From assembly GCA_010093995.1 (NCBI GenBank), contig ML992506.1, positions 430,832-494,831 of the forward strand: a stretch of DNA of 64,000 nt, read 5' to 3'. This document shows, piece after piece, positions 1 through 64,000 of the stretch. Source of the DNA: Elsinoe ampelina (lineage: Eukaryota). The position numbers and the translations under genes were made by a program. The notes beneath the pieces are model-generated. The model saw nothing but the letters and a program-made list of their open reading frames with translations, had not been told where the DNA came from and did not search any database. How positions within the stretch are numbered: the stretch's first letter is position 1; each line of letters begins with the position of its first letter.

Positions 1-2528
1 CTTTCAAAGCGTGAAGAGCCGCAATGTTGGCTCTGATGGTAGTCGTTGAGGCGACATAGGTTTCGAACTGAAAGTCGATTCTCTTGCAATAGGTCTCAGA
101 ATGGGTGACCATCTGCGTGCGCAGGTCGTCCCAGTCATCATTCTCCCCCTTGAGTAGTTGGCGTATGCAATACTCTATGGTATTTGATCCTCTGTGAGCA
201 GGAAAATTTTCGAAGCAGTTGAAAGCGGTGTCAGCAATGGCGATGCGACTCCGCCAGGCAGCAGATCTACTGGGTTTCGACCTCTTGAAGCCACGAGATC
301 CATCGAGAGCAACTCTGCTGATCACCCAAGCGTGCGTTTTGGGGTGCATTGATATGTTCTTGAACGACTCCTCCGGATTGACGAGTATCGACAGCGAAAC
401 AAGAAGCGTTACAGCTTCCCGGAATGGTCGATGATCGAATCTTGGATTGTCTTTGCCAGGAAGCGAGCGGAGCAATCGAATACAGCATTGGTGAGGGGGT
501 GACATCTCTCGACCCAGGATCTTGATATCGTCGATACTGGCTGATATAAAAGCCGCATGGAATAGATCTTCGGAGATACCGTCAAAGTGAATCAACGATA
601 TAAAATCCAGCAGAGCTAGGGCATCCTTTGCAGTTTCTCCCTCGAGCGATTTGATGTAAGACACAGCAACGTCCAAAGTGTCGTCTATAGATATCGTGGG
701 TTGAGGTTGATGACTTGGAATAGAGCTGAGCGTCGTACTCGAGGACGGCGCCGGTGACAACAAAGGTCGTTCGCCAGGCAATTTCGAACTTGACATAGTA
801 TGTGCTTCTGCAGTTGCTTCGGATACCATTCCATGATATTCGTGGATCTGATAACCTCGTTGCTGAAGATATGAGCCAGCGTTGACAATGGCCAGTGGTA
901 AGTGGCCAAGTAGAGCTACAAGGTGCATGGCTTCCTGTCGTTCTTGTTGTGAAGTGGGATGGTCAGAGTCGAAGGTGTGAGCAAGGAGCAGATCGCAAGC
1001 TTCGGTCGCCTCCATCTCTTTGAGATGTAGCTTCCCAGTGATCTCAAAATCTGCTCGGAATTGACCTCGAGAAGTTATCAGGACAGTCCCTCTTGAGCTG
1101 AAAGGAAGCACCTCGGAGAAATCTATGTCTCTGTTGTCCGCATTGTCCAGAATCATCAGCCAAGGTTTGTCCAGATTAGCGATCCATTGTATCATCTCTT
1201 CAGTGTCGTCCTGGCGATCAGGAAACATTGACCGATATCCACGCTGCAGAGAGTTCTTGATCAGTAGCTCCGACGAAGCATCGATCCAGAAAACGGCGTA
1301 ATAGCTAGCAATGTCAGCAGCAGAAAGCATGTGGTTTGGCACAAAGAACGTACTGATCACGAAACTCCCATGCGTATTTGAGACATAGCGACGTCTTGCC
1401 CGAACCTCCTTGACCGAAGATTGCAAACACAAGCATGCCTCGCCGCGACTGGTCATACTCTCTTCGACAGCATTGTACGATGCGCTCAAAATCATCGTGT
1501 CTACCGGTGAACGCTTTCGGCGGAGTTCGTCTCAAGGTCCATATTTTATTGAATGGCTCCTCGCGCTGGGCGGCGACTTTTTCAGACCGCCTTACCGCAG
1601 AGCGAGGAAGGACGTAAAGTATCTCCTTCATGAATGCTGCAGCAGTGGCAGCTGCATATGGCTGCCATCGTTTGTTCTTGTGAGAGTCGGCATAATCGCA
1701 AATACCTCGAATGACCAGACAGCCAAAATTATCCATCATGCCAGCAGCCTCCATTTCCACGCATAGCAGCCCTTCCTCTTCTAGCGACTCACGATAGACC
1801 CCATTCTTGACCACGACGTTGGAAGATCCTATCAGGCCATAGAAGATACGTGGCTCGGAGGAAGGCCTCACGGCTCTTCGCACTTGCTTCTTATCATCAC
1901 ATGACGCACATGTGTCTCCGGTAGAGTGCTCGTACGATGCCTTGTACAGGATATCATTGGCAGCATCTTGATACGAATATCGATCCTTCATAGCTGGATG
2001 CCGCAGCAGCATCTCCTCGACAGCCTTTCCCAGCTTCGGACCGTTCATTTCAAACTTTGCTATCAGCGTCTCCATTGCGGTCAACAAAGCAGGTGGAGGT
2101 TTAGCCAGGTATCCAGTCCTTCGGAAAGAGCCCCCGGCTTCGATCTTACCCATGTCGAACTGAACGACGCCTGGACTTCCTGCGGTAGGCTTGCTGACGA
2201 CGACATCGCCAAGTCGTATGTCGCTGGCAGGGGATGGGATGCCACCTCCGATACCAACCAGGAGACCAAATTTGAGTGATGGAAAGTCGTTGACCAATTG
2301 AGCCGAGACGGTAGCAGCCCGATTTGTCCCAATTTCTGGCAGGACCGACACGACGACCATGTGTTCCCCTATCCGGCCTAAGATATGCCCAGAAGCTTGT
2401 CCTTGCGATTCCAGGGACGCATGCCGCTCATCGAGCATGGCGAGCACCGGGGCCAGTTCAACGCCCATAGGGCAGATGATGGCGACGGTATAGTCTCCAT
2501 AGTCCAGAGGCGCAGCTTGCGGGCCCAT
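1..2528 (-). CDS. NLR-like (STAND) protein: N-terminal PNP_UDP_1 nucleoside phosphorylase domain + NB-ARC NTPase; 3' part runs off the window
   Basis: PNP motifs (DYTVAIIC, LLVGIGGG, DIRLGDVVVS, LCVEMEAAG, IRGICDYADSHKNKRWQPYAA) and Walker A GQGGSGKT. A 49-nt intron (1353-1305, GTACGT..CTGAC..TAG) rejoins to YAVFWIDASS, PWLMILDNAD (Walker B), VLITSR, LGHLPLAI and MHPKTHAW, all in the same frame. No stop seen in the segments read. Confidence 0.9.
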
Positions 2529-2901
2529 GTCGAGGATCCGCTCGGCTGTCCGCCACAGAAGGAGGAAACGACGATCGCAATGTGGTTACCATGCTGCTGA
2601 ATGCTTCCAGCATTTCAGCTTATTTCAATTCTTTCGCAGTGATCTGACATGCATGTGAGTGGCACCATTGGAGCGTTTCGATTGGCCACTTTTTGGCTGG
2701 CTGGGTTGGAAGGTGGGTCCGATCAGCCTCGGGTGAATGCGGCTGAAGCGACGGGAGCATACAGGTGGCCCGGACAGATGGCTAAACCTCGGCTGAGCAT
2801 TCGTAGCACTACCAGCGATACATGTCATATCACTTCTCCTTGATTCACGAATCGTTGAGATATAATCTTGCACGAGACGTCGTCGCGCGGACCCTCAATC
2901 G

Positions 2902-3621
2902 CTAGAACCGACACACTCCGCCACGTAATAGACCGCTTCTGTCTAGACTGACCTTCACGCCACCCAGTCCATTGTACTCATTTTGCGACATCCCACGCCT
3001 CGAACCAGCCGCGCTCTTGAACGATCCACGACCGCCTCCTGCGTTCAGAAGAAAGCCAAGGATAGCTATGACAGCGCTCTTTGGATCTTGCACAATGCCG
3101 TACACCGCAAGACCTGCCTCCCCGGCAGTCCCGATCAAGCGCAGCGCTGACCGTAACGCCGTCAATCCCGCAGCACTGGCGGCCGCCCCGCCCACGGGGA
3201 CGAAGAAGAGGATCGCCGAGACAAAGTTCAAGATCATCTCCTCTCTTTCGCGCTTGATTATGTCGTTGGCCTGCTCGACGATCGTCTCCATACTGGCGAT
3301 GGCTTCTTCTGAGGAGGAAGCGGGTACAGACGTCGCATCCACCACATCTGAGATTGCAAGATCCGTGTCCCATTGTGCCCACATTGCCATGTTCTTGCTA
3401 CGCCTCAACATGTCCTGCGCCTTCGTTAGGGATTCGCCAACGATGATCTTGGGGTTGAAGATTTCAACATTGTCGGGATTGATCGTGGGGAAGTTCCAGA
3501 AAAAGGTGCTTTGCTTGGTTATGCAGTCCTGAACACCTGTTCCCGCGCCTGAGCAACCATTGGTGAGTATCATTAGCCTTCTGCCAGTGACGACCCAGTC
3601 TTTCGGAATGCCCCATGTCAA
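2902..3621 (-). pseudogene. Truncated C-terminal region resembling GH18 subgroup C (killer-toxin-like) chitinases; no catalytic domain
   Basis: Sequence GIPKDWV..NGC..FFWNFP..NPKIIV..REEMILNFVSAILFFVPVGG..VYGIVQDPKSA resembles, from recall, the C-terminal region of these chitinases. There is an in-frame TAG at 3630-3628 and no DxxDxDxE motif. Only ~260 bp separate it from the next gene. Confidence 0.6.
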
Positions 3622-3890
3622 TATGTGCTAGGCGGAGGCTTGCCAATGTTGTCAACATGGTGTGCATGCCTGGTCCGCACGGGCACAGCTACCACCCGTA
3701 CTCTCAATAGCATGTGGCATACGAGACTAAACAACATTGCGGAAATTGCTTGTCCAAGTTATGTTGATGGTCGACATGAGGATGAAAGACCAAATATAAG
3801 TCCAGGTGAGTAGGAAAGGCTGTAGAGAAGCAGTCTACAGAATTTACCAAGTTCAATCATCTCCTGCAGACTGTTGATATCTCTTTCAAG

Positions 3891-5733
3891 ATGTCCAATT
3901 CAAGACGGTCGAGTTATCTGACCGTTCTTCTGGGACTGCTTTCAGGGTGTCTCGCTCAAGCCAATGATCCTAGATGTACCTGGAAAACGACTGCTGGACG
4001 CGGGGCAACCTGTCAGAGCATTGCTTCCGAATGGCTTATATCGGTCGAGGAGTTCATCTCGTGGAATCCTGCAGTCGGAGTAGGCTGCGTTGATGGCGTT
4101 CAGACAGGATCCGAATATTGCGTCGAATGGACTGGCGCCTTGCCATCAAACCCAACATCGTCCGTATCCAGTACGACGTCTTCCGCATCCAGTACGACGT
4201 CTTCAACCACGATCGTCCGGCCCCCAACTACCACTATCTTGATCACATCTACGACCAATTCCCGAACCACTTTGATCACAACAACTCTAGCCCCGCCCAC
4301 GACCACGAGCAGCACACCATCCGGACCTTCTCCCACGCAACCTGGTCTGATCACCGCATGTGAGTGGGATGAGCCAAACCTGAGCTGACATGGCTAATAA
4401 TGTGAAGGCAAGACTTTCCACAAAGTAGTCTCTGGAGACACCTGCCAGATCTTAGTTGACAAGTACCGAACATTCAGTCTTGCGGATTTGTACGTGCATG
4501 CGAGGTCCATAAACAGTCGGGTCACTAATATGTTCCAGCTACAAGTGGAATCCCGATGTCGGAAGCAGTAAGCGGTTTTCAGTGAAACCGAAGACCTCAT
4601 CGCTAACTTACATGATCGCAGGCTGTGCAAGTCTCTTCCTTGATTACTATGTCTGCATCGGTATCAGTGGCGGAAACGGAGGTATCACACCGCTCCCACC
4701 TCCTCCAGCCGTATCGCCCACGATGGAGAACGTGAACAAGAACTGTACGTCCACACAGCAGGCGCAGCAAATCCAGCTGATCCATCATAGGCGCAACTTT
4801 CCACAAGGTCGTATCAGGCGACCAGTGTCAAGCACTTGCCAATGAATACAACGTACCTTTGTCCGCCTTGTAGGACTACCATATCCGGTGTGCTACTTGG
4901 TACTAACATCAATCAGCTTATCTTGGAACCCTCCTATTAACTCGGCATGTACAAATCTTTGGCTTGACTATTTCGTCTGTGTCGGTTCGAGCGTCCTTGG
5001 TGGCTTCTTTGACGCCTATGGAGGCATGGACAGTATCACGTCCATCAGCGCCTTCGAACTCGTACCTTCCAACACGGCAAATCCCCTGCGTATCTCCGGC
5101 CGTGTCCTCGGGGCCAACGCATATCCAGAGAACACATGGGTCGACTGGTTGAACACCGTCGAGTGCCAGACTGCCACTTCACCACGCCGCTTCTCCCATG
5201 ACTGCGCTACTGCTGCGTTCGTCTCTGGCGTCTCATCAGCCATCCAAGCCGTGGCAAATGATCCGGCCAAGGTCTATGGCATGAATGTTGCAGAGACAAA
5301 TGTCATTGGTCCCTTCTATCCCCGCAAGAATCAACGCAACGCATACACCGAGGATCACATCCAAGGCAAATCCTGCACTGACTGCCCGGGCCCGGCTAAT
5401 CCAAGGGTTACTACCTCATGGAAAGGATCGTTTTTGCCAGCCGGAACGGAGTACTATCTAAAGAGCAGGAGGATTAAGGTCACCTGCAAGAAAGCGTGTG
5501 GAGCGAAGGACGTGAATGTCCAGAACCTCGAAAACGTGCTACCTCTCGTCCCTGCAAAGATTAGAGAGATGAAGGGTGCCGGAGCTAACTTTTATGTCTG
5601 GCGAGCAGCCACGAGAGAGGTTGTCGGGCGCTGCAGAGTGACATATGTGCAAGGTATTTGGTTCGACAGAGTCGATGGCGGGGTAGACCAAGTGTATGGA
5701 GGTGAAGAGGCTGGTTCGTGTTTCAAGCCTTGA
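3891..5733 (+). CDS. Secreted LysM effector-like protein: signal peptide, 3 Cys-type fungal LysM modules, S/T/P linkers and a ~245-aa unknown C-terminal domain
   Basis: Exons 3891-4359, 4408-4489, 4539-4567, 4622-4744, 4791-4869 and 4917-5733 splice in frame. They give three C-x-(H/T)xVxxGxTC...F.SWNP..C..L....YVC modules after a hydrophobic N-terminal signal. Confidence 0.88.
4161..4204 (+). repeat. 21-bp tandem duplication in the LysM linker (SVSSTTS / SASSTTS)
   Basis: tccgtatccagtacgacgtct followed by tccgcatccagtacgacgtct (1 mismatch). Confidence 0.8.
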
Positions 5734-5942
5734 ATGACGGCGACCGAAGGGTAGTGTTGTTCCTCTTTGTAATATATCCATTGCCCTAGAATACGTTTGC
5801 TTTGACCAGAAGGAGTATTCCTACTGGTAGTTTCTGGCAAAAATTCAGTCGCTCAAGTAGATCCTTTAGGAAATTGGTTGGGATAATGTCATTTGAAAGA
5901 ACAAATGGCCAATGTCGAGCTACGCAACCAGAGAATACAACA

Positions 5943-6635
5943 TCATAGCCATCGACGAGTCTCGGCAGCGGTAGGGAGTCTTTGGTAATCCCATGCACAC
6001 TTCTCAACCCTGACCAGTTCTTCGGGATAGCCACTGCCAGTCTCGCCATGTTGTGCATATGTGTCCTCAGTTGCTTCCATGCGCTCAACGTCCCTCCAAG
6101 TCATCATGTCTCCATCAATGGGGTCGACGATCCAGGTGATGTCCAAATCGCAAGGAAAGCGAGGCTTGTATTCGAGGTTCATCCCACACATTCCCCTAAG
6201 GCTGACCAAGTGCAGTTCTTCAAGGTTGATGAAGTAGCCCAGATCATGATATTCATCGCGGGACCAATACTCGTTCTCTTCGTCGTCGCGCGCGAGTCTC
6301 AAACGCTTGATGCGACTGTAGTATTCCTCGAAATGGACCAGTTCCGTCGTGCCGATGGAGATCATGTCGGTGTCGAAATTGACCCAGACATACCGAGGGT
6401 CTTCCGTGTCAGCAAACTCCATGAACTCCTGCGAATATAATCCTAGATGTCGAGCCTCTGCGCATGCTTGAAGAGATGGCGGGGCTGCGGTAGTCGAATG
6501 CAGGTATGTGCCTGGCTGTGACAGAGAGCTGCTGCGGTGCGCTCTCACTTCGACGATTCGAGGCTCAATGGAAAACCACCAGATTTTGGCACGGATCTCA
6601 AAGGGTAGCCGTGCAAAAGAGTAGAAGGTCGCCAT
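5943..6635 (-). CDS. 2EXR-family protein
   Basis: N-terminal FYSFARLPFEIRAKIW, PRIVEV, LQACAEAR and YVWVNFDTD match the fungal 2EXR domain pattern. Intact 230-aa ORF. Confidence 0.8.
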   Translation of the reverse strand: MATFYSFARLPFEIRAKIWWFSIEPRIVEVRAHRSSSLSQPGTYLHSTTAAPPSLQACAEARHLGLYSQEFMEFADTEDPRYVWVNFDTDMISIGTTELVHFEEYYSRIKRLRLARDDEENEYWSRDEYHDLGYFINLEELHLVSLRGMCGMNLEYKPRFPCDLDITWIVDPIDGDMMTWRDVERMEATEDTYAQHGETGSGYPEELVRVEKCAWDYQRLPTAAETRRWL

Positions 6636-6906
6636 GATTGCTGTTAATCGAACAGCCAGGGAGGAGTAGTGAAGATAGTAGTTGACTTTTTATCATGCCC
6701 ACGCCGCAGTGCAGCGTACATACCAATGCCGTCAAAAGGTCAATTCCAGGGCAATGGTCTCCAGCTTGTTGCGTTGGATATTGCAACGCTTGTTCGACTT
6801 AATTTACGGCCGGCACGACACCACTTTTCCTTTGGATGCGGCGTCGGGGCACGTGATGGAATGTGAACAAACAACTGTTGGGTGGTGGTGCGTGCACCCA
6901 ACCCGG

Positions 6907-8644
6907 TATTCTCTGTTGCAAAAGGGCTGGGATTTCCTTGGCAAAATCGAGTCTGAATTTCTTAACAAACAAAAGTTCAAATTTGTCCCTTTTCTAGAAT
7001 AACTAAAGATATAGACTAGCTAGAAATCTCTACTAAGCTATTATAGATATAGTAGTATATATAGTATAGATTAGGCTATTTCTAGCTATAATATATCTAG
7101 TTATTAGCTAGTTATAGAAGAATTAATAGATTTTAGTTAGTTTCTATACTATCTTATATAATAGACTAAATAGACTAGATATTAATAATATAGTACTATA
7201 TATAGAGTATATAGAAGTAGTACTACTTATATATATATTAATTTAAGCTTTATAGCTTATATATAGCTTACTATAAAGTAAAGATTTTTAGAAGATTTTT
7301 TAAAATTCTAACTAAGATACTAAGCTAAAACAATTATATAAAAACTTAGACTAAGCTACTATAGCTAAGACTACTAATAAAGTATCAAATATAGAAAGAA
7401 CTATATATATATATATTAAATAGAGCTTAATAAAACTATTCTAGTTAGTTCTATTTAAAAATTTAATTTTAGATACTTAATATAGTACTTTAACTATATT
7501 AAACTAGTATAACTTAATATTCTTAAATATTATAAGTAGCTTAAAGCTAGAATTTAAAAATTTAATCTTAATATAGCTTATCTAGCTTATAAGAGTCTTT
7601 ATAAAAAGATAAATTTTCTTACTATTTTACTACTTATAACTAGATTAATAAGCTAGATATTAGACTAAGATATTTATAATAGTAAGTTTTATATATTAAG
7701 ACTTATATAAGATTTAAATATTCTCTATTAGTAATATAAATAATAAAATATAGTAGTATAAAATTAAAGAAATTTAAAAAATCTTAGTTTTTAACTCTTA
7801 ATAACTTAATAAATATATTAAATATTATATTTATTTAACTTAGTATATAATATTTAATATATAATCTAACTATAATATAGATTTTAGCTTTATATCTATC
7901 TAAATAACTAAGCTATAAGTAGTTAAAACTAGTAAGATTAGATAATTTCTTTTAGACTAGTAAAAGCTATATAAGCTATAATAGTCTTTAATTTTTCTAT
8001 TATAGTCTTTTAATACTTATATATTATAATTTTAATAATATAGTTAGCTTAATATATCTATATTACTAAGATAAATAAAAGATTTAGTATTTTAAAATTT
8101 AATTAGCTAAATTAGTTATATTAGATCTTATAGAAAGGATTTATAAATAAATCTTATATATTTAGCTATATTACTAGCTACTTTAGCTATTATAGTTTAA
8201 TTTAACTTTCTATCTTATTATTCTAACTTAATATTTTAATTAGAACTTTAAGAAAACTTTTAAAAGTCTTTACTTTATAGCTAACTATATATAAGCTATA
8301 AAGCTTAAATTAATATATATATAAGTAGTACTACTTCTATATACTCTATATATAGTACTATATTATTAATATCTAGTCTATTTAGTCTATTATATAAGAT
8401 AGTATAGAAACTAACTAAAATCTATTAATTCTTCTATAACTAGCTAATAACTAGATATATTATAGCTAGAAATAGCCTAATCTATACTATATATGCTACT
8501 ATACCTATATTAGGTTAGTATATACTATTAATAAGCTTAGTTATTTAAATATCTACGAAAAGAGCAATTTTAGTACTTTGTTTTGTTAAGAAATTCAAGC
8601 TTAATTTTGCCAAGAAAATCCCAGCCCTTTTGCAAAGGAGAATA
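6907..8644. mobile_element. RIP-degenerated, non-autonomous foldback/TIR DNA-transposon remnant (possibly Tc1/mariner-like, TA-flanked)
   Basis: A ~70-bp terminal inverted repeat (TATTCTCtgTTGCAAAAGGGCTGGGATTTcCTTGGCAAAAT.. from 6907) matches the reverse complement ending at 8644. TA sits at both ends. The interior is extremely AT-rich, TpA-rich and almost free of CpA/TpG, with no ORFs. Confidence 0.8.
7057..8494. repeat. Perfect 210-bp inverted repeat (7057-7266 / 8285-8494) inside a longer imperfect palindrome
   Basis: Checked in 10-bp blocks with no mismatches between 7057 and 7266. The first mismatches are at 7056/8495 and 7267/8284. Confidence 0.95.
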
Positions 8645-9258
8645 TACTCGATACCCTTTCGCCACATTGAGCCAACGCCACTAATTACACTGTCCCATAG
8701 TCTGACATTTTAACCGATTCTGTGCCCGGAAAACTCAACACGACTTGGCTGGTGGCTCGCTTGTGTGGACAAAGACAGCTCCATATGGTCGGTTGCTCCC
8801 GAGGTCAATGTCTCCTTGTGTTGGGCTTCCACTCTCTTCTCCATCCTCACCTAGTGAGCAGGCCAAAGACGATCGCATCACAGCTAGGGTAGAGAAGAGC
8901 ACCACCGCTACTGTAGCCACTTCCGTAGCATCCAGCTAATCCCCCATCGAACTGGATTAGTGGAGAGCGAGATGGATCTCACCGGTCGAAATGTAAAGAA
9001 GGCATATACCAGTGCGATACAGAAGCGAGACCGACGCCATTCACACCTGTGCCGTTCGACATTTATCCTTTGTATTTTAGCTGTAATGCAAGTCCGAAGA
9101 CAGTATCCTGTGCTGCGTTGCTCACGGTAAGGCCCTCAGCCACTCGTTAGCGCTGACTCTCTAGGCACCATCCGTCATTCCAAACGACCTGTTTATATTC
9201 CCTACAGTCTATCATGCGTCTCTGTGCATCCTTTGGCACTTTTTCTCTCCTATTCACT

Positions 9259-10325
9259 ATGTTTCCCAGAATCGTTGCACTGATCTGCGCGGCAACAGCC
9301 ATCTCAGCTCGTGCTGCGGTCATAACAAGACAGAGCGAGCAACGTCCGCTACAGACGATCTTCCAATTTCCCGACCAACACTGGATCGAAAACCTGGTAG
9401 GCCCCCTCAAACCCCTGTGGCAGAATAATGTCCTAATACCAACCAGGCAGTCAGACGAAATGGTGATCTCCTCGCCAACGATCTCGGTCAATACAGGACA
9501 TATCTCGTCGATCCAACTCAGCTCGGTGTAGAGCCAAAGACTCTTTACCAATTCCCTCAAGGCACAATATTGACCGGCATCGCCGAAGTCGAGGAGGACG
9601 TCTTTTATGTGTCCGCCCAGCAAGGCTATATCTACACTTTCTCCATCCAGCCCAATGCCTCTACCATCTACAAAATTGACCTCAGATCTTATGCTCGCAC
9701 CCATAAGCCGCTGGTCAGCAAGTTGGTCGACATACCTTCAGCTCAATTTCTGAACGGCATGACCTTGCTCAACCGTCGTGACGGGACTCTTTTACTTTCC
9801 GACTCTCAGCAAGGGGTCATCTATCGCTTGAACACCCGCACCAGGGAGTACGAAATCGTGGTCGACGACCCATACCTCAAAGGTCCCTCGGCCTTTCCCG
9901 GCTTCGGTGTGAACGGTATCCGAGTCTCTGGCAATCAACTCTACATCGCCAACGTTGGCTTCGGACGAATCGCTCGAGCACCAGTCTCCCTACGCACTGG
10001 CCGTCTCACAGGCCCTATCACCATCATCTCAGACCAAGTCAGCAACGCCGACGATTTCGCCGTCGACGAAAGAGACGGCTCGGTGTTCCTTGCTAGGAAT
10101 ACAGCCAGGACCTTGTCGAGAGTTTTCCTTGACGGCAGAGTTGAGACTGTTGCCGGGAGCCCGAACTCGACTGAGCTTATTGGTCCTGTGGCGGCTGTCT
10201 TGGGTAGGGGCAAGAGTAAGGGCAAGCTTATAGTGTCGACTGACGGCGTGACTACGGATGCGAGTGGGGTACCACTCACGACGGCCGGGAAGATTGTGAG
10301 CTTGGATGTGAGGGATTGCTTGTGA
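9259..10325 (+). CDS. Secreted six-bladed beta-propeller protein (SMP-30/gluconolactonase-like)
   Basis: Signal peptide MFPRIVALICAATAISA. WIENL|AVRRNGDLL is joined by an intron at 9397-9446. Motifs FLNGMT, LLLSDS, GVNGIR, ADDFAVD and GPVAAVLGR. Confidence 0.8.
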
Positions 10326-10582
10326 GAGAGGGGGTCTCTCTCTGACCTTTGCTGATCGTTTGGTCGCCTTCAGGCGATGTATTTGCTATCAGTCGTCGTC
10401 AGCTTCTCGGTTGTTTGCCATTTCTGGTGTGTTGCTGCATTTTGACCTTCGAGGAGAGCAGGAGTGGACGATTCAAGTGAGGTGCGCAAGTCATCATTTC
10501 GTTAAACACTCGTAGCTAGTTAATAATCGTTATTGTCCAACCAACATCATCTGGAAAGACTGGGACTTTCCCTCTGCGTCGT

Positions 10583-11820
10583 CTACTCACGTTGCCCCTT
10601 CTCTTCATCCACTCCATGGCCGGACATCTCCGACTCCATCAGCACCTGGCTAATCGATGGTATCGACATCTGCGAGACCAGCCTCCTTGTGTAGCATAAT
10701 TTCGGAACCTGGATATGCACACTCTCCACATCATCATCATCGTCCTCCCCCTCCTCTTCCGCCCTCGTGCTCAACGTGATATTAGGCAAAATCCCAATCC
10801 CGACCATCGCCCTACTATCAAACCGCAATGACTTCGTAGTCTCCGTCCCCTTCTCCGTAGCCAACAAATCCGCATCAGGATACACACTCGGCCGCCTCGG
10901 GGGCGACACCACCCCAGTCTCAATCCTCGACGGCCTACAAGTCACCCCGTCCCAAATCAACTTGAACAACGGCCTCAACGTCGCCATCGAAATCGCCAAT
11001 ATCGCCACCGTAGTCTCGACCAACGACAGCATAAACGACTTCGGGATCCGCTCGAAAAACATGGGCGTGAACGACAACTGCCCGAAATACGGCAACCGCA
11101 CGACGGACACGGCACTCCCCACCACCGCCAACCCAATCACGCACCCGGCTGAAACCCTCGACGCCCGGCTCAGCCCCTTGGCGGCGTGCAGCATCTGCAA
11201 CGGCACCACGGCGAAGATCCAATCGCAGAGACAATTGATCGACGCCACCGCGAAACCAAGCTTGATGATGGACGCGGAGCCGACGGCGCAGGCCTGATCG
11301 CTGAGAATGCGAGACGAGTCCAAGGGGAGGCGGCAGCGGAAGATGATGAGGTTGGCACCGACGGTGAGGGTGAGGACGTAGGCGCATACTGGGCCGATGA
11401 CGAGGATGCGTTGCCATGGGTAGAGGGCGATTTTGAAGAAGAAGCCTGCGATGACGATCTTGACGAGCGCGCCGGAGAGGACGTAGAAGGAGAAGGCGAT
11501 GAGGTAGGGCTGGGGGTGTTAGTGGTTGGGATGCTAAGGGGGGAGGTACGTACTGTAGCCCAGTCGTGGAAGAGGGCGGGGGACCGGGGGATGTAGTTGA
11601 TTTCATGCGTTTGGATGACTAGCCATATGATGGATGCTGTGCAGTTGATTAGGTGGCTGAGGATGAGGAGGATGTCGGTTTTGCCAAAATTTCTGGTGAT
11701 GCTTGAGCGGACCCAGATGCGAAGGCCGACGGCTATGGTGGTGATGAATTGGAGGACTGTGAGGATGACGAAGTAGGTGACGAAGTTCTCTCGATTCGCT
11801 TGCCATTCAACATATTGCAT
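10583..11820 (-). CDS. PTH11-like (fungal rhodopsin-domain) integral membrane protein, paralog 1
   Basis: AVGLRIWVR..FGKTD, intron 11553-11510, then KIVIAGFF..FRC, CDWIFAVVP, SVVRLPY and VETTVAILAISMATLRPL. About 7 hydrophobic segments. Confidence 0.85.
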
Positions 11821-12578
11821 GCTGGTGCTTGAGGCGGGGATGTGGTCGTGGCTTCCAGTGTCGTGAAGTACACAGAGCATCCACCAGCCAGGTACTCTCG
11901 TCGGAGACGTGGCGACTCTGTCTCAGGCTTGCTCGGGCGTGTCCAGAATGTGTCGAACGACGGGTTGGGCCTGGTTGTTTATAGGCGCCGTTAGGATCGT
12001 TGAAGCGGGACTATCGACAAGTTGGGGTTTCCAATTGCTCGTATATCTGACAGCATCGTCGTTGCACAACGGGCGTCATATGCGAAATTATTATCTGCGG
12101 TCGACCAGTTGTATCGCTACATTTCTACGATTCCAGAGAGTGGGATGGTCCGTGGGTATCGTTGGAAGACTCGACATAGGCCAAGACGATTCTTCCTGGA
12201 GAAGGCTGTGAAAGTGGTTCGTGGTCGAGACTCTGAGACCATGACAATGCTCACCGTTGACAAGATTCTGTTGAAGACTACAGTCTGGTCTCGACCAATT
12301 AGTGAATGTTGGGTGCACTCCGTGGAGGACGTTGCAAGAAGTGGTGTAGCATAATCATCTGTTCAGCAGCGTGATCCGCAAGATCTATCGACAATTTGGC
12401 CTTTGAGTGGGTCCAAGATTGTAGTGATACCAAGGCAGCCAGTCCCTTGACTTGTACAGTCACGATGACCATAGTCGCCGGGACAGAGGGCGACATAGTC
12501 ATCTTGCAAGCAAATTCGTAGCCCATGATACCAATTATTCTCCGTCCTCAATTCCCATGATACATAAATCATAAGTAC

Positions 12579-13754
12579 TTATTTCCGGCCTCGTTCATCC
12601 GCGCTGTAGAGTATCTCGGTGATGGTCGTCGTTCCCTTCATCATGTTCGTCGACCTTTGCGGAGCCTGTCTGGACAACTCCACTACGCTGCTATCATTCC
12701 GCTCGTCATGAAAAGACCCCATCCGAAGCGTGCTCGACATGGAGTTTGGAAGGACGCCGATGCCTCCCAGGACCTGTGAGTCGATCTGTACAGACTTGAT
12801 TCTAGAAGGATTGCCAGACTTATCGCTGCGTTGTTGATCTGCTGATGTGACAATCGGAGACGCCGAGCGAGGGGACGAAGATCCTATGCAGAGGACTCGG
12901 AGCAATGGCTTTAGGCAAGCTAGAGATATGGCAGTGATACCGACTGCAGTCTCGATAGTAGAGAGTATGAATGCGGGTGCGCTGTTTTCGAAGGTATTCG
13001 GGCCGAGGGTGCTACCACGAATGAAGGGTATCTTAATGATCGAGACTATAGTCCCGATATTAGCGACACCAACCACCATGTAAGCAGATGTTTTGCTGAA
13101 TCGACTCATCGATCTCGCTTTCCGCAAAAGCTGTATAGGTAAAATCGAAAATGTGAGATCGCAGACACTGCAAAGTGTAGCCATCATGTACCCAAGAGGC
13201 TCAATGACTCGAGAACCGATTGGACATGTCTCGTCTCGAAGGATCTTAATCGCCATGAGCGGTAGCCCGCATCGGAATAGAATGACGGTCATGGAAATTG
13301 ACAGGGCGCTGATATAGATTCCAAGCGGTGTCAGGACAATCCAGCGGTCAAGACGCCGCCGGGCCATCCGTAAGAAGAACATGGCGATAGCGATCTTGCT
13401 GAGTATGCCAGCTGTGACATACAGACTGATACCGATCCATGAACGCTGGAGCGAGTAAGCCGACATGACGAAACGATGAATGATTGCTCTTACAGCTATC
13501 AATGCTTGGAAAAGTTCTAAAGATCCAGGTGGGTATTTAGTCGATTTGACCCGGCTGTCAAGCCAGATGATGTTTGCCACAGTGTTGAACGTGTGGGCGA
13601 CAATGAGCATAGTGTCGTCCTTTGCGAACGTCCTTGTCAGCTTCCGCCGTACATAGATGCGTGCTGAAAGCGCCAATGTCGTAATGATCTGAAGGACGAC
13701 CGAAACGGAGGTATAGACGGCAAAGTGCGCATTCTTCCCTCTCAACTCGCTCAT
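12579..13754 (-). CDS. PTH11-like (fungal rhodopsin-domain) integral membrane protein, paralog 2
   Basis: ALSARIYVR..FAKDD, probable in-frame 48-nt intron 13493-13446, then KIAIAMFFLR, CDLTFSILP and IETAVGITAISLACLKPL. Confidence 0.85.
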   Translation of the reverse strand: MSELRGKNAHFAVYTSVSVVLQIITTLALSARIYVRRKLTRTFAKDDTMLIVAHTFNTVANIIWLDSRVKSTKYPPGSLELFQALIAVRAIIHRFVMSAYSLQRSWIGISLYVTAGILSKIAIAMFFLRMARRRLDRWIVLTPLGIYISALSISMTVILFRCGLPLMAIKILRDETCPIGSRVIEPLGYMMATLCSVCDLTFSILPIQLLRKARSMSRFSKTSAYMVVGVANIGTIVSIIKIPFIRGSTLGPNTFENSAPAFILSTIETAVGITAISLACLKPLLRVLCIGSSSPRSASPIVTSADQQRSDKSGNPSRIKSVQIDSQVLGGIGVLPNSMSSTLRMGSFHDERNDSSVVELSRQAPQRSTNMMKGTTTITEILYSADERGRK

Positions 13755-14427
13755 GGTCGGCGAGTCCACCGACTTATCTGCGGTGCTGGCTGTTGCTTTG
13801 CGGTGTCATTGCTGTCGCATCTTGTCTTCTCAAGTCATCTCAAGCCATTGTCGGCCTCGTAGATGGGATGTTTCAAATTGTTGTCATCACGGATGCCGGT
13901 AATAAGGATAGGCTTGCATGATGTGGAGCCGTTGGGCTTTACTTCCACAAACCAACATGGTGGCCACAACGGTGTTGTAACGCTGAGAGGATCGTTACGT
14001 ATTTCGTATTGAAGTTTGATCGAGGGCCCTGTCGCTTGATTAGTGGATTTGTCAGGCGCAGTCGTGGTTCGTGGTCCTTTCGGAAGAGTGGATATTCCGT
14101 TATAGTTCTTGAATGCAAGAAGTCGACACGACTGACCTCCCCAACAGTATGTACTTCTGTTGAAACAACCCTTTGGTTGCGGGCGCACACAGATGTGGCC
14201 GCCACATATCGGCCGATCATATACTAAGCAGAGTCTTGCGGAAATGGCAAATTCTGTCGACATACGAGATTATCATTGATGTAAAGACGTGGCGGTAAGG
14301 GGTATCTGGCCAACGCTGGACTATCCAAAAGGGCTGCAAACACCAAAACGCCAGTCCGTGTCCTTCATTAGTAGGCTATACTCTCGCTCAATGCTAGCCC
14401 GGCGTGGATCATCCGGTCCAAGCTGTT

Positions 14428-16936
14428 CTAACGTTCGCTCAAGCTCTGCCTCAGTTCCTCCTCGTTCAATATCTGCATAATCGGCTCCCTCGAGATCGTC
14501 GTCTTCGTCAATTGAAGTGTCGGGCGTTGTCTGTTGGACGGATGGTCAGCCAGGAAGCCCAGTATGGCGCCCGGCTGATTTATCCCGGGCGGCCGGATTC
14601 TCACTTGATTCCGTACCTCTTGGAGTTTGGCCGATGCTGTAGGCTCGGGCGCACTCGAATTTCTAGCAGGGTTCAGTGGGCTTGGATTGTGTGGTGATGA
14701 CGCCCATCGACCAAACATCCATCCACTGACCCGCTTTCCTAGACCAGTGGCAGGAGACTGTGCACTTCCTGCCCGCTGTTCCATGTCTGCCAGGAGAGTA
14801 TGGCTGGACTTTGAATTTAGTGATGGTCGGTCTGCTTGAGCTATTGTCGAGCTGATGGTCGCTTCTGCAGAGAACGATCGTGGAGCATGCCCAGTGAGCA
14901 TCTGCGAGGGTCGTGATTTGAGTGTGTGAATATCCATGCCAGACACCGACAGCAATGATTCGTGCGAAGCTGCCCGATGCAGTGAGTGTGACTGATATTC
15001 CATTGTAGTATCTGACGGCAAATCGTCGTCAGTAAACGACATGGGTCGGCCGACTCTCATTCGTAAAGGTCGTACTCTTGGGACAGGTTGCGTAAAGTCC
15101 ACAAGAGAATGTTCTGGGTCCTCTTCGTCATCTTCTTCCAGTGCCTTGTTTGACGTCGGGCTGTCAACTCGCGTGGCCTTCGAACCGTCTGGAGAACTGG
15201 CATCCTTGGTAGAGACGTTGTGTATACCCAGGGTGTTGACAGTGTCCTCTTGAATCGTCTCATCTAGAGGCTGGAAGAAGCTGCTTAAACCTCGTTTCGA
15301 AGGGAAGGCCATGAAATATGGTGAATCGCCAGCTTCTGTGCCGGGCGTTGTTGGCCGCGACGAATCCATCTCTGCATCGCTGAAGGGTCGATCAAACAGA
15401 GATGGACTCCGATAAGAACGAGGTGAGCTTGGTACTGATGACTGCGCCGCCATGGAATAAACGGACCATCGGTGACTTTGTGGTTGACCACTGGATGGTG
15501 TAATTGTGGTTGCCGGCGTCGGGAAGCCGGCTGTCGAGATTGACAAGTTTGAAGGCGTGCGATGGCCTGATGATGGCGTGAAATTCCCGAACGAGATCCC
15601 TTGTCGTCTTCGCTTCGGTCTGCGTATATTCTGACTGTTCCGCCGAGCTGGATCCGGTTTTGAAGCTGGTGCATGATAATGGTGGTGTACGTGAACCTCT
15701 TGAGCCGTCGACGATCGCGACATCTCCTGGCTCAACGGCGCAGGAGGCTTGCCATCCGTCGGTAACGTAGCGTGTGGATCCGGTGATGGCAGGTGCTCGA
15801 GTAATTGATCCCTCAGCAGCTCGACCTCCCCGTTTGCGTTTGTGAGAAGTTCTCTTAGCTCCACAACATTCAGCTGAAGGTTGGCGTTGTCTTGTAGAAT
15901 GTCTTTGACAAAGTGTGACACCACACCAGTGTTCCCATGCTCGTTGCTACTCTGCCCTGCTGCAGCACTTTTTAATCGACCTGCAGCTGTGTCCAACTCC
16001 TTCTCCACCACTCTCCGACGCTCCAATCGACCAATGATCTCGACATGGTGTTCTCGCTCTGCTCTAGCTTCTTGCTCTATCGCTTCTATGCGATCCTCGA
16101 AATTGGCGAGTTGTCTTTCCGCATGCTGCCATCTTAGATTGGCAGCACGCTCTTGCTCTGTCTTTGTCGCTAGTGATGATTGGAGTTTGGTTTGCTCGAG
16201 TTCGAACAGTTCCAGCTCCCTCTCGAGTGATTGTGTCCGTCGTGATAAGGTGTTTAGTCGGTGTATTTCTTGTTGAGCCGTCTGGAGAGTAGCAGTGAGC
16301 GACTTGACGTGTGAGTCCGAGTCAGTAACAGCATTGTTGGCAGACTCGAGCTGCTCCAACAACTCTCTGTTTTCGTCGATGACAGCATTGTTTTGATTTT
16401 GAAGCGCATCCCTGTCTTGAGCGAGACGATCAATCTCCTCCCTCATGTGCTTTCGTTCCGCTTCGGCCTCGGCGACATATGTTTCGTGTCTGACCAGAAG
16501 CGCCTGGAGAGACCATGTCAGCGACATGGTGGATTGTTAGGTCGACGACAAGGTGAATCGGTGACAGAGAGCATCGGAAACCCCAAAGTCTGGAGAAGGC
16601 AGATCATTGAGTATAACAACAATGATCCATATCGATATGTAAGATCACGAACGATGTTCGTAAAGGTGATATCAGAAATGAGTGCAACGGTTGTACCATG
16701 CGCGGAGGGAACAGGAAGTAAAAGTAATGGCGACGTACCTGACCGAGTCTGCCGGCCGTGCGAAGACTCTCATCCAATCGATCAAATGCAGCTTGGGTTT
16801 CCCTAAGGAATGTGCAAGCCACGTTACCGCAACAGCATTGTGGTTCATGCAGTTGCGGAATGTAGTCGGCGAGGGTATCCTCTTCGCAGGCGGGCTGGCC
16901 GGTATCCGGCTGCAATGTACCACCGTTATCCGCCAT
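14428..16936 (-). CDS. Hypothetical coiled-coil protein with an N-terminal CCCGxxxC motif
   Basis: Exon 1 (16936-16739; CCCGNVACTFL..TAGRLGQ) splices via GTACGT..CAG (16738-16504) to ALLVRHETY. Long heptad-rich region followed by an S/P-rich disordered tail. Confidence 0.75.
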
Positions 16937-18170
16937 GTTGGTAACGATAAGATGAATATGACTTGTCCGCTACCGTACCAAGCATCACTGGGTGATTACG
17001 AGGAACGGCCTGAGCGAGGAAGGCTCACATGACAATTGAGGAGAAGAGGCGAGGTTCGAGGTTGTTTGTGTTGCAAATGTGGGGGGGAAAACAGCGGCGG
17101 TCGGCTGGGATCTCTGACATGTCGTGCCTTGACAGGCCGAGCTGCAGCTTTCAAGGTTTGTGTTTGCCAAGCAAGACGTAATTCTGCGCCATGTGACTGC
17201 AGTGTCTACGCCAATTCGGTCGGCGCTTGGACGGAAGAAGAAGACGCCTGGACCTCTTTGCTTCCTGCGAACCGAGGACGTTTTGTTTGTTGATGCCTCT
17301 TACACTTTTTTAACCTCATGAACTTGCCTGAAAAGATGTCGAGCTCATTTATCTTGATCCGATTCAGACCAAGAATAGTTCTGGTTCGGTAAAAGTAGCT
17401 CTGGACCCTCGGCCACCATTGGCATCTGGTTCTGTAGGGGTCGATGCCTGTGAGTGATCATTGGGTCTCCGAAATCAGGCGATCGCAATCACCGAACAAG
17501 TTCCCGGACCCCAGAAAGATCTTCTGGAATTTAGAGCGCGTGAAGAGCAATATCAGAACGCGTGTGACTGCGATGGCTCTTCGCGAGCGAAATATTCAAG
17601 CTTTTGTATGAATAGTCATTGGAAGAGGGATGAACGTGCTTGGAAGGAGTAACTTAGCTCTCGTAGCAAGCGTGAGAAACTTGCCTGCGGTGTATCCACG
17701 ATATCACCTTACATCAAAGAGGTTTTGGCGATCTTCTGGAAACATTACCTGGCATTGTACGCACATGCGCATTCATAAGGTGAGAAGGATGGCCATGGCC
17801 ATATACCTCGTTGTTGACAGATAGAGGAGGTAAGTTATGGACCTCGATGGAGCAAATTCTGGTGACTGTGCGGCTCTGCGGTTGCAGCCGACATCTGCAT
17901 CCCGTAGGGCTGATGCCGGCTGATCGCCACCACTGCCTGTCACCCTTCACGCCCTTGCATCACGGACTGCTGACTGATTCGCTCGCTTCTTTGACCCCTC
18001 TCGCTCTTTCTCTGCATTCGCCAGGCTGTAGCAGTGTGGAGGGGACCGGGTTTTGATGAGTCACTCGTCGACAGGAGAAGTGATCCGCAATCTTCAAAAG
18101 TCACTTCTGGAATAATACTCGTCGATGAAGCCGACTCATTGTACTCGTCAATCGGGAAAGTTGGGGCATC

Positions 18171-21100
18171 ATGGGCGTCCGGAGTGTTCAATCTCGAGTG
18201 GTGGAACTTGTCAAGCCATTCATTGAGGAGCATGCCCCGGAAGATCATCTCTTGACCGAAGTGTATTCTGGATACTCGCTCTTTCTCAGCACAGTATGTC
18301 TGGTTGGGTTGACAGTCCAGGCCGCAACAATACGCTTCTCTACAGACTTGGCACCTATCCTGGCAGTATGGGTAGCTTTATTCCTCCTGATAGTCTTGTT
18401 ACGACCACGCACTGCTTCATTGCCTATTGTCCTTGCCGCGGCCGCCATTTTCATCCTCCAGGTCATATTTGCATACATCAAACGCCAGGACCATATCGTC
18501 ATACCATATGGCATACTGTACAGTCTCTCATCGCTATGCTCTTTCACACTTCTGGTAGCGCTGCTGCAAATGCCTATGCGTGAGCCACGACTCTCCAGAA
18601 AAGGCATTAGTCGACCATTCACGGGGGCTACCGAGACTTTGAGATCGCCAGAAGACGACCTCACACTTTGGCAGTGGATGACAGTATCTTGGATGTCCCC
18701 GCTCATCGACATTGGTAATCTTCGCCAACTTCAGCCGGCAGATGTCTGGCGGCTGCCATACGAATTTCAACACCAGCACCTCCATCATGCATTTCGAAAC
18801 CTTACAGGGACCGTTGTGCAAAGACTGATACGTGCCAACTGGATCGATCTTGTCATCCTAACCTCTCTTGCTTTGGTTGAAACAGCCGCCACCTATTCAG
18901 CACCTCTTCTACTCCAACAACTCCTCAAAGCTATGGAGAGAATATCTTCCGTCAAAAGCCCTGCGTTGTTTTACGCAGTGCTAACTCTGATCGTTCGCTA
19001 CGTTGTTACGCAGAGTAGTATCTTCACGCTGTGGTATTCCCGACGATGCTATGAGAGGTCGAGGGGAGAGATGATAACGATGATCTTCGAGAAGACACTA
19101 CAGAGAAAGATCGTAGGCGGTGTTCAAGAAAAGGACGAAGAGAACAATACGAGTCCGAAGCTGCCAGAAACCCCTGTCGTGGCTCGAGATCCACCGACAG
19201 AAGGAGATCAAATGGATGCAGAGGAGAACACTGCATTGCTCGATGCAGGCTCCAAGAAAGCCCCCGATTTCTGGCGGAAACTTTTCCGATCATTCGCCAG
19301 ACTACGAAAGGCGATACCCTTCACACGGCAGAAAATGGAGATCCAAGACAAGACTGGACCAGCTTCTATGGGCAAGATTTTGAACATGATGCGCAATGAT
19401 GTCTATGAGGTCGCTCAACGCTTTTGGGAATTCCCTACGTTGATAGTGCTCCCCATCGGCTCCATACTGTCCTTCGCTTTGGTCTGGCGGTTGATCGGAT
19501 GGCCATGCCTGTTCGGCGTGGCAACAGTCATTCTCGCTCAAGTCCTGAATGCGCTTCTGGCCAAAGCACTCGTGAGCTGGGAAACGGTCCGACGCAAGGC
19601 CACAGATACAAAGCTCCAACAAATATCACAATACATCGAAGCCATTCGGCATCTGCGGTACTATGCTTGGCAATCAAAATGGTTAGACGGCATCATGACT
19701 GCTCGACAAAAGGAGCTGAACCTCAAAATCATCACCGGCTTATGGAATACTCTCATCATTTTCATCAACATTATGGCAAGCGGCATGCTCCCACTTACTG
19801 CTTTCTGGGCATACACAACCCTAAAGGGAGATCATCTGACGGTCGATATCGCCTTTCCTGCGCTGCAACTGTTTGGACTTCTGCAAAGCAATCTCAGGGA
19901 AATACCTCGCTTGATCACAGTACTTCTCAACGCTTACGTGGCTGTCGGCCGAATCGAGGATTACATGAAAGAGCCTGACAAGGATGAAACGGAGAGTGAA
20001 AATCAAAGGTTTGGCGAGGAATTGGAGATTAAGCATGGTTCATTTGCCTGGCCAGGAACCTCCAAGCCAGTCCTCAAAGACGTCAACCTCACCTTTCCAA
20101 GCGGACTCACGGTCATCTATGGGCAGGTGGCTGCAGGTAAATCAGCTCTACTTCAAGCTCTGCTCGGAGAGCTTGACCTACATTCCGGCGAGCTCATCCG
20201 GCCGTCCTCTTCTGTCGCTTATTGCTCGCAAACACCATGGCTGCAGAGTATGACCATCAGAGATAACATTCTCTTCGGACAACCGTATGATGAGGCAAGG
20301 TATAAGCAAACATTACAAGCGTGCGCGCTGGTTCCCGATCTTGCTTCCTTTCAACACGGAGATCTCTCCCCTATTGGCGAGAACGGTATTGGTCTTTCCG
20401 GTGGTCAGAAGATGCGAACTGCCCTAGCCAGAGCCATGTACTCGAGAGCCGACACTCTCTTACTCGACGATCCGCTCAGTGCTCTTGATCAACAGACGGC
20501 TGAGCACGTTGTACAGCACTGCTTCCGCGGGAGTCTCGCCAAAGGGCGGACGTTGATACTGGTAACTCACCGGGTCGATCTTTGCATGGATATTTCTGAG
20601 CAAGTTGTTGAGGTCTTGGAGGGAACGGTGCAGGTTCAAGAAGGCCGAAAGACATCGCTTCCTTCGTATGCTTTATCGCCAACCGTCAGCCGTCAGGAAA
20701 CGACTCAAAATGAAGACGATAAACGGGACGAAGGCGCAGCTGTGCCAGAGAAATTCGAGGAAGAAGAGAACAGAGTACATGGAGGCGTCCAGGCCAGGGT
20801 ATACTGGGAGTACGTCAAAGCTGGTCGTCTTAGATGGTGGACACTAGTCTTTCTATCTGCCGCAGGCTGCCGTCTGGTCATATTCGGTCAGAGTTGGTTC
20901 CTCAAAGAATGGTCGGAAGTCTACAAGGATACCGTCTTACGTCTCTTGGTAGTACAGGATCAAGTGGGCACGTTCGAAAACTCAACAACACCGATCAGTC
21001 GACTTTTCGATGGCTTTCCGGATCCTGGGAAGAAACCTGGTCCATGGCTACTCGGCTTCTTGGTTCTAGTTCTGCTCGATGCTTTCCTGTACCTAATCGC

Positions 21101-22562
21101 CATGGTCTTCTCCATTGTGCTTACCTATACATCCGGCAAGCGAATGTTCAAGAGCATCATGACCAAAGTCAGCGGCGCGACCTTCAGATTCTACGACGTC
21201 ACTCCTGTGGGACGACTAATGAACAGATTGACGTCTGACATGGGCACAATAGATGGAGGTATCTCGGATGTGTTTCTCCAGTGCCTATGGCACACAGTGT
21301 CCTGGACCTCATCCGTCACGATCATCGCTTTCGTGACTCCAGTATTCCTCTTTGCCGTGATAGCACTCACCTTGTCGTACGTACTCATATTCCTGCGCTT
21401 CATAGCGACGTCGCAGAGCTTGCGGCGACTCGAGATGGTCTCGCTCAGTCCTCTGATGTCGAACTTTGGAGCTCTATTGGAGGGGCTCATGACAGTCCGA
21501 GCATTCTGCGCACAAAAGCAATTTCAGGATCGCATCATCGTCACCACCGATGCATTCCAACAGATGGATCACTTCTACTGGAGTCTTCAGGCATGGCTGA
21601 CATTCCGATTTGACCTCCTCTCCGCGTTCTCAACCCTGGTACTCACGCTCATTGCCATCTACTCCGGCCTATCTCCTGGCTTGACCGCTTTCGTCTTGAT
21701 TGCAGCCGGCAAATTTGTTCAAGCCACGCATGCTCTTTGTAGACAGTACGGCCGACTTCAATTGGACTTTGTAGCCGTCGAGCGTGTGGTCGAGCTCATG
21801 CACCTCGATCAAGAGCCGGCGGGGTCTCTCTCACCTCCCGCATCTTGGCCGAGCACATCCGACGACATTGTCTTTGAGAATGTCTCCATACGCTACGCAC
21901 CACATCTTGAGCCGGCATTGGATAGCATATCTCTCACCATTCCGGGCGGCTCTTCAACCGCTGTGATTGGCCGCACGGGGTCTGGCAAGTCAACGTTTGC
22001 CCTTGCACTACTGGCTACCACCACTCCGTCTTCAGGACGTATTCTCATTGGTGGTGTGGATACCAGCAAGGTCGAGAAGCACGCTTTGCGCAGTCGCATC
22101 ACCTTCCTCGCACAGGACCCGGTACTCTTCCCTGGTTCGCTGAGGCACAACCTTGACCCGGTCGAAGCTCACACAGACGAGGAATGCGCAGCCGTACTGG
22201 AGCGGGTCTGTGGTAGCTACGGCTTCACCTTGGAAACCGAGATCGATACAGGCGGGAAGAATCTCAGTCAAGGACAGAGACAGCTCGTCGGGCTCGCGAG
22301 GGCCATTCTGAGAAGGAGCAGTATCGTCATCATGGACGAAGCCACAGCGAGTATCGACGCAAAGACGGCATGGGAGATCCAGCGTGTGTTGAGAGAAGAG
22401 CTGGTAGGCAGCACGGTAGTCACGATCGCGCACAGACCCGGCGCCGTCAGAGGAGCCGAAAGGTGCCTGAGACTCGCGAATGGAAAAGTAGAAGCATACG
22501 GCACAGTGGACGAAGTCATGAGCGAAGACACACAAGGAGAAGGGAACGAGGGTGAAATCTAA
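18171..22562 (+). CDS. Full-length ABC transporter, ABCC/MRP subfamily (TMD-NBD-TMD-NBD); 5' end uncertain
   Basis: 1463-aa ORF. NBD1: GQVAAGKS, LSGGQ, LLLDDPLSALD. NBD2: GRTGSGKS, NLSQGQRQL, IMDEATAS. Also FYDVTPVGRLMNR. Confidence 0.93.
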   Translation: MGVRSVQSRVVELVKPFIEEHAPEDHLLTEVYSGYSLFLSTVCLVGLTVQAATIRFSTDLAPILAVWVALFLLIVLLRPRTASLPIVLAAAAIFILQVIFAYIKRQDHIVIPYGILYSLSSLCSFTLLVALLQMPMREPRLSRKGISRPFTGATETLRSPEDDLTLWQWMTVSWMSPLIDIGNLRQLQPADVWRLPYEFQHQHLHHAFRNLTGTVVQRLIRANWIDLVILTSLALVETAATYSAPLLLQQLLKAMERISSVKSPALFYAVLTLIVRYVVTQSSIFTLWYSRRCYERSRGEMITMIFEKTLQRKIVGGVQEKDEENNTSPKLPETPVVARDPPTEGDQMDAEENTALLDAGSKKAPDFWRKLFRSFARLRKAIPFTRQKMEIQDKTGPASMGKILNMMRNDVYEVAQRFWEFPTLIVLPIGSILSFALVWRLIGWPCLFGVATVILAQVLNALLAKALVSWETVRRKATDTKLQQISQYIEAIRHLRYYAWQSKWLDGIMTARQKELNLKIITGLWNTLIIFINIMASGMLPLTAFWAYTTLKGDHLTVDIAFPALQLFGLLQSNLREIPRLITVLLNAYVAVGRIEDYMKEPDKDETESENQRFGEELEIKHGSFAWPGTSKPVLKDVNLTFPSGLTVIYGQVAAGKSALLQALLGELDLHSGELIRPSSSVAYCSQTPWLQSMTIRDNILFGQPYDEARYKQTLQACALVPDLASFQHGDLSPIGENGIGLSGGQKMRTALARAMYSRADTLLLDDPLSALDQQTAEHVVQHCFRGSLAKGRTLILVTHRVDLCMDISEQVVEVLEGTVQVQEGRKTSLPSYALSPTVSRQETTQNEDDKRDEGAAVPEKFEEEENRVHGGVQARVYWEYVKAGRLRWWTLVFLSAAGCRLVIFGQSWFLKEWSEVYKDTVLRLLVVQDQVGTFENSTTPISRLFDGFPDPGKKPGPWLLGFLVLVLLDAFLYLIAMVFSIVLTYTSGKRMFKSIMTKVSGATFRFYDVTPVGRLMNRLTSDMGTIDGGISDVFLQCLWHTVSWTSSVTIIAFVTPVFLFAVIALTLSYVLIFLRFIATSQSLRRLEMVSLSPLMSNFGALLEGLMTVRAFCAQKQFQDRIIVTTDAFQQMDHFYWSLQAWLTFRFDLLSAFSTLVLTLIAIYSGLSPGLTAFVLIAAGKFVQATHALCRQYGRLQLDFVAVERVVELMHLDQEPAGSLSPPASWPSTSDDIVFENVSIRYAPHLEPALDSISLTIPGGSSTAVIGRTGSGKSTFALALLATTTPSSGRILIGGVDTSKVEKHALRSRITFLAQDPVLFPGSLRHNLDPVEAHTDEECAAVLERVCGSYGFTLETEIDTGGKNLSQGQRQLVGLARAILRRSSIVIMDEATASIDAKTAWEIQRVLREELVGSTVVTIAHRPGAVRGAERCLRLANGKVEAYGTVDEVMSEDTQGEGNEGEI

Positions 22563-22638
22563 TGTCTCCCACAGCCTGTGTCACAACAGACCTGTCCATA
22601 GCCTTCCCTATCCAGCATCAAATAGACACCCCTCCTCC

Positions 22639-23201
22639 TCAACCCCCCTTCTCCCCTCCCTCATCCAACCACCTCACCACCTCCCCCGCGCTCTTATCCG
22701 GCGGAAAAACGGGATACCAAACCCTCACCACCCTCCCCTCCCTGACCGCAAGCGTCATCCTCTTAATCAACCTCCGCCCCCCAAACTCAAACGTCGGCAA
22801 CCCCAACGCCCGCGCAAACTCCAGCTTCTCATCACTCAGCAACTCATACGGCAGCCCCAACCTCCCCTTCGCTTCCCTTTGGTACTCACTCCCCTGCGTA
22901 CTCAACCCATACACGTCTTCCACGCCCTTGCTCTTCAGCTCCTGATACGAATCCCGGAACGAGCACGCTTGCGGTGTGCAGCCCCTCGCGCCGGGGATGG
23001 CGTTCCACGAGTCAGGGATGGTTTCGCCGGGGGCGCCGGTGCGGGGGTAGATGAAGATGATGGTCAAGGGGATGAGGGTGGAGGGGTCGAGGGTTGTGGA
23101 GGCGGTGGTGGGGAGGGGGAGGGAAGGGAGGAGGGCGCCGGGGAGGTGCGAGGTGGCGCCGTCGTCGTGGGGGGTGGGGATGGATGCGGGGATGGAGGTG
23201 T
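22639..23201 (-). CDS. Peroxiredoxin/redoxin (AhpC-TSA, BCP-like); 5' exon(s) unresolved
   Basis: DDGATSHLPG..FIYPRTG..ARGCTPQACSFRD..YGLSTQ..LPYELLSD..KRMTL..YPVFPPD. An in-frame stop at 23229 means an upstream intron is required. Confidence 0.82.
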
Positions 23202-23631
23202 CTGGGGGAAATGTGAGAGGGGGGACTTACTCGGTGGGAGGGGGACCTACGGGACATTGGTGCGGTGGGGGCTCCGGGGGACAGGTACAGGGGAGGTTGT
23301 GCCTGGCGGAGTGGTGAGAATGGGGTTGGGGATGGTGGAAGGGCGAGAGTGTGTGATGGAAGAGACATGCGATTCCACGTGCTTGGGGAGATACAGTAGC
23401 GGAGCTATGGCCCCCTGTTCATCTCGCAGATCGGGATCTTTGTCGAGGTGATGCGATGATGACATTTGGTCAACGCCGATTTGTCCGGTGCGGGGCCCAA
23501 TCAGGAGCTGGCCAATGCAAGTGATGTCGACACACCGATCTCATACATAATCGAGGTGAAGGCATCACGGGTTCAGTTTTTGCTTGTACATCTTCATTGA
23601 GGACTTTGTCAAGTATTCTTGCAGTTCTTTC

Positions 23632-25501
23632 ATGCACTTTCTCCGCCCATTGAGTCGTACTGCATTTCAGCTCCAGAAGATCAGCAAAAGCTACCCCACA
23701 GTACGGAGACAGCTGTTTAGCAGCTCGATTAGGAACATGGCGACCGAGTTTAAGATCAAGGGCTTGACTAGCTTGGACCTGAAGAATGGTGATAAGCAAG
23801 AAGTCGAAGTCGAGGGTATTGAGGGTGGAAAAGTACTGCTGGTGAAGCTCGACGACCAGGTACACGCTCTCAACTCAAACTGCACTCATTATGGAGCTCC
23901 ATTGGCCAAGGGCGTCCTTACACCAGAGGGACGGTTGACCTGTCCATGGCATGGAGGTATGTATTGTATCTCAATAGGAGGATAGACATGCTGACTTGGC
24001 TAGCTTGCTTCAATGCCCGCACCGGCGACGTCGAAGATGCCCCAGCTCTTGACCCTCTGCACAAGTTCAAGGTCACCCAGAAAGATGGCGGGGTGTTCGT
24101 CTCGGCAGAAGAGAAGCAGGTCAAGGATCAGAGGAGAAAGTTGAGCATCAAGTGCTCACCAAAGAAGCAAGAGAAGATTGTTGTGGTGGGAGGGTGAGCA
24201 TACTTCTTCGGACACAGAGGACAAAGTGCTGATCATACAATAGCGGTGCTGGTGCTCTTGCAGCCGTCGAGGCGCTCAGGAGTGAAGGGTTTGATGGTCC
24301 CATCACCATGATCTCGAGGGAAGGCGTCCCACCTATCGACCGAACGAAGCTTTCCAAGGCGCTCCTTACCGACGCAAGCAAGGCGGCCTGGAGGGACGAG
24401 AGCCACTTCAAGGAGGGAGGTGTCGATCTTGTGTACAGCGAGGTCACTTCAGCTTCGTTCGCCGATCGCGAAGTCTCCACTTCGGACGGCAAGTCGTACG
24501 ACTACTCCAAGCTCATCCTGGCCTCTGGCGGCACCCCACGATATCTACCACTCGACGGTCTCAAGGGTGACCTCAAGAACGTCTTTGTCCTTCGCTCATT
24601 AGAGCACACTCAAGGTATCATGAAGGCAGCTGGAAGTGACGGAGGCAAGAAGATCGTGGTCATCGGTAGCTCCTTCATCGGCATGGAGGTTGGCAACTGT
24701 CTGGCAAGTCAAAAGCACGACGTGACTGTCGTTGGTATGGAGGGCGCACCGATGGAAAGAGTCATGGGTTCAAAAGTCGGATCGATCTTCCAGAAACTAT
24801 TGGAGAAGAATGGCGTCAAATTCTACATGAATGCGTCGGTCGAAAAGGCTTCTCCTAGCAAGTCGGACTCCTCGTACGTCGGAGCTGTCCACCTCAAGGA
24901 TGGAACGACGCTAGAGGCAGACATTGTTGTCGAAGGTGTCGGTGTTCGACCAAGCACCGACTACCTGTCTGAATCGAAAGAGGTGCAGCTTGAAAAAGAT
25001 GGCAGCATATCCGTCGACGAGCACTTCTCAGTACCAGGACAGAAGGATGTCTACGCCATTGGAGATATCGCCACCTACCCATACTACGGCCCAACTGGAA
25101 AGGGCAAGCCGGTTCGCATCGAGCACTGGGATGTGGCTCAGAACGCTGGTCGCGCTGTGGCCTCGCACATTCTCAACGGATCAAAGAGCCCCAAGAGCTC
25201 ATCACGACACTTTATTCCAGTCTTCTGGAGTGCGGTCGGTGCTCAGCTAAGATATTGCGGGCACACTCCAAATGGCTACGACGATGTGATCATCCAGGGC
25301 AAGACCGATCCTGATGGACCTAGCTGGGTGGCCTACTACACGCTCGGTGACGATGTTGTGGCCGTAGCAAGCATGATGAAGGATCCATACATGACACAGA
25401 GCGCAGAGTTGATGAGAAGAGGCGCAATGCCCGGCAAGTCGGAACTGCAAGGAGGAAAGGACATTATGGAAGTTCAGGTTCCTATTGCGGCGCGCATCTA
25501 A
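23632..25501 (+). CDS. AIF-like Rieske [2Fe-2S] + FAD/NAD(P) oxidoreductase
   Basis: Rieske motifs CTHYGAPL and CPWHGACFN (intron 23957-24003), VVVGG|SG (intron 24194-24243), IDRTKLSK, VIGSSFIGME, YAIGDIA and RIEHWDVA. Alternative start at 23737. Confidence 0.9.
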
Positions 25502-26436
25502 GCAATGACGAGACGGCCGACAAATTGTTAAGGCGCCTGGGCATGGCGATAGTGGTATAGCATCAGACATTTGCATAAAATTTCACCGATGACAGATACA
25601 TATGAACTATGGAGCTTTGTAGTCCGTGAAACATGCCAAGGCACAGGCGCCAACGAGAAGATGCAAGTGGCAGCGGTTTTAACCAAGCCGCCTGCAGGTT
25701 TAACCAGAATGCGGCGCACAAGGCTCAAGCGCGTGTGCCTCCCGTCGTTGAAAGGTGCCCCTCAATCTATCTCTTCTCTGTGCATCCCACGGAGCAATGC
25801 CGGCTGATCATGTCACCACTCGGAAGATCGACTCTACGACTCAAGCATTCGCACCATCTGTCAAAACGAGACGGGCCATGGTCCGATTTCTACGCCCGGC
25901 CCGCTGGGCCGTACCAGAGCCATGGTACGATGCGTTGAAGCAATCACGAGGAATGAACAAGTCATTTTCGTCAATCAGGGACCATCCTTCGAAATCGCAT
26001 TTAGCCGAGCCGCCGCATTGAGAACGGAAGAATTGACCCCAAATTGAGCTCCTCAGCTCCATCAGAACCATTGATGAGCCTCTCAGGCGTGTCGTCTCAG
26101 AACCTGAACGCTCCCGGAGATGTCTCCTCCGCGCCTGTTCGGTGCATCCTCGACTCCACCGACAGACACTCATCCCGTCCAGCAAATTCTCCAGGGTGTA
26201 CCTCTTCCGTACACGTAGATATTCCACCTGCCTCCGACCCTGTTCCTCTTCGACTCAGACGCTCCCCCTCGAGTACAACGAGAGAAGGAACATATATATA
26301 ACCGCCCACAATAGCACTCACCTTCCACTTCCTCTCGCAACTCGCGTCTCTGTTCCCCCCGCCTCCTCCCCCAGGGTCCACCACAACCCCTCCCCCGCAC
26401 CATCTGCCCCTCCACCAAACACCACCAACCAACAAA

Positions 26437-27990
<1,554 letters not shown>

Positions 27991-29298
27991 AAGAGCATCC
28001 GCGCACGGAGGGAGCTTATTATACAGTAGCTGCATGAACGAGCAAGATTGCCCGCCAGTCGGGAGGCGCGGATGGGGGTGGTGAGAGCCAGGGCCAGGGC
28101 CAGGGCCACGACGCTATTCGAGTCACGCACCGGCAAAGTTTCGCAGGCGAGGCAAAGACCAAGGGCGTTATTATTGACCGGGTGTTCTTGTGTATGCAGG
28201 ACCAATGTAAGATTCAAATGAAACATGCATAGACGAAGTTTCAATGCAGCATAGCGTCGACACGGAGCACGCTTCTGGAAAAATTCGCATTGTTTCTCGA
28301 AGACGGTCGTGTCGTTTGCAAGACTGCTGCCCTCCTCAGCTGTCTACGAATGACCTCGGTCCTCCGCAGACGCAATCCCATTCGACACAACTCCACTTCA
28401 GGCTTCAGCTCCGAAATCGTTCCCTTTGCTGCGGAAACACCCGCCCAATCTCCCTCCCTTCCCTCGACGATGTCGGACGATCCCATTTTCAATCACGCTG
28501 ACTACTGAATTATTTCCCACGTTTCTTCGCTCCGTCTGCAGGCAGGCAGGCCAATCTTTTCGCCCAGCCCACCAGCCCAGGCCCTTGTCAGAAACAACTC
28601 TCCCGGCCCAGGACAAGATTCCACTACAGTACTCTCCCCCGTTTCGGTCTCGGGTAGCCTTATCTGCAGCATATCGGGTCCGTTCCCTACGACCTCCACT
28701 TTTCTTGCGTTCCTCGCTGCGCAGACGCTCGTGCTGTAGTAGCTCGCATCTTTATCTGCGGCCGCGCCACTTGCGTTTGGGTTCGCGAGCGTGTGCCCGA
28801 TCGTGGTTTCTCGTCGCTTGAGGGGGAAATGGCGTTTTATGCTGAGAAGCTGGGCATTCCTTGTGTCTCCCAATTCGCTTTGTTGCACTGAAAGCAGTGG
28901 GAATACTGGGGTCCGTCCATGTGGCTGCCATGCATTGTGTGCGCGAAGGGGGGGAGCTATCTAATGCAGGCCCAGGCCAGGTATCTATCTACCGAAGGAG
29001 ATCGCGTTTTCCTTTTTTTCCCCCCCTCCCGTCTCACTGCTACTCGTGGATCGATCTGTCGCGGCTTTTGTGTAAGAGGTGTTTGTCACTTTTGGTTTCG
29101 TCATTGGGATTCTTGTATCTCACTTGACACATACGGCTGGCTATCAGATCTGGATTACTGGCACGTCACTGGCGCAGGGTCTCGAGGTGTTCCGGTCCAG
29201 GGACCCTTGCTAGCGATAAACCTACAACGAGTGTGCATCTATAAGGACGAACCGTGCCCGGGGTTTCCTGCAGGGTGGATCTTTGTGACATAGCAAGG

Positions 29299-30996
29299 AT
29301 GAGCGTTTCCGACGACGAGAAGAAGGCGCCAGAAGGCCATCATGGGGCGCTTACTTACAACAAAAATGAAGCAGATGAGGGTGTCATCATCAATGCGTCG
29401 GGTCACAAGCAGGAGCTCGATCGGTATGTGACACGGCAGCGGCGGCAGCGTCAAGGAAAACACACTTACATGTGACCAGGAATTTCTCCCTCCTTTCCAT
29501 GTGCGCCGTCGGCATTGTGACGGGTAATGCATGGGCAGCGCTCGGTGGTTCCATCTCCCTTGCCTTGTTCAACGGAGGTGCTCCCGGCGTCATCTACGAG
29601 TTCATCGCCGTTTCCGTCTTCTACTGGATCATCACCGCTTGCCTTGCCGAACTCGCCAGCGCCATCCCTTCCAGCGCCGGCGTCTACCACTGGGCATCCG
29701 TGACCGGTGGCCGCAAATGGGGTAAGAGCCTGAGTTGGTTCGCCGGCTGGTGGAACTTCTTTGCCTGGGTCTTTGGCGCAGCATCCCTCTCCAGCATCCT
29801 CGCCAACCAGGTCATAACCATGTGGATGCTGTTCCACCCAGACTACACCCCTCAACCCTGGAACGTCTTCATCGTGTACGTCCTCGTAACCTGGGCCTGC
29901 ACCGCCACCGTCCTCTTCATGAACAAACAACTCCCCGCCCTCAACAACGTCATGCTCTTCCTCATCCTCGCAGGCGTCTTCATCACCATCCTCGTCTCGG
30001 CCATCATGCCCTCCACCACCGGCTCCGGCTATGCCACCAACCGCGCCGTCTGGAGCGATTGGCAAAACGGCACCGGCTGGCCCGACGGCTTCGCTTTCGT
30101 AGCAGGCATGCTCAACGGCGCCTTCGCCGTCGGCACCCCCGACTGCTGCACCCACCTCGCAGAAGAACTCCCCCGCCCGCGCACCAACATCCCCAAAGCA
30201 ATGGGCATCCAAATGGCCACCGGCTTCCTGACGACAATCTGCTACATCATCGCCATCTTCTACTCCATCAACGACTTCGCGGGCGTGACCGACGCCGGCT
30301 TCCCCAACCCCCTCGGCGAAGTCTACCGCCAAGCCACCTCCTCCCGCGGCGGCTCGTTGGGCCTGCTGATCGTCATCTTCCTCCCCACCCTGGGGACTTG
30401 CATCGGCGCCTACATCACCGCGGGCCGCATGCTGTACACGCTCGCGCGCGACGACGCCACGCCCTTTCCCGCCTGGACGAAGCAGATCCACCCGCGGCAC
30501 CGCAACCCGTTCAACGCCACGCTGGTGTGCGCCGTCATTTGCACCGTGCTGGCGGCCATCCAAGTGGGCAACACGACGGCGTTTGCGGCGTTTGTGGGCA
30601 GTTTCGTGGTGCTCACGACGGCGAGTTTCGTGTGTGCCATCGGGCCGCATTTGCTCACTGGGCGCAAGTACGTGGTGCCTGGACCGTTTTGGATGCCCAA
30701 GGCGGTGGCGACGCCGTTGTTGGCGATTGCGAATGCGTACATTGTGTGTTTTATTGTGATTTTTTGTTTCCCGGCCGCGTGAGTATATCCTTGAAGACAT
30801 TTTGGGGGGAATAAGGGGCTAATGATGTGGTAGGTTGCCTTTTGATGCGGCGACGATGAATTATGTGTCGGTTGTCATTAGTGGGATTACCTTGTTCATC
30901 TCGATATGGTGGTTTGTCAAGAGTAAGAGTGGCTATGTTAGTCCGACGGAGCAGGTGATGAAGAGTATGGGCGTGGTGGATGTGGATGATCATTAG
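29299..30996 (+). CDS. Amino acid/choline/GABA permease (APC superfamily, ACT family)
   Basis: NASGHKQELDRNFSLLS, LAELASAIPSSAGVYHWAS, HLAEELPRP and ARDDATPF. About 12 TM segments. Introns 29424-29479 and 30779-30833. Confidence 0.92.
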
Positions 30997-31249
30997 CAAT
31001 TAGTGCCGCTCATGGATGTGGGTGGTGTTTTTGATTCTCTTGAAGATGGGATAGAGGAATAGAGATTTTGTTCGTCTGTGATCTGTATCAACAACGCAAA
31101 GGACAAGACATCGAATTATCTGCGTATGGTCTTGACAGACCCACTGCCGTCCTTCACATCAGTTATCTTTTCAGGTCATCCTCAACCATACCACGTGCTC
31201 TGCCATGCCATGACCTCGGTGTCTCACCCAAGGGTTCAGCCTGAAGTGC

Positions 31250-31335
31250 CCCCACCGGAGCAACCGGGAAAAGTGGTAGGGTCTCGAGGCTCTTTTTTGG
31301 CAAAAGAAAGCTTCCAAATTTACCCCACCGCGGGG
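31250..31335. promoter_or_regulatory. Two back-to-back pairs of CreA/Cre1 consensus sites (SYGGRG) upstream of the polyol dehydrogenase
   Basis: CCCCAC/CCGGAG at 31250-31260 and CCCCAC/GCGGGG at 31323-31335, about 215-300 bp upstream of ATG 31549. Confidence 0.4.
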
Positions 31336-31548
31336 CAGTGAGCCAGGGAGAGGTGAGTGCTCGGTGAGCTCATATTTACTGGAATTCGACCGACAATTTC
31401 TTTACCCTTGTCGTTTGCACTTGTCCTTGTCGTTGCACTTCGAGAATCTGATCCAGGAATCCACACGAGTAGCACTGTTCGCAGAGCACAAGAGGAGCAC
31501 ATTCTACACCATCGACGAGCAGGTATCACCAGACTCGGCACTGCAAAC

Positions 31549-32694
31549 ATGGGCAACGAGGTACGCACACACTCACAGATCCTCCCCTCCCCCCCTTCAC
31601 CTCTCCCCATCTCCACACTAACCTCACCCCAGCCAACCAACCTCTCCTTCGTCCTCCAAAAGCCCCTCTCCGTCACCTTCGAAGACCGGCCCCTGCCCGA
31701 ACTCACCCCCTCCACGTCCAAAGACGTAATCGTCAACGTCAAATACACCGGCATCTGCGGCTCGGACGTGCACTACTGGCAACACGGCGCCATCGGATCC
31801 TTCATCGTCAAAGCGCCCATGGTGCTGGGCCACGAGTCCTCGGGCGTCGTGCACAGCGTGGGGTGCGACGTCAAGACGCTCAAGCCCGGTGATCGCGTGG
31901 CCATGGAGCCCGGTGTGCCGTGCAGGTCGTGTGTGAGGTGCAAGGAGGGCATGTATAACCTTTGTCCTGATATGAGGTTCGCGGCGACTCCGCCTTATGA
32001 TGGGACGCTGGCCAAGTATTATCGTCTGCCGGAGGATTATTGCTTCAAGTTGCCCGAGGGGGTGCCCTTGGAGCATGGTGCGTTGGTGGAGCCGTTGGCG
32101 GTCGCGGTCCATATCGCGAGGACGCAGGCGGATGTCAAGCATGGGCAGAGCGTGGTGGTGTTTGGGGCGGGACCCGTGGGGTTGTTATGTTGTGCGGTCG
32201 CCAAGGCGTTGGGGGCGAATAAGATCGTGGTGATTGATATTAATGAGGAGAGGTTGAAGTTTGCGAAGAGCTATGCTGCGACGCATGCGATCGCCAGCCA
32301 GAGGGTGTCGGCAGAGGACATGGCGAAGAGGTTGATCGAGGAGGCGGAGCTGGGGAGTGGTGCTGATGTGGCTATCGATGCGAGTGGGGCTGAACCGTGT
32401 ATTCAGACGGCCATCCACGTGCTGAGGACAGGTGGGACCTACATTCAGGGCGGCATGGGGAAGCCAGACATCACCTTCCCCATCATGGCCATGTGCGCCA
32501 AGGAGTTGAACGTCAAGGGCAGTTTCAGGTACGGACCTGGTGACTACCAGCTGGCGGTGGAGCTGTTGGGTTCCGGAAAGGTCAGCGTCAAGGAGCTCAT
32601 CACCGGACAGGTCTCGTTCCGGGATGCAGAAAAGGCATTTGAGGATGTCAAGGCTGCCAAGGGTATCAAGATCTTGATCGAGGGCCCAGAATGA
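31549..32694 (+). CDS. xdhA: Zn-dependent xylitol/sorbitol dehydrogenase (D-xylulose reductase)
   Basis: MGNE, then an in-frame 72-nt intron (31561-31632), then PTNLSFVL. Motifs GICGSDVHYW, GHESSG, CRSCVRCKEGMYNLC, GAGPVG and GSFRYG. Confidence 0.9.
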   Translation: MGNEVRTHSQILPSPPSPLPISTLTSPQPTNLSFVLQKPLSVTFEDRPLPELTPSTSKDVIVNVKYTGICGSDVHYWQHGAIGSFIVKAPMVLGHESSGVVHSVGCDVKTLKPGDRVAMEPGVPCRSCVRCKEGMYNLCPDMRFAATPPYDGTLAKYYRLPEDYCFKLPEGVPLEHGALVEPLAVAVHIARTQADVKHGQSVVVFGAGPVGLLCCAVAKALGANKIVVIDINEERLKFAKSYAATHAIASQRVSAEDMAKRLIEEAELGSGADVAIDASGAEPCIQTAIHVLRTGGTYIQGGMGKPDITFPIMAMCAKELNVKGSFRYGPGDYQLAVELLGSGKVSVKELITGQVSFRDAEKAFEDVKAAKGIKILIEGPE

Positions 32695-33012
32695 GCTCTC
32701 GCAGGGCTGAGTTTTTCCGGCAGAGAAGGAAAAGCCGTTGTGGATTGAGCTGTATCGCACGTTTGTGGATTCACTAGCGCCATGGTTTGGCTGGGTGGTG
32801 TGTGCGAGGTGTCAACGGTTCTTGACCGGCGCGGCTTGTCAGTGATCGGGGTTGATATCAGAGTGAGCATTTGATGAGCGTGCTAGAGGGGGGGACCACG
32901 GAGTGGCTGACGGGTGTAAAGTATATTGAAGATAATTTTGTAATTGGCCATCGGGCATGACAGATTGATAGAATTGATTTTTTGATTGACGGCCTTGGTA
33001 TGCGACCTTTTC

Positions 33013-33708
33013 TTAGGCCATTTCACCCGTTGCTCTGGTCCAGATCTCGACTAGAGGTCCATTGATGCCGTGGACAGGATCCGTCGCCGGCACGGGGAGG
33101 GAGCTTGCTGTTATTGCTTTCTCATGTGTTTCTTGGGCATCTGCCTTGCACCAGTTGTTGTCCCAATGAGGTGAACCCTAGTGGTGTCAGATCTCATGGC
33201 AGGTCAACGCATACTTGCGAGATCGATGGCAGGGACGAAACACATGCAAAGGACGGTAGGCAGATATACAGTGGCGTTATGAAGAGAATGGTATGGAAAC
33301 GTAGAAGGCTCTCACCCTTGGATAGACCCCGATGTACGCAAAGTCATCACTGGACCTCAAATTGCAGTGAGCCACTCCAGCAGGTTGAATGACCAGATCG
33401 CCAGCTTCAAGATCTAGCTCGATACCAGGGACATCATCGTCCAAGGGTCCCTTGCCGATAAGGTATCGGGTGGTTCCATTGAAGATGGCATAGCACTCGT
33501 GCGTAACGGTGTGGTAATGATGAGTAGGATAGTGCTTGAATGTGCCGCCGTGAATCCAATCATTCTTCTCTAGTGCTGCTATGGAAGAAGCCTCATTACG
33601 TGGCCTCGGCAGGACATTTCGATAGATCAGGACTGGCAGCTTCGAATTGGGTACGTGAGCGGTCGGAGTGAGATGGTAGATCTCCGGACTGACGTTCTGG
33701 AATGCCAT
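33013..33708 (-). CDS. Cupin-fold protein (YjlB-like)
   Basis: PNSKLPVLIYR, HHYHTVTHEC, GDLVIQPAGVAH and GVYPR. An intron (33315-33178) joins to GSPHWDNNWCK..DPVHG..GPLVEIW and a stop. Confidence 0.85.
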
Positions 33709-35304
33709 GACCCGTGTTGAACTGGTCTGGACACAAGCTGGTATATGTGGCTGTCAATTAAGCAGTAAAAGATAGCGGTGCAGATCGGATTGTCTAATGT
33801 CGAAACTTGGTAAGCGTTGCAGCGTCTCAGACGAGCTTAATCCCCTTAACCATCACCACGCTCTTCTGGAATCAACCCGATCACCAAAATGGGCTCCCCC
33901 AGAGGTCTCACTCGGAACGAGGCCGTCGATCGAGGCCGTGACTGCCCTGGATGAGAACGTTTGATCTTCAGAGACCTTGATCTCGACACTCGAATATTGG
34001 TATCCACAGGACGGAATCGTCAACAGCCAAGACGGACGCGATGCAATACTCATCAGGATTATGCATCATGATAGGATTGGATCTACCGCAAGAGAAAACC
34101 GAGACGATCAAGTGCTCCCCATCTACTTCACCCAATGATCAAGCTATACCATGACGACGACTCGGTCCGGCTCTTGTACCGTTCGACGCCATCAGTACAT
34201 GGCTTGACACAGGCGACGGCATGGTGTCAGAAAAGCCAATGACGGGCCTTGTATCACCACGGCATGGCGTAGGCAGTGGGGGAATATTGAAGTTACTAGT
34301 CGACGGGACGTTTTGGACAGACGGGCAGTTTGCATACGCCGTTTCAGCCTGGCAGATGCAGGTCCACCAGCATGGACAGTCCATTTGGAATGTCGGGGAC
34401 ATTCTCTCTCATGGGCGGCATACGACTGGCTGCAGCTACGACGAGTATCAACGTTGGCTGCCGTTGCAACGCTTCTGGAACGCACATGCCCAACTCAGCC
34501 CATGATCCAGATACGGCGAGCCTGTAGAGTGACAGTGCTCGACCGTTGACTCGACGGTGACCAGCAGTGTTCACTTGTCCGATGAGGAGGGCGGTTTATT
34601 ACCTGACGTCCACCTCGTCACTCTTCAAGTCGGGTTTGCTCCAACAAGCAAGGTTTCAGAACCTAACATCCGACTTGTAAGACTGTCAAAGGGTGCTGGG
34701 AAGTGTAGTTGAACAGGCTGGACAAGAAGGATAGACAGGGACCAGCCGAAAAGACAACGAGGCTCGCTCAGGTTGCCTGACCGACGACGAAACAGCAACA
34801 GCCAAAGTCATCTACGGCTGCAGCTACAGCTACAGCTACAGCTCCGGCGGATCACTGCACGGCAACACTCGACTGCCCAGCAATTCACAGAGCCTCGTCT
34901 CGGAATCACATCATCACATCTCAGCTGCAGCATCTTCGATTCTTAAAAGTTCCTGGTCACTCTCGGGCATCATCTGCATCCGGTGCCTTGTTTCCCAATT
35001 TGTCGGCTGACTCGGGCGCGCATCACGCATCACGCTCTAAAATCGACCAGGTCCAGTGACATCAACAACCTTGACCGGCCAACTTCAGCCCGTCGACTCG
35101 CAACGAGAAGAAATACTGGTGGATTGACTCTCCCCTCACTTCTTCAATAATCATCGTCTTCACAGCATGATTGTCTAAACGACAGCATCGACCACAGACA
35201 GCATCCTTTGGTTGATCTCATTGACTCCTTCGGCTAGCCCCGGACTCTTTTGACCACTGCATCCCCGCATTTTCTGGTTTCTGGCAAATCATTCAACCGC
35301 AGAC

Positions 35305-37125
35305 ATGGCCTCGTTAACCTTCCACAACCTCAACACAAACATCAACCCTCTACTCTCAAATCCTCCAGCTCAAAGAGCGCCTGCTCCACCACCACCGCAG
35401 GTCGAGGAGCCAGCTCCTACCCCCGAGGCAGAGGCCGAGCCCGCTCCAGCGCCAAAGAAGCCAATATGGCAGGCCAGTGCAGCTCGTCCGGCTATGCAGC
35501 CAAAGAAGAACACCGGTCAAGGTGTGCTCGCTGCGACTGCGGCAAAGGCACTCGCTGGTCACACCCGTCTCCAAAAGCAAGGCTCAGCTTCTTCTCTCAC
35601 CCTCTCCAACTTCCCCATGCCCGGCCAGGCAATGGCTTCCATGCTCCAGCAGCGCAGTCAAGACGGCCTCCTCACTCCTGATAACGAGAAGCAAATGAAT
35701 GGTCTCGGCATCCATCAATCGCGATCCATGGCACAGCTCACTTGCTGGTCATCCAATTCTCGCGCTGGCTCTGCTCGCTCAGTAGGCAGCGGTGGATCTG
35801 GCAACAAGGTCGGCAACTCACTTGGCGATGGTGTTGGCTTCACGTTCAAGGGAACCACAAATTTCGTCCATCCCAACAGACAGACACCGCGTACATACAA
35901 TTCGAGGTCGCAGAACGCGTCTCAACGCAGTCTCGCTTATGAGCATGAAGAGGATGACGTCGTGGTCGAGCGCATGAACAGCGTCACTTCCGACGGTGGC
36001 TGGAAGTCTGGCTGGTCTGTCAACAACGGATCCGTCTCTGGCCCATCGGTGGGACCTGATGGTCAACCTCTTGACGAGGGTAGCCCGACCACGGCAGCTG
36101 CCGAAGATCTCGCCCCCGAGGATGAGATCCCCGACACCATCGTCGAGGAGGCCGACATCTCGCCCAGCCGCGATGTCTCCCCAGGCCGTATCGCCACTCC
36201 CACCGACTCCTCGTCGAATAGCTCTGCCAGATCTGGCCGCGGCCTCCGATCAAGGAAGTCGTCCCTCAGTATCCGTCTGCGATCAAAGGACAACGACGAC
36301 GATTCGTCACCAACCTCACCCGTCCGCAGCTCTTTCGATCGCGCTCTCAACCTCCTCTCCAGCAACCGTACCGTCGAGCTCGAAGACCCGCTCACCCGTC
36401 GCGCCAGCATCGCCGCCGCCCGCCGTGCCTTTGAGGAGAAGGAGGCTGCCAAAGACCGCAAGGCCGCCGAACGCGAGGCCAAGCACGAAGCCCGCCGTCG
36501 CAAGTCCGACGTGCACGAGCGTCCCCTCTGGCACCGCCGTCGCCCTTCCAACGCCGTCGACTCCGCCGTCGACTCTTCCGAGGAAAAGTCCCCCACCTAC
36601 CAGACCGCCCGCAGCCACTCCATCTCCCGCTCGCATTCCATCGCGCGCAGTAACAGCATCAACTACTCCCGGCCCCTCTCTCCATCCGACGACGACGTCG
36701 ACCCCCTCTCGCGAGTTCCAGAGCAGGACTCCACCCCGGAATCCGCCAACTTCCCCGCGTACGACGAGCAGTCCAAGCCCAACCACTCCCTCTTCACCGC
36801 GGCCTACCAAGACGATTTCCCACAGGAATCCCACGGCGGCCTCTTCCCCCCCATGCGCACCACCCCCACGGAAGAAGTCGAGGCAGACCAAGGCGGTCTG
36901 TTCCCTCCTCCTGCGCCCATCCAGTCCGGAGCCATATACAACATCGACGGCAAGATGTACGATGAGTTCGGCATGCCAATCCACCAGGTCGTGGTACCTG
37001 GTCGGGGAGGCGAGGATACGGATAGTATCGATTCGCGCGGGAGGAGGATGAGTAAGACGAAGCAGGCAAAGGGCAAGTTGAACAAGTTTAGTGCTTGGGG
37101 GAAGACGAGGTTGTTGAGGGTTTAG
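35305..37125 (+). CDS. Hypothetical, largely disordered S/P/R-rich protein with a short coiled coil
   Basis: 606-aa single-exon ORF with FVHPNRQTPR and ARRAFEEKEAAK segments and coding-like codon bias. Confidence 0.75.
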   Translation: MASLTFHNLNTNINPLLSNPPAQRAPAPPPPQVEEPAPTPEAEAEPAPAPKKPIWQASAARPAMQPKKNTGQGVLAATAAKALAGHTRLQKQGSASSLTLSNFPMPGQAMASMLQQRSQDGLLTPDNEKQMNGLGIHQSRSMAQLTCWSSNSRAGSARSVGSGGSGNKVGNSLGDGVGFTFKGTTNFVHPNRQTPRTYNSRSQNASQRSLAYEHEEDDVVVERMNSVTSDGGWKSGWSVNNGSVSGPSVGPDGQPLDEGSPTTAAAEDLAPEDEIPDTIVEEADISPSRDVSPGRIATPTDSSSNSSARSGRGLRSRKSSLSIRLRSKDNDDDSSPTSPVRSSFDRALNLLSSNRTVELEDPLTRRASIAAARRAFEEKEAAKDRKAAEREAKHEARRRKSDVHERPLWHRRRPSNAVDSAVDSSEEKSPTYQTARSHSISRSHSIARSNSINYSRPLSPSDDDVDPLSRVPEQDSTPESANFPAYDEQSKPNHSLFTAAYQDDFPQESHGGLFPPMRTTPTEEVEADQGGLFPPPAPIQSGAIYNIDGKMYDEFGMPIHQVVVPGRGGEDTDSIDSRGRRMSKTKQAKGKLNKFSAWGKTRLLRV

Positions 37126-38759
37126 GGGATGGGATCGATAGGGTTTTCTTCATAGGGGCAGAGATGGTATGGGCTGGGATAGGGACAGGGATAGGGACTC
37201 ATTTAGCGGGCGCACCTTTTTCTGCATGGCATGGAATGGGTTTGGTTTTGGACAGGTTGGCATGTAGGAGGAGAGAAAGATACCCAGGGGTTATACATGG
37301 ATGCTTGGTAGAGTAGATTGGCAATCGATCATGTCGAGATCAGTCCCCCTTTTCCCTTTCGCTTTATGTATCATCTCCGTTTCAGCCTTTCAGCTTTTCA
37401 GGCTATGTCCCTCGTCTCGTCGTCGTGACTTGACCCTGGAGGTGAGGCATTCGGTCCCCTTTCCCCCTACGTCCGTATTCAACCATGTCTTTCCCACCAA
37501 CTAATGGCCCAGACGACCGCCAACGGTCTGAAACGGCATGCGAGAAACAGGCGGCGATAAAGCCGTTGATAGGCAGGATCTGGGGCGGGCCGGGCTGTTT
37601 GCTGTTTTGGGGGTCAGAGGGATCTTGATGGAGATGCAGGACAGGGGACGTTTTGGCGGGTGAGGAGAGGGTGGTTGTGATGGCGGGAAAGGGTAGGGCT
37701 GAGGTGGAGGGGTGGTGACGTAGGGAGATGATGGGGTGGTGACAAAGGGTAGGTGGGGGAGAGACATGGGGAGAGGGCAATGGGTGAGTGGTCTTGTGGG
37801 TGGAGACGTGGGTGGTGGATGGCGCTGAATGAGAATGAGGAGCGAAGAGCTAGATGCTGGATGATTCGAGACGTGTTGGAGTGTGTACTTCGCTAAAAGG
37901 AGGAGGAGATGATCTTTCGCGACAAGGTCGCGTATCGTCAAAGGTAGAGCTTGCTCACCAAATGTCACACGAGGATGGACTCGGGCTACGAAGATCATTG
38001 GAATACCTACCGTGGAAGCGCGGGAGTGGACTTGACATTCATCTTTGCTTGCGAAACACGGTAGCATCGATCTTCCAAGTATCGCCTTGTTGCTTTTGCC
38101 CAGTGCATACAGTAATGCTACTAGGCTCCAAGGGTCGTTGCCGTTGGTAGTTTTGATACTCGGGTATTCCGTCCGGGAATGTATTCAAAGAGACGGCGAA
38201 GTCGCAAGCAGACATACGGTGCGATGGAACGACGGGTTCCTGACATTCTAGGCAGCGGACGAGGTGGTAACAAACATGGTTGCCGGCGAAGGGTGAATTA
38301 CATCGTCGACCAGATGGAAGGAATGAGAATACTTGACCTTCAGCCGCCGGTCGATTCACAGATCTCGAATCGATTGACCACTCCATTCTCTATTGCTTGA
38401 CTTGAACCCTGCAAGATTGAGAGGGACTGGTCGGCAGTGTGGGATTGCGATAGCTGACAGTGAAAGTTGGAAGACCGAGAGCAATGCGTTTGCTTGAATG
38501 TTCAATGAGAAGCATGCCCTCGCCGCCAACGCCAACGCCACCAGAGAAAGGTGGCGCAGCTGAGCAGTGACGCGCCAGCCAAGACAGGACGGGCAAGAGA
38601 CACATTATTCAAGAGCTGGAAATTGCAGTGAGACGCAACCAAAATTATCATTTCCATCATCAAAAGCGATATCAACATCGTCTTCAAGGTTGACACCTGA
38701 CATCTACGCCATCACCTCACCATATCCATCAGGGTTGCGACCGGGCAGCATCATCAGCC

Positions 38760-39269
38760 ATGGCCTTCATCTTTGTCTGCGGCACCCACACCTTCTCCAG
38801 CCAACTCAAAGGCTACGAACACATGACAGTACAGTGTCAGAACTGCGGAAACTTCAGTGGAAGAGTGTACAAGCGATGGTAAGGCGATGCGACTTGAGCG
38901 ACGAGCAATCCACAGGCTGACGAATGTTATAGGCAGTGGTTCACCATCTGTTGGATCGTGAGTATTCTATCCATCCTATGGTGTGTTTGCCCATACTAAT
39001 TCTTGCTGCAGCCCATCATTCCATTCAGTCTGAAGCCATGGCAGGAAGTCGGATGCCACATCTGCAATTTTTATCAAGACATAAAGTAAGCGCTCCCACT
39101 TGTGATCGACATGCGACAGCACTCTGACATGTCCAGGTATCGACCTGATGTACAGAACGGCAGTGCTGGGGGAGCACATCAGCTAGGCGCAATGCCCCCG
39201 GGCGGACAGCAATATGGAGGACCGCCAGGAGGACCGCCGGGAGGAAAACCCCAAGGTCAATATGCATAA
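38760..39269 (+). CDS. Small zinc-ribbon protein (CxxC...CxxC) with a G/P/Q-rich tail; missed by the ORF track
   Basis: Exons 38760-38878, 38933-38957, 39012-39085 and 39137-39269 give MAFIFVCG..CQNCGN..KRWQWFTICWIPIIPFS..CHICNFYQDIKYRPDV. All introns are GT-AG with branch sites. Confidence 0.85.
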
Positions 39270-39898
39270 CGCTACTCCGGCTGCCCGCTGTTTGAGAATG
39301 TGCATCTCAAGGCGTTTAACGGACCCGCAATCAGCACCTACTCTGCAAACTCTCCGCGATGATACCTTTTCCATATTGGATTTTCCTCCTGTAGCATATC
39401 TTTACCTCTGCGCAATGACGTTTAATTCATGATGGACTCTAAATCCGCCTTGACAACAAGTGATACACTACTTGACTGCATGAAGCGCGACAAGCATGAT
39501 ACGATATCAGAATCAGGCAAATGCTGGAGTCCCTCGAGTTTGATGAGCAGGGGGGCCGGGCCATTCGCACCAGAAACACGGGGGCACATTCAGCGAGCCC
39601 AGCAGCGCACGATTTGACTGGCCGGCGAGCGATCGTACGTCGAAAACAGGGCTTCCTTTTGCTGCCTCGGCAAAAGCGACCTAGCCGGATTGGTTAAAAC
39701 TGAGGGGAGACGAAGAGGGGAGCTCCCAGACGTAGAGGTCTGTTGATGCCAGCTCACTCGATTTTGTCGGGGGGCTTCGCTGGGCCCCAGGTCCCCGAAG
39801 AATTTTCAACCACTTTTTGCAACTTCAACTCGGCTTTCCACCACTTCCCACCCTTTTTTTCAACAACCGAATCGCAACCCCAGGACCCGTTGTTAACA

Positions 39899-41372
39899 AT
39901 GGCGAAGCAATCTTCTGCCGCCGTCGCAAAGCCCTCAACAAAGACTATTGTTGTAGATGAAGCTGAATTCGTCCGCACTCGTGATGCTGTAAGTCAATTG
40001 ACATTCCCACGCGCCCGACAGATTGTGCGACCGTCGAGAGCTTCAACTAGACTTCTTTGTTGATGCTCCCTCGGCGGGACGCGTTCAACCGCGTCAAGCT
40101 CCGAGCTTCGATATCAACGACGACGGCGACCAATTCTACAATCGTGTCGATTGCGTATTCTCAACCATCCCGTCGCTAACAGCTTCTCAGGTCATCACAT
40201 CATGGACGCGTCTCCACGGCGCGCTGCAATCTGCCATTCAAGCATACATCGACCATTCCAATGCCGTGCTTGGTGGCGAGAAGGCCCTCGATCAGAGTGG
40301 ACTCAATCTGCTGATGAACGCTGCTGTCGCCCCAGTCACTGCCGCTGACACTGTCGTCCCTACCACTGAGGCTGTTCCTCGCGAAATCAAGTTTGAGGGC
40401 GACGATGGCGAGAAGAAGAAGCGCACTCGTGCCAAAGCGCCAAAGGATCCCAACGCACCTAAGCGTCCTCTGACCGCGTACCTCCTCTACCTTGAGGAGA
40501 TGCGCCCTATCATCCAGAACGACCTCGGTCCAGGTCAGCGTCGTGGCGACATCAGTAGTGAAGGCACTCGCCGTTGGCACGAGCTGAGCGATGCAGCCAA
40601 ACAGGTAATTTACCCTCTTCCTTACTAGATCAATTCGTGGCTAACATCCGCCCAGGTTTATAAAGATCGTTATGCCAAGTCCTGGGAAGAATATCTCAAA
40701 GCCCTCGAGGCCTACAAGATCGCCCACCCCGAGTCTCCTCTCAACCAGATCAAGGGTGCCGTCGAGCCCGACCCAGCAGACCCAGAAGACGACGAAGCCG
40801 AACCACCCAAGCCCAAAAAAGCGCCAGCCAAACCACGAGCTAAGAAGGCCGCCGAAGCAAAGCCCGCCCCTGCTCCCGAACCCGTCGCCCAAGCAGATGC
40901 CTCAACCGACTCGGACGCAGAATCCTCCGTCGTCTCCTCCGACGATTCCGACAGCGAAGAAGAAGCCCCCAAACTCCCCACCCCACCCAAACCCACCGCC
41001 ACTACCCCAGCCAAGAAAGCCACCCCCCGCACCACCGCCGCCGCCAAAGCCAAAGCCGCCAAAGCCGCCGCCGCCGTCGACGCCTCGGCCGCCACTCTCG
41101 CGAGCTCTCCGCCCCGCACGAACAAGAAACCCAAGGAATCCTTCACCGCCGTGAACGGCAAGACGGACACGCCCAACAAGAAACGCAAATCGGCTGCCAC
41201 TGAGGAGAAGGAGGAGAAGAAAGAAGCACCCAAGGCGAAGCGCGCGAAGAAGGCCAAGGAGCCGGAGCCGGAGGTGGAGGCTGAAGCTGAGGCGGCGGCG
41301 GAGAAGGTGGAGGAGGTCAAGGAGAAGAAGAAGCCCGGTAGGAAGAGGAAGAGTGCTGCTGGGGGTGAGTAG
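39899..41372 (+). CDS. HMG-box chromatin protein with acidic and Lys/Ala-rich tail
   Basis: KDPNAPKRPLTAYLLY..RW..LS...KQ|VYKDRY. Exons 39899-39988, 40191-40604 and 40656-41372. Confidence 0.88.
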
Positions 41373-42103
41373 ATGGTCGTGGAGAGTGTGAGGGCGAGCA
41401 TGTTGGGGGAATTTGTGTTGATTTATGTAGCTAAGAAAGGAGCTGGAGGGGTGTGGCAATGGTGATATGTGACTAATGACTTGTAGGGAGATTTTCGGGT
41501 CATTTTAGTCAAGAAGGTCATCAAGGGAGGAGGGAGAGTGCGCAGGTTGGACATGTTGGATCGTGGTATTGGGGCGGGGGCGGGCAGGGGTTTTGAGGTG
41601 GATCATGCGTGATGCTTCGGATGGATAGTCGGGAGCTGGGCTCGATATCTACTGGTGGGATGACGGGAATGAGAATCTCCTTGATGGTGTTTTCCATATT
41701 GTCTCCCGTTTGATCAATTATGATGCATGCCAGGGCCCCCATATGGCTGGGAACATGGCAGACTCTATCAGCTTGATGTGGACGATGTCTCTCGTGAGGT
41801 ATGGCAAGGACAAGGATTACTGTGTAGTCGTCCTGAGCCTGTCTCCAGTGCCCGAGTTCTGCATTGAGAAGCAAACGGGCTTACAGAGATATCCCTAAGG
41901 TACGGTTCTCAAAGTGCTCTTTTTCACGACCAAGCTATGCGAATCTATCAACAAGAAATCCTCCACCCCTCCGTCCCACCCAAACGCCATCCTACTTTTC
42001 CACGCCTCTCTTTCAACCAGCCATACCGTCTCCCACCCCTCCAAACCCCCCTCACACGCTCCGTCAAATCTCACCCGCACTGACCGTCCACCCACTCCAC
42101 ACC

Positions 42104-44608
42104 TCACTCCCCCCTCCCCACATTCGCCTTCTTCGCCAACAAATTCAACGCACTCCCAGCAAGCACAAACCCACACTGGCCCTCAGTCAACGTATGCCTC
42201 GTCTCGACCCTCCTCTCCACCCCATCCCTCCCCTTGACCACAAGCGCCACCTCCCCCTCCCCACCGCTCCGCAGCACATCCCACAACCCCTCCGTCCTCA
42301 CCTCATCCCCGGCCCGCACGACGTCGAAATCCCCCTCGTGTTTAAACGTGAGCGGCACCACGCCCTGCTTCTTCAGATTCGTCTCGTGGATGCGCGCGAA
42401 CGATTTGGCGAGGACGACGCGGGCCCCGAGGAACCGCGGCTGGAGCGCGGCGTGTTCCCGCGCCGAGCCCTCGCCGTAGTTGTGCTCTGCCACGACGAGC
42501 CATTCTTGGCCCCTGTCGCGCCATTTTTTGGCCAGGGCCGGGATGCCCATGCCGGCCTTTTTGGTTTCGAGGTCGGGAATGTCGTACACCGTGTTGGTCT
42601 CGCCTGTTTCGGCGTTGATGGCGCCGATGAGCGTGTTTTCGCTGATGTTGGGCAGGTGGCCTTTGTATTTCAGCCAGGGACCAGCGGCCGAGATGGTGTC
42701 GGTCGTGCATTGTCCGCGGACTTTGGCGAGGACGCGGAGGGAGGTGAGTTCGCCTGCTGGGAAGGGGGGGAAGGGGTCGAGGATGGCGAGGCGGGTGGAG
42801 GTCGGGGAGATGACGACTTTGGTGGAGGGGTTTGGTTGGGCGGGGGTTGGGTAGAAGGCAGGGTTGCCTTTGGCGAAGCCGGAGGAGGGGAGGTCTTGAC
42901 CTGTGGGTGGGGAGAAGCGGAAGGTGGAGCCTGAGGGGAGCGGGATGGAGTCGGTCATGGGGTTGAAGGTGGTGCTGCCGGAGTAGGACATGGCGGTGAC
43001 GAGTTCGGGGGAGGCGAGGAAGTTCATGGTCTTGGTGTTGCCGTCGTTGCGGCCGCGGAAGTTGCGGTTGTAGGAGGTGAAGATGGCGTTTTCTTCGCCC
43101 TTGCTGACGCCGTCGGTACGGTTCCACATCCCAATGCAGGGACCGCAGGCGTTGGCGAGGACGACACCACCAGCAGAGGAGAAGGTGTCGAGAGTCTGAT
43201 CTCGGTCCAGCGTCGCGCGAATCTGCTCGCTGCCTGGGGTGATGAAGAAGTCTGCTTTGGGCTTGAGTCCTGCAGCAGACGCTTGCTTGACGAGAGACTC
43301 TGCGCGGGTCATGTCCTGGTAGGAAGAGTTTGTGCAGGATCCGATCAAGCCAGCTCCGAACGTCTCTGGCCATTCATTTGCCTTGACCAAGTCTGAGAAC
43401 TTGGAAAGAGGTGTCGAAAGGTCCGGTGTCATTGGTCCGTTGATGTGTGGTTCAAGCTTGCTCAGATCAATCTCAATGACCTGATCATATTCAGCTCCCG
43501 AGTCGGGTCGCAGAAGGTTGTGTGGGCCTGGTGAAGACGCAATCGTTGCCGCTGCTGTCGCTATCGATCCTCTGCCCGTGGCCTCCAAATATGGTATGTG
43601 AGATGGCGAGAAAGGGAAGATCGACGTCGTAGCACCCACTTCGGCGCCCATATTACACGCTGTCGCCATTCCTGTGCATGATAGTGTCTCTACACCGGGT
43701 CCAAAGTACTCCAGGATATAGCCAGTGCCTCCTCGTACGGTCAGCTGACCAGCAAGATACAGAATGATGTCCTTTGGACTAGCCCAGCCAGAGAGCTGTC
43801 CCGTAAGACGAACGCCCAGTATCTTCGGTGCCTTCAACTCCCAGGGCGCGTCGACCATGGCGTCCACAGCATCTGCTCCTCCCACACCAATAGCAATCGC
43901 TCCAAGACCTCCAGCGTTCGGTGTGTGACTGTCCGTGCCTAGCATCATAAGGCCCGGCGCACTGTAATTCTCCAACACAGTCTGGTGGATAATCCCTGCT
44001 CCTGGCGGCCAGAACTCGATCCCATACTTGAGCGCCGCACTCTCCAGGAAGTCGAAGACCTCCTTATTACCCTTGATCCCCTCCGGAAGATCCACATCCG
44101 CGCCCCGCTCGCCGACAATCATGTGATCGCAGTGTATACTAGCCGGAACAGCTGTTGTAGGTAGACCGCAGGACATGAATTGAAGGAGAGCCATTTGCGC
44201 CGAGGCATCCTGCATGGCCACCCGGTCAGGTTTGAGCTTGAGGTTGGCTTTTCCTCGGATGTCTGCGCCATTGTTCGTGCCTGTTAATAACGACTCTTCC
44301 GGGTTGTCGAGATGTGAGTAGAGGATCTTTTCTGCCAACGTGAGGGGTCGTGTGGGGAGTAGTCGGCGGACTTCGTGCAACCGCTTGAGGAGTTTGGGAT
44401 ATGGAGGCGTCCTCTGCTTGAGCTGGGTCTCTGAAAGTGCAGCTGCCGTGTCCGTCGTCGTGGCGAGACATCTCCTTGAGGGAAGCTGGGACGTATAGTG
44501 TGTCGCGTGCTGGAATAGTCAATCAATGTGTTGTCTGCTGCGCAATGTGGTACAGCTTACCTTGCTGACCGGCCTCACTGCAGTCTTCAGAACTCGCGCT
44601 TGCACCAT
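42104..44608 (-). CDS. ACO2: Mitochondrial aconitase-family protein, ACO2 (homocitrate dehydratase)-type
   Basis: Presequence exon 44608-44561, intron 44560-44510. Motifs LTLAEKILYSHL, DRVAMQDASAQMALLQF, IHCDH, GTDSHT, IGSCTNSS, ANACGPCIG and NYGEGSAREHAA. The QDASAQ and TTDTIS variants favour the ACO2 type over ACO1. Confidence 0.88.
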
Positions 44609-45007
44609 CGTGGTTGAGAGATCGGGTGGAGGGGAGGTACTTTGCGAGTGCAGCAATTCGCGATCTCCAGATGCACTGAACCTACTCCTAGGTCCTTGGG
44701 TAGTCTGGAGAAATTCATCGGTCTCGGCCAGCGCTCCGCCGACATCGGTAAGGCAAATTTGGAAGCATGCTATTGGCCACTCGGCTCAGGGGCGTATCAC
44801 AGCCATGTTTCACTGGGGCTGAAATTATATAATAAGGTCATCAATTGTCGTGATTGCTAACAATGCAGGATCATGCTTCTTGTTCATGCTGGTCCAAATA
44901 ACCATAACGCCATCCCAAACCAATGCTGGTATCCCCGCAACAAACAACCAAGCCAAGTACAATGAAGTGATGGTCCAAACAATACCAATGCAGACTCATA
45001 GCATTCT

Positions 45008-47875
45008 TTACGCGTCCCCAGCATCTCGAGTTTCTTGAGCAATCTGCTCATACCAAGGTCCGTGAGCTTTGAAGTCGACGTCCGCAAGCCTGCTCATAAT
45101 GTCGACAATGTCGCTAACGTGCGCAATGAATTCTGGCAGACCAGCACTTGACAAGCTCTCACTTGCGCCGCTAGCGGCTCTGACCCTCTCCTGGCTGGTT
45201 GATGCTGACATACGCATGAAAATATGGGTGCGGAGGCGCTGAGCCAGGATCTTGAGGACAGGATCCGACAGCCTGGCAGAAGCTGACTGATGACAAAACC
45301 GTCCTACTGCAGCCTGCAGAAACCTTTCCGAGGACTCGGGCATGCCTCTGGATGACAGTAATACTGAAGAGACTTGCTGAGACAGGTCCTCAGCTTCGAG
45401 GCTGACCTTGGAGGTCAGATCCCAAAGACGAGTCGCCTCGGGCTTCCAAGGCGCACGAACGTCACGTTTCATGAGATTTTTGGCTGTAAGCAAAGATGCG
45501 CCAATGCATATGATTCTGTAAAAGTTGCGCCGAATATGCAAGAGCCTTTCCCTGTCGAGGGCGAGCGTCTCTGGCCAAGCAGATTCTTCGAGCATGCTGG
45601 ACGACGTCGCGAGTTCTATGAGCCCCCGAGCATGGATCTTCGGTGGGGTTGGGCGATCCATAGCCAGTCGGATCTGCTCAGGATCGCGTCGGTCGGCCTC
45701 AGTCAGTGCATTGACACTAGCGTTGCGCCACCATCTGGTTGTATGCGTCAAGGTTGTCCTGCCAGCTTCCAGATCCTGTGCGAACATTCTCTGTTCGTAC
45801 CCGGCCGCTTCACGAATGAGCACTGGAGCTGCGTTCATGAGCAAAAAGTTGGAATAGTCTAAGCAAAGCAGTTCGATGAAGTGAAGGAGGCGGAAGAGCT
45901 TTTCAATCATCTCGCTGGTGTCGTCGGTCATGTTCTGTAGATCCTCGACCAAAACTTTCACCTGCTCATCGCGGAACGGTGCGCAGAGCTTAGGCAAGAT
46001 CGATGACATGAAGGTGAAGAATTTGGCATATGAAAACATGCCTTGTGTGCATTGCCGGTACACATGATCTGAATCCAGTGCCTCCGAGATGAGTGTGTGC
46101 ATAGAGTTGCCTGGCTTAAGGATACCCAGGAGCTTGCCCCGGATACATTCTGCCATTGCGGTAGTCCACGGGGCAAGTTCGCCACGCTCGATGCCATCTT
46201 TCATGCTGTCGCAGAGACCACGATTGATCTGGTCGCGCATCTCGGACTGCTTGGAGGTTGGAACGCGGTAGTCTTTGTTGACGGCAAGCTCGTGCGTGAT
46301 GACACGGTTTGATGGAATTGGCGAGAACAGTGCCGAAAACGACTGTGGGCCAGATCTGGACTGCTCAGGCACAGCAGCAGACAATTGGCGAACCCCTTCC
46401 AGGGCATCATCATTTGACGGTGTGACAGCTGTATCCTGAGCTGATGTCTCTGCAACACGCGGACGTACCTCTGCTGCAGTTCGCTTCCTGCCTTTTCGTC
46501 GTCGACTCTCGCGGATGGCTTTCTTGATCAGAGAATCTGCACGATCAGGTCCAGCAAGCTTTCTGATACGGCTCAACAGAATGACCTGATTATCTCGAAT
46601 GCCTTGCCGATAGTCTTCTGCCACATTGCCCAGCGTATCGTCTTTGACAGTCTGCCAGATAGCATCAAGCTCCACAAATGAAGCTACCATTGTGTCGATC
46701 AAAGTCGACGAGTCTTGAGCCTTCCATGCATTGAAGGCGCTCGTATAAGTTGAATAGATATGCGAGAGCTCCTCAACTTGAGTCGGCGTTGGGCAAAACC
46801 TGTTCCACCGTGCTAGTCGACATGTGGCTGTTTCGAACAACACCACTAGCTCTTGCGCTTTGGTCACCAGGTCATTCTCTTGTGCTCCAAGCCTGCCAAA
46901 CACAGCATCTGGTTGCGCCAATAAGAGGTAAGCAGATAAGAAAGCCCGGGTGTCGGAACTGGAACTGTCTTCGGCACCATTGCGAAGATTGAAGAGATCA
47001 AGTATGCGCTTGGTACCATGGATGACCTTTTCGTTGATGATCAGACTGCTCACATCTTCGAACGAGATCAGCCGCATTTGCTCGAGGTTGATGCCGATAT
47101 CAATCCAGCCTTCGATCGTTGCCTTTCGGGTCTTGTATCTCCACGAGCGTTGGATCCTTCTCGCGGCTGCGTCCTCGTCAAGCACGATAGCGACGCTCGT
47201 CTTGTCGACGTCGATGTCCTCAGCGACTGGTGCCAGCTTCTTCTCCTGGCTGCTCGCTCGCCGCATTCGTCGGGCGTGCAGATTTCTCTGGTACTCTGCT
47301 CTTCTTCTGTCTGCTTCGGCCAATCTCTCCTCCATATCCTGACGTGTCTTCCTTTCTTCTTCAAGCTTCCTGGCTTTCATCTCTTGCGCCCTCTGCTTGG
47401 CGCGCTCGACTTCTTCGGCGCATTGCGCAGCGACCTTTGCCAGGTACTTCTCCCGAGCGACCTGGGCAGCGACGGCTCTTTCTTCACTGGCGGTGCTTCG
47501 CTGAGGCGCAGCTTTGAGGAGAGCAGCTCGCAGGCGCACTTGCTCGCAATGGGCAGCTCGGTCGGCGAGACGAGCTTTCCGGGACTCCAGAATCGAGGCT
47601 CGGCGTAGCTGTTGAGCAATTGCATGGCTTTGAGATGAGGCTCGGCGAAGCGAGCGAGCGGATGTGTGAGAATGAGAGGATGATAAGGAATTCCTACGGG
47701 AAGACGCTGCTGAAGACTTGCGGCGAGTGAGCGGCCTACGGTAGAAGCGTGCGGCGATGTGCGCAGGAGGTTCGAAGACACGTTCGACGTCGTCGGCAGC
47801 GTCGAACGAAGGCGGTCTGTTCTCCTGCTCAGCGGGCACTGCACCCATGTTGCTCTCGTGTCCTTTGCTCGACAT
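45008..47875 (-). CDS. T-complex protein 11 (Tcp11/SOK1-like) domain protein with IQ-like motif
   Basis: 955-aa ORF with AARRIQRSWR, RAFLSAYL, LCAPFRDE, LDYSNF and PETLALDRER. Confidence 0.82.
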   Translation of the reverse strand: MSSKGHESNMGAVPAEQENRPPSFDAADDVERVFEPPAHIAARFYRRPLTRRKSSAASSRRNSLSSSHSHTSARSLRRASSQSHAIAQQLRRASILESRKARLADRAAHCEQVRLRAALLKAAPQRSTASEERAVAAQVAREKYLAKVAAQCAEEVERAKQRAQEMKARKLEEERKTRQDMEERLAEADRRRAEYQRNLHARRMRRASSQEKKLAPVAEDIDVDKTSVAIVLDEDAAARRIQRSWRYKTRKATIEGWIDIGINLEQMRLISFEDVSSLIINEKVIHGTKRILDLFNLRNGAEDSSSSDTRAFLSAYLLLAQPDAVFGRLGAQENDLVTKAQELVVLFETATCRLARWNRFCPTPTQVEELSHIYSTYTSAFNAWKAQDSSTLIDTMVASFVELDAIWQTVKDDTLGNVAEDYRQGIRDNQVILLSRIRKLAGPDRADSLIKKAIRESRRRKGRKRTAAEVRPRVAETSAQDTAVTPSNDDALEGVRQLSAAVPEQSRSGPQSFSALFSPIPSNRVITHELAVNKDYRVPTSKQSEMRDQINRGLCDSMKDGIERGELAPWTTAMAECIRGKLLGILKPGNSMHTLISEALDSDHVYRQCTQGMFSYAKFFTFMSSILPKLCAPFRDEQVKVLVEDLQNMTDDTSEMIEKLFRLLHFIELLCLDYSNFLLMNAAPVLIREAAGYEQRMFAQDLEAGRTTLTHTTRWWRNASVNALTEADRRDPEQIRLAMDRPTPPKIHARGLIELATSSSMLEESAWPETLALDRERLLHIRRNFYRIICIGASLLTAKNLMKRDVRAPWKPEATRLWDLTSKVSLEAEDLSQQVSSVLLSSRGMPESSERFLQAAVGRFCHQSASARLSDPVLKILAQRLRTHIFMRMSASTSQERVRAASGASESLSSAGLPEFIAHVSDIVDIMSRLADVDFKAHGPWYEQIAQETRDAGDA

Positions 47876-48849
47876 GTTGGATATAACGTGGGCCTACCGA
47901 AGCTGTCGTGTGCTCGAGTTCCGTATCTGCTGCCCAGTGTTTATCAAGAAGAGAAGACTTTGGACGGCCAGCGTCGTCGCGTATGGGTTCAAGTAAGCGA
48001 CAGTTGTAGTAGAAGATGTATGTGCCTATACAAGGACGTCTCCATACCCCGCAGCTGGATCAATAAGCCCACCTGATAGTGCTTGGTATGAGTGAAGGTG
48101 GCTGGGAAATGATGGGGGATGATGACATAGCAGTCAGAAGCACATGGAAGCCGAGACTAGCGTGCCCTTTCTCCCAGTCGTTGGGCTTGATGGATATCTC
48201 TTGAAATGCCCGTCCGGCTGACTTGTGACTCCTTCAGGATGCGAACGACAATCAGGAGACTGAATGATGCGAGGGAATGATCGACACGTGGGAGCCTGGC
48301 ATGTGCTATGTGCTATAGTGAATGCATGCGGACTCTGCCTCCGATCGACATTCCGGAGCTTTACCCAATCCGGGATCGACATAGGGTATCAGTCACAGTT
48401 CTTGGTCTCTGAGGAACGTCAGTCCTGGTAGGTCTAAGGTCTTACAATACAATTACTATTAGAAGCTAGTATTTAAGCACGAATAACAGACTTTGAAATT
48501 TTCAAGTCACGCCTGGTGGTATTTGCCTTTCTAATAAGAGCTGTAGCCTGGTGGCTGACAACCTGAAAATCTCGGGAACATCCGCGGATCCCAAAGCAGG
48601 ACAAGATAACAACATGTTTCTTTGAACATTGTCGTCTTCGCACTAGATTCTCTGACAAAGAAATGCTACAGTCCTGTTCTCGGATTACCACCTATCCATA
48701 AGTAGCTTTCTGATGAGCAAACGGCCCAGGCCAGTGCTACAAACATGATCCTGCAGCTGGTCCCGCCTTCTGTTTACCTACCCCGGACTCGCCCTTAACT
48801 CCGTCTTCAAGAAGAAACATTTATTGGAGCAGACATCACCGACAAAGTA

Positions 48850-50813
48850 ATGCCCTCGTTGCTGCGCCCAAGGATCAAATGCTTCTACTGTGGAGGCAAA
48901 TCACCCCACCGTAAGGGCGACAAGCTCGATAGGTTCCAGTGTGCAACCTGCGAGGGAACAAACTTCCTTGACGAGGTACGTAAGCCCGTACGAAACACAA
49001 CTACAATTACTGACGGATCTGACAGAAAGGAGATATCACAGATGTGCCGCACGAGCCAATAGCTACGCCAACCCGGATAGACAAGAAGTATGCAATTCAA
49101 CGAGAGCCTAGCCTCAGCCCACCGAACCGAGTCGACGATTCTGGCGACTCGCTATTTTGCAAGAATTGCTTGACGAATCAGCACTTTCTCTCTCAACGCC
49201 TAGCCGATTATTTGCCTGATGAAGACGATCCTCGATATGAAGAATTCCTCGCCGCGTATCCCGCATACAAGAAGGACATAGAGAGACGATACCCACCCGT
49301 GTGCTCGAAATGCGAGCCTCGAGTCAGGGAACGCCTGAAGAAGACTTCATACGCAGCAAAGAGTGATATCCTCGCACGTTCGCTGGGGAAGAACCATGAT
49401 CAACTGGCATACTTCTCAGCAGGCTCTGCATGGACTCTGCCAAGAGTACTGTTGATTTCTGCCGAAGCTCTCTGGTGGTCAAATAGCTTGATTCAAGCAG
49501 CCTGGCATCTGCTGGGTGCGAAGGAAGCTCTGCGGTCGGATAATCGAGACTCATCGATGCAGCACGTACGTCTCGATCTCGTCGGCAGATGCGTCAAGTC
49601 CGCGATTCAAGTAAGACCACTACATCCGCTTTGCAATGTACAATTCGCGGCCTTGGTTCAATACTCTTTAGGAGTAGCACTTGCCATGCTGTGGTGGAAT
49701 CCGACTTTGTTACGATTTGGGAACGTGCGCACAATCAACAAGGTGTCTTTCTACGCCGTCCAGGTAGCAATACTGGTCTTTAGAGCAGCTGCTTGGTGGT
49801 ACCTGAGAGAACAACAGGAGTTGGATCTGCAGACCACGAAAGCTGCACATGCTCTGAGTCTGGCCACAATCGCAATGACTCTTCTACTTTCGTATCGCAT
49901 CGTCAGTCCAGCTCCCCGCCAGAAAGTCGAGTTCCGCAGTCTCGACACGCCTCTGGTGGACAAAGATGCTATTCTGCATCCACAGGAAGATTTCATCAGT
50001 CAAGCGACTCCAACAAAGAGAGCACCTGAAGCATTCAATATCAGTAATCTGAAACCAAGAAGCGCCTTCAGTCCGACGGGCATATCATCGGGTTCATCCA
50101 CTTCTGTTCCACCGCTGCAGAGGTTTCGGCCATCGTCAGAGTCAGATGCAGACTCCATGGACTGGGAGCCATCGCACGTGCAACCACTCCAACCCCTACG
50201 GCCCCGTGGAGTTGCACCCTCATCTCCGGTACAAGTGGTAGCGGGTATCGCTCAGCCATCAACGACTTCTACCGCTCCGAAAGCGCCGTCACCATTCTAT
50301 GGCAGCTTGCCGCCTGCACCAAAGTCTATGGAAGCGAGGATACGTGGTGCTGCACAAAATCCGCCTCCGCAATTCAAGCCGACTTCCGACTCGAAACAAG
50401 CAGACTGGTTCAAGCGTATGGGTTTGGCTCAATCCCAGACCAGCTGGGTAAACAAAGACTACGTCCGGACAGTGGACCAGGAGGATGAAAGAAACTACGA
50501 ACTTCAAGAGGGCAGACTGAACCTCGAAACTCTTGGCCTGCAAAAGAATGATGGCACGGGCCTGGAAGACCTCTTTGGGAGGAGCTTCCGCATCAACGAC
50601 GACAGCCCTATCAAGGAAGCACCCACAAGTGTGGAACATGCATCGCACAGATGGGGAGTCATAGAGATGGGTGCTATTGCAGTGCCTATCGTTCTCGCTG
50701 CTTGGTTGGCGTTCACCTACCTCGCTCCAGCTCAAGCTTGGGCGATTGGATCCTGGGTACAGAGTGCCACAGACTGGATCCACATAGGCCACGACGACAA
50801 CGAGGTCTTATGA
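48850..50813 (+). CDS. ima1: Inner nuclear membrane protein Ima1-like
   Basis: CFYCG..CATCEGTNFLDE|KGDITD (intron 48976-49025), LFCKNCLTNQ, YLPDEDDPRY and RYPPVCSKC, followed by TM segments and MDWEP. Confidence 0.85.
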
Positions 50814-51154
50814 TGGCTTTACCATTGGTATGCAGAAATGACCAAATATTGAATTGATTAACCACCATCACTACCGTAATCCACTCGGTTGCGATTTCCC
50901 GTTCCCCCTGCTCAACTCCGATTCCGTATCTTGAACGGTTGAAAATTTCCTATTTCGAACTAAAACTCCGAACGAACCCCCTCAACACACCCATGTAGGG
51001 CGCGCGGTGATTCGACCGCCCTTATCTCTCGTCACCGCTCGTGTCATCAACAATGAGCACATTAGCACCTGTCATAACCCTCCATTGTGTCATATAAGTG
51101 TATCTACATGAGTCTCCTTTCCTCTACCTCCCACCATCCGCCCACAACCACACC

Positions 51155-52655
51155 ATGGCCCGCCTCCCCCCTCTCACCCCCATGCGGGCTGCCATCCTGC
51201 ACCACCCCACCTCCCCCACCGACGAAGAAATCGACCTCGACCTGTCCCCGACCACCCCGACCACCCCCAACACCAACCCCTTCGCATCCGGCGCCCAGAC
51301 TCCCACGGGCCACGACCCCACCCTCCCAGCACACTTCTCCCTCCCCCCGGCCGACGGCGGCAAAGACGCCTGGCTCGTCCTCCTAGCCTGCTTCATCCTC
51401 GAAGCGCTAGTCTGGGGCTTCCCCTTCGCCTACCCCGTCTTCAACGACTACTACCACACCCAGCCCCAGTTCGCGGGGCAGACGTCGGCCATCGCGGCCA
51501 TCGGCACGACGCAGACGGGCATCATGTACTTTGGGGCGCCGGTGGTGTACGGCGTGTTGCGCAGGTGGCCGAGGTTGAGGAAGCCGGCTTGCGTCGCGGG
51601 GTTTGTGGTGTTGGAGGCGGGGCTCGTGGCGGCGAGTTTTGCACAGACGATACCGGGATTGTTGGGGACGCAGGGGGTGTTGTTTGCTGTTGGGGGGTGT
51701 GTGCATTATTTGTGAGTTGGGAAGTTTTTTTTTCTCTTATTTGGTTCCCGGGTTGGTGGTGGTGGGATGTGAAGCTGACCGAGTGTGTAGCCCTGCTTTC
51801 CTCTACCTTGATGAGTGGTTCTTCGCTCGCAAGGGGCTCGCGTATGGTGTCGTCTGGGCTGGGACTGGTGTCGCGGGTGTTGCGCTACCGCTGACGTTGC
51901 AGTGGATTCTGCGTACCTGGGGCCATCAGACGGCGTTACGGACGTGGGCTGTTGTTTCCCTCATCCTGACTCCGCCGGCTGTCTTCTGTCTCAAAGGACG
52001 TTTGCCGGTGCAACACGCCCCGAGGGGACCGCAGAGGGTAGAGACTGGGTTTCTGAAAAGTAGAGCGTTCTGGATCTTGCAGATGGGTAATGTCGTGCAG
52101 GGACTTGGCTATTTCATGCCGACCCTGTATATGCCTTCGTTCGCGCGCGCTGTAGGACTCGGAGAGATCCAAGGGACTGCAGCTGTGAGTTTGACCAACG
52201 CGAGCACGGTGATTGGGACGATTGTGGCCGGGTGGTTGACTGATCGGTATCATGTTACCACGGCGGTCAACTTCTGTGCTGTGGGGACCGTGGTGGCGGT
52301 ATTTTTGTTCTGGAGCTTCGCAGTGTATACACCGGTGCTGTATATCTTTGCGATCTTGTATGGCATCTTTGCTGGAGGCTTCGCGGCGACCTGGTCAGGC
52401 GTGGCTACAGTCATGAGAGGGAGGTGGCCTGCGACGGAGACCGGGATGATTATTGCCCTGTTCGCGGCAGGAAAGGGCGTGGGGAGTGTTATTAGTGGAC
52501 CGTTGAGTGGTGCCATTGTGGATGCGAGATGGTTCGCGAGTGGGAGAGACTGGGCTTGGGGAAGTGGATATGGCGGGCTGATCATGTTCTCCGGCGTTAC
52601 TGCTGCCGTGACAGGAACTGGATGGTGTGCGAAGAAAGTTGGATGGGTGCCCTGA
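51155..52655 (+). CDS. MFS monocarboxylate-transporter-like protein
   Basis: LPPADGGKDAW..EALVWGF, intron 51712-51790, then YLDEWF..RKGLAYG, GLGYFMP and GWLTDR. Confidence 0.9.
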
Positions 52656-52764
52656 GTAGTCGAAGAATATTCATACAATCTCTAGAATGATAATCCTTTT
52701 AGTCGTTTAAAGCGTCGTAATAGGTTACCAAATCTTCATTTCGACGTGTAGCGGAGCCGTAACA

Positions 52765-53544
52765 TCAAAAGCAGAGTACTCCGTGATACTCTGCTCTGCC
52801 ACCTGAACCCTTCAATTGCTCCCATTGTACCAGCACTCGATCAGCCACCCAGCATAGCAGTCGTCCGCTCAAGCTCATCTTCTTGACTCGCGCCCAGGAC
52901 TCGACGTACACAGTTCGCATCTTGCCACGGGAATGAGCTCCTCTGTAGTCGAAGAACCGTAGAAGGACGGATGTGAAGATCAGTACTGTTGCAGTGGCGG
53001 GTCCATTGGTCAGGATTATGTCTGGATAGTCGACTCCAGCTGGTGTATTCAGGAGTAGCTGCAAGCAGGCCCAGGCGCACTGCAGGCAGGAAATTGGACT
53101 GGTCAGAAGAGGTTGATGGATCTTTCGTGCTCGCGGGACTTGGACGATACGGTAGGACTCAGGATCATTCGAAGCATGCGATGAACGCTTCTTGGAAGCA
53201 TTGCTCTCGAATTCCTGTGCTCGAAGACTCGAGAAGTTGTCACCGGCTCCGACGATCCAGGTCCGGAAGGTGAAGTTTGACCAGTCCAAGTTCCCACTAC
53301 CTTCATCTTTGTTGATTCGCGCAGACTCAGTAGTTGGTCCATAGACGGCTTTCTCCAACATGTAGATCATCTCTGCCGTGTGGCCCCCTGATCCAAGGAC
53401 AACTAGAAGATGGCTCTTTGCACCACGTTTCCTCGGCAATGGCCGTGCTCGAAATCGTGGCAGAACATAGAGTAAGCGAAGCCAGATAGCGGACAGTAGT
53501 AGTGCAATCAGTGAGATCGCGATCTTGATCAGGACTGCTGCCAT
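52765..53544 (-). CDS. ALG14: UDP-GlcNAc transferase subunit Alg14
   Basis: N-terminal TM, VLGSGGHTAEM, PRARKIHQ, NGPATA and YVESWARV..LSGRLL..VQW. Confidence 0.92.
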   Translation of the reverse strand: MAAVLIKIAISLIALLLSAIWLRLLYVLPRFRARPLPRKRGAKSHLLVVLGSGGHTAEMIYMLEKAVYGPTTESARINKDEGSGNLDWSNFTFRTWIVGAGDNFSSLRAQEFESNASKKRSSHASNDPESYRIVQVPRARKIHQPLLTSPISCLQCAWACLQLLLNTPAGVDYPDIILTNGPATATVLIFTSVLLRFFDYRGAHSRGKMRTVYVESWARVKKMSLSGRLLCWVADRVLVQWEQLKGSGGRAEYHGVLCF

Positions 53545-53833
53545 GTCTGCAGACGTCGGAGTGGACTCCAAAGGGAACACACAATGTAGGAAGAAGAAAT
53601 CTTGAAACCCGATGCACAATCCCCTCTTTCAACCACCCCTCGAACCACCTCTCACCACGAAGATGACATGTTCGATGCGCTGAGTGACAGGAGGAAAGAA
53701 GCGAGTGGGTGTAGTACAAGCACGTGATTGAGTTTCGGGAGATCGACGACTTCGCAGAGCCGCATGCTTGGCAGATTTGGACATTTTCTAGAGCTTCCAC
53801 CCCGAACCGTACCATCTTCACCCTTAAGCAACT

Positions 53834-54942
53834 ATGCAGGCGCCGCTGCAGCGTATCACTGGTCGAGTGATCAGAGCGACAAGCAATGCTTCCAAGAAGC
53901 GAAAGAAGGCGGAGCTGGAGAAATACAAGGATGAGAGGTTCTCGTACAGGGTATCCCGAGATGCGCGAGACCAGGAGATAAAATCACAATACCGGATGGA
54001 AAGGCAATTTCGAAAGGCCGACTGGGAGTATGGTACGAGGCTTCTCCCTCGAAGAGATATCGGGATCAAGCGAACTACATTCGGCACTGTCGACAGGAAT
54101 TTGGATGCCAATCCAGTAGTACCAGAAAAATGGAGGAAGCCAACATTTGTGGCCGCAGGAGATCGTGTTGTCGTCCTCAAAGGCGTGGACAGGGGCAAGA
54201 TTGGAAAGGTGCGCGAGGTCCATGAGGATCGACAGGAGATAGATCTGGAGGATCTGAATCAGGTGGGTCTGGACAGATGCTATCTATCATATCTCTTGCT
54301 AACCAACGTGTGCAGTACAACTTCACAGTCCCAGACTTTGTCGCTGAGGGGGATCAACAAGAGTACCTTCCGACGGTGTACGGCCCACGACCGGTAAAAT
54401 TCGAAGACATCAAGCTGGTCACCCGCGTCAAAGATCGATCTGGACTGGTACGAGATGTGGTGGTAAAAGAGTTCGAAATTCGAAAATCTTGGCATCGAGG
54501 CGCAGACGTGCGAGGTCAGAGATGGATACCTGGTCTGGAAAAGAGGATTCGGTGGCCGGAACAGGAGAAGGAGCCTGAAGATGTTCAGGACACCGATTCG
54601 GACACGTTCCGTCTCACCGTGGACGAGCCGACTTTCACACCTACTTTGCAGAGACCACCTATGCCTCCTTCAGTGATTGACGAGCTGCGAGGCAAATACA
54701 GCAAGTTCAGGACTCGACATGAACCGGAGTGGCTGGCCCAGAAGCAGGATGAGGCAACAGCTGTCCAGGGACGAAAGCAAAGATTAGAAGCATTGGGCAT
54801 GACACCAATGCAAAAGGCATCTGCACAGCACAAAGCCTCCAAGTCAACGGCGAAGGCATTGTCGGACGAGCGATTGGCGTCTCTTGGGGAAGCGATATTA
54901 AAGGCACGGAGAAGTGGTCGGACGACCGCGACAACATCGTGA
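53834..54942 (+). CDS. MRPL40: Mitochondrial large-subunit ribosomal protein uL24m (KOW motif)
   Basis: DWEYG..LPRRD, KOW motif GDRVVVLKGVDRGKIGKV, intron 54263-54315, and PTLQRPPMPPSVIDELRGKYSKFRTRHE. Confidence 0.82.
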
Positions 54943-55238
54943 TGATGGTCACAAATCTTCTCGACCGACCAAATATTTCCGTCCATGGACTGGACATAGG
55001 GAACAATTAGCGATGTCGAGTGTACAAAATTCATGTATAAAAATGACCAGACCCACCCAGCTTTTGTTCTGGAACCTTTTTTCCTCCACCGCCACATCCA
55101 CCCACCCAAACTATAGCTTGACCTAATGCACAAGCTAGACCATTAGTATTGATATCACTCATCTGTATTTATATCGTAGCTAAGTACCATCTCTCTTTCG
55201 CATCTGCGTTTCTCTCATCAAAGCATTCCTACCACAAC

Positions 55239-56133
55239 ATGTCCTTCCTCGCTCTCGAAGGCCTCCACGCCTTCGTCACCGGCGCCGCAGGAGGCATCGG
55301 CTCAGAAATCGTGCGCGAACTCCTATGTAAGGTATCCCCCTTGCCCTCCTCCTCACAGCACCTGACCCTCCCGAGGCAATGGCTGCAAAGTCACCGCCCA
55401 CGACCTCCGCCCCATCACCTGCCTCCCGCCCTCCCCCAACCTCCACCTCGTCTCAGGCGACATCTCTTCCGAACCCTCCATCACCTTCTGCATCGCCTCA
55501 GCCTACACCCACTTCGGCCCCATCTCCCTCCTCGCCGCCAACGCCGGCATCACCAACGAGCAATCCCACCCCAACATCTGGGAAATGCCCGTCGAGACAT
55601 GGGACAACGTCTACCGCGTGAACGTACGCGGGACGTTCCTCACGATCAAACACTTCTTGCTTTGCGCGAAGGAGCACCAAGACCGCACCGGCGAGCTTGT
55701 GCGGAATCTCAGCATCGTCGTCACGGGATCCGAGTGTGGTGTTTTCGGGCAGGCGGGGCACAGCGAGTACGCGTCTGGTAAGGCGGGGTTGCAGTATGGG
55801 TTGGTGTTGACGGTGAAGAACGAGATTGTGAGGCTGAATCCGAGGGGGAGGATTAATGCTGTGGCGCCGGGGTGGGTGGATACGGAGTTGATTGGGGATC
55901 GCTTGGATGATGAGAGGGAGTTGTATATGGAGAGTCAGGGGACGGTGCCGTTGAGGAAGATTGCGAGGCCGGAGGATGTGGCGAGGATGGTGGCGTTTTT
56001 GAGCAGTGAGAGGGCGGCCGGGCATGTGAGTGGGCAGTGTGTGAGTGTGGATGGGGGGATGGAGGGGAGGATTGTGTGGAGGGAGGAGGAGGTGATGGGG
56101 AGGGTGGATAAGGGGGGGAATGTGAGGGGGTGA
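55239..56133 (+). CDS. Short-chain dehydrogenase/reductase
   Basis: VTGAAGGIG, ANAGI, VNVRGTF, YASGK (YxxxK) and INAVAPGWVDT. Probable intron 55327-55375. Confidence 0.9.
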
Positions 56134-56462
56134 GGGTTGGGATGGTCATGTACATGTTCAACTTCACGATGTGTTCGTATGATGTGTGTATCAGAGCTTA
56201 TTATGATCTGTACTGAGCATCATTCACTGTCACGTGACAGAAGTGGCGATCTTGTACTGTTCAGGCAACTCCGAACTCCATCCTCTTCCCCTCACCATAT
56301 CTCGTGCCACCACTCCGCCTCGTAATCCCACACCAAACATGTAACCAGCTGGTAGTATCTTCTCCCATGCCTCTTTCCCAGACTCCTTACCACTCCTAAT
56401 CCCCAAATCCCGAAGTCCTCCTGCTTCAGTGCATCATCACCACCCATCCATCCACAACCACA

Positions 56463-57506
56463 ATGCCCCCCCTCCCCCGCCTCCTCCTCACCGGCCCCCC
56501 CTACACCCTCGGCCACCAACACGGCACCTCCCTCCGCCCCGCCATCCACCGCACCATCGCCTTCTACTCCACCCTCTTCCTCTCCACCACCCAAAAAACC
56601 TGGCCGGAGATCCTCTCCCTCGCCTCCCTCTTCCTCCCCTTCATAAAATCCCACCTCCCCTCCCTCCTCACCGAAATGCAAGGTCTCGCCGACGGCGCCC
56701 AGCGTGACCTCCTCGAGATCATCGCCATTAACGTCCGGACCGAGATCAATTTCGGGCTGTTCAGTGATGGGTGTACGGCTGTGGGGTGGACGGAGGGGGG
56801 GCAGGGAGAGGGAGGGAGTATCCTCGCGCAGAATTGGGATTGGATGGAGGAGCAGAAGGAGAATCTCGTTTTGCTGGATGTGAGGGGCGAGGGGAAGGTG
56901 AGGTTTCAGATGGTGACGGAGGCCGGGTTGGTGGGGAAGATAGGGATGAATGAGAAGGGGGTGGGGGTGTGTTTGAATGCGATTAGGAGGAAGGGCATGG
57001 ATGTGGGCAAGTTGCCGTGTCATTTGGCTTTGAGGGTGGTGTTGGAGTGTGAGAGTCGGGAGGAGGCGGTGGGGAGGCTAGAGAGTTGGGGGGTAGCAAG
57101 TGCGTGTCATATGCTGGTTGGGGATGGGGAGGGGATGGTGGGATTGGAGTGGAGTAGCGAGATGGGGAGGAGGATAGAGATGGATGGGAAGGGGAGGGTG
57201 TTTCATAGTAATCATTACTTGCATGATGATATGAAGGAGGGAGATACGATGTGGTTGAAGGACAGCGGGTTTAGGGTGAAGAGAATCGAGGAGCTTTGTG
57301 ATAAGCTCGAGGCGCCGACATTGGAAGGTGTGCAGGGGCTGTTCACAGACGAGGAGAACTATCCGGCGGCCATCTGTAGAAAGCAGGAAGGAGACGTGAC
57401 GTCTGCTACGCTTTTCAACATAGTAATGGACCTGGAAGCGAAAAAGGCGAAGATACTCTTAGGAAGACCAGTGGCGCCAGAGGATGAGGTTGAAATCAGT
57501 TTCTGA
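56463..57506 (+). CDS. Peptidase C45 / acyl-CoA:6-aminopenicillanate acyltransferase-like Ntn hydrolase
   Basis: INVRTEI..DG|CT autocleavage site, AQNWDW, TEAGLVGKIGMN and HSNHY. Confidence 0.9.
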   Translation: MPPLPRLLLTGPPYTLGHQHGTSLRPAIHRTIAFYSTLFLSTTQKTWPEILSLASLFLPFIKSHLPSLLTEMQGLADGAQRDLLEIIAINVRTEINFGLFSDGCTAVGWTEGGQGEGGSILAQNWDWMEEQKENLVLLDVRGEGKVRFQMVTEAGLVGKIGMNEKGVGVCLNAIRRKGMDVGKLPCHLALRVVLECESREEAVGRLESWGVASACHMLVGDGEGMVGLEWSSEMGRRIEMDGKGRVFHSNHYLHDDMKEGDTMWLKDSGFRVKRIEELCDKLEAPTLEGVQGLFTDEENYPAAICRKQEGDVTSATLFNIVMDLEAKKAKILLGRPVAPEDEVEISF

Positions 57507-57619
57507 TGTTGTAAATAGCGAGGATGTAATGATATGCTGTAACATGCTGCTCCTCTTGTTCTTCATGGTTCCCAGCAACACTGCACCTTTATCATGGCTT
57601 ACTCAAGTAACGTAGCTTG

Positions 57620-58494
57620 CTAAGCCAGGTCCGAGAGTGCATCGCTGATTTTTTTGTCGAACTCATCCCTGACATTGATCTCATACTCCTCCTGAGCCTT
57701 GATCGCCGCAATTCCCGCGGTAGACAGATTGCTGACTTCCTTCCGGAGCTTGTTGGTCTGACGCAGCTGGGCAGATACCAGTGTTGTTGACGACTCAGCA
57801 TCTTCATCCGCTTCTTCTCCGATGCCTTGTAGTATGTCTTTGTGGAGGTCCGCGATCTCGGCATTGACTTGTGCGTATGCTTTGGTGAGCTTTTCGAGAT
57901 GTGCTCGCCTAGCAGGCACCGAGGCTTGTAGCTTAGACATGAGCTTGCCTAATATGTAAATTCCCTTTTCTCCTGTGCTATGGTTTACGACGAGCTCGAC
58001 TCGAGAATCCTGGAGCCCGGCTGTAAATTTAGCGATCTGATCCTGTATGGCGGAGCAATGCTCGTAAGCCTTGATGTGAGTGCCGTTGTCTGTCTCGATC
58101 GAGTCATCGTCGAGCTGTTCCAGCAAACCCGACAGTACTTTATCCAAGGACGAAGAGGACTTTTCAGCAACGACATGGAGATAGTTGCCAGTGACCTCTG
58201 TCGAACGTCAGTAAGGATCTGCTGCGATGGAATAAGTCTCTGCTCGCCTTTCAATTGCTCGAGACGTGGGTGCGGCGGCTGGCGAGGCTTCTTATGCTCG
58301 GCGACATGTCTCCTCTTGCTTCTCGAGGTTTCGATAGTCGTGGGAGCTGGTCTTTTGGTTTGTTTGGATGGTGTCTGATATGATTGCGCAGGTCTCGTCG
58401 TCTTCAAGACCTCAGGAGTCACCTTGGACTTCATGAAGTGAGCGAAATTGAGCTTTGAAGGTCGAGCGGACGTGAGTGGCTGTTGAGGTGCCAT
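57620..58494 (-). CDS. Hypothetical protein with C-terminal coiled coil (two exons)
   Basis: Two overlapping ORFs in different frames are reconciled by one phase-1 intron ending at CTGAC..CAG (58198). The donor is ambiguous (GC at 58247 or GT at 58265). Confidence 0.55.
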
Positions 58495-58774
58495 TATGAT
58501 CGCCTTTGTAAAGTGGCAGTATGGGAAAGTGTGGTAAAGTGTGGTGTAGGTGGTGTGAGGTGGTGAAGTCAAAGGTGAATCTTTCGTAAGTGAAAGAAAG
58601 CTGCAATCCCAACAAGTCGAATACCGCCAAAACTCGCGTGGAAGGAACTATGCTCTCCTTAAGAAGGAGACAAGTTGCTGCAGTCAGATTTCATGACAAA
58701 CACAACATCAGATTGCAATTCTTCCTCGATCGGTCCTTAGGACGACTGGTGGTACAACATTCATTGCCATCCTC

Positions 58775-59339
58775 TTATGAACTCGACTCGCCGCCCTCTG
58801 CTGGCACTAACACTTCCTTCTCCTCGAATAGCTTTGCAAGTGACCCATCCTGGTGCATCGACATCAAGATGTCCGTTCCTCCGACAAACTCCTTATCGAG
58901 GTAGAGTTGGGGTATCGTGGGCCACTCTGAGAACTCTTTGATTCCTGCGCACGCGTCAGCTATGCCCCATTTTCGATTTGACGTTCCGTTCTCACCGGCT
59001 CGTAGCTCCTCGTCCTCCAGTACGTTGAAAGCAGAGAATTTCTGCGGATCCACGCCCTGAAGTCCCAAGATCTGAATAGCTGCCCTGCTGAAACCACACT
59101 GCGGAGCTTCCGGCACGCCCTTCATGAATAGTACAACCGGAGATGATGCTACGGCTCTCTCGATGGCCTTGCGAGTAGAATCGGACAGGAGTCGCTGCTG
59201 TAGAGTGTTGAAGCGGGTGGAAAGTAGAGGATTGTATCTCGGTCGGAGCGCAGAGCGGAAGACCTGTGAACATCAGCATTCGCATCTCGAGCGGTCTATC
59301 AGTATCTCCTACCACTCCAGTAAGTGTTCGCGACGCCAT
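58775..59339 (-). CDS. GRX5: Mitochondrial monothiol glutaredoxin (CGFS)
   Basis: Presequence, then VVLFMKG..PQCGFSR, GIKEFSEWPTIPQLY and FVGGTDI. Introns 59312-59264 and 58995-58945. Confidence 0.95.
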
Positions 59340-59538
59340 ATTTAGTGTTCCTCACTTGTGTCGAGATGTTTGTAATCAGAGAAAGAAGCACCTCCGAAAT
59401 CTTTGAGCTTCACTCCGCAAAAGCTTCCATCGAAATGACGCAACCATCAACATTTCCAATCACCCGTATCACAACACAAGGTAGCATTGCTCACCTCACT
59501 TCTCCACTTCGCTTCCCATTTTTCTCTCCTCAGTCCTC

Positions 59539-60420
59539 ATGCCCTTCCAACACGCGAACCACCTGCCCCCCCACCCTCTCCCTCCTTCACCCTCCCCTGC
59601 CCCCCCCTCTCCCACACCTCCCTCCAACCCCCCACAACCCCCCCCTCCCTTCCGCGCCTCCTCCCACACCTCCCCCCACCCTCACCTCCTCCTCGCCTCC
59701 ACCGGTTCAGTAGCAACAATCAAACTCCCCCTCATCCTACACGCCCTCGCCCCCTACCACCTCTCCATCCGCCTCCTCCTCACCCCCTCCTCCCTCACCT
59801 TCCTGCAATCCCAACCCCCCCAACAACCCCCCCTCCCCTCCCTCCTCTCCTACCCAAACGTAGACGGCATCCACCTCGACGCCGAAGAATGGTCCCCGCC
59901 CTGGACCCGCGGTGCGCCCATCCTGCACATCGAGCTGCGCCGCTGGGCCGACGCTATGCTCGTCGCGCCCTTGTCAGCGAATACCATGGCGAAAATGGTC
60001 GCGGGCCAAGCGGATAATCTCGTCACGAGCGTGTTGCGGGCGTGGGACACGGCGGGGGCGATAGATGGGACGGCGGAGGGGAAGGAGCGCACGCGGACGA
60101 AGGGGGGGAAGAAGAGGGTTTGGGTCGCGCCGGCTATGAATACGGCCATGTGGGGGCATCCGGTCACGGGGCGACAGATGGCGGTGTTGAAGGGGGAGTG
60201 GGGAGAAGAAGTAGGCGGGTGGGTGAGGGTTTTGGGGCCCGTGGAGAAGGGGTTGGCGTGTGGGGATGTGGGGGCGGGGGCGATGGTGGAGTGGGGGGAG
60301 ATTGTGAGGGAGGTGGTGGCGGGGTTGGGGTTGGTGAGGAAGGATGAAGGGGGAGGGGAGGTGGTGGATGAGAGACGGGGTGGGAAGGAGGGAGATGTGG
60401 ATGGTGATGGTCAGGGGTGA
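59539..60420 (+). CDS. Phosphopantothenoylcysteine decarboxylase (HFCD flavoprotein, Hal3/Cab3 family)
   Basis: LLLASTGSVATIKLP, ILHIELRRWAD, APLSANTMAK, APAMNTAMW and LACGDVG. Both the catalytic His and Cys motifs are present. Confidence 0.9.
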   Translation: MPFQHANHLPPHPLPPSPSPAPPSPTPPSNPPQPPPPFRASSHTSPHPHLLLASTGSVATIKLPLILHALAPYHLSIRLLLTPSSLTFLQSQPPQQPPLPSLLSYPNVDGIHLDAEEWSPPWTRGAPILHIELRRWADAMLVAPLSANTMAKMVAGQADNLVTSVLRAWDTAGAIDGTAEGKERTRTKGGKKRVWVAPAMNTAMWGHPVTGRQMAVLKGEWGEEVGGWVRVLGPVEKGLACGDVGAGAMVEWGEIVREVVAGLGLVRKDEGGGEVVDERRGGKEGDVDGDGQG

Positions 60421-60514
60421 AGTGTGGATTGTGGTCTATGGACTGGATGAAATTGTGGAATATCACAGATGGACCTCCGCTCTGACGCCAAAGGACTGGA
60501 AAAGTCAAGAGACC

Positions 60515-62512
60515 TTATGCCGGGGCCTTATACGCTGCGTTGTGGCTCGCGATAGCACGACCGCTTGGATCTGTCTGTTTGCTCCAAGTCGGTGTCCATC
60601 TCATCACCGTCTTTGCGCAGTACGGCGGGAAGTGGTCGTCGAACATGCAGCGGTACCAGTATCTGGGATAGTCAGTATGGATTCTCAAGAGAGCAAGGCA
60701 GCGGCACTTACGCCTCCTTGGTGTCCGGGATATCATCACCCCACTCAGGCTTCGGGTTCTTCATGTCCTCATCACTGACCTGCGCCTCTGCGGTATCCTT
60801 GAGCGCATCAATCCAGCCGTACCCAACACCATCCGAGAACTGCTCCTTTTGGCGCCAGAGAATCTCATCCGGCAAATACGGCTCTGCGTCCGGCTCGTCA
60901 CTGGTATCGAAAGCTTTCCGCATAATGTACTTCTCAATCCTGTCCTTTGTGATCATCTTCTCCTGCGGATCAATGTTCATGGCGACGTTCAAAAACTCCT
61001 TGTCCAAGAACGGAACACGGGCTTCGACACCCCATGCGGATGTTGACTTGTTGGCGCGCAAGCAATCGGCGAAGTGCAAGTTCTTGACTCTTCGGACCGT
61101 CTCTTCGTGGAATTCCTTCTTGTTTGGTGCGGCGCCAAAATACAGGTATCCACCGAATATCTCGTCGCTGCCTTCTCCTGACAAGACCATCTTGACGCCC
61201 ATGGCTTTAATCTTGCGGCTGAGGAGGAACATGGGCGTGGAAGCGCGGATCGTGGTGACATCGTAGGACTCGAGGTGGTAGATCACATCGGAAAGCGCGT
61301 CCAGACCTTCTTGGATGGTGAAGGTGAAGTTGTGGTGTTTTGTGCCGAGGAAACGAGCAACCTTGAGCGCGGCCGCACTGTCAGGTGCGCCTGGCAGACC
61401 GATGGAGAACGAGTTGAGTTGTGACAATACCGGGACGCTGTTCAAGCGGTACTCCTCATCGATACCAGCCAGATCCTCCATCTCTTGTGGTGTGTTGTAT
61501 CCGTTTGCCTGCCCACTAAGCTGAGCCGAATGCGCCTTTTGCAGCCTCAATGTCTCCCTCTGCGCAATCGACGCAACCAGACTCGAGTCCAGACCTCCTG
61601 ACAGGAGCACACCATAAGGCACCTCAGCCATCAGCCTCTTTCTCACGGCTCTCTCGAACGACGTCCGGAGCAGCTTGTAGTCGATCGGTGTGGTCGGAAT
61701 GTTGGTTGGCTCCATGAGCCACTTCGGATCGTGATACCGCGTGACCTTGTTGGTCTTTGAGTCGTAGACATGACCGGGAGGGAAGAACTCAATCTGATCG
61801 CACACGGGGAAGAGACACTTGAGCTCGGAAGCAAAGTACACCGCGTCTGGCGTCTCGCTCGACCGTCCCATGTAGAGTGTAGTCACACCAATCGGATCTC
61901 TCGCAGCCACCAGTCTATCCTGCTTCTTGTCGTGGAGCACCCACGAGAACATGCCGTCGAGGTGTCGCGGTGCTTCGATGCCATACTGCTCGTAGAGAGG
62001 AATGATGACTTCACAATCCGAGTGCGTCTTGAACGGGTAGGGTTTGGGGAGCTGTTTCCGGATGACCTTGTGGTTGTAGATTTCTCCGTTGACGGCGAGG
62101 GCGATGGAGCCGTCTTCGTTGAGGATGGGCTGGGCGCCGGTGTCGATACCGACGATACTCAGACGTTCGTGGACGAGGATCGTCTTGTTGGCTGTGTGGT
62201 TCCCTGACCAGTCTTTTGCTTATCAGTGTCTGTGACTCTTCTTTCTGAGGCAGGGTTATACACACCAGGGCCGCGGTGCCGGATGCTGGGAGCATGTCAG
62301 AGGAGAGCAAAAGCAGCCAGAAAGAGGGTACTCACGCCTTGCCCATGCGCAGGGCCGTCGGCTTGAACTTTTGCACATCGGGATGACTGTTGCTAAGTCA
62401 GTGACTTGCTATGGAGGGGCACGTGGTATATGGAGGGGCATTTGCTCTACAGCCTCGAGGGCGAGCAAAAGGGAGAAGACACTCACCAATGGCACGCAAA
62501 TATTCCGCACAT
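60515..62512 (-). CDS. ASN1: Glutamine-hydrolysing asparagine synthetase
   Basis: MCGIF start with three 5' introns (HRGP|DW), [23 protein letters not shown] and [11 protein letters not shown]. Final intron 60711-60663 joins to YWYR..DPSGR. Confidence 0.96.
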
Positions 62513-62606
62513 GTTTGCGAGCTCGTCGAGTAAGTCTAAAGAAACAAGAGACGAGTGTATGTTTCTCAATCGCTGTCCTTGTCACCGGCGAAATTCAAGC
62601 CCTCTC

Positions 62607-62613
62607 TGAGTCA
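62607..62613. promoter_or_regulatory. Gcn4/CpcA (cross-pathway control) element TGAGTCA upstream of asparagine synthetase
   Basis: Exact TGASTCA 95 bp upstream of ATG 62512. Asparagine synthetase is a known general-control target. Confidence 0.6.
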
Positions 62614-62950
62614 ACCAAGGGAACTTTTTGGAGGGTCGTGCCGTTGCTGGCATTGGCTTTTGACGCCGATCTCGGCCCAGCAGGTTGGGACCTTTTGACA
62701 GAGCCGCATTCGTCCGTCTTGCCTCCGCGGCCAAAAAGGACCGGATATTTACTGATGTATGACTAGGTAGCACATGATTGGCAGATGACCGTGTTTCACG
62801 TTCTTCTAATTCAGCCTATGCGAGGCGCTCTGCTACAAAAATTGCTAGTATACAAGACCAAGCTCAGTAATCCTTCCCAAGGAAATTCATAAGGGTATCA
62901 ACCATTCCCTAATACTCAAAAGGAGTGACCAGAAGTATACCAAAATATTA

Positions 62951-64000
62951 TCAAGGAGAGTGTCTCAACAGCCAGTTCACCGCCCGGTCAACGTGAAGTC
63001 CATCTCCACTGTCGGTGATTCGAAGCGCTTCCCTCGCCTGGTTTGGAGTGAATCCCATTGAGACGACGTTCTGCACCGCAATGTCTGCAGAGTTCGTTCT
63101 CAACCTAGGCATCTGCGGTTGTTCAGTTCGAGGGGTCCACTCGCTTTGTCGCCTCGAGGCAGACCGCTGAAGAGCATGGTGCTGTGGTGGCGTTGAGGGG
63201 TGCCATGTTGGTGGAGTCAAAGTGGGAGCTGGCGAATGTGCCTGCTTGAGTGCTGGATGCTGTTGAGCAAGTGGTGAAGGTGTTCGTAAGGGGAGAGGAG
63301 GAGGAACGTCTCTTAAAGGACTTCGAAGTGGGACGGCAAGAGTGCTGCTGCTGCTCTGGGCTGGAAGATATTGCTCTTCCTGGATGGGGCTGACCTTCTT
63401 CGTCCATGCTGCTGTCCTTGCAGCGGCATTCATAGGGCTCGCAGGGAAGGCAGTCATTGGAGTGCCGCTCACAGGAGTACGGCCAACCAGTGTGACACTA
63501 CTGGCGACGCTTGCCCTGTTGGAACCAGTCATGCGGGAGAAGAGGCTCATCGGGCGCTCCGTTGCCATGTCAATGAGAGGGAGTCGCTTGTAAGAGCTGC
63601 TACAACGAGCAGCGCGGATCTCGGCGGCGAGTGTGGCAACACGCTTGCGAGAAAGCTCCTTCCGCTCCTGGTCCTTAGCAGACAATGTGCTTGGGTGAGG
63701 AGTGACAGTGACACGCTCTTCGTAAAGACGGCAAAGAGGCTCGCGAAGGAATGGTCCGCGGGAAGAGTTGAACGCTGGCGGTGACCACTCCATCCACCCG
63801 TTGAGGGCAGCAATTGCAAACCCAGAGTTCGTGTTATGAGACAGCTCGGCGAGCTTCAACACCGCCGACGGACCGAGGGTGAGGACATGAAAGATCCACT
63901 CCTCAAGCACCAACGACTCGGTCTCCGTATCACCCTTCTCGATCGTAGAGGACGAGTAGATACCATGAGTGCGAGCCTGGCGAGTCTTCCCGACATAGTC
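62951..64000 (-). CDS. Protein with a C-terminal UBA domain; 5' end outside the window
   Basis: C-terminal AVQNVVSMGFTPNQAREALRITD..VDRAVNWLL is a UBA-like three-helix motif. The ORF is at least 320 aa. Confidence 0.75.
   Translation of the reverse strand, partial: DYVGKTRQARTHGIYSSSTIEKGDTETESLVLEEWIFHVLTLGPSAVLKLAELSHNTNSGFAIAALNGWMEWSPPAFNSSRGPFLREPLCRLYEERVTVTPHPSTLSAKDQERKELSRKRVATLAAEIRAARCSSSYKRLPLIDMATERPMSLFSRMTGSNRASVASSVTLVGRTPVSGTPMTAFPASPMNAAARTAAWTKKVSPIQEEQYLPAQSSSSTLAVPLRSPLRDVPPPLPLRTPSPLAQQHPALKQAHSPAPTLTPPTWHPSTPPQHHALQRSASRRQSEWTPRTEQPQMPRLRTNSADIAVQNVVSMGFTPNQAREALRITDSGDGLHVDRAVNWLLRHSP

What the first reader, a model, noticed from the sequence alone, without database searches (positions are those of the whole stretch)
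10740..60430. Recurrent sharp C/A-to-G/T strand-skew flips, about 13 in 50 kb, independent of gene orientation
Seen: the + strand repeatedly shows a few hundred bp of C/A-rich sequence followed abruptly by a few hundred bp of G/T-rich sequence. Approximate switch points (by eye) are 11300, 22970, 26640, 30500, 31850, 36990, 37560 (intergenic), 41190, 42500, 51500, 55720, 56750 and 60000. The polarity is always C first, then G. It occurs in + genes, - genes and intergenic DNA, at 5', middle or 3' positions. Third codon positions switch from C to G/T within single ORFs, while long genes such as the ABC transporter and Tcp11 look flat. Known: an upward GC/TA skew jump is the signature of bidirectional replication origins. 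Inference: these are footprints of a localised bidirectional strand-asymmetric process (replication initiation, break repair or recombination hotspots, or R-loop/G4 sites). I do not know of a named feature for them.
Basis: partly seen in the sequence, partly recalled or inferred. Interest (0 to 1): 0.72.

Follow-up and report, generated by a model that had tools for sequence, protein, structure and literature searches.

The report
Gene-anchored C-to-G skew flips, fungus
Many genes in this Elsinoe-like fungus are written almost without G in their first part and almost without C in their last part, an extreme case of a known, unexplained fungal pattern that follows transcription units rather than replication origins or break sites.

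Summary
The 13th reaches 0.54, which equals the highest value in 50 shuffles.

The independence from gene orientation is a symmetry effect. On the coding strand, every skewed gene runs from C-rich at the 5' end to G-rich at the 3' end. That pattern reads as C then G on the + strand for genes of either orientation.

- All 12 flips lie inside gene spans, while 9 of 13 opposite flips lie between genes.
- The skew is strongest at silent sites. Four-fold sites are C 0.74 / G 0.05 in one zone and G 0.68 / C 0.10 in the other.
- It also holds in introns and UTRs, and it stops within about 100 nt outside the likely transcript ends.
- The two zones are mirror images in base composition.
- The aconitase dyad recurs at the same position in divergent, non-syntenic fungal orthologues.

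This is an extreme instance of the "opposite GC skews at 5' and 3' ends of fungal genes" of McLean and Tirosh (2011). My best reading is a strand-asymmetric mutation pressure bounded by the transcription unit. Origins, break hotspots, GRINS and assembly artefact are poorly supported. The scan has noted gene-anchored skew sawtooths before on other DNA (e1-5666717).

The parts
10600..11658 (-). Dyad over a fungal-rhodopsin-domain gene (minus strand). On the + strand it is C-skewed on the left, has a G-block at 11432-11658, and flips at 11257.
   Evidence: Coding-sense position-3 skew runs from -0.85 to +0.82.
22595..23396 (-). Dyad covering the whole peroxiredoxin (Redoxin) gene. C-block 22595-22913, G-block 23030-23396, flip at 22943.
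   Evidence: (position-3 skew -0.92 to +0.87 in coding sense).
26257..27153 (+). Dyad over the 5' UTR and first exon of the GH1 beta-glucosidase gene. C-block 26257-26464, G-block 26795-27153, flip at 26632.
29560..31045 (+). Weaker dyad over the amino-acid permease gene. There is a long C-skewed body (block 29886-29994) and a G-block at 30848-31045 after the stop. The flip at about 30545 reaches only 0.54.
   Evidence: (position-3 skew -0.76 to +0.52).
31548..32245 (+). Dyad over the zinc alcohol dehydrogenase gene. C-block 31548-31712, G-block 32141-32245, flip at 31820.
34800..37260 (+). Gene for a disordered protein (ORF 35254-37125). The body is C-skewed. The G-zone covers the last ~45 codons and the sequence after the stop (37044-37260). 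Flip at 36951.
37320..37886 (-). G-block 37593-37886, flip at 37581. It overlaps a possible 88-codon minus-strand ORF (37503-37767) whose 5' part would be the C-rich arm.
   Evidence: The ORF was read by eye and is not verified by RNA or homology.
40920..41641 (+). Dyad at the 3' end of the HMG-box gene. C-block 40920-41078 (also A-rich), G-block 41263-41641 running into the 3' UTR, flip at 41200.
41942..43250 (-). Dyad over the last ~1.1 kb of the aconitase gene and its 3' UTR. The + strand C-block is 41942-42329 and the G-block is 42714-43036, with the flip between 42337 and 42500. The 5' 1.4 kb of the same ORF is flat.
   Evidence: The position is conserved in fungal orthologues.
51075..52603 (+). 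Dyad over the MFS transporter gene. C-block 51075-51341, G-blocks 51596-51751 (including the intron at 51712-51790) and 52466-52603, flip at 51467.
   Evidence: (intron).
55041..56182 (+). Dyad covering the short-chain dehydrogenase gene. C-block 55366-55553 (the intron at 55327-55375 is also C-skewed), G-block 55772-56182, flip at 55692.
56291..57320 (+). Dyad over the AAT-family acyltransferase gene. C-block 56291-56691, G-block 56785-57320, flip at 56753.
59441..60475 (+). Strongest dyad. It covers the whole phosphopantothenoylcysteine decarboxylase (Flavoprotein) gene with its likely UTRs. C-block 59441-59887, G-block 60095-60458, flip at 60026.

Best explanation
The dyads are transcription units, or roughly 1-kb stretches that end at a transcript end, of an Elsinoe-like Dothideomycete. 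Their upstream part has been driven towards C (and A over G) on the coding strand. Their downstream part has been driven towards G (and T over C). This is an extreme form of the gene-anchored 5'-C / 3'-G skew described for fungi in general.

I read it as a DNA-level, strand-asymmetric mutation and repair pressure linked to transcription. One and the same pressure enriches G (then T) and removes C on the exposed, unrepaired strand. It acts on the coding strand near the 3' end and on the template strand near the 5' end.

A plausible chemistry is inferred, not shown. Cytosine deamination and abasic sites arise on the single-stranded non-template strand. The abasic sites are bypassed by Rev1/Pol zeta, which inserts C opposite them, while the transcribed strand is cleaned by transcription-coupled repair. 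The strand switch would come from antisense transcription over the 5' zone. Once a G-rich non-template strand favours R-loops, the process could reinforce itself.

Shown here: anchoring to genes, action at neutral sites, mirror symmetry, sharp outer edges and conservation across fungi. Inferred: that the pressure is mutational, its chemistry, and the role of antisense transcription.
For: 1. Coding-sense polarity is the same on both strands. 23 of 26 gene spans have higher skew in the last 350 nt than in the first 350 nt. Position-3 skew runs from about -0.9 to +0.9 in + genes (SDR, AAT, PPCDC, GH1, ADH) and in - genes (Prx, Rhod1, aconitase 3' part).

2. Flips are tied to genes. 12 of 12 up-flips lie inside gene spans (8.6 expected, P=0.012). 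Only 4 of 13 down-flips lie inside (9.3 expected, P=0.003; circular shifts).

3. Neutral sites carry the skew.
- Four-fold sites are A .13 C .74 G .05 T .07 in C-zones and A .10 C .10 G .68 T .12 in G-zones.
- Two-fold R sites are 72% A in C-zones, against 38% in flat genes, even though GC3 is high there.
- Two-fold Y sites are 79% T in G-zones, against 36% in flat genes.
- Non-coding pieces: SDR intron -0.48, MFS intron +0.58, aconitase 3' UTR +0.76, PPCDC 5' leader -0.70.

4. Mirror symmetry. The complement of the G-zone composition (.12 .68 .10 .10) is close to the C-zone composition (.13 .74 .05 .07). The two-fold preferences are also complementary.95/.79 against .92/.72.

5. The profile is box-like, strongest near the outer edges, and falls to about 0 within 100 nt outside.

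6. The same positional pattern appears at four-fold sites of aconitase in fungal metagenome loci of 62-84% amino-acid identity.
- Bins at residues ~470-670 average about -0.5, with 0-4 of 41-42 loci positive.
- In the last bin 19 of 38 loci are positive, with values up to +1.0.
- All-site skew in 34 non-identical loci is -0.30 at [-900,-600] (0 of 34 positive) and +0.23 at [-150,0] (28 of 34 positive).
- No locus shows the window's neighbouring genes.

7. Published yeast genetics, passages read in PMC6063437:
- Rev1/Pol zeta insert mostly C opposite abasic sites.
- Transcription-coupled repair clears the transcribed strand.
- R-loops leave the non-transcribed strand unpaired and raise T>G changes there.
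Against: - No strand-specific RNA, TSS or R-loop data were available. Antisense transcription over the C-zones is therefore an assumption.
- In aconitase, the amino-acid permease and GH1, the C-zone or G-zone is not at the gene end. It sits next to the flip. A simple model of two pressures entering from the two ends does not explain that.
- Neighbouring genes differ greatly in amplitude, from 0 to 1.5. I found no explanation for this. The two adjacent rhodopsin-domain paralogues are one skewed and one flat.
- Mirror symmetry would also arise if the two halves were selected to be complementary in composition.
- Gene spans are my approximations. One of them, the 'small' gene, was drawn with knowledge of the skew.
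- The zone classes were defined by local G/C skew, so the G and C frequencies there are partly circular. The A/G and C/T choices are only partly independent of that definition.
- I have no polarised substitution data, so mutation bias is not separated from selection or biased conversion.
Confidence: 0.55

Rival explanations
1. Selection on the transcript or on transcription. One version is a G-poor 5' part and a C-poor 3' part chosen to control R-loops and termination, Pol II speed (the CTP-limitation idea of McLean and Tirosh), or local RNA structure. Another version is 5'/3' compositional complementarity that lets the transcript fold back on itself.
For: - The skew is bounded by likely transcript ends and includes introns and UTRs. 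That fits a pre-mRNA or transcription-level target.
- Predicted minimum-energy folds of dyad transcripts are one giant fold-back. For PPCDC, 287 of 341 pairs join the two halves.
- The position is conserved across fungi at saturated silent sites.
- McLean and Tirosh propose an adaptive variant (Discussion read).
Against: - The fold-back is a by-product of composition. Within-half shuffles give as many cross-half pairs. Reversing either half changes the energy by 0-5%. Within-half dinucleotide shuffles give z of -1.6, -2.3, +0.1 and -2.9.
- G4 motifs number 19, fewer than the 28 expected from local composition.
- The CTP idea predicts more C at the 5' end. It does not predict replacement of G by A at R-ending codons (72% A).
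- Quantitative mirror symmetry of all four bases is not expected from most RNA-level targets.
- Protein sequence is dragged along: P is 17.7% in C-zones and G is 14.6% in G-zones. That looks like a cost rather than a design.
Confidence: 0.2
2. Divergent cryptic transcription starting from a GC-rich, CpG-rich centre inside the gene, as at mammalian bidirectional CpG-island promoters. Each arm's non-template strand would become G/T-rich.
For: - The polarity fits the standard transcription-associated signature on both arms without extra assumptions.
- Centres have GC 0.60-0.70 and CpG observed/expected of 0.84-1.36.
- Dyads in aconitase and GH1 are roughly 1-kb units that do not span the whole gene.
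Against: - Centres lie in conserved coding sequence.
- Contigs of two runs that carry spliced joints run straight across the aconitase and AAT flips (records 9, 13 and 15).
- Fungal promoters are, from general knowledge, AT-rich and nucleosome-depleted rather than GC-rich.
- The skew is weakest at the centre and strongest at the outer edge.
- I have no TSS data.
Confidence: 0.08
3. Recombination or double-strand-break hotspots at the dyad centres. Error-prone fill-in synthesis, or strand-biased mismatch repair, would enrich G/T on the newly made strands, and GC-biased conversion would raise GC3.
For: - GC3 rises to 0.75-0.95 within dyads, against 0.5-0.6 elsewhere.
- Arm lengths of 0.3-0.5 kb are of the order of resection tracts (recalled, not checked).
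- The polarity fits if the resynthesised strand gains G and T (inference).
Against: - The effect should decay away from the break. It is instead strongest at the outer edges and stops at transcript ends.
- Deamination of the 3' overhang predicts the opposite polarity (inference).
- The centres lie inside genes. The same position recurs in non-syntenic aconitase orthologues of many fungi.
- Flips are tied to gene spans.
Confidence: 0.07
4. Bidirectional replication initiation sites at the dyad centres, producing a leading/lagging-strand skew jump.
For: The two arms are mirror images.
Against: - The skew returns to about 0 within 0.4-0.6 kb instead of persisting along a replicon.
- The density is about one per 4 kb.
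- The dyads are anchored to genes and transcript ends.
- The position is conserved within the aconitase gene across fungi without synteny.
Confidence: 0.04
5. GRINS-like elements, that is, repeats of intense nucleotide skew spread by gene conversion.
For: Intense local skew is strongest at third positions, and G/V/W-type versus P/T/H/Q-type amino acids shift with it. This matches the description of GRINS (PMC8256042, sections read; compare).
Against: The defining repeat criterion fails. A self-BLAST of the window gives 0 non-self matches of 300 nt or more at 80% or more identity. The only non-self match is 112 nt at 71%. The dyads lie in unrelated single-copy genes.
Confidence: 0.02

Closest known systems
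Opposite GC skews at the 5' and 3' ends of genes in fungi (McLean and Tirosh 2011, BMC Genomics, PMC3315797; abstract, Background, Results part 1, Discussion and data-set list read)
   Same: - The coding strand is C-biased at the 5' end and G-biased at the 3' end.
- The pattern is present at four-fold sites and in UTRs.
- It shifts amino-acid usage.
- A and T change little overall.
- It is seen in most of about 60 fungi, including filamentous Dothideomycetes.
- The cause is unresolved.
   Different: - The published pattern is a weak genome-wide average. At most 33% of C. albicans genes are individually significant.
- Here single genes reach silent-site skews of +-0.9, with one sharp flip, box-like zones and abrupt outer edges.
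- Genes here fall into skewed and flat classes.
- There is a clear keto/amino signature at two-fold sites (A for G, T for C) and T>A in 3' zones. The authors argued against a role for C-to-T changes.
- Some dyads cover only about 1 kb of a longer gene.
[quoted passage not shown] 2021, PNAS, PMC8256042; outline, discovery section, Discussion and passages read)
   Same: Both show intense, abruptly changing and correlated G/T versus C/A skew inside functional coding sequence. The skew is strongest at third positions, and the same amino-acid shifts follow it.
   Different: GRINS are by definition duplicated regions (over 500 bp, over 80% identical) in bacterial PKS clusters linked to gene conversion. 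The dyads here are single-copy, lie in unrelated genes, and have a fixed 5'-C to 3'-G order.
GC-skew classes of human CpG-island promoters and terminators linked to R-loops (Ginno et al. 2013, PMC3787257; only the search listing and the start of the abstract seen)
   Same: Both show GC-rich, CpG-rich regions with strong local GC skew tied to transcription units. Both include positive skew at 3' ends.
   Different: In humans the non-template strand is G-rich downstream of the TSS. Here it is C-rich at the 5' end. R-loops were not tested here.
Replication-associated strand skew of bacteria and mitochondria (general knowledge)
   Same: Both show G/T against C/A asymmetry with an upward jump. The silent-site amplitudes are comparable to animal mitochondria.
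   Different: Replication skew extends over whole replichores and follows fork direction. Here it lasts 0.3-0.5 kb per arm and follows transcription units.

Membership tests
Fungal intragenic opposite GC skew (McLean and Tirosh 2011) | Coding strand C-biased at the 5' end and G-biased at the 3' end, for genes on either strand | tested here: met
   23 of 26 gene spans have last-350-nt skew above first-350-nt skew. This holds for 11 of 12 minus-strand and 12 of 14 plus-strand genes. See for position-3 profiles.
Fungal intragenic opposite GC skew (McLean and Tirosh 2011) | Present at four-fold degenerate sites | tested here: met
   Four-fold sites are C .74 / G .05 in the 5' zones and G .68 / C .10 in the 3' zones.
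Fungal intragenic opposite GC skew (McLean and Tirosh 2011) | Extends into UTRs and non-coding transcribed DNA | tested here: met
   5' leaders are -0.53 to -0.70. Sequences after stop codons are +0.19 to +0.76. Two introns inside zones are -0.48 and +0.58. Values are about 0 beyond these pieces.
Fungal intragenic opposite GC skew (McLean and Tirosh 2011) | Shifts amino-acid usage along the gene | tested here: met
   P is 17.7% in C-zones against 5.3% in flat genes. G is 14.6% and V 10.5% in G-zones against 6.6% and 6.7%. PPCDC has a P-rich N-terminal extension and a G/E/V-rich tail.
Fungal intragenic opposite GC skew (McLean and Tirosh 2011) | Shared across fungal species | tested here: met
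   Tested for one gene only. Aconitase orthologues in fungal metagenome loci show a C-zone and then a terminal G-zone at four-fold sites.
Replication-origin skew jump | Skew of one sign persists along the replicon on each side of the origin | tested here: not met
   The skew returns to about 0 within 0.4-0.6 kb of each flip.
Replication-origin skew jump | Position set by the replication programme, not by genes | tested here: not met
   Flips are tied to gene spans. The position is conserved within aconitase without synteny.
Replication-origin skew jump | Mapped initiation (nascent strands, ORC/MCM) | not testable with these tools
   No such data are available.
GRINS | Region over 500 bp that is over 80% identical to another region nearby | tested here: not met
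   0 such matches in the window self-BLAST.
GRINS | Intense and correlated GC and TA skews, strongest at third positions | tested here: inconclusive
   The GC skew is intense. The TA skew is clear in the G-zones but weak in the C-zones.
R-loop-forming GC-skewed promoters and terminators (mammalian type) | Non-template strand G-rich downstream of the TSS | tested here: not met
   The coding strand is C-rich from the likely TSS onward. Only the 3' zone is G-rich.
R-loop-forming GC-skewed promoters and terminators (mammalian type) | RNA:DNA hybrids detected over the skewed region | not testable with these tools
   No DRIP-type data are available.
Recombination hotspot with GC-biased gene conversion | Local GC3 peak centred on a break site and decaying outward, with no required link to transcript ends | tested here: inconclusive
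   A GC3 peak is present. However, the skew is box-like and bounded by transcript ends. There are no recombination data.

The most novel reading that the evidence does not exclude
In the Elsinoe lineage, a transcription-coupled damage and bypass process has run away in a subset of genes. The process would be single-stranded non-template DNA in sense R-loops near 3' ends and in antisense R-loops near 5' ends, with cytosine deamination plus Rev1-type C insertion opposite abasic sites. Each G-enriched strand favours further R-loops. Nuclear genes are thereby pushed to mitochondria-like silent-site skews of +-0.9, and new proline-rich N-termini and glycine-rich C-termini are written into proteins. 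If so, the dyads are a natural read-out of where sense and antisense transcription end, and they give a handle on the unexplained fungal intragenic skew described in 2011.
Probability: 0.22. Interest if true: 0.75.

Novelty: new member of a known kind. Interest (0 to 1): 0.45.

Why it matters
The cause of the 5'-C / 3'-G skew in fungal genes has been open since 2011. In most species it is only a weak average. Here it is strong enough to see gene by gene, with sharp edges, a single flip and flat neighbouring genes as built-in controls. This lineage is therefore a good place to test whether transcription-coupled mutation, antisense transcription or R-loops cause it.

Practical consequences:
- Position in the gene overrides codon preference. 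A replaces G, and T replaces C, at two-fold sites.
- Position also shifts protein composition towards proline-rich starts and glycine/valine-rich ends.
- These effects will bias codon-usage indices, dN/dS estimates, phylogenetic models, gene prediction and low-complexity filtering in such genomes.

It is also a warning for skew-based origin hunting in eukaryotes. A gene-anchored pattern that is its own reverse complement mimics an orientation-independent upward skew jump.

Tried and rejected
- Whole genome: none is held for this window. The metagenome records behind the loci could not be searched. No genome-wide metagene was therefore possible.
- Sequencing runs: no RNA holder is listed. All laid runs are contigs, so they give no strand, no transcript ends and no usable expression ranking. 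I did not use contig depth to compare skewed and flat genes.
- Strain differences cluster in the flat Ima1 region. Only 4 places fall in dyads, too few to polarise substitutions.
- Inverted repeats or transposon origin: self-BLAST found no reverse-strand or direct repeats.
- G-quadruplex selection: 19 motifs, against 1.9 in whole-window shuffles but 28 in 200-nt-tile shuffles. This is a by-product of composition.
- Specific 5'/3' RNA complementarity: not beyond composition.
- CpG depletion or methylation footprint at centres: CpG observed/expected is 0.84-1.36.
- Directional amino-acid replacement in PPCDC against outgroup majority. The 5' half has 13 changes, with net G -3.5 and C +5.0 at codon positions 1-2. 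The 3' half has 7 changes with no net shift. This is weak and inconclusive.
- Literature: only McLean and Tirosh 2011 describes the pattern. Three other papers in the library hold both search phrases ('Opposite GC skews', 'unicellular fungi'), and none is about this. A search for 'Elsinoe' plus 'skew' found nothing relevant. Two searches failed on term format.
- Supplements of McLean and Tirosh (Figures S1-S3) were not opened.
- Structure prediction, complex prediction and RNA-family tools were not relevant and were not used.

Full report
**What is there**

The window has 53% GC. Its genes are those of a filamentous ascomycete. Pfam hits include 2EXR, the fungal rhodopsin domain, AAT, GH1, aconitase, Tcp11, Alg14 and others. 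The phosphopantothenoylcysteine decarboxylase (PPCDC) encoded at 59539-60420 is closest to proteins named Elsinoe batatas (81%), E. fawcettii (79%), Sphaceloma murrayae (73%) and Myriangium duriaei (66%). The window therefore comes from an Elsinoe-like member of the Myriangiales, Dothideomycetes.

- I measured the flip as skew in the right 300 nt minus skew in the left 300 nt. There are 12 up-flips of 0.6 or more, and 9 of 0.8 or more.
That equals the highest value in any of 50 shuffles of the window, where the mean maximum was 0.41.
- The blocks are extreme. For example, 59441-59887 has 249 C and 31 G, and 60095-60458 has 200 G and 29 C (sequence seen).
- All 10 C-blocks are followed by a G-block within 94-854 nt. 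Only 3 of 10 have a G-block within 900 nt upstream (coordinates, arithmetic mine).
- Contigs of a DNA run and of three other runs from three other studies carry GT..AG spliced joints and reproduce these regions with 0-3 differences. An assembly artefact is unlikely.

**Why orientation does not matter**

Read on the coding strand, every skewed gene runs from C-rich at the 5' end to G-rich at the 3' end.

- Position-3 skew goes from -0.96 to +0.91 in PPCDC (+), from -0.88 to +0.90 in AAT (+) and from -0.96 to +0.91 in SDR (+).
- It also goes from -0.92 to +0.87 in the peroxiredoxin (-), from -0.85 to +0.82 in the first rhodopsin-domain gene (-), and from -0.96 to +0.60 in the last third of aconitase (-).

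A 5'-C / 3'-G pattern is its own reverse complement. It must therefore read 'C then G' on the + strand for genes of either orientation.

Across 26 approximate gene spans, 23 have higher skew in the last 350 nt than in the first 350 nt. This holds for 11 of 12 minus-strand and 12 of 14 plus-strand genes.

**Anchoring to transcription units**

- All 12 up-flips lie inside gene spans (8.6 expected under circular shifts, P=0.012). Only 4 of 13 down-flips do (9.3 expected, P=0.003).
- 6 of 13 down-flips lie within 100 nt of a CDS-span end, and 9 of 13 within 150 nt.
- These spans are my approximations from ORFs, Pfam, a codon-usage score and eight introns seen as spliced joints. One small minus-strand ORF (37503-37767) was recognised only after I had seen the skew.
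- In 100-nt steps the profile is box-like. For PPCDC it is -0.07 | -0.70 -0.86 -0.78 -0.88 -0.31 +0.08 +0.51 +0.55 +0.88 +0.90 | +0.10.
- The skew is strongest towards the outer edges and vanishes within about 100 nt. This is the reverse of what a process spreading from a central origin or break should leave.

**Neutral sites and mirror symmetry**

| Site class (coding strand) | 5' C-zones | 3' G-zones | Flat genes |
|---|---|---|---|
| Four-fold sites | A .13 C .74 G .05 T .07 | A .10 C .10 G .68 T .12 | C .31 G .25 |
| Two-fold R-ending codons | 72% A | 95% G | 38% A |
| Two-fold Y-ending codons | 92% C | 79% T | 36% T |

The pressure in the 5' zone is therefore not simply 'more GC'. G is replaced by A while T is replaced by C, and the converse holds in the 3' zone.

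The complement of the G-zone composition (.12 .68 .10 .10) is close to the C-zone composition. The zone classes were defined by local G/C skew, so the G and C values are partly circular. The A/G and C/T choices and the symmetry are the informative part.

Non-coding transcribed DNA behaves the same way:
- SDR intron -0.48 and MFS intron +0.58.
- PPCDC and AAT leaders -0.70 and -0.61.
- Aconitase 3' UTR +0.76.
- The next 240 nt beyond the aconitase 3' UTR -0.05.

Protein composition follows. Proline is 17.7% in the 5' zones. Glycine is 14.6%, valine 10.5%, arginine 8.7% and glutamate 8.6% in the 3' zones. PPCDC has a proline-rich N-terminal extension and a G/E/V/D-rich tail, both shared only with the E. 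batatas protein among 12 aligned.

**Conservation across fungi**

A scan of metagenome contigs with the aconitase protein gave 66 loci. About 44 of them are fungal, at 62-84% identity.

- Using four-fold sites only, residues ~470-670 are C-skewed in almost all. Means are about -0.5, with 1 of 42, 0 of 41 and 4 of 41 loci positive in the three bins.
- The last 67 codons swing towards G. 19 of 38 loci are positive, with several between +0.6 and +1.0. Some loci are duplicates of one another.
- Pooled two-fold sites show the lowest A share at R sites (0.22) and the highest T share at Y sites (0.52) in the last bin.
- In 34 non-identical loci, all-site skew is -0.30 at 900-600 nt before the end of the protein match (0 of 34 positive). 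It is +0.23 in the last 150 nt (28 of 34 positive), +0.16 in the first 150 nt after the match, and about 0 beyond.
- The window shows the same shape at two to three times the amplitude.
- None of the loci carries the window's neighbouring genes in its 1.5-kb flanks. The pattern therefore belongs to the gene, not to its chromosomal neighbourhood.

**What it is**

This is the phenomenon McLean and Tirosh described in 2011 from about 60 fungal genomes, including filamentous Dothideomycetes.

- In their account the coding strand is C-biased at the 5' end and G-biased at the 3' end.
- The pattern is present at four-fold sites and in UTRs, and it shifts amino-acid usage.
- The cause is unknown.
- There it is a weak average. 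Here it is extreme in some genes and nearly absent in their neighbours, with amplitudes from 0 to 1.5.
- My searches found no account of such amplitudes, nor anything on Elsinoe.

**How it most likely works**

The mirror symmetry, the action on introns and UTRs and the sharp transcript-bounded edges point to one strand-asymmetric DNA-level process linked to transcription. It would act on the coding strand in the 3' zone and on the template strand in the 5' zone.

The composition of the 'exposed' strand is G much greater than T, then A, then C, with raised GC. That is what cytosine deamination plus abasic-site bypass would give.

Passages read in PMC6063437 report the following for yeast:
- Rev1/Pol zeta insert mostly C opposite abasic sites.
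- Transcription-coupled repair clears the transcribed strand.
- R-loops expose the non-transcribed strand and raise T>G changes there.

The switch of strand in the 5' zone would need antisense transcription, or some promoter-proximal state that exposes the template strand. I could not test this. It remains inference.

**What does not fit neatly**

- In aconitase, the permease and GH1, the strongest C-zone or G-zone lies next to the flip rather than at the gene end. The dyad there looks like a roughly 1-kb unit attached to one end of the transcript.
- I found nothing that separates skewed genes from flat ones. The two adjacent rhodopsin-domain paralogues differ completely.

**Rivals**

- Selection on the transcript or on transcription is the main rival. 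The predicted fold of a dyad transcript is one long fold-back, but shuffles within halves, reversal of halves and dinucleotide shuffles show this to be a by-product of composition. G4 motifs are fewer than local composition predicts.
- Replication origins fail on scale, on gene anchoring and on conservation within a gene.
- Break or recombination hotspots fail on the box-like, edge-heavy profile and on gene anchoring, although GC3 is raised.
- GRINS fail on their defining repeat criterion.

**Verdict**

It is an extreme new instance of a known, unexplained fungal pattern. It is of moderate interest, mainly as an exaggerated natural model for finding the cause.

Noticed in passing
window 6950-8650: An AT-rich island (GC 0.19, down to 0.10 per 100 nt) sits between genes of normal composition. 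Its TpA/ApT ratio is 1.52 and its (CpA+TpG)/(ApC+GpT) ratio is 0.15. These values are typical of repeat-induced point mutation.
   Followed up: partly
window 48021-50106: Runs X4 and X7, which have different organism labels, share about 20 differences from the window. Most are transitions, and there is also a 9-nt deletion at 48165. All lie in and upstream of the flat Ima1 gene. Almost no other differences were listed elsewhere in the 20 kb laid, though most of it is covered only thinly in these runs. This could be a locally divergent haplotype.
   Followed up: no
window 10586-11650 and 12582-13805: Two adjacent minus-strand fungal-rhodopsin-domain paralogues differ sharply. One has a full dyad and GC3 of 0.70-0.88. 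The other is flat with GC3 of 0.47-0.69. They form a natural control showing that the amplitude is gene-specific and not regional.
   Followed up: partly
window 57239-57506: A contig of run X3 that covers the minus-strand genes at 57623-59350 has an adaptor-flanked end at 57239. That point lies inside the last ~270 nt of the plus-strand AAT ORF. The AAT G-zone also fades at about 57320. This suggests overlapping convergent transcripts.
   Followed up: no
window 59539-59650 and 60330-60420: PPCDC carries a proline-rich N-terminal extension of about 35 residues and a G/E/V/D-rich C-terminal tail. Among 12 aligned homologues these are shared only with the E. batatas protein. Low-complexity protein ends appear to have been written by the skew.
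   Followed up: partly
window 41029-41062, 42363-42400, 56447-56492, 59811-59851, 60358-60394: Short pieces of 34-40 nt from other contigs of the same runs match the C- or G-blocks with 3-5 mismatches. Similar low-complexity C-rich and G-rich sequence therefore occurs elsewhere in this genome.
   Followed up: no
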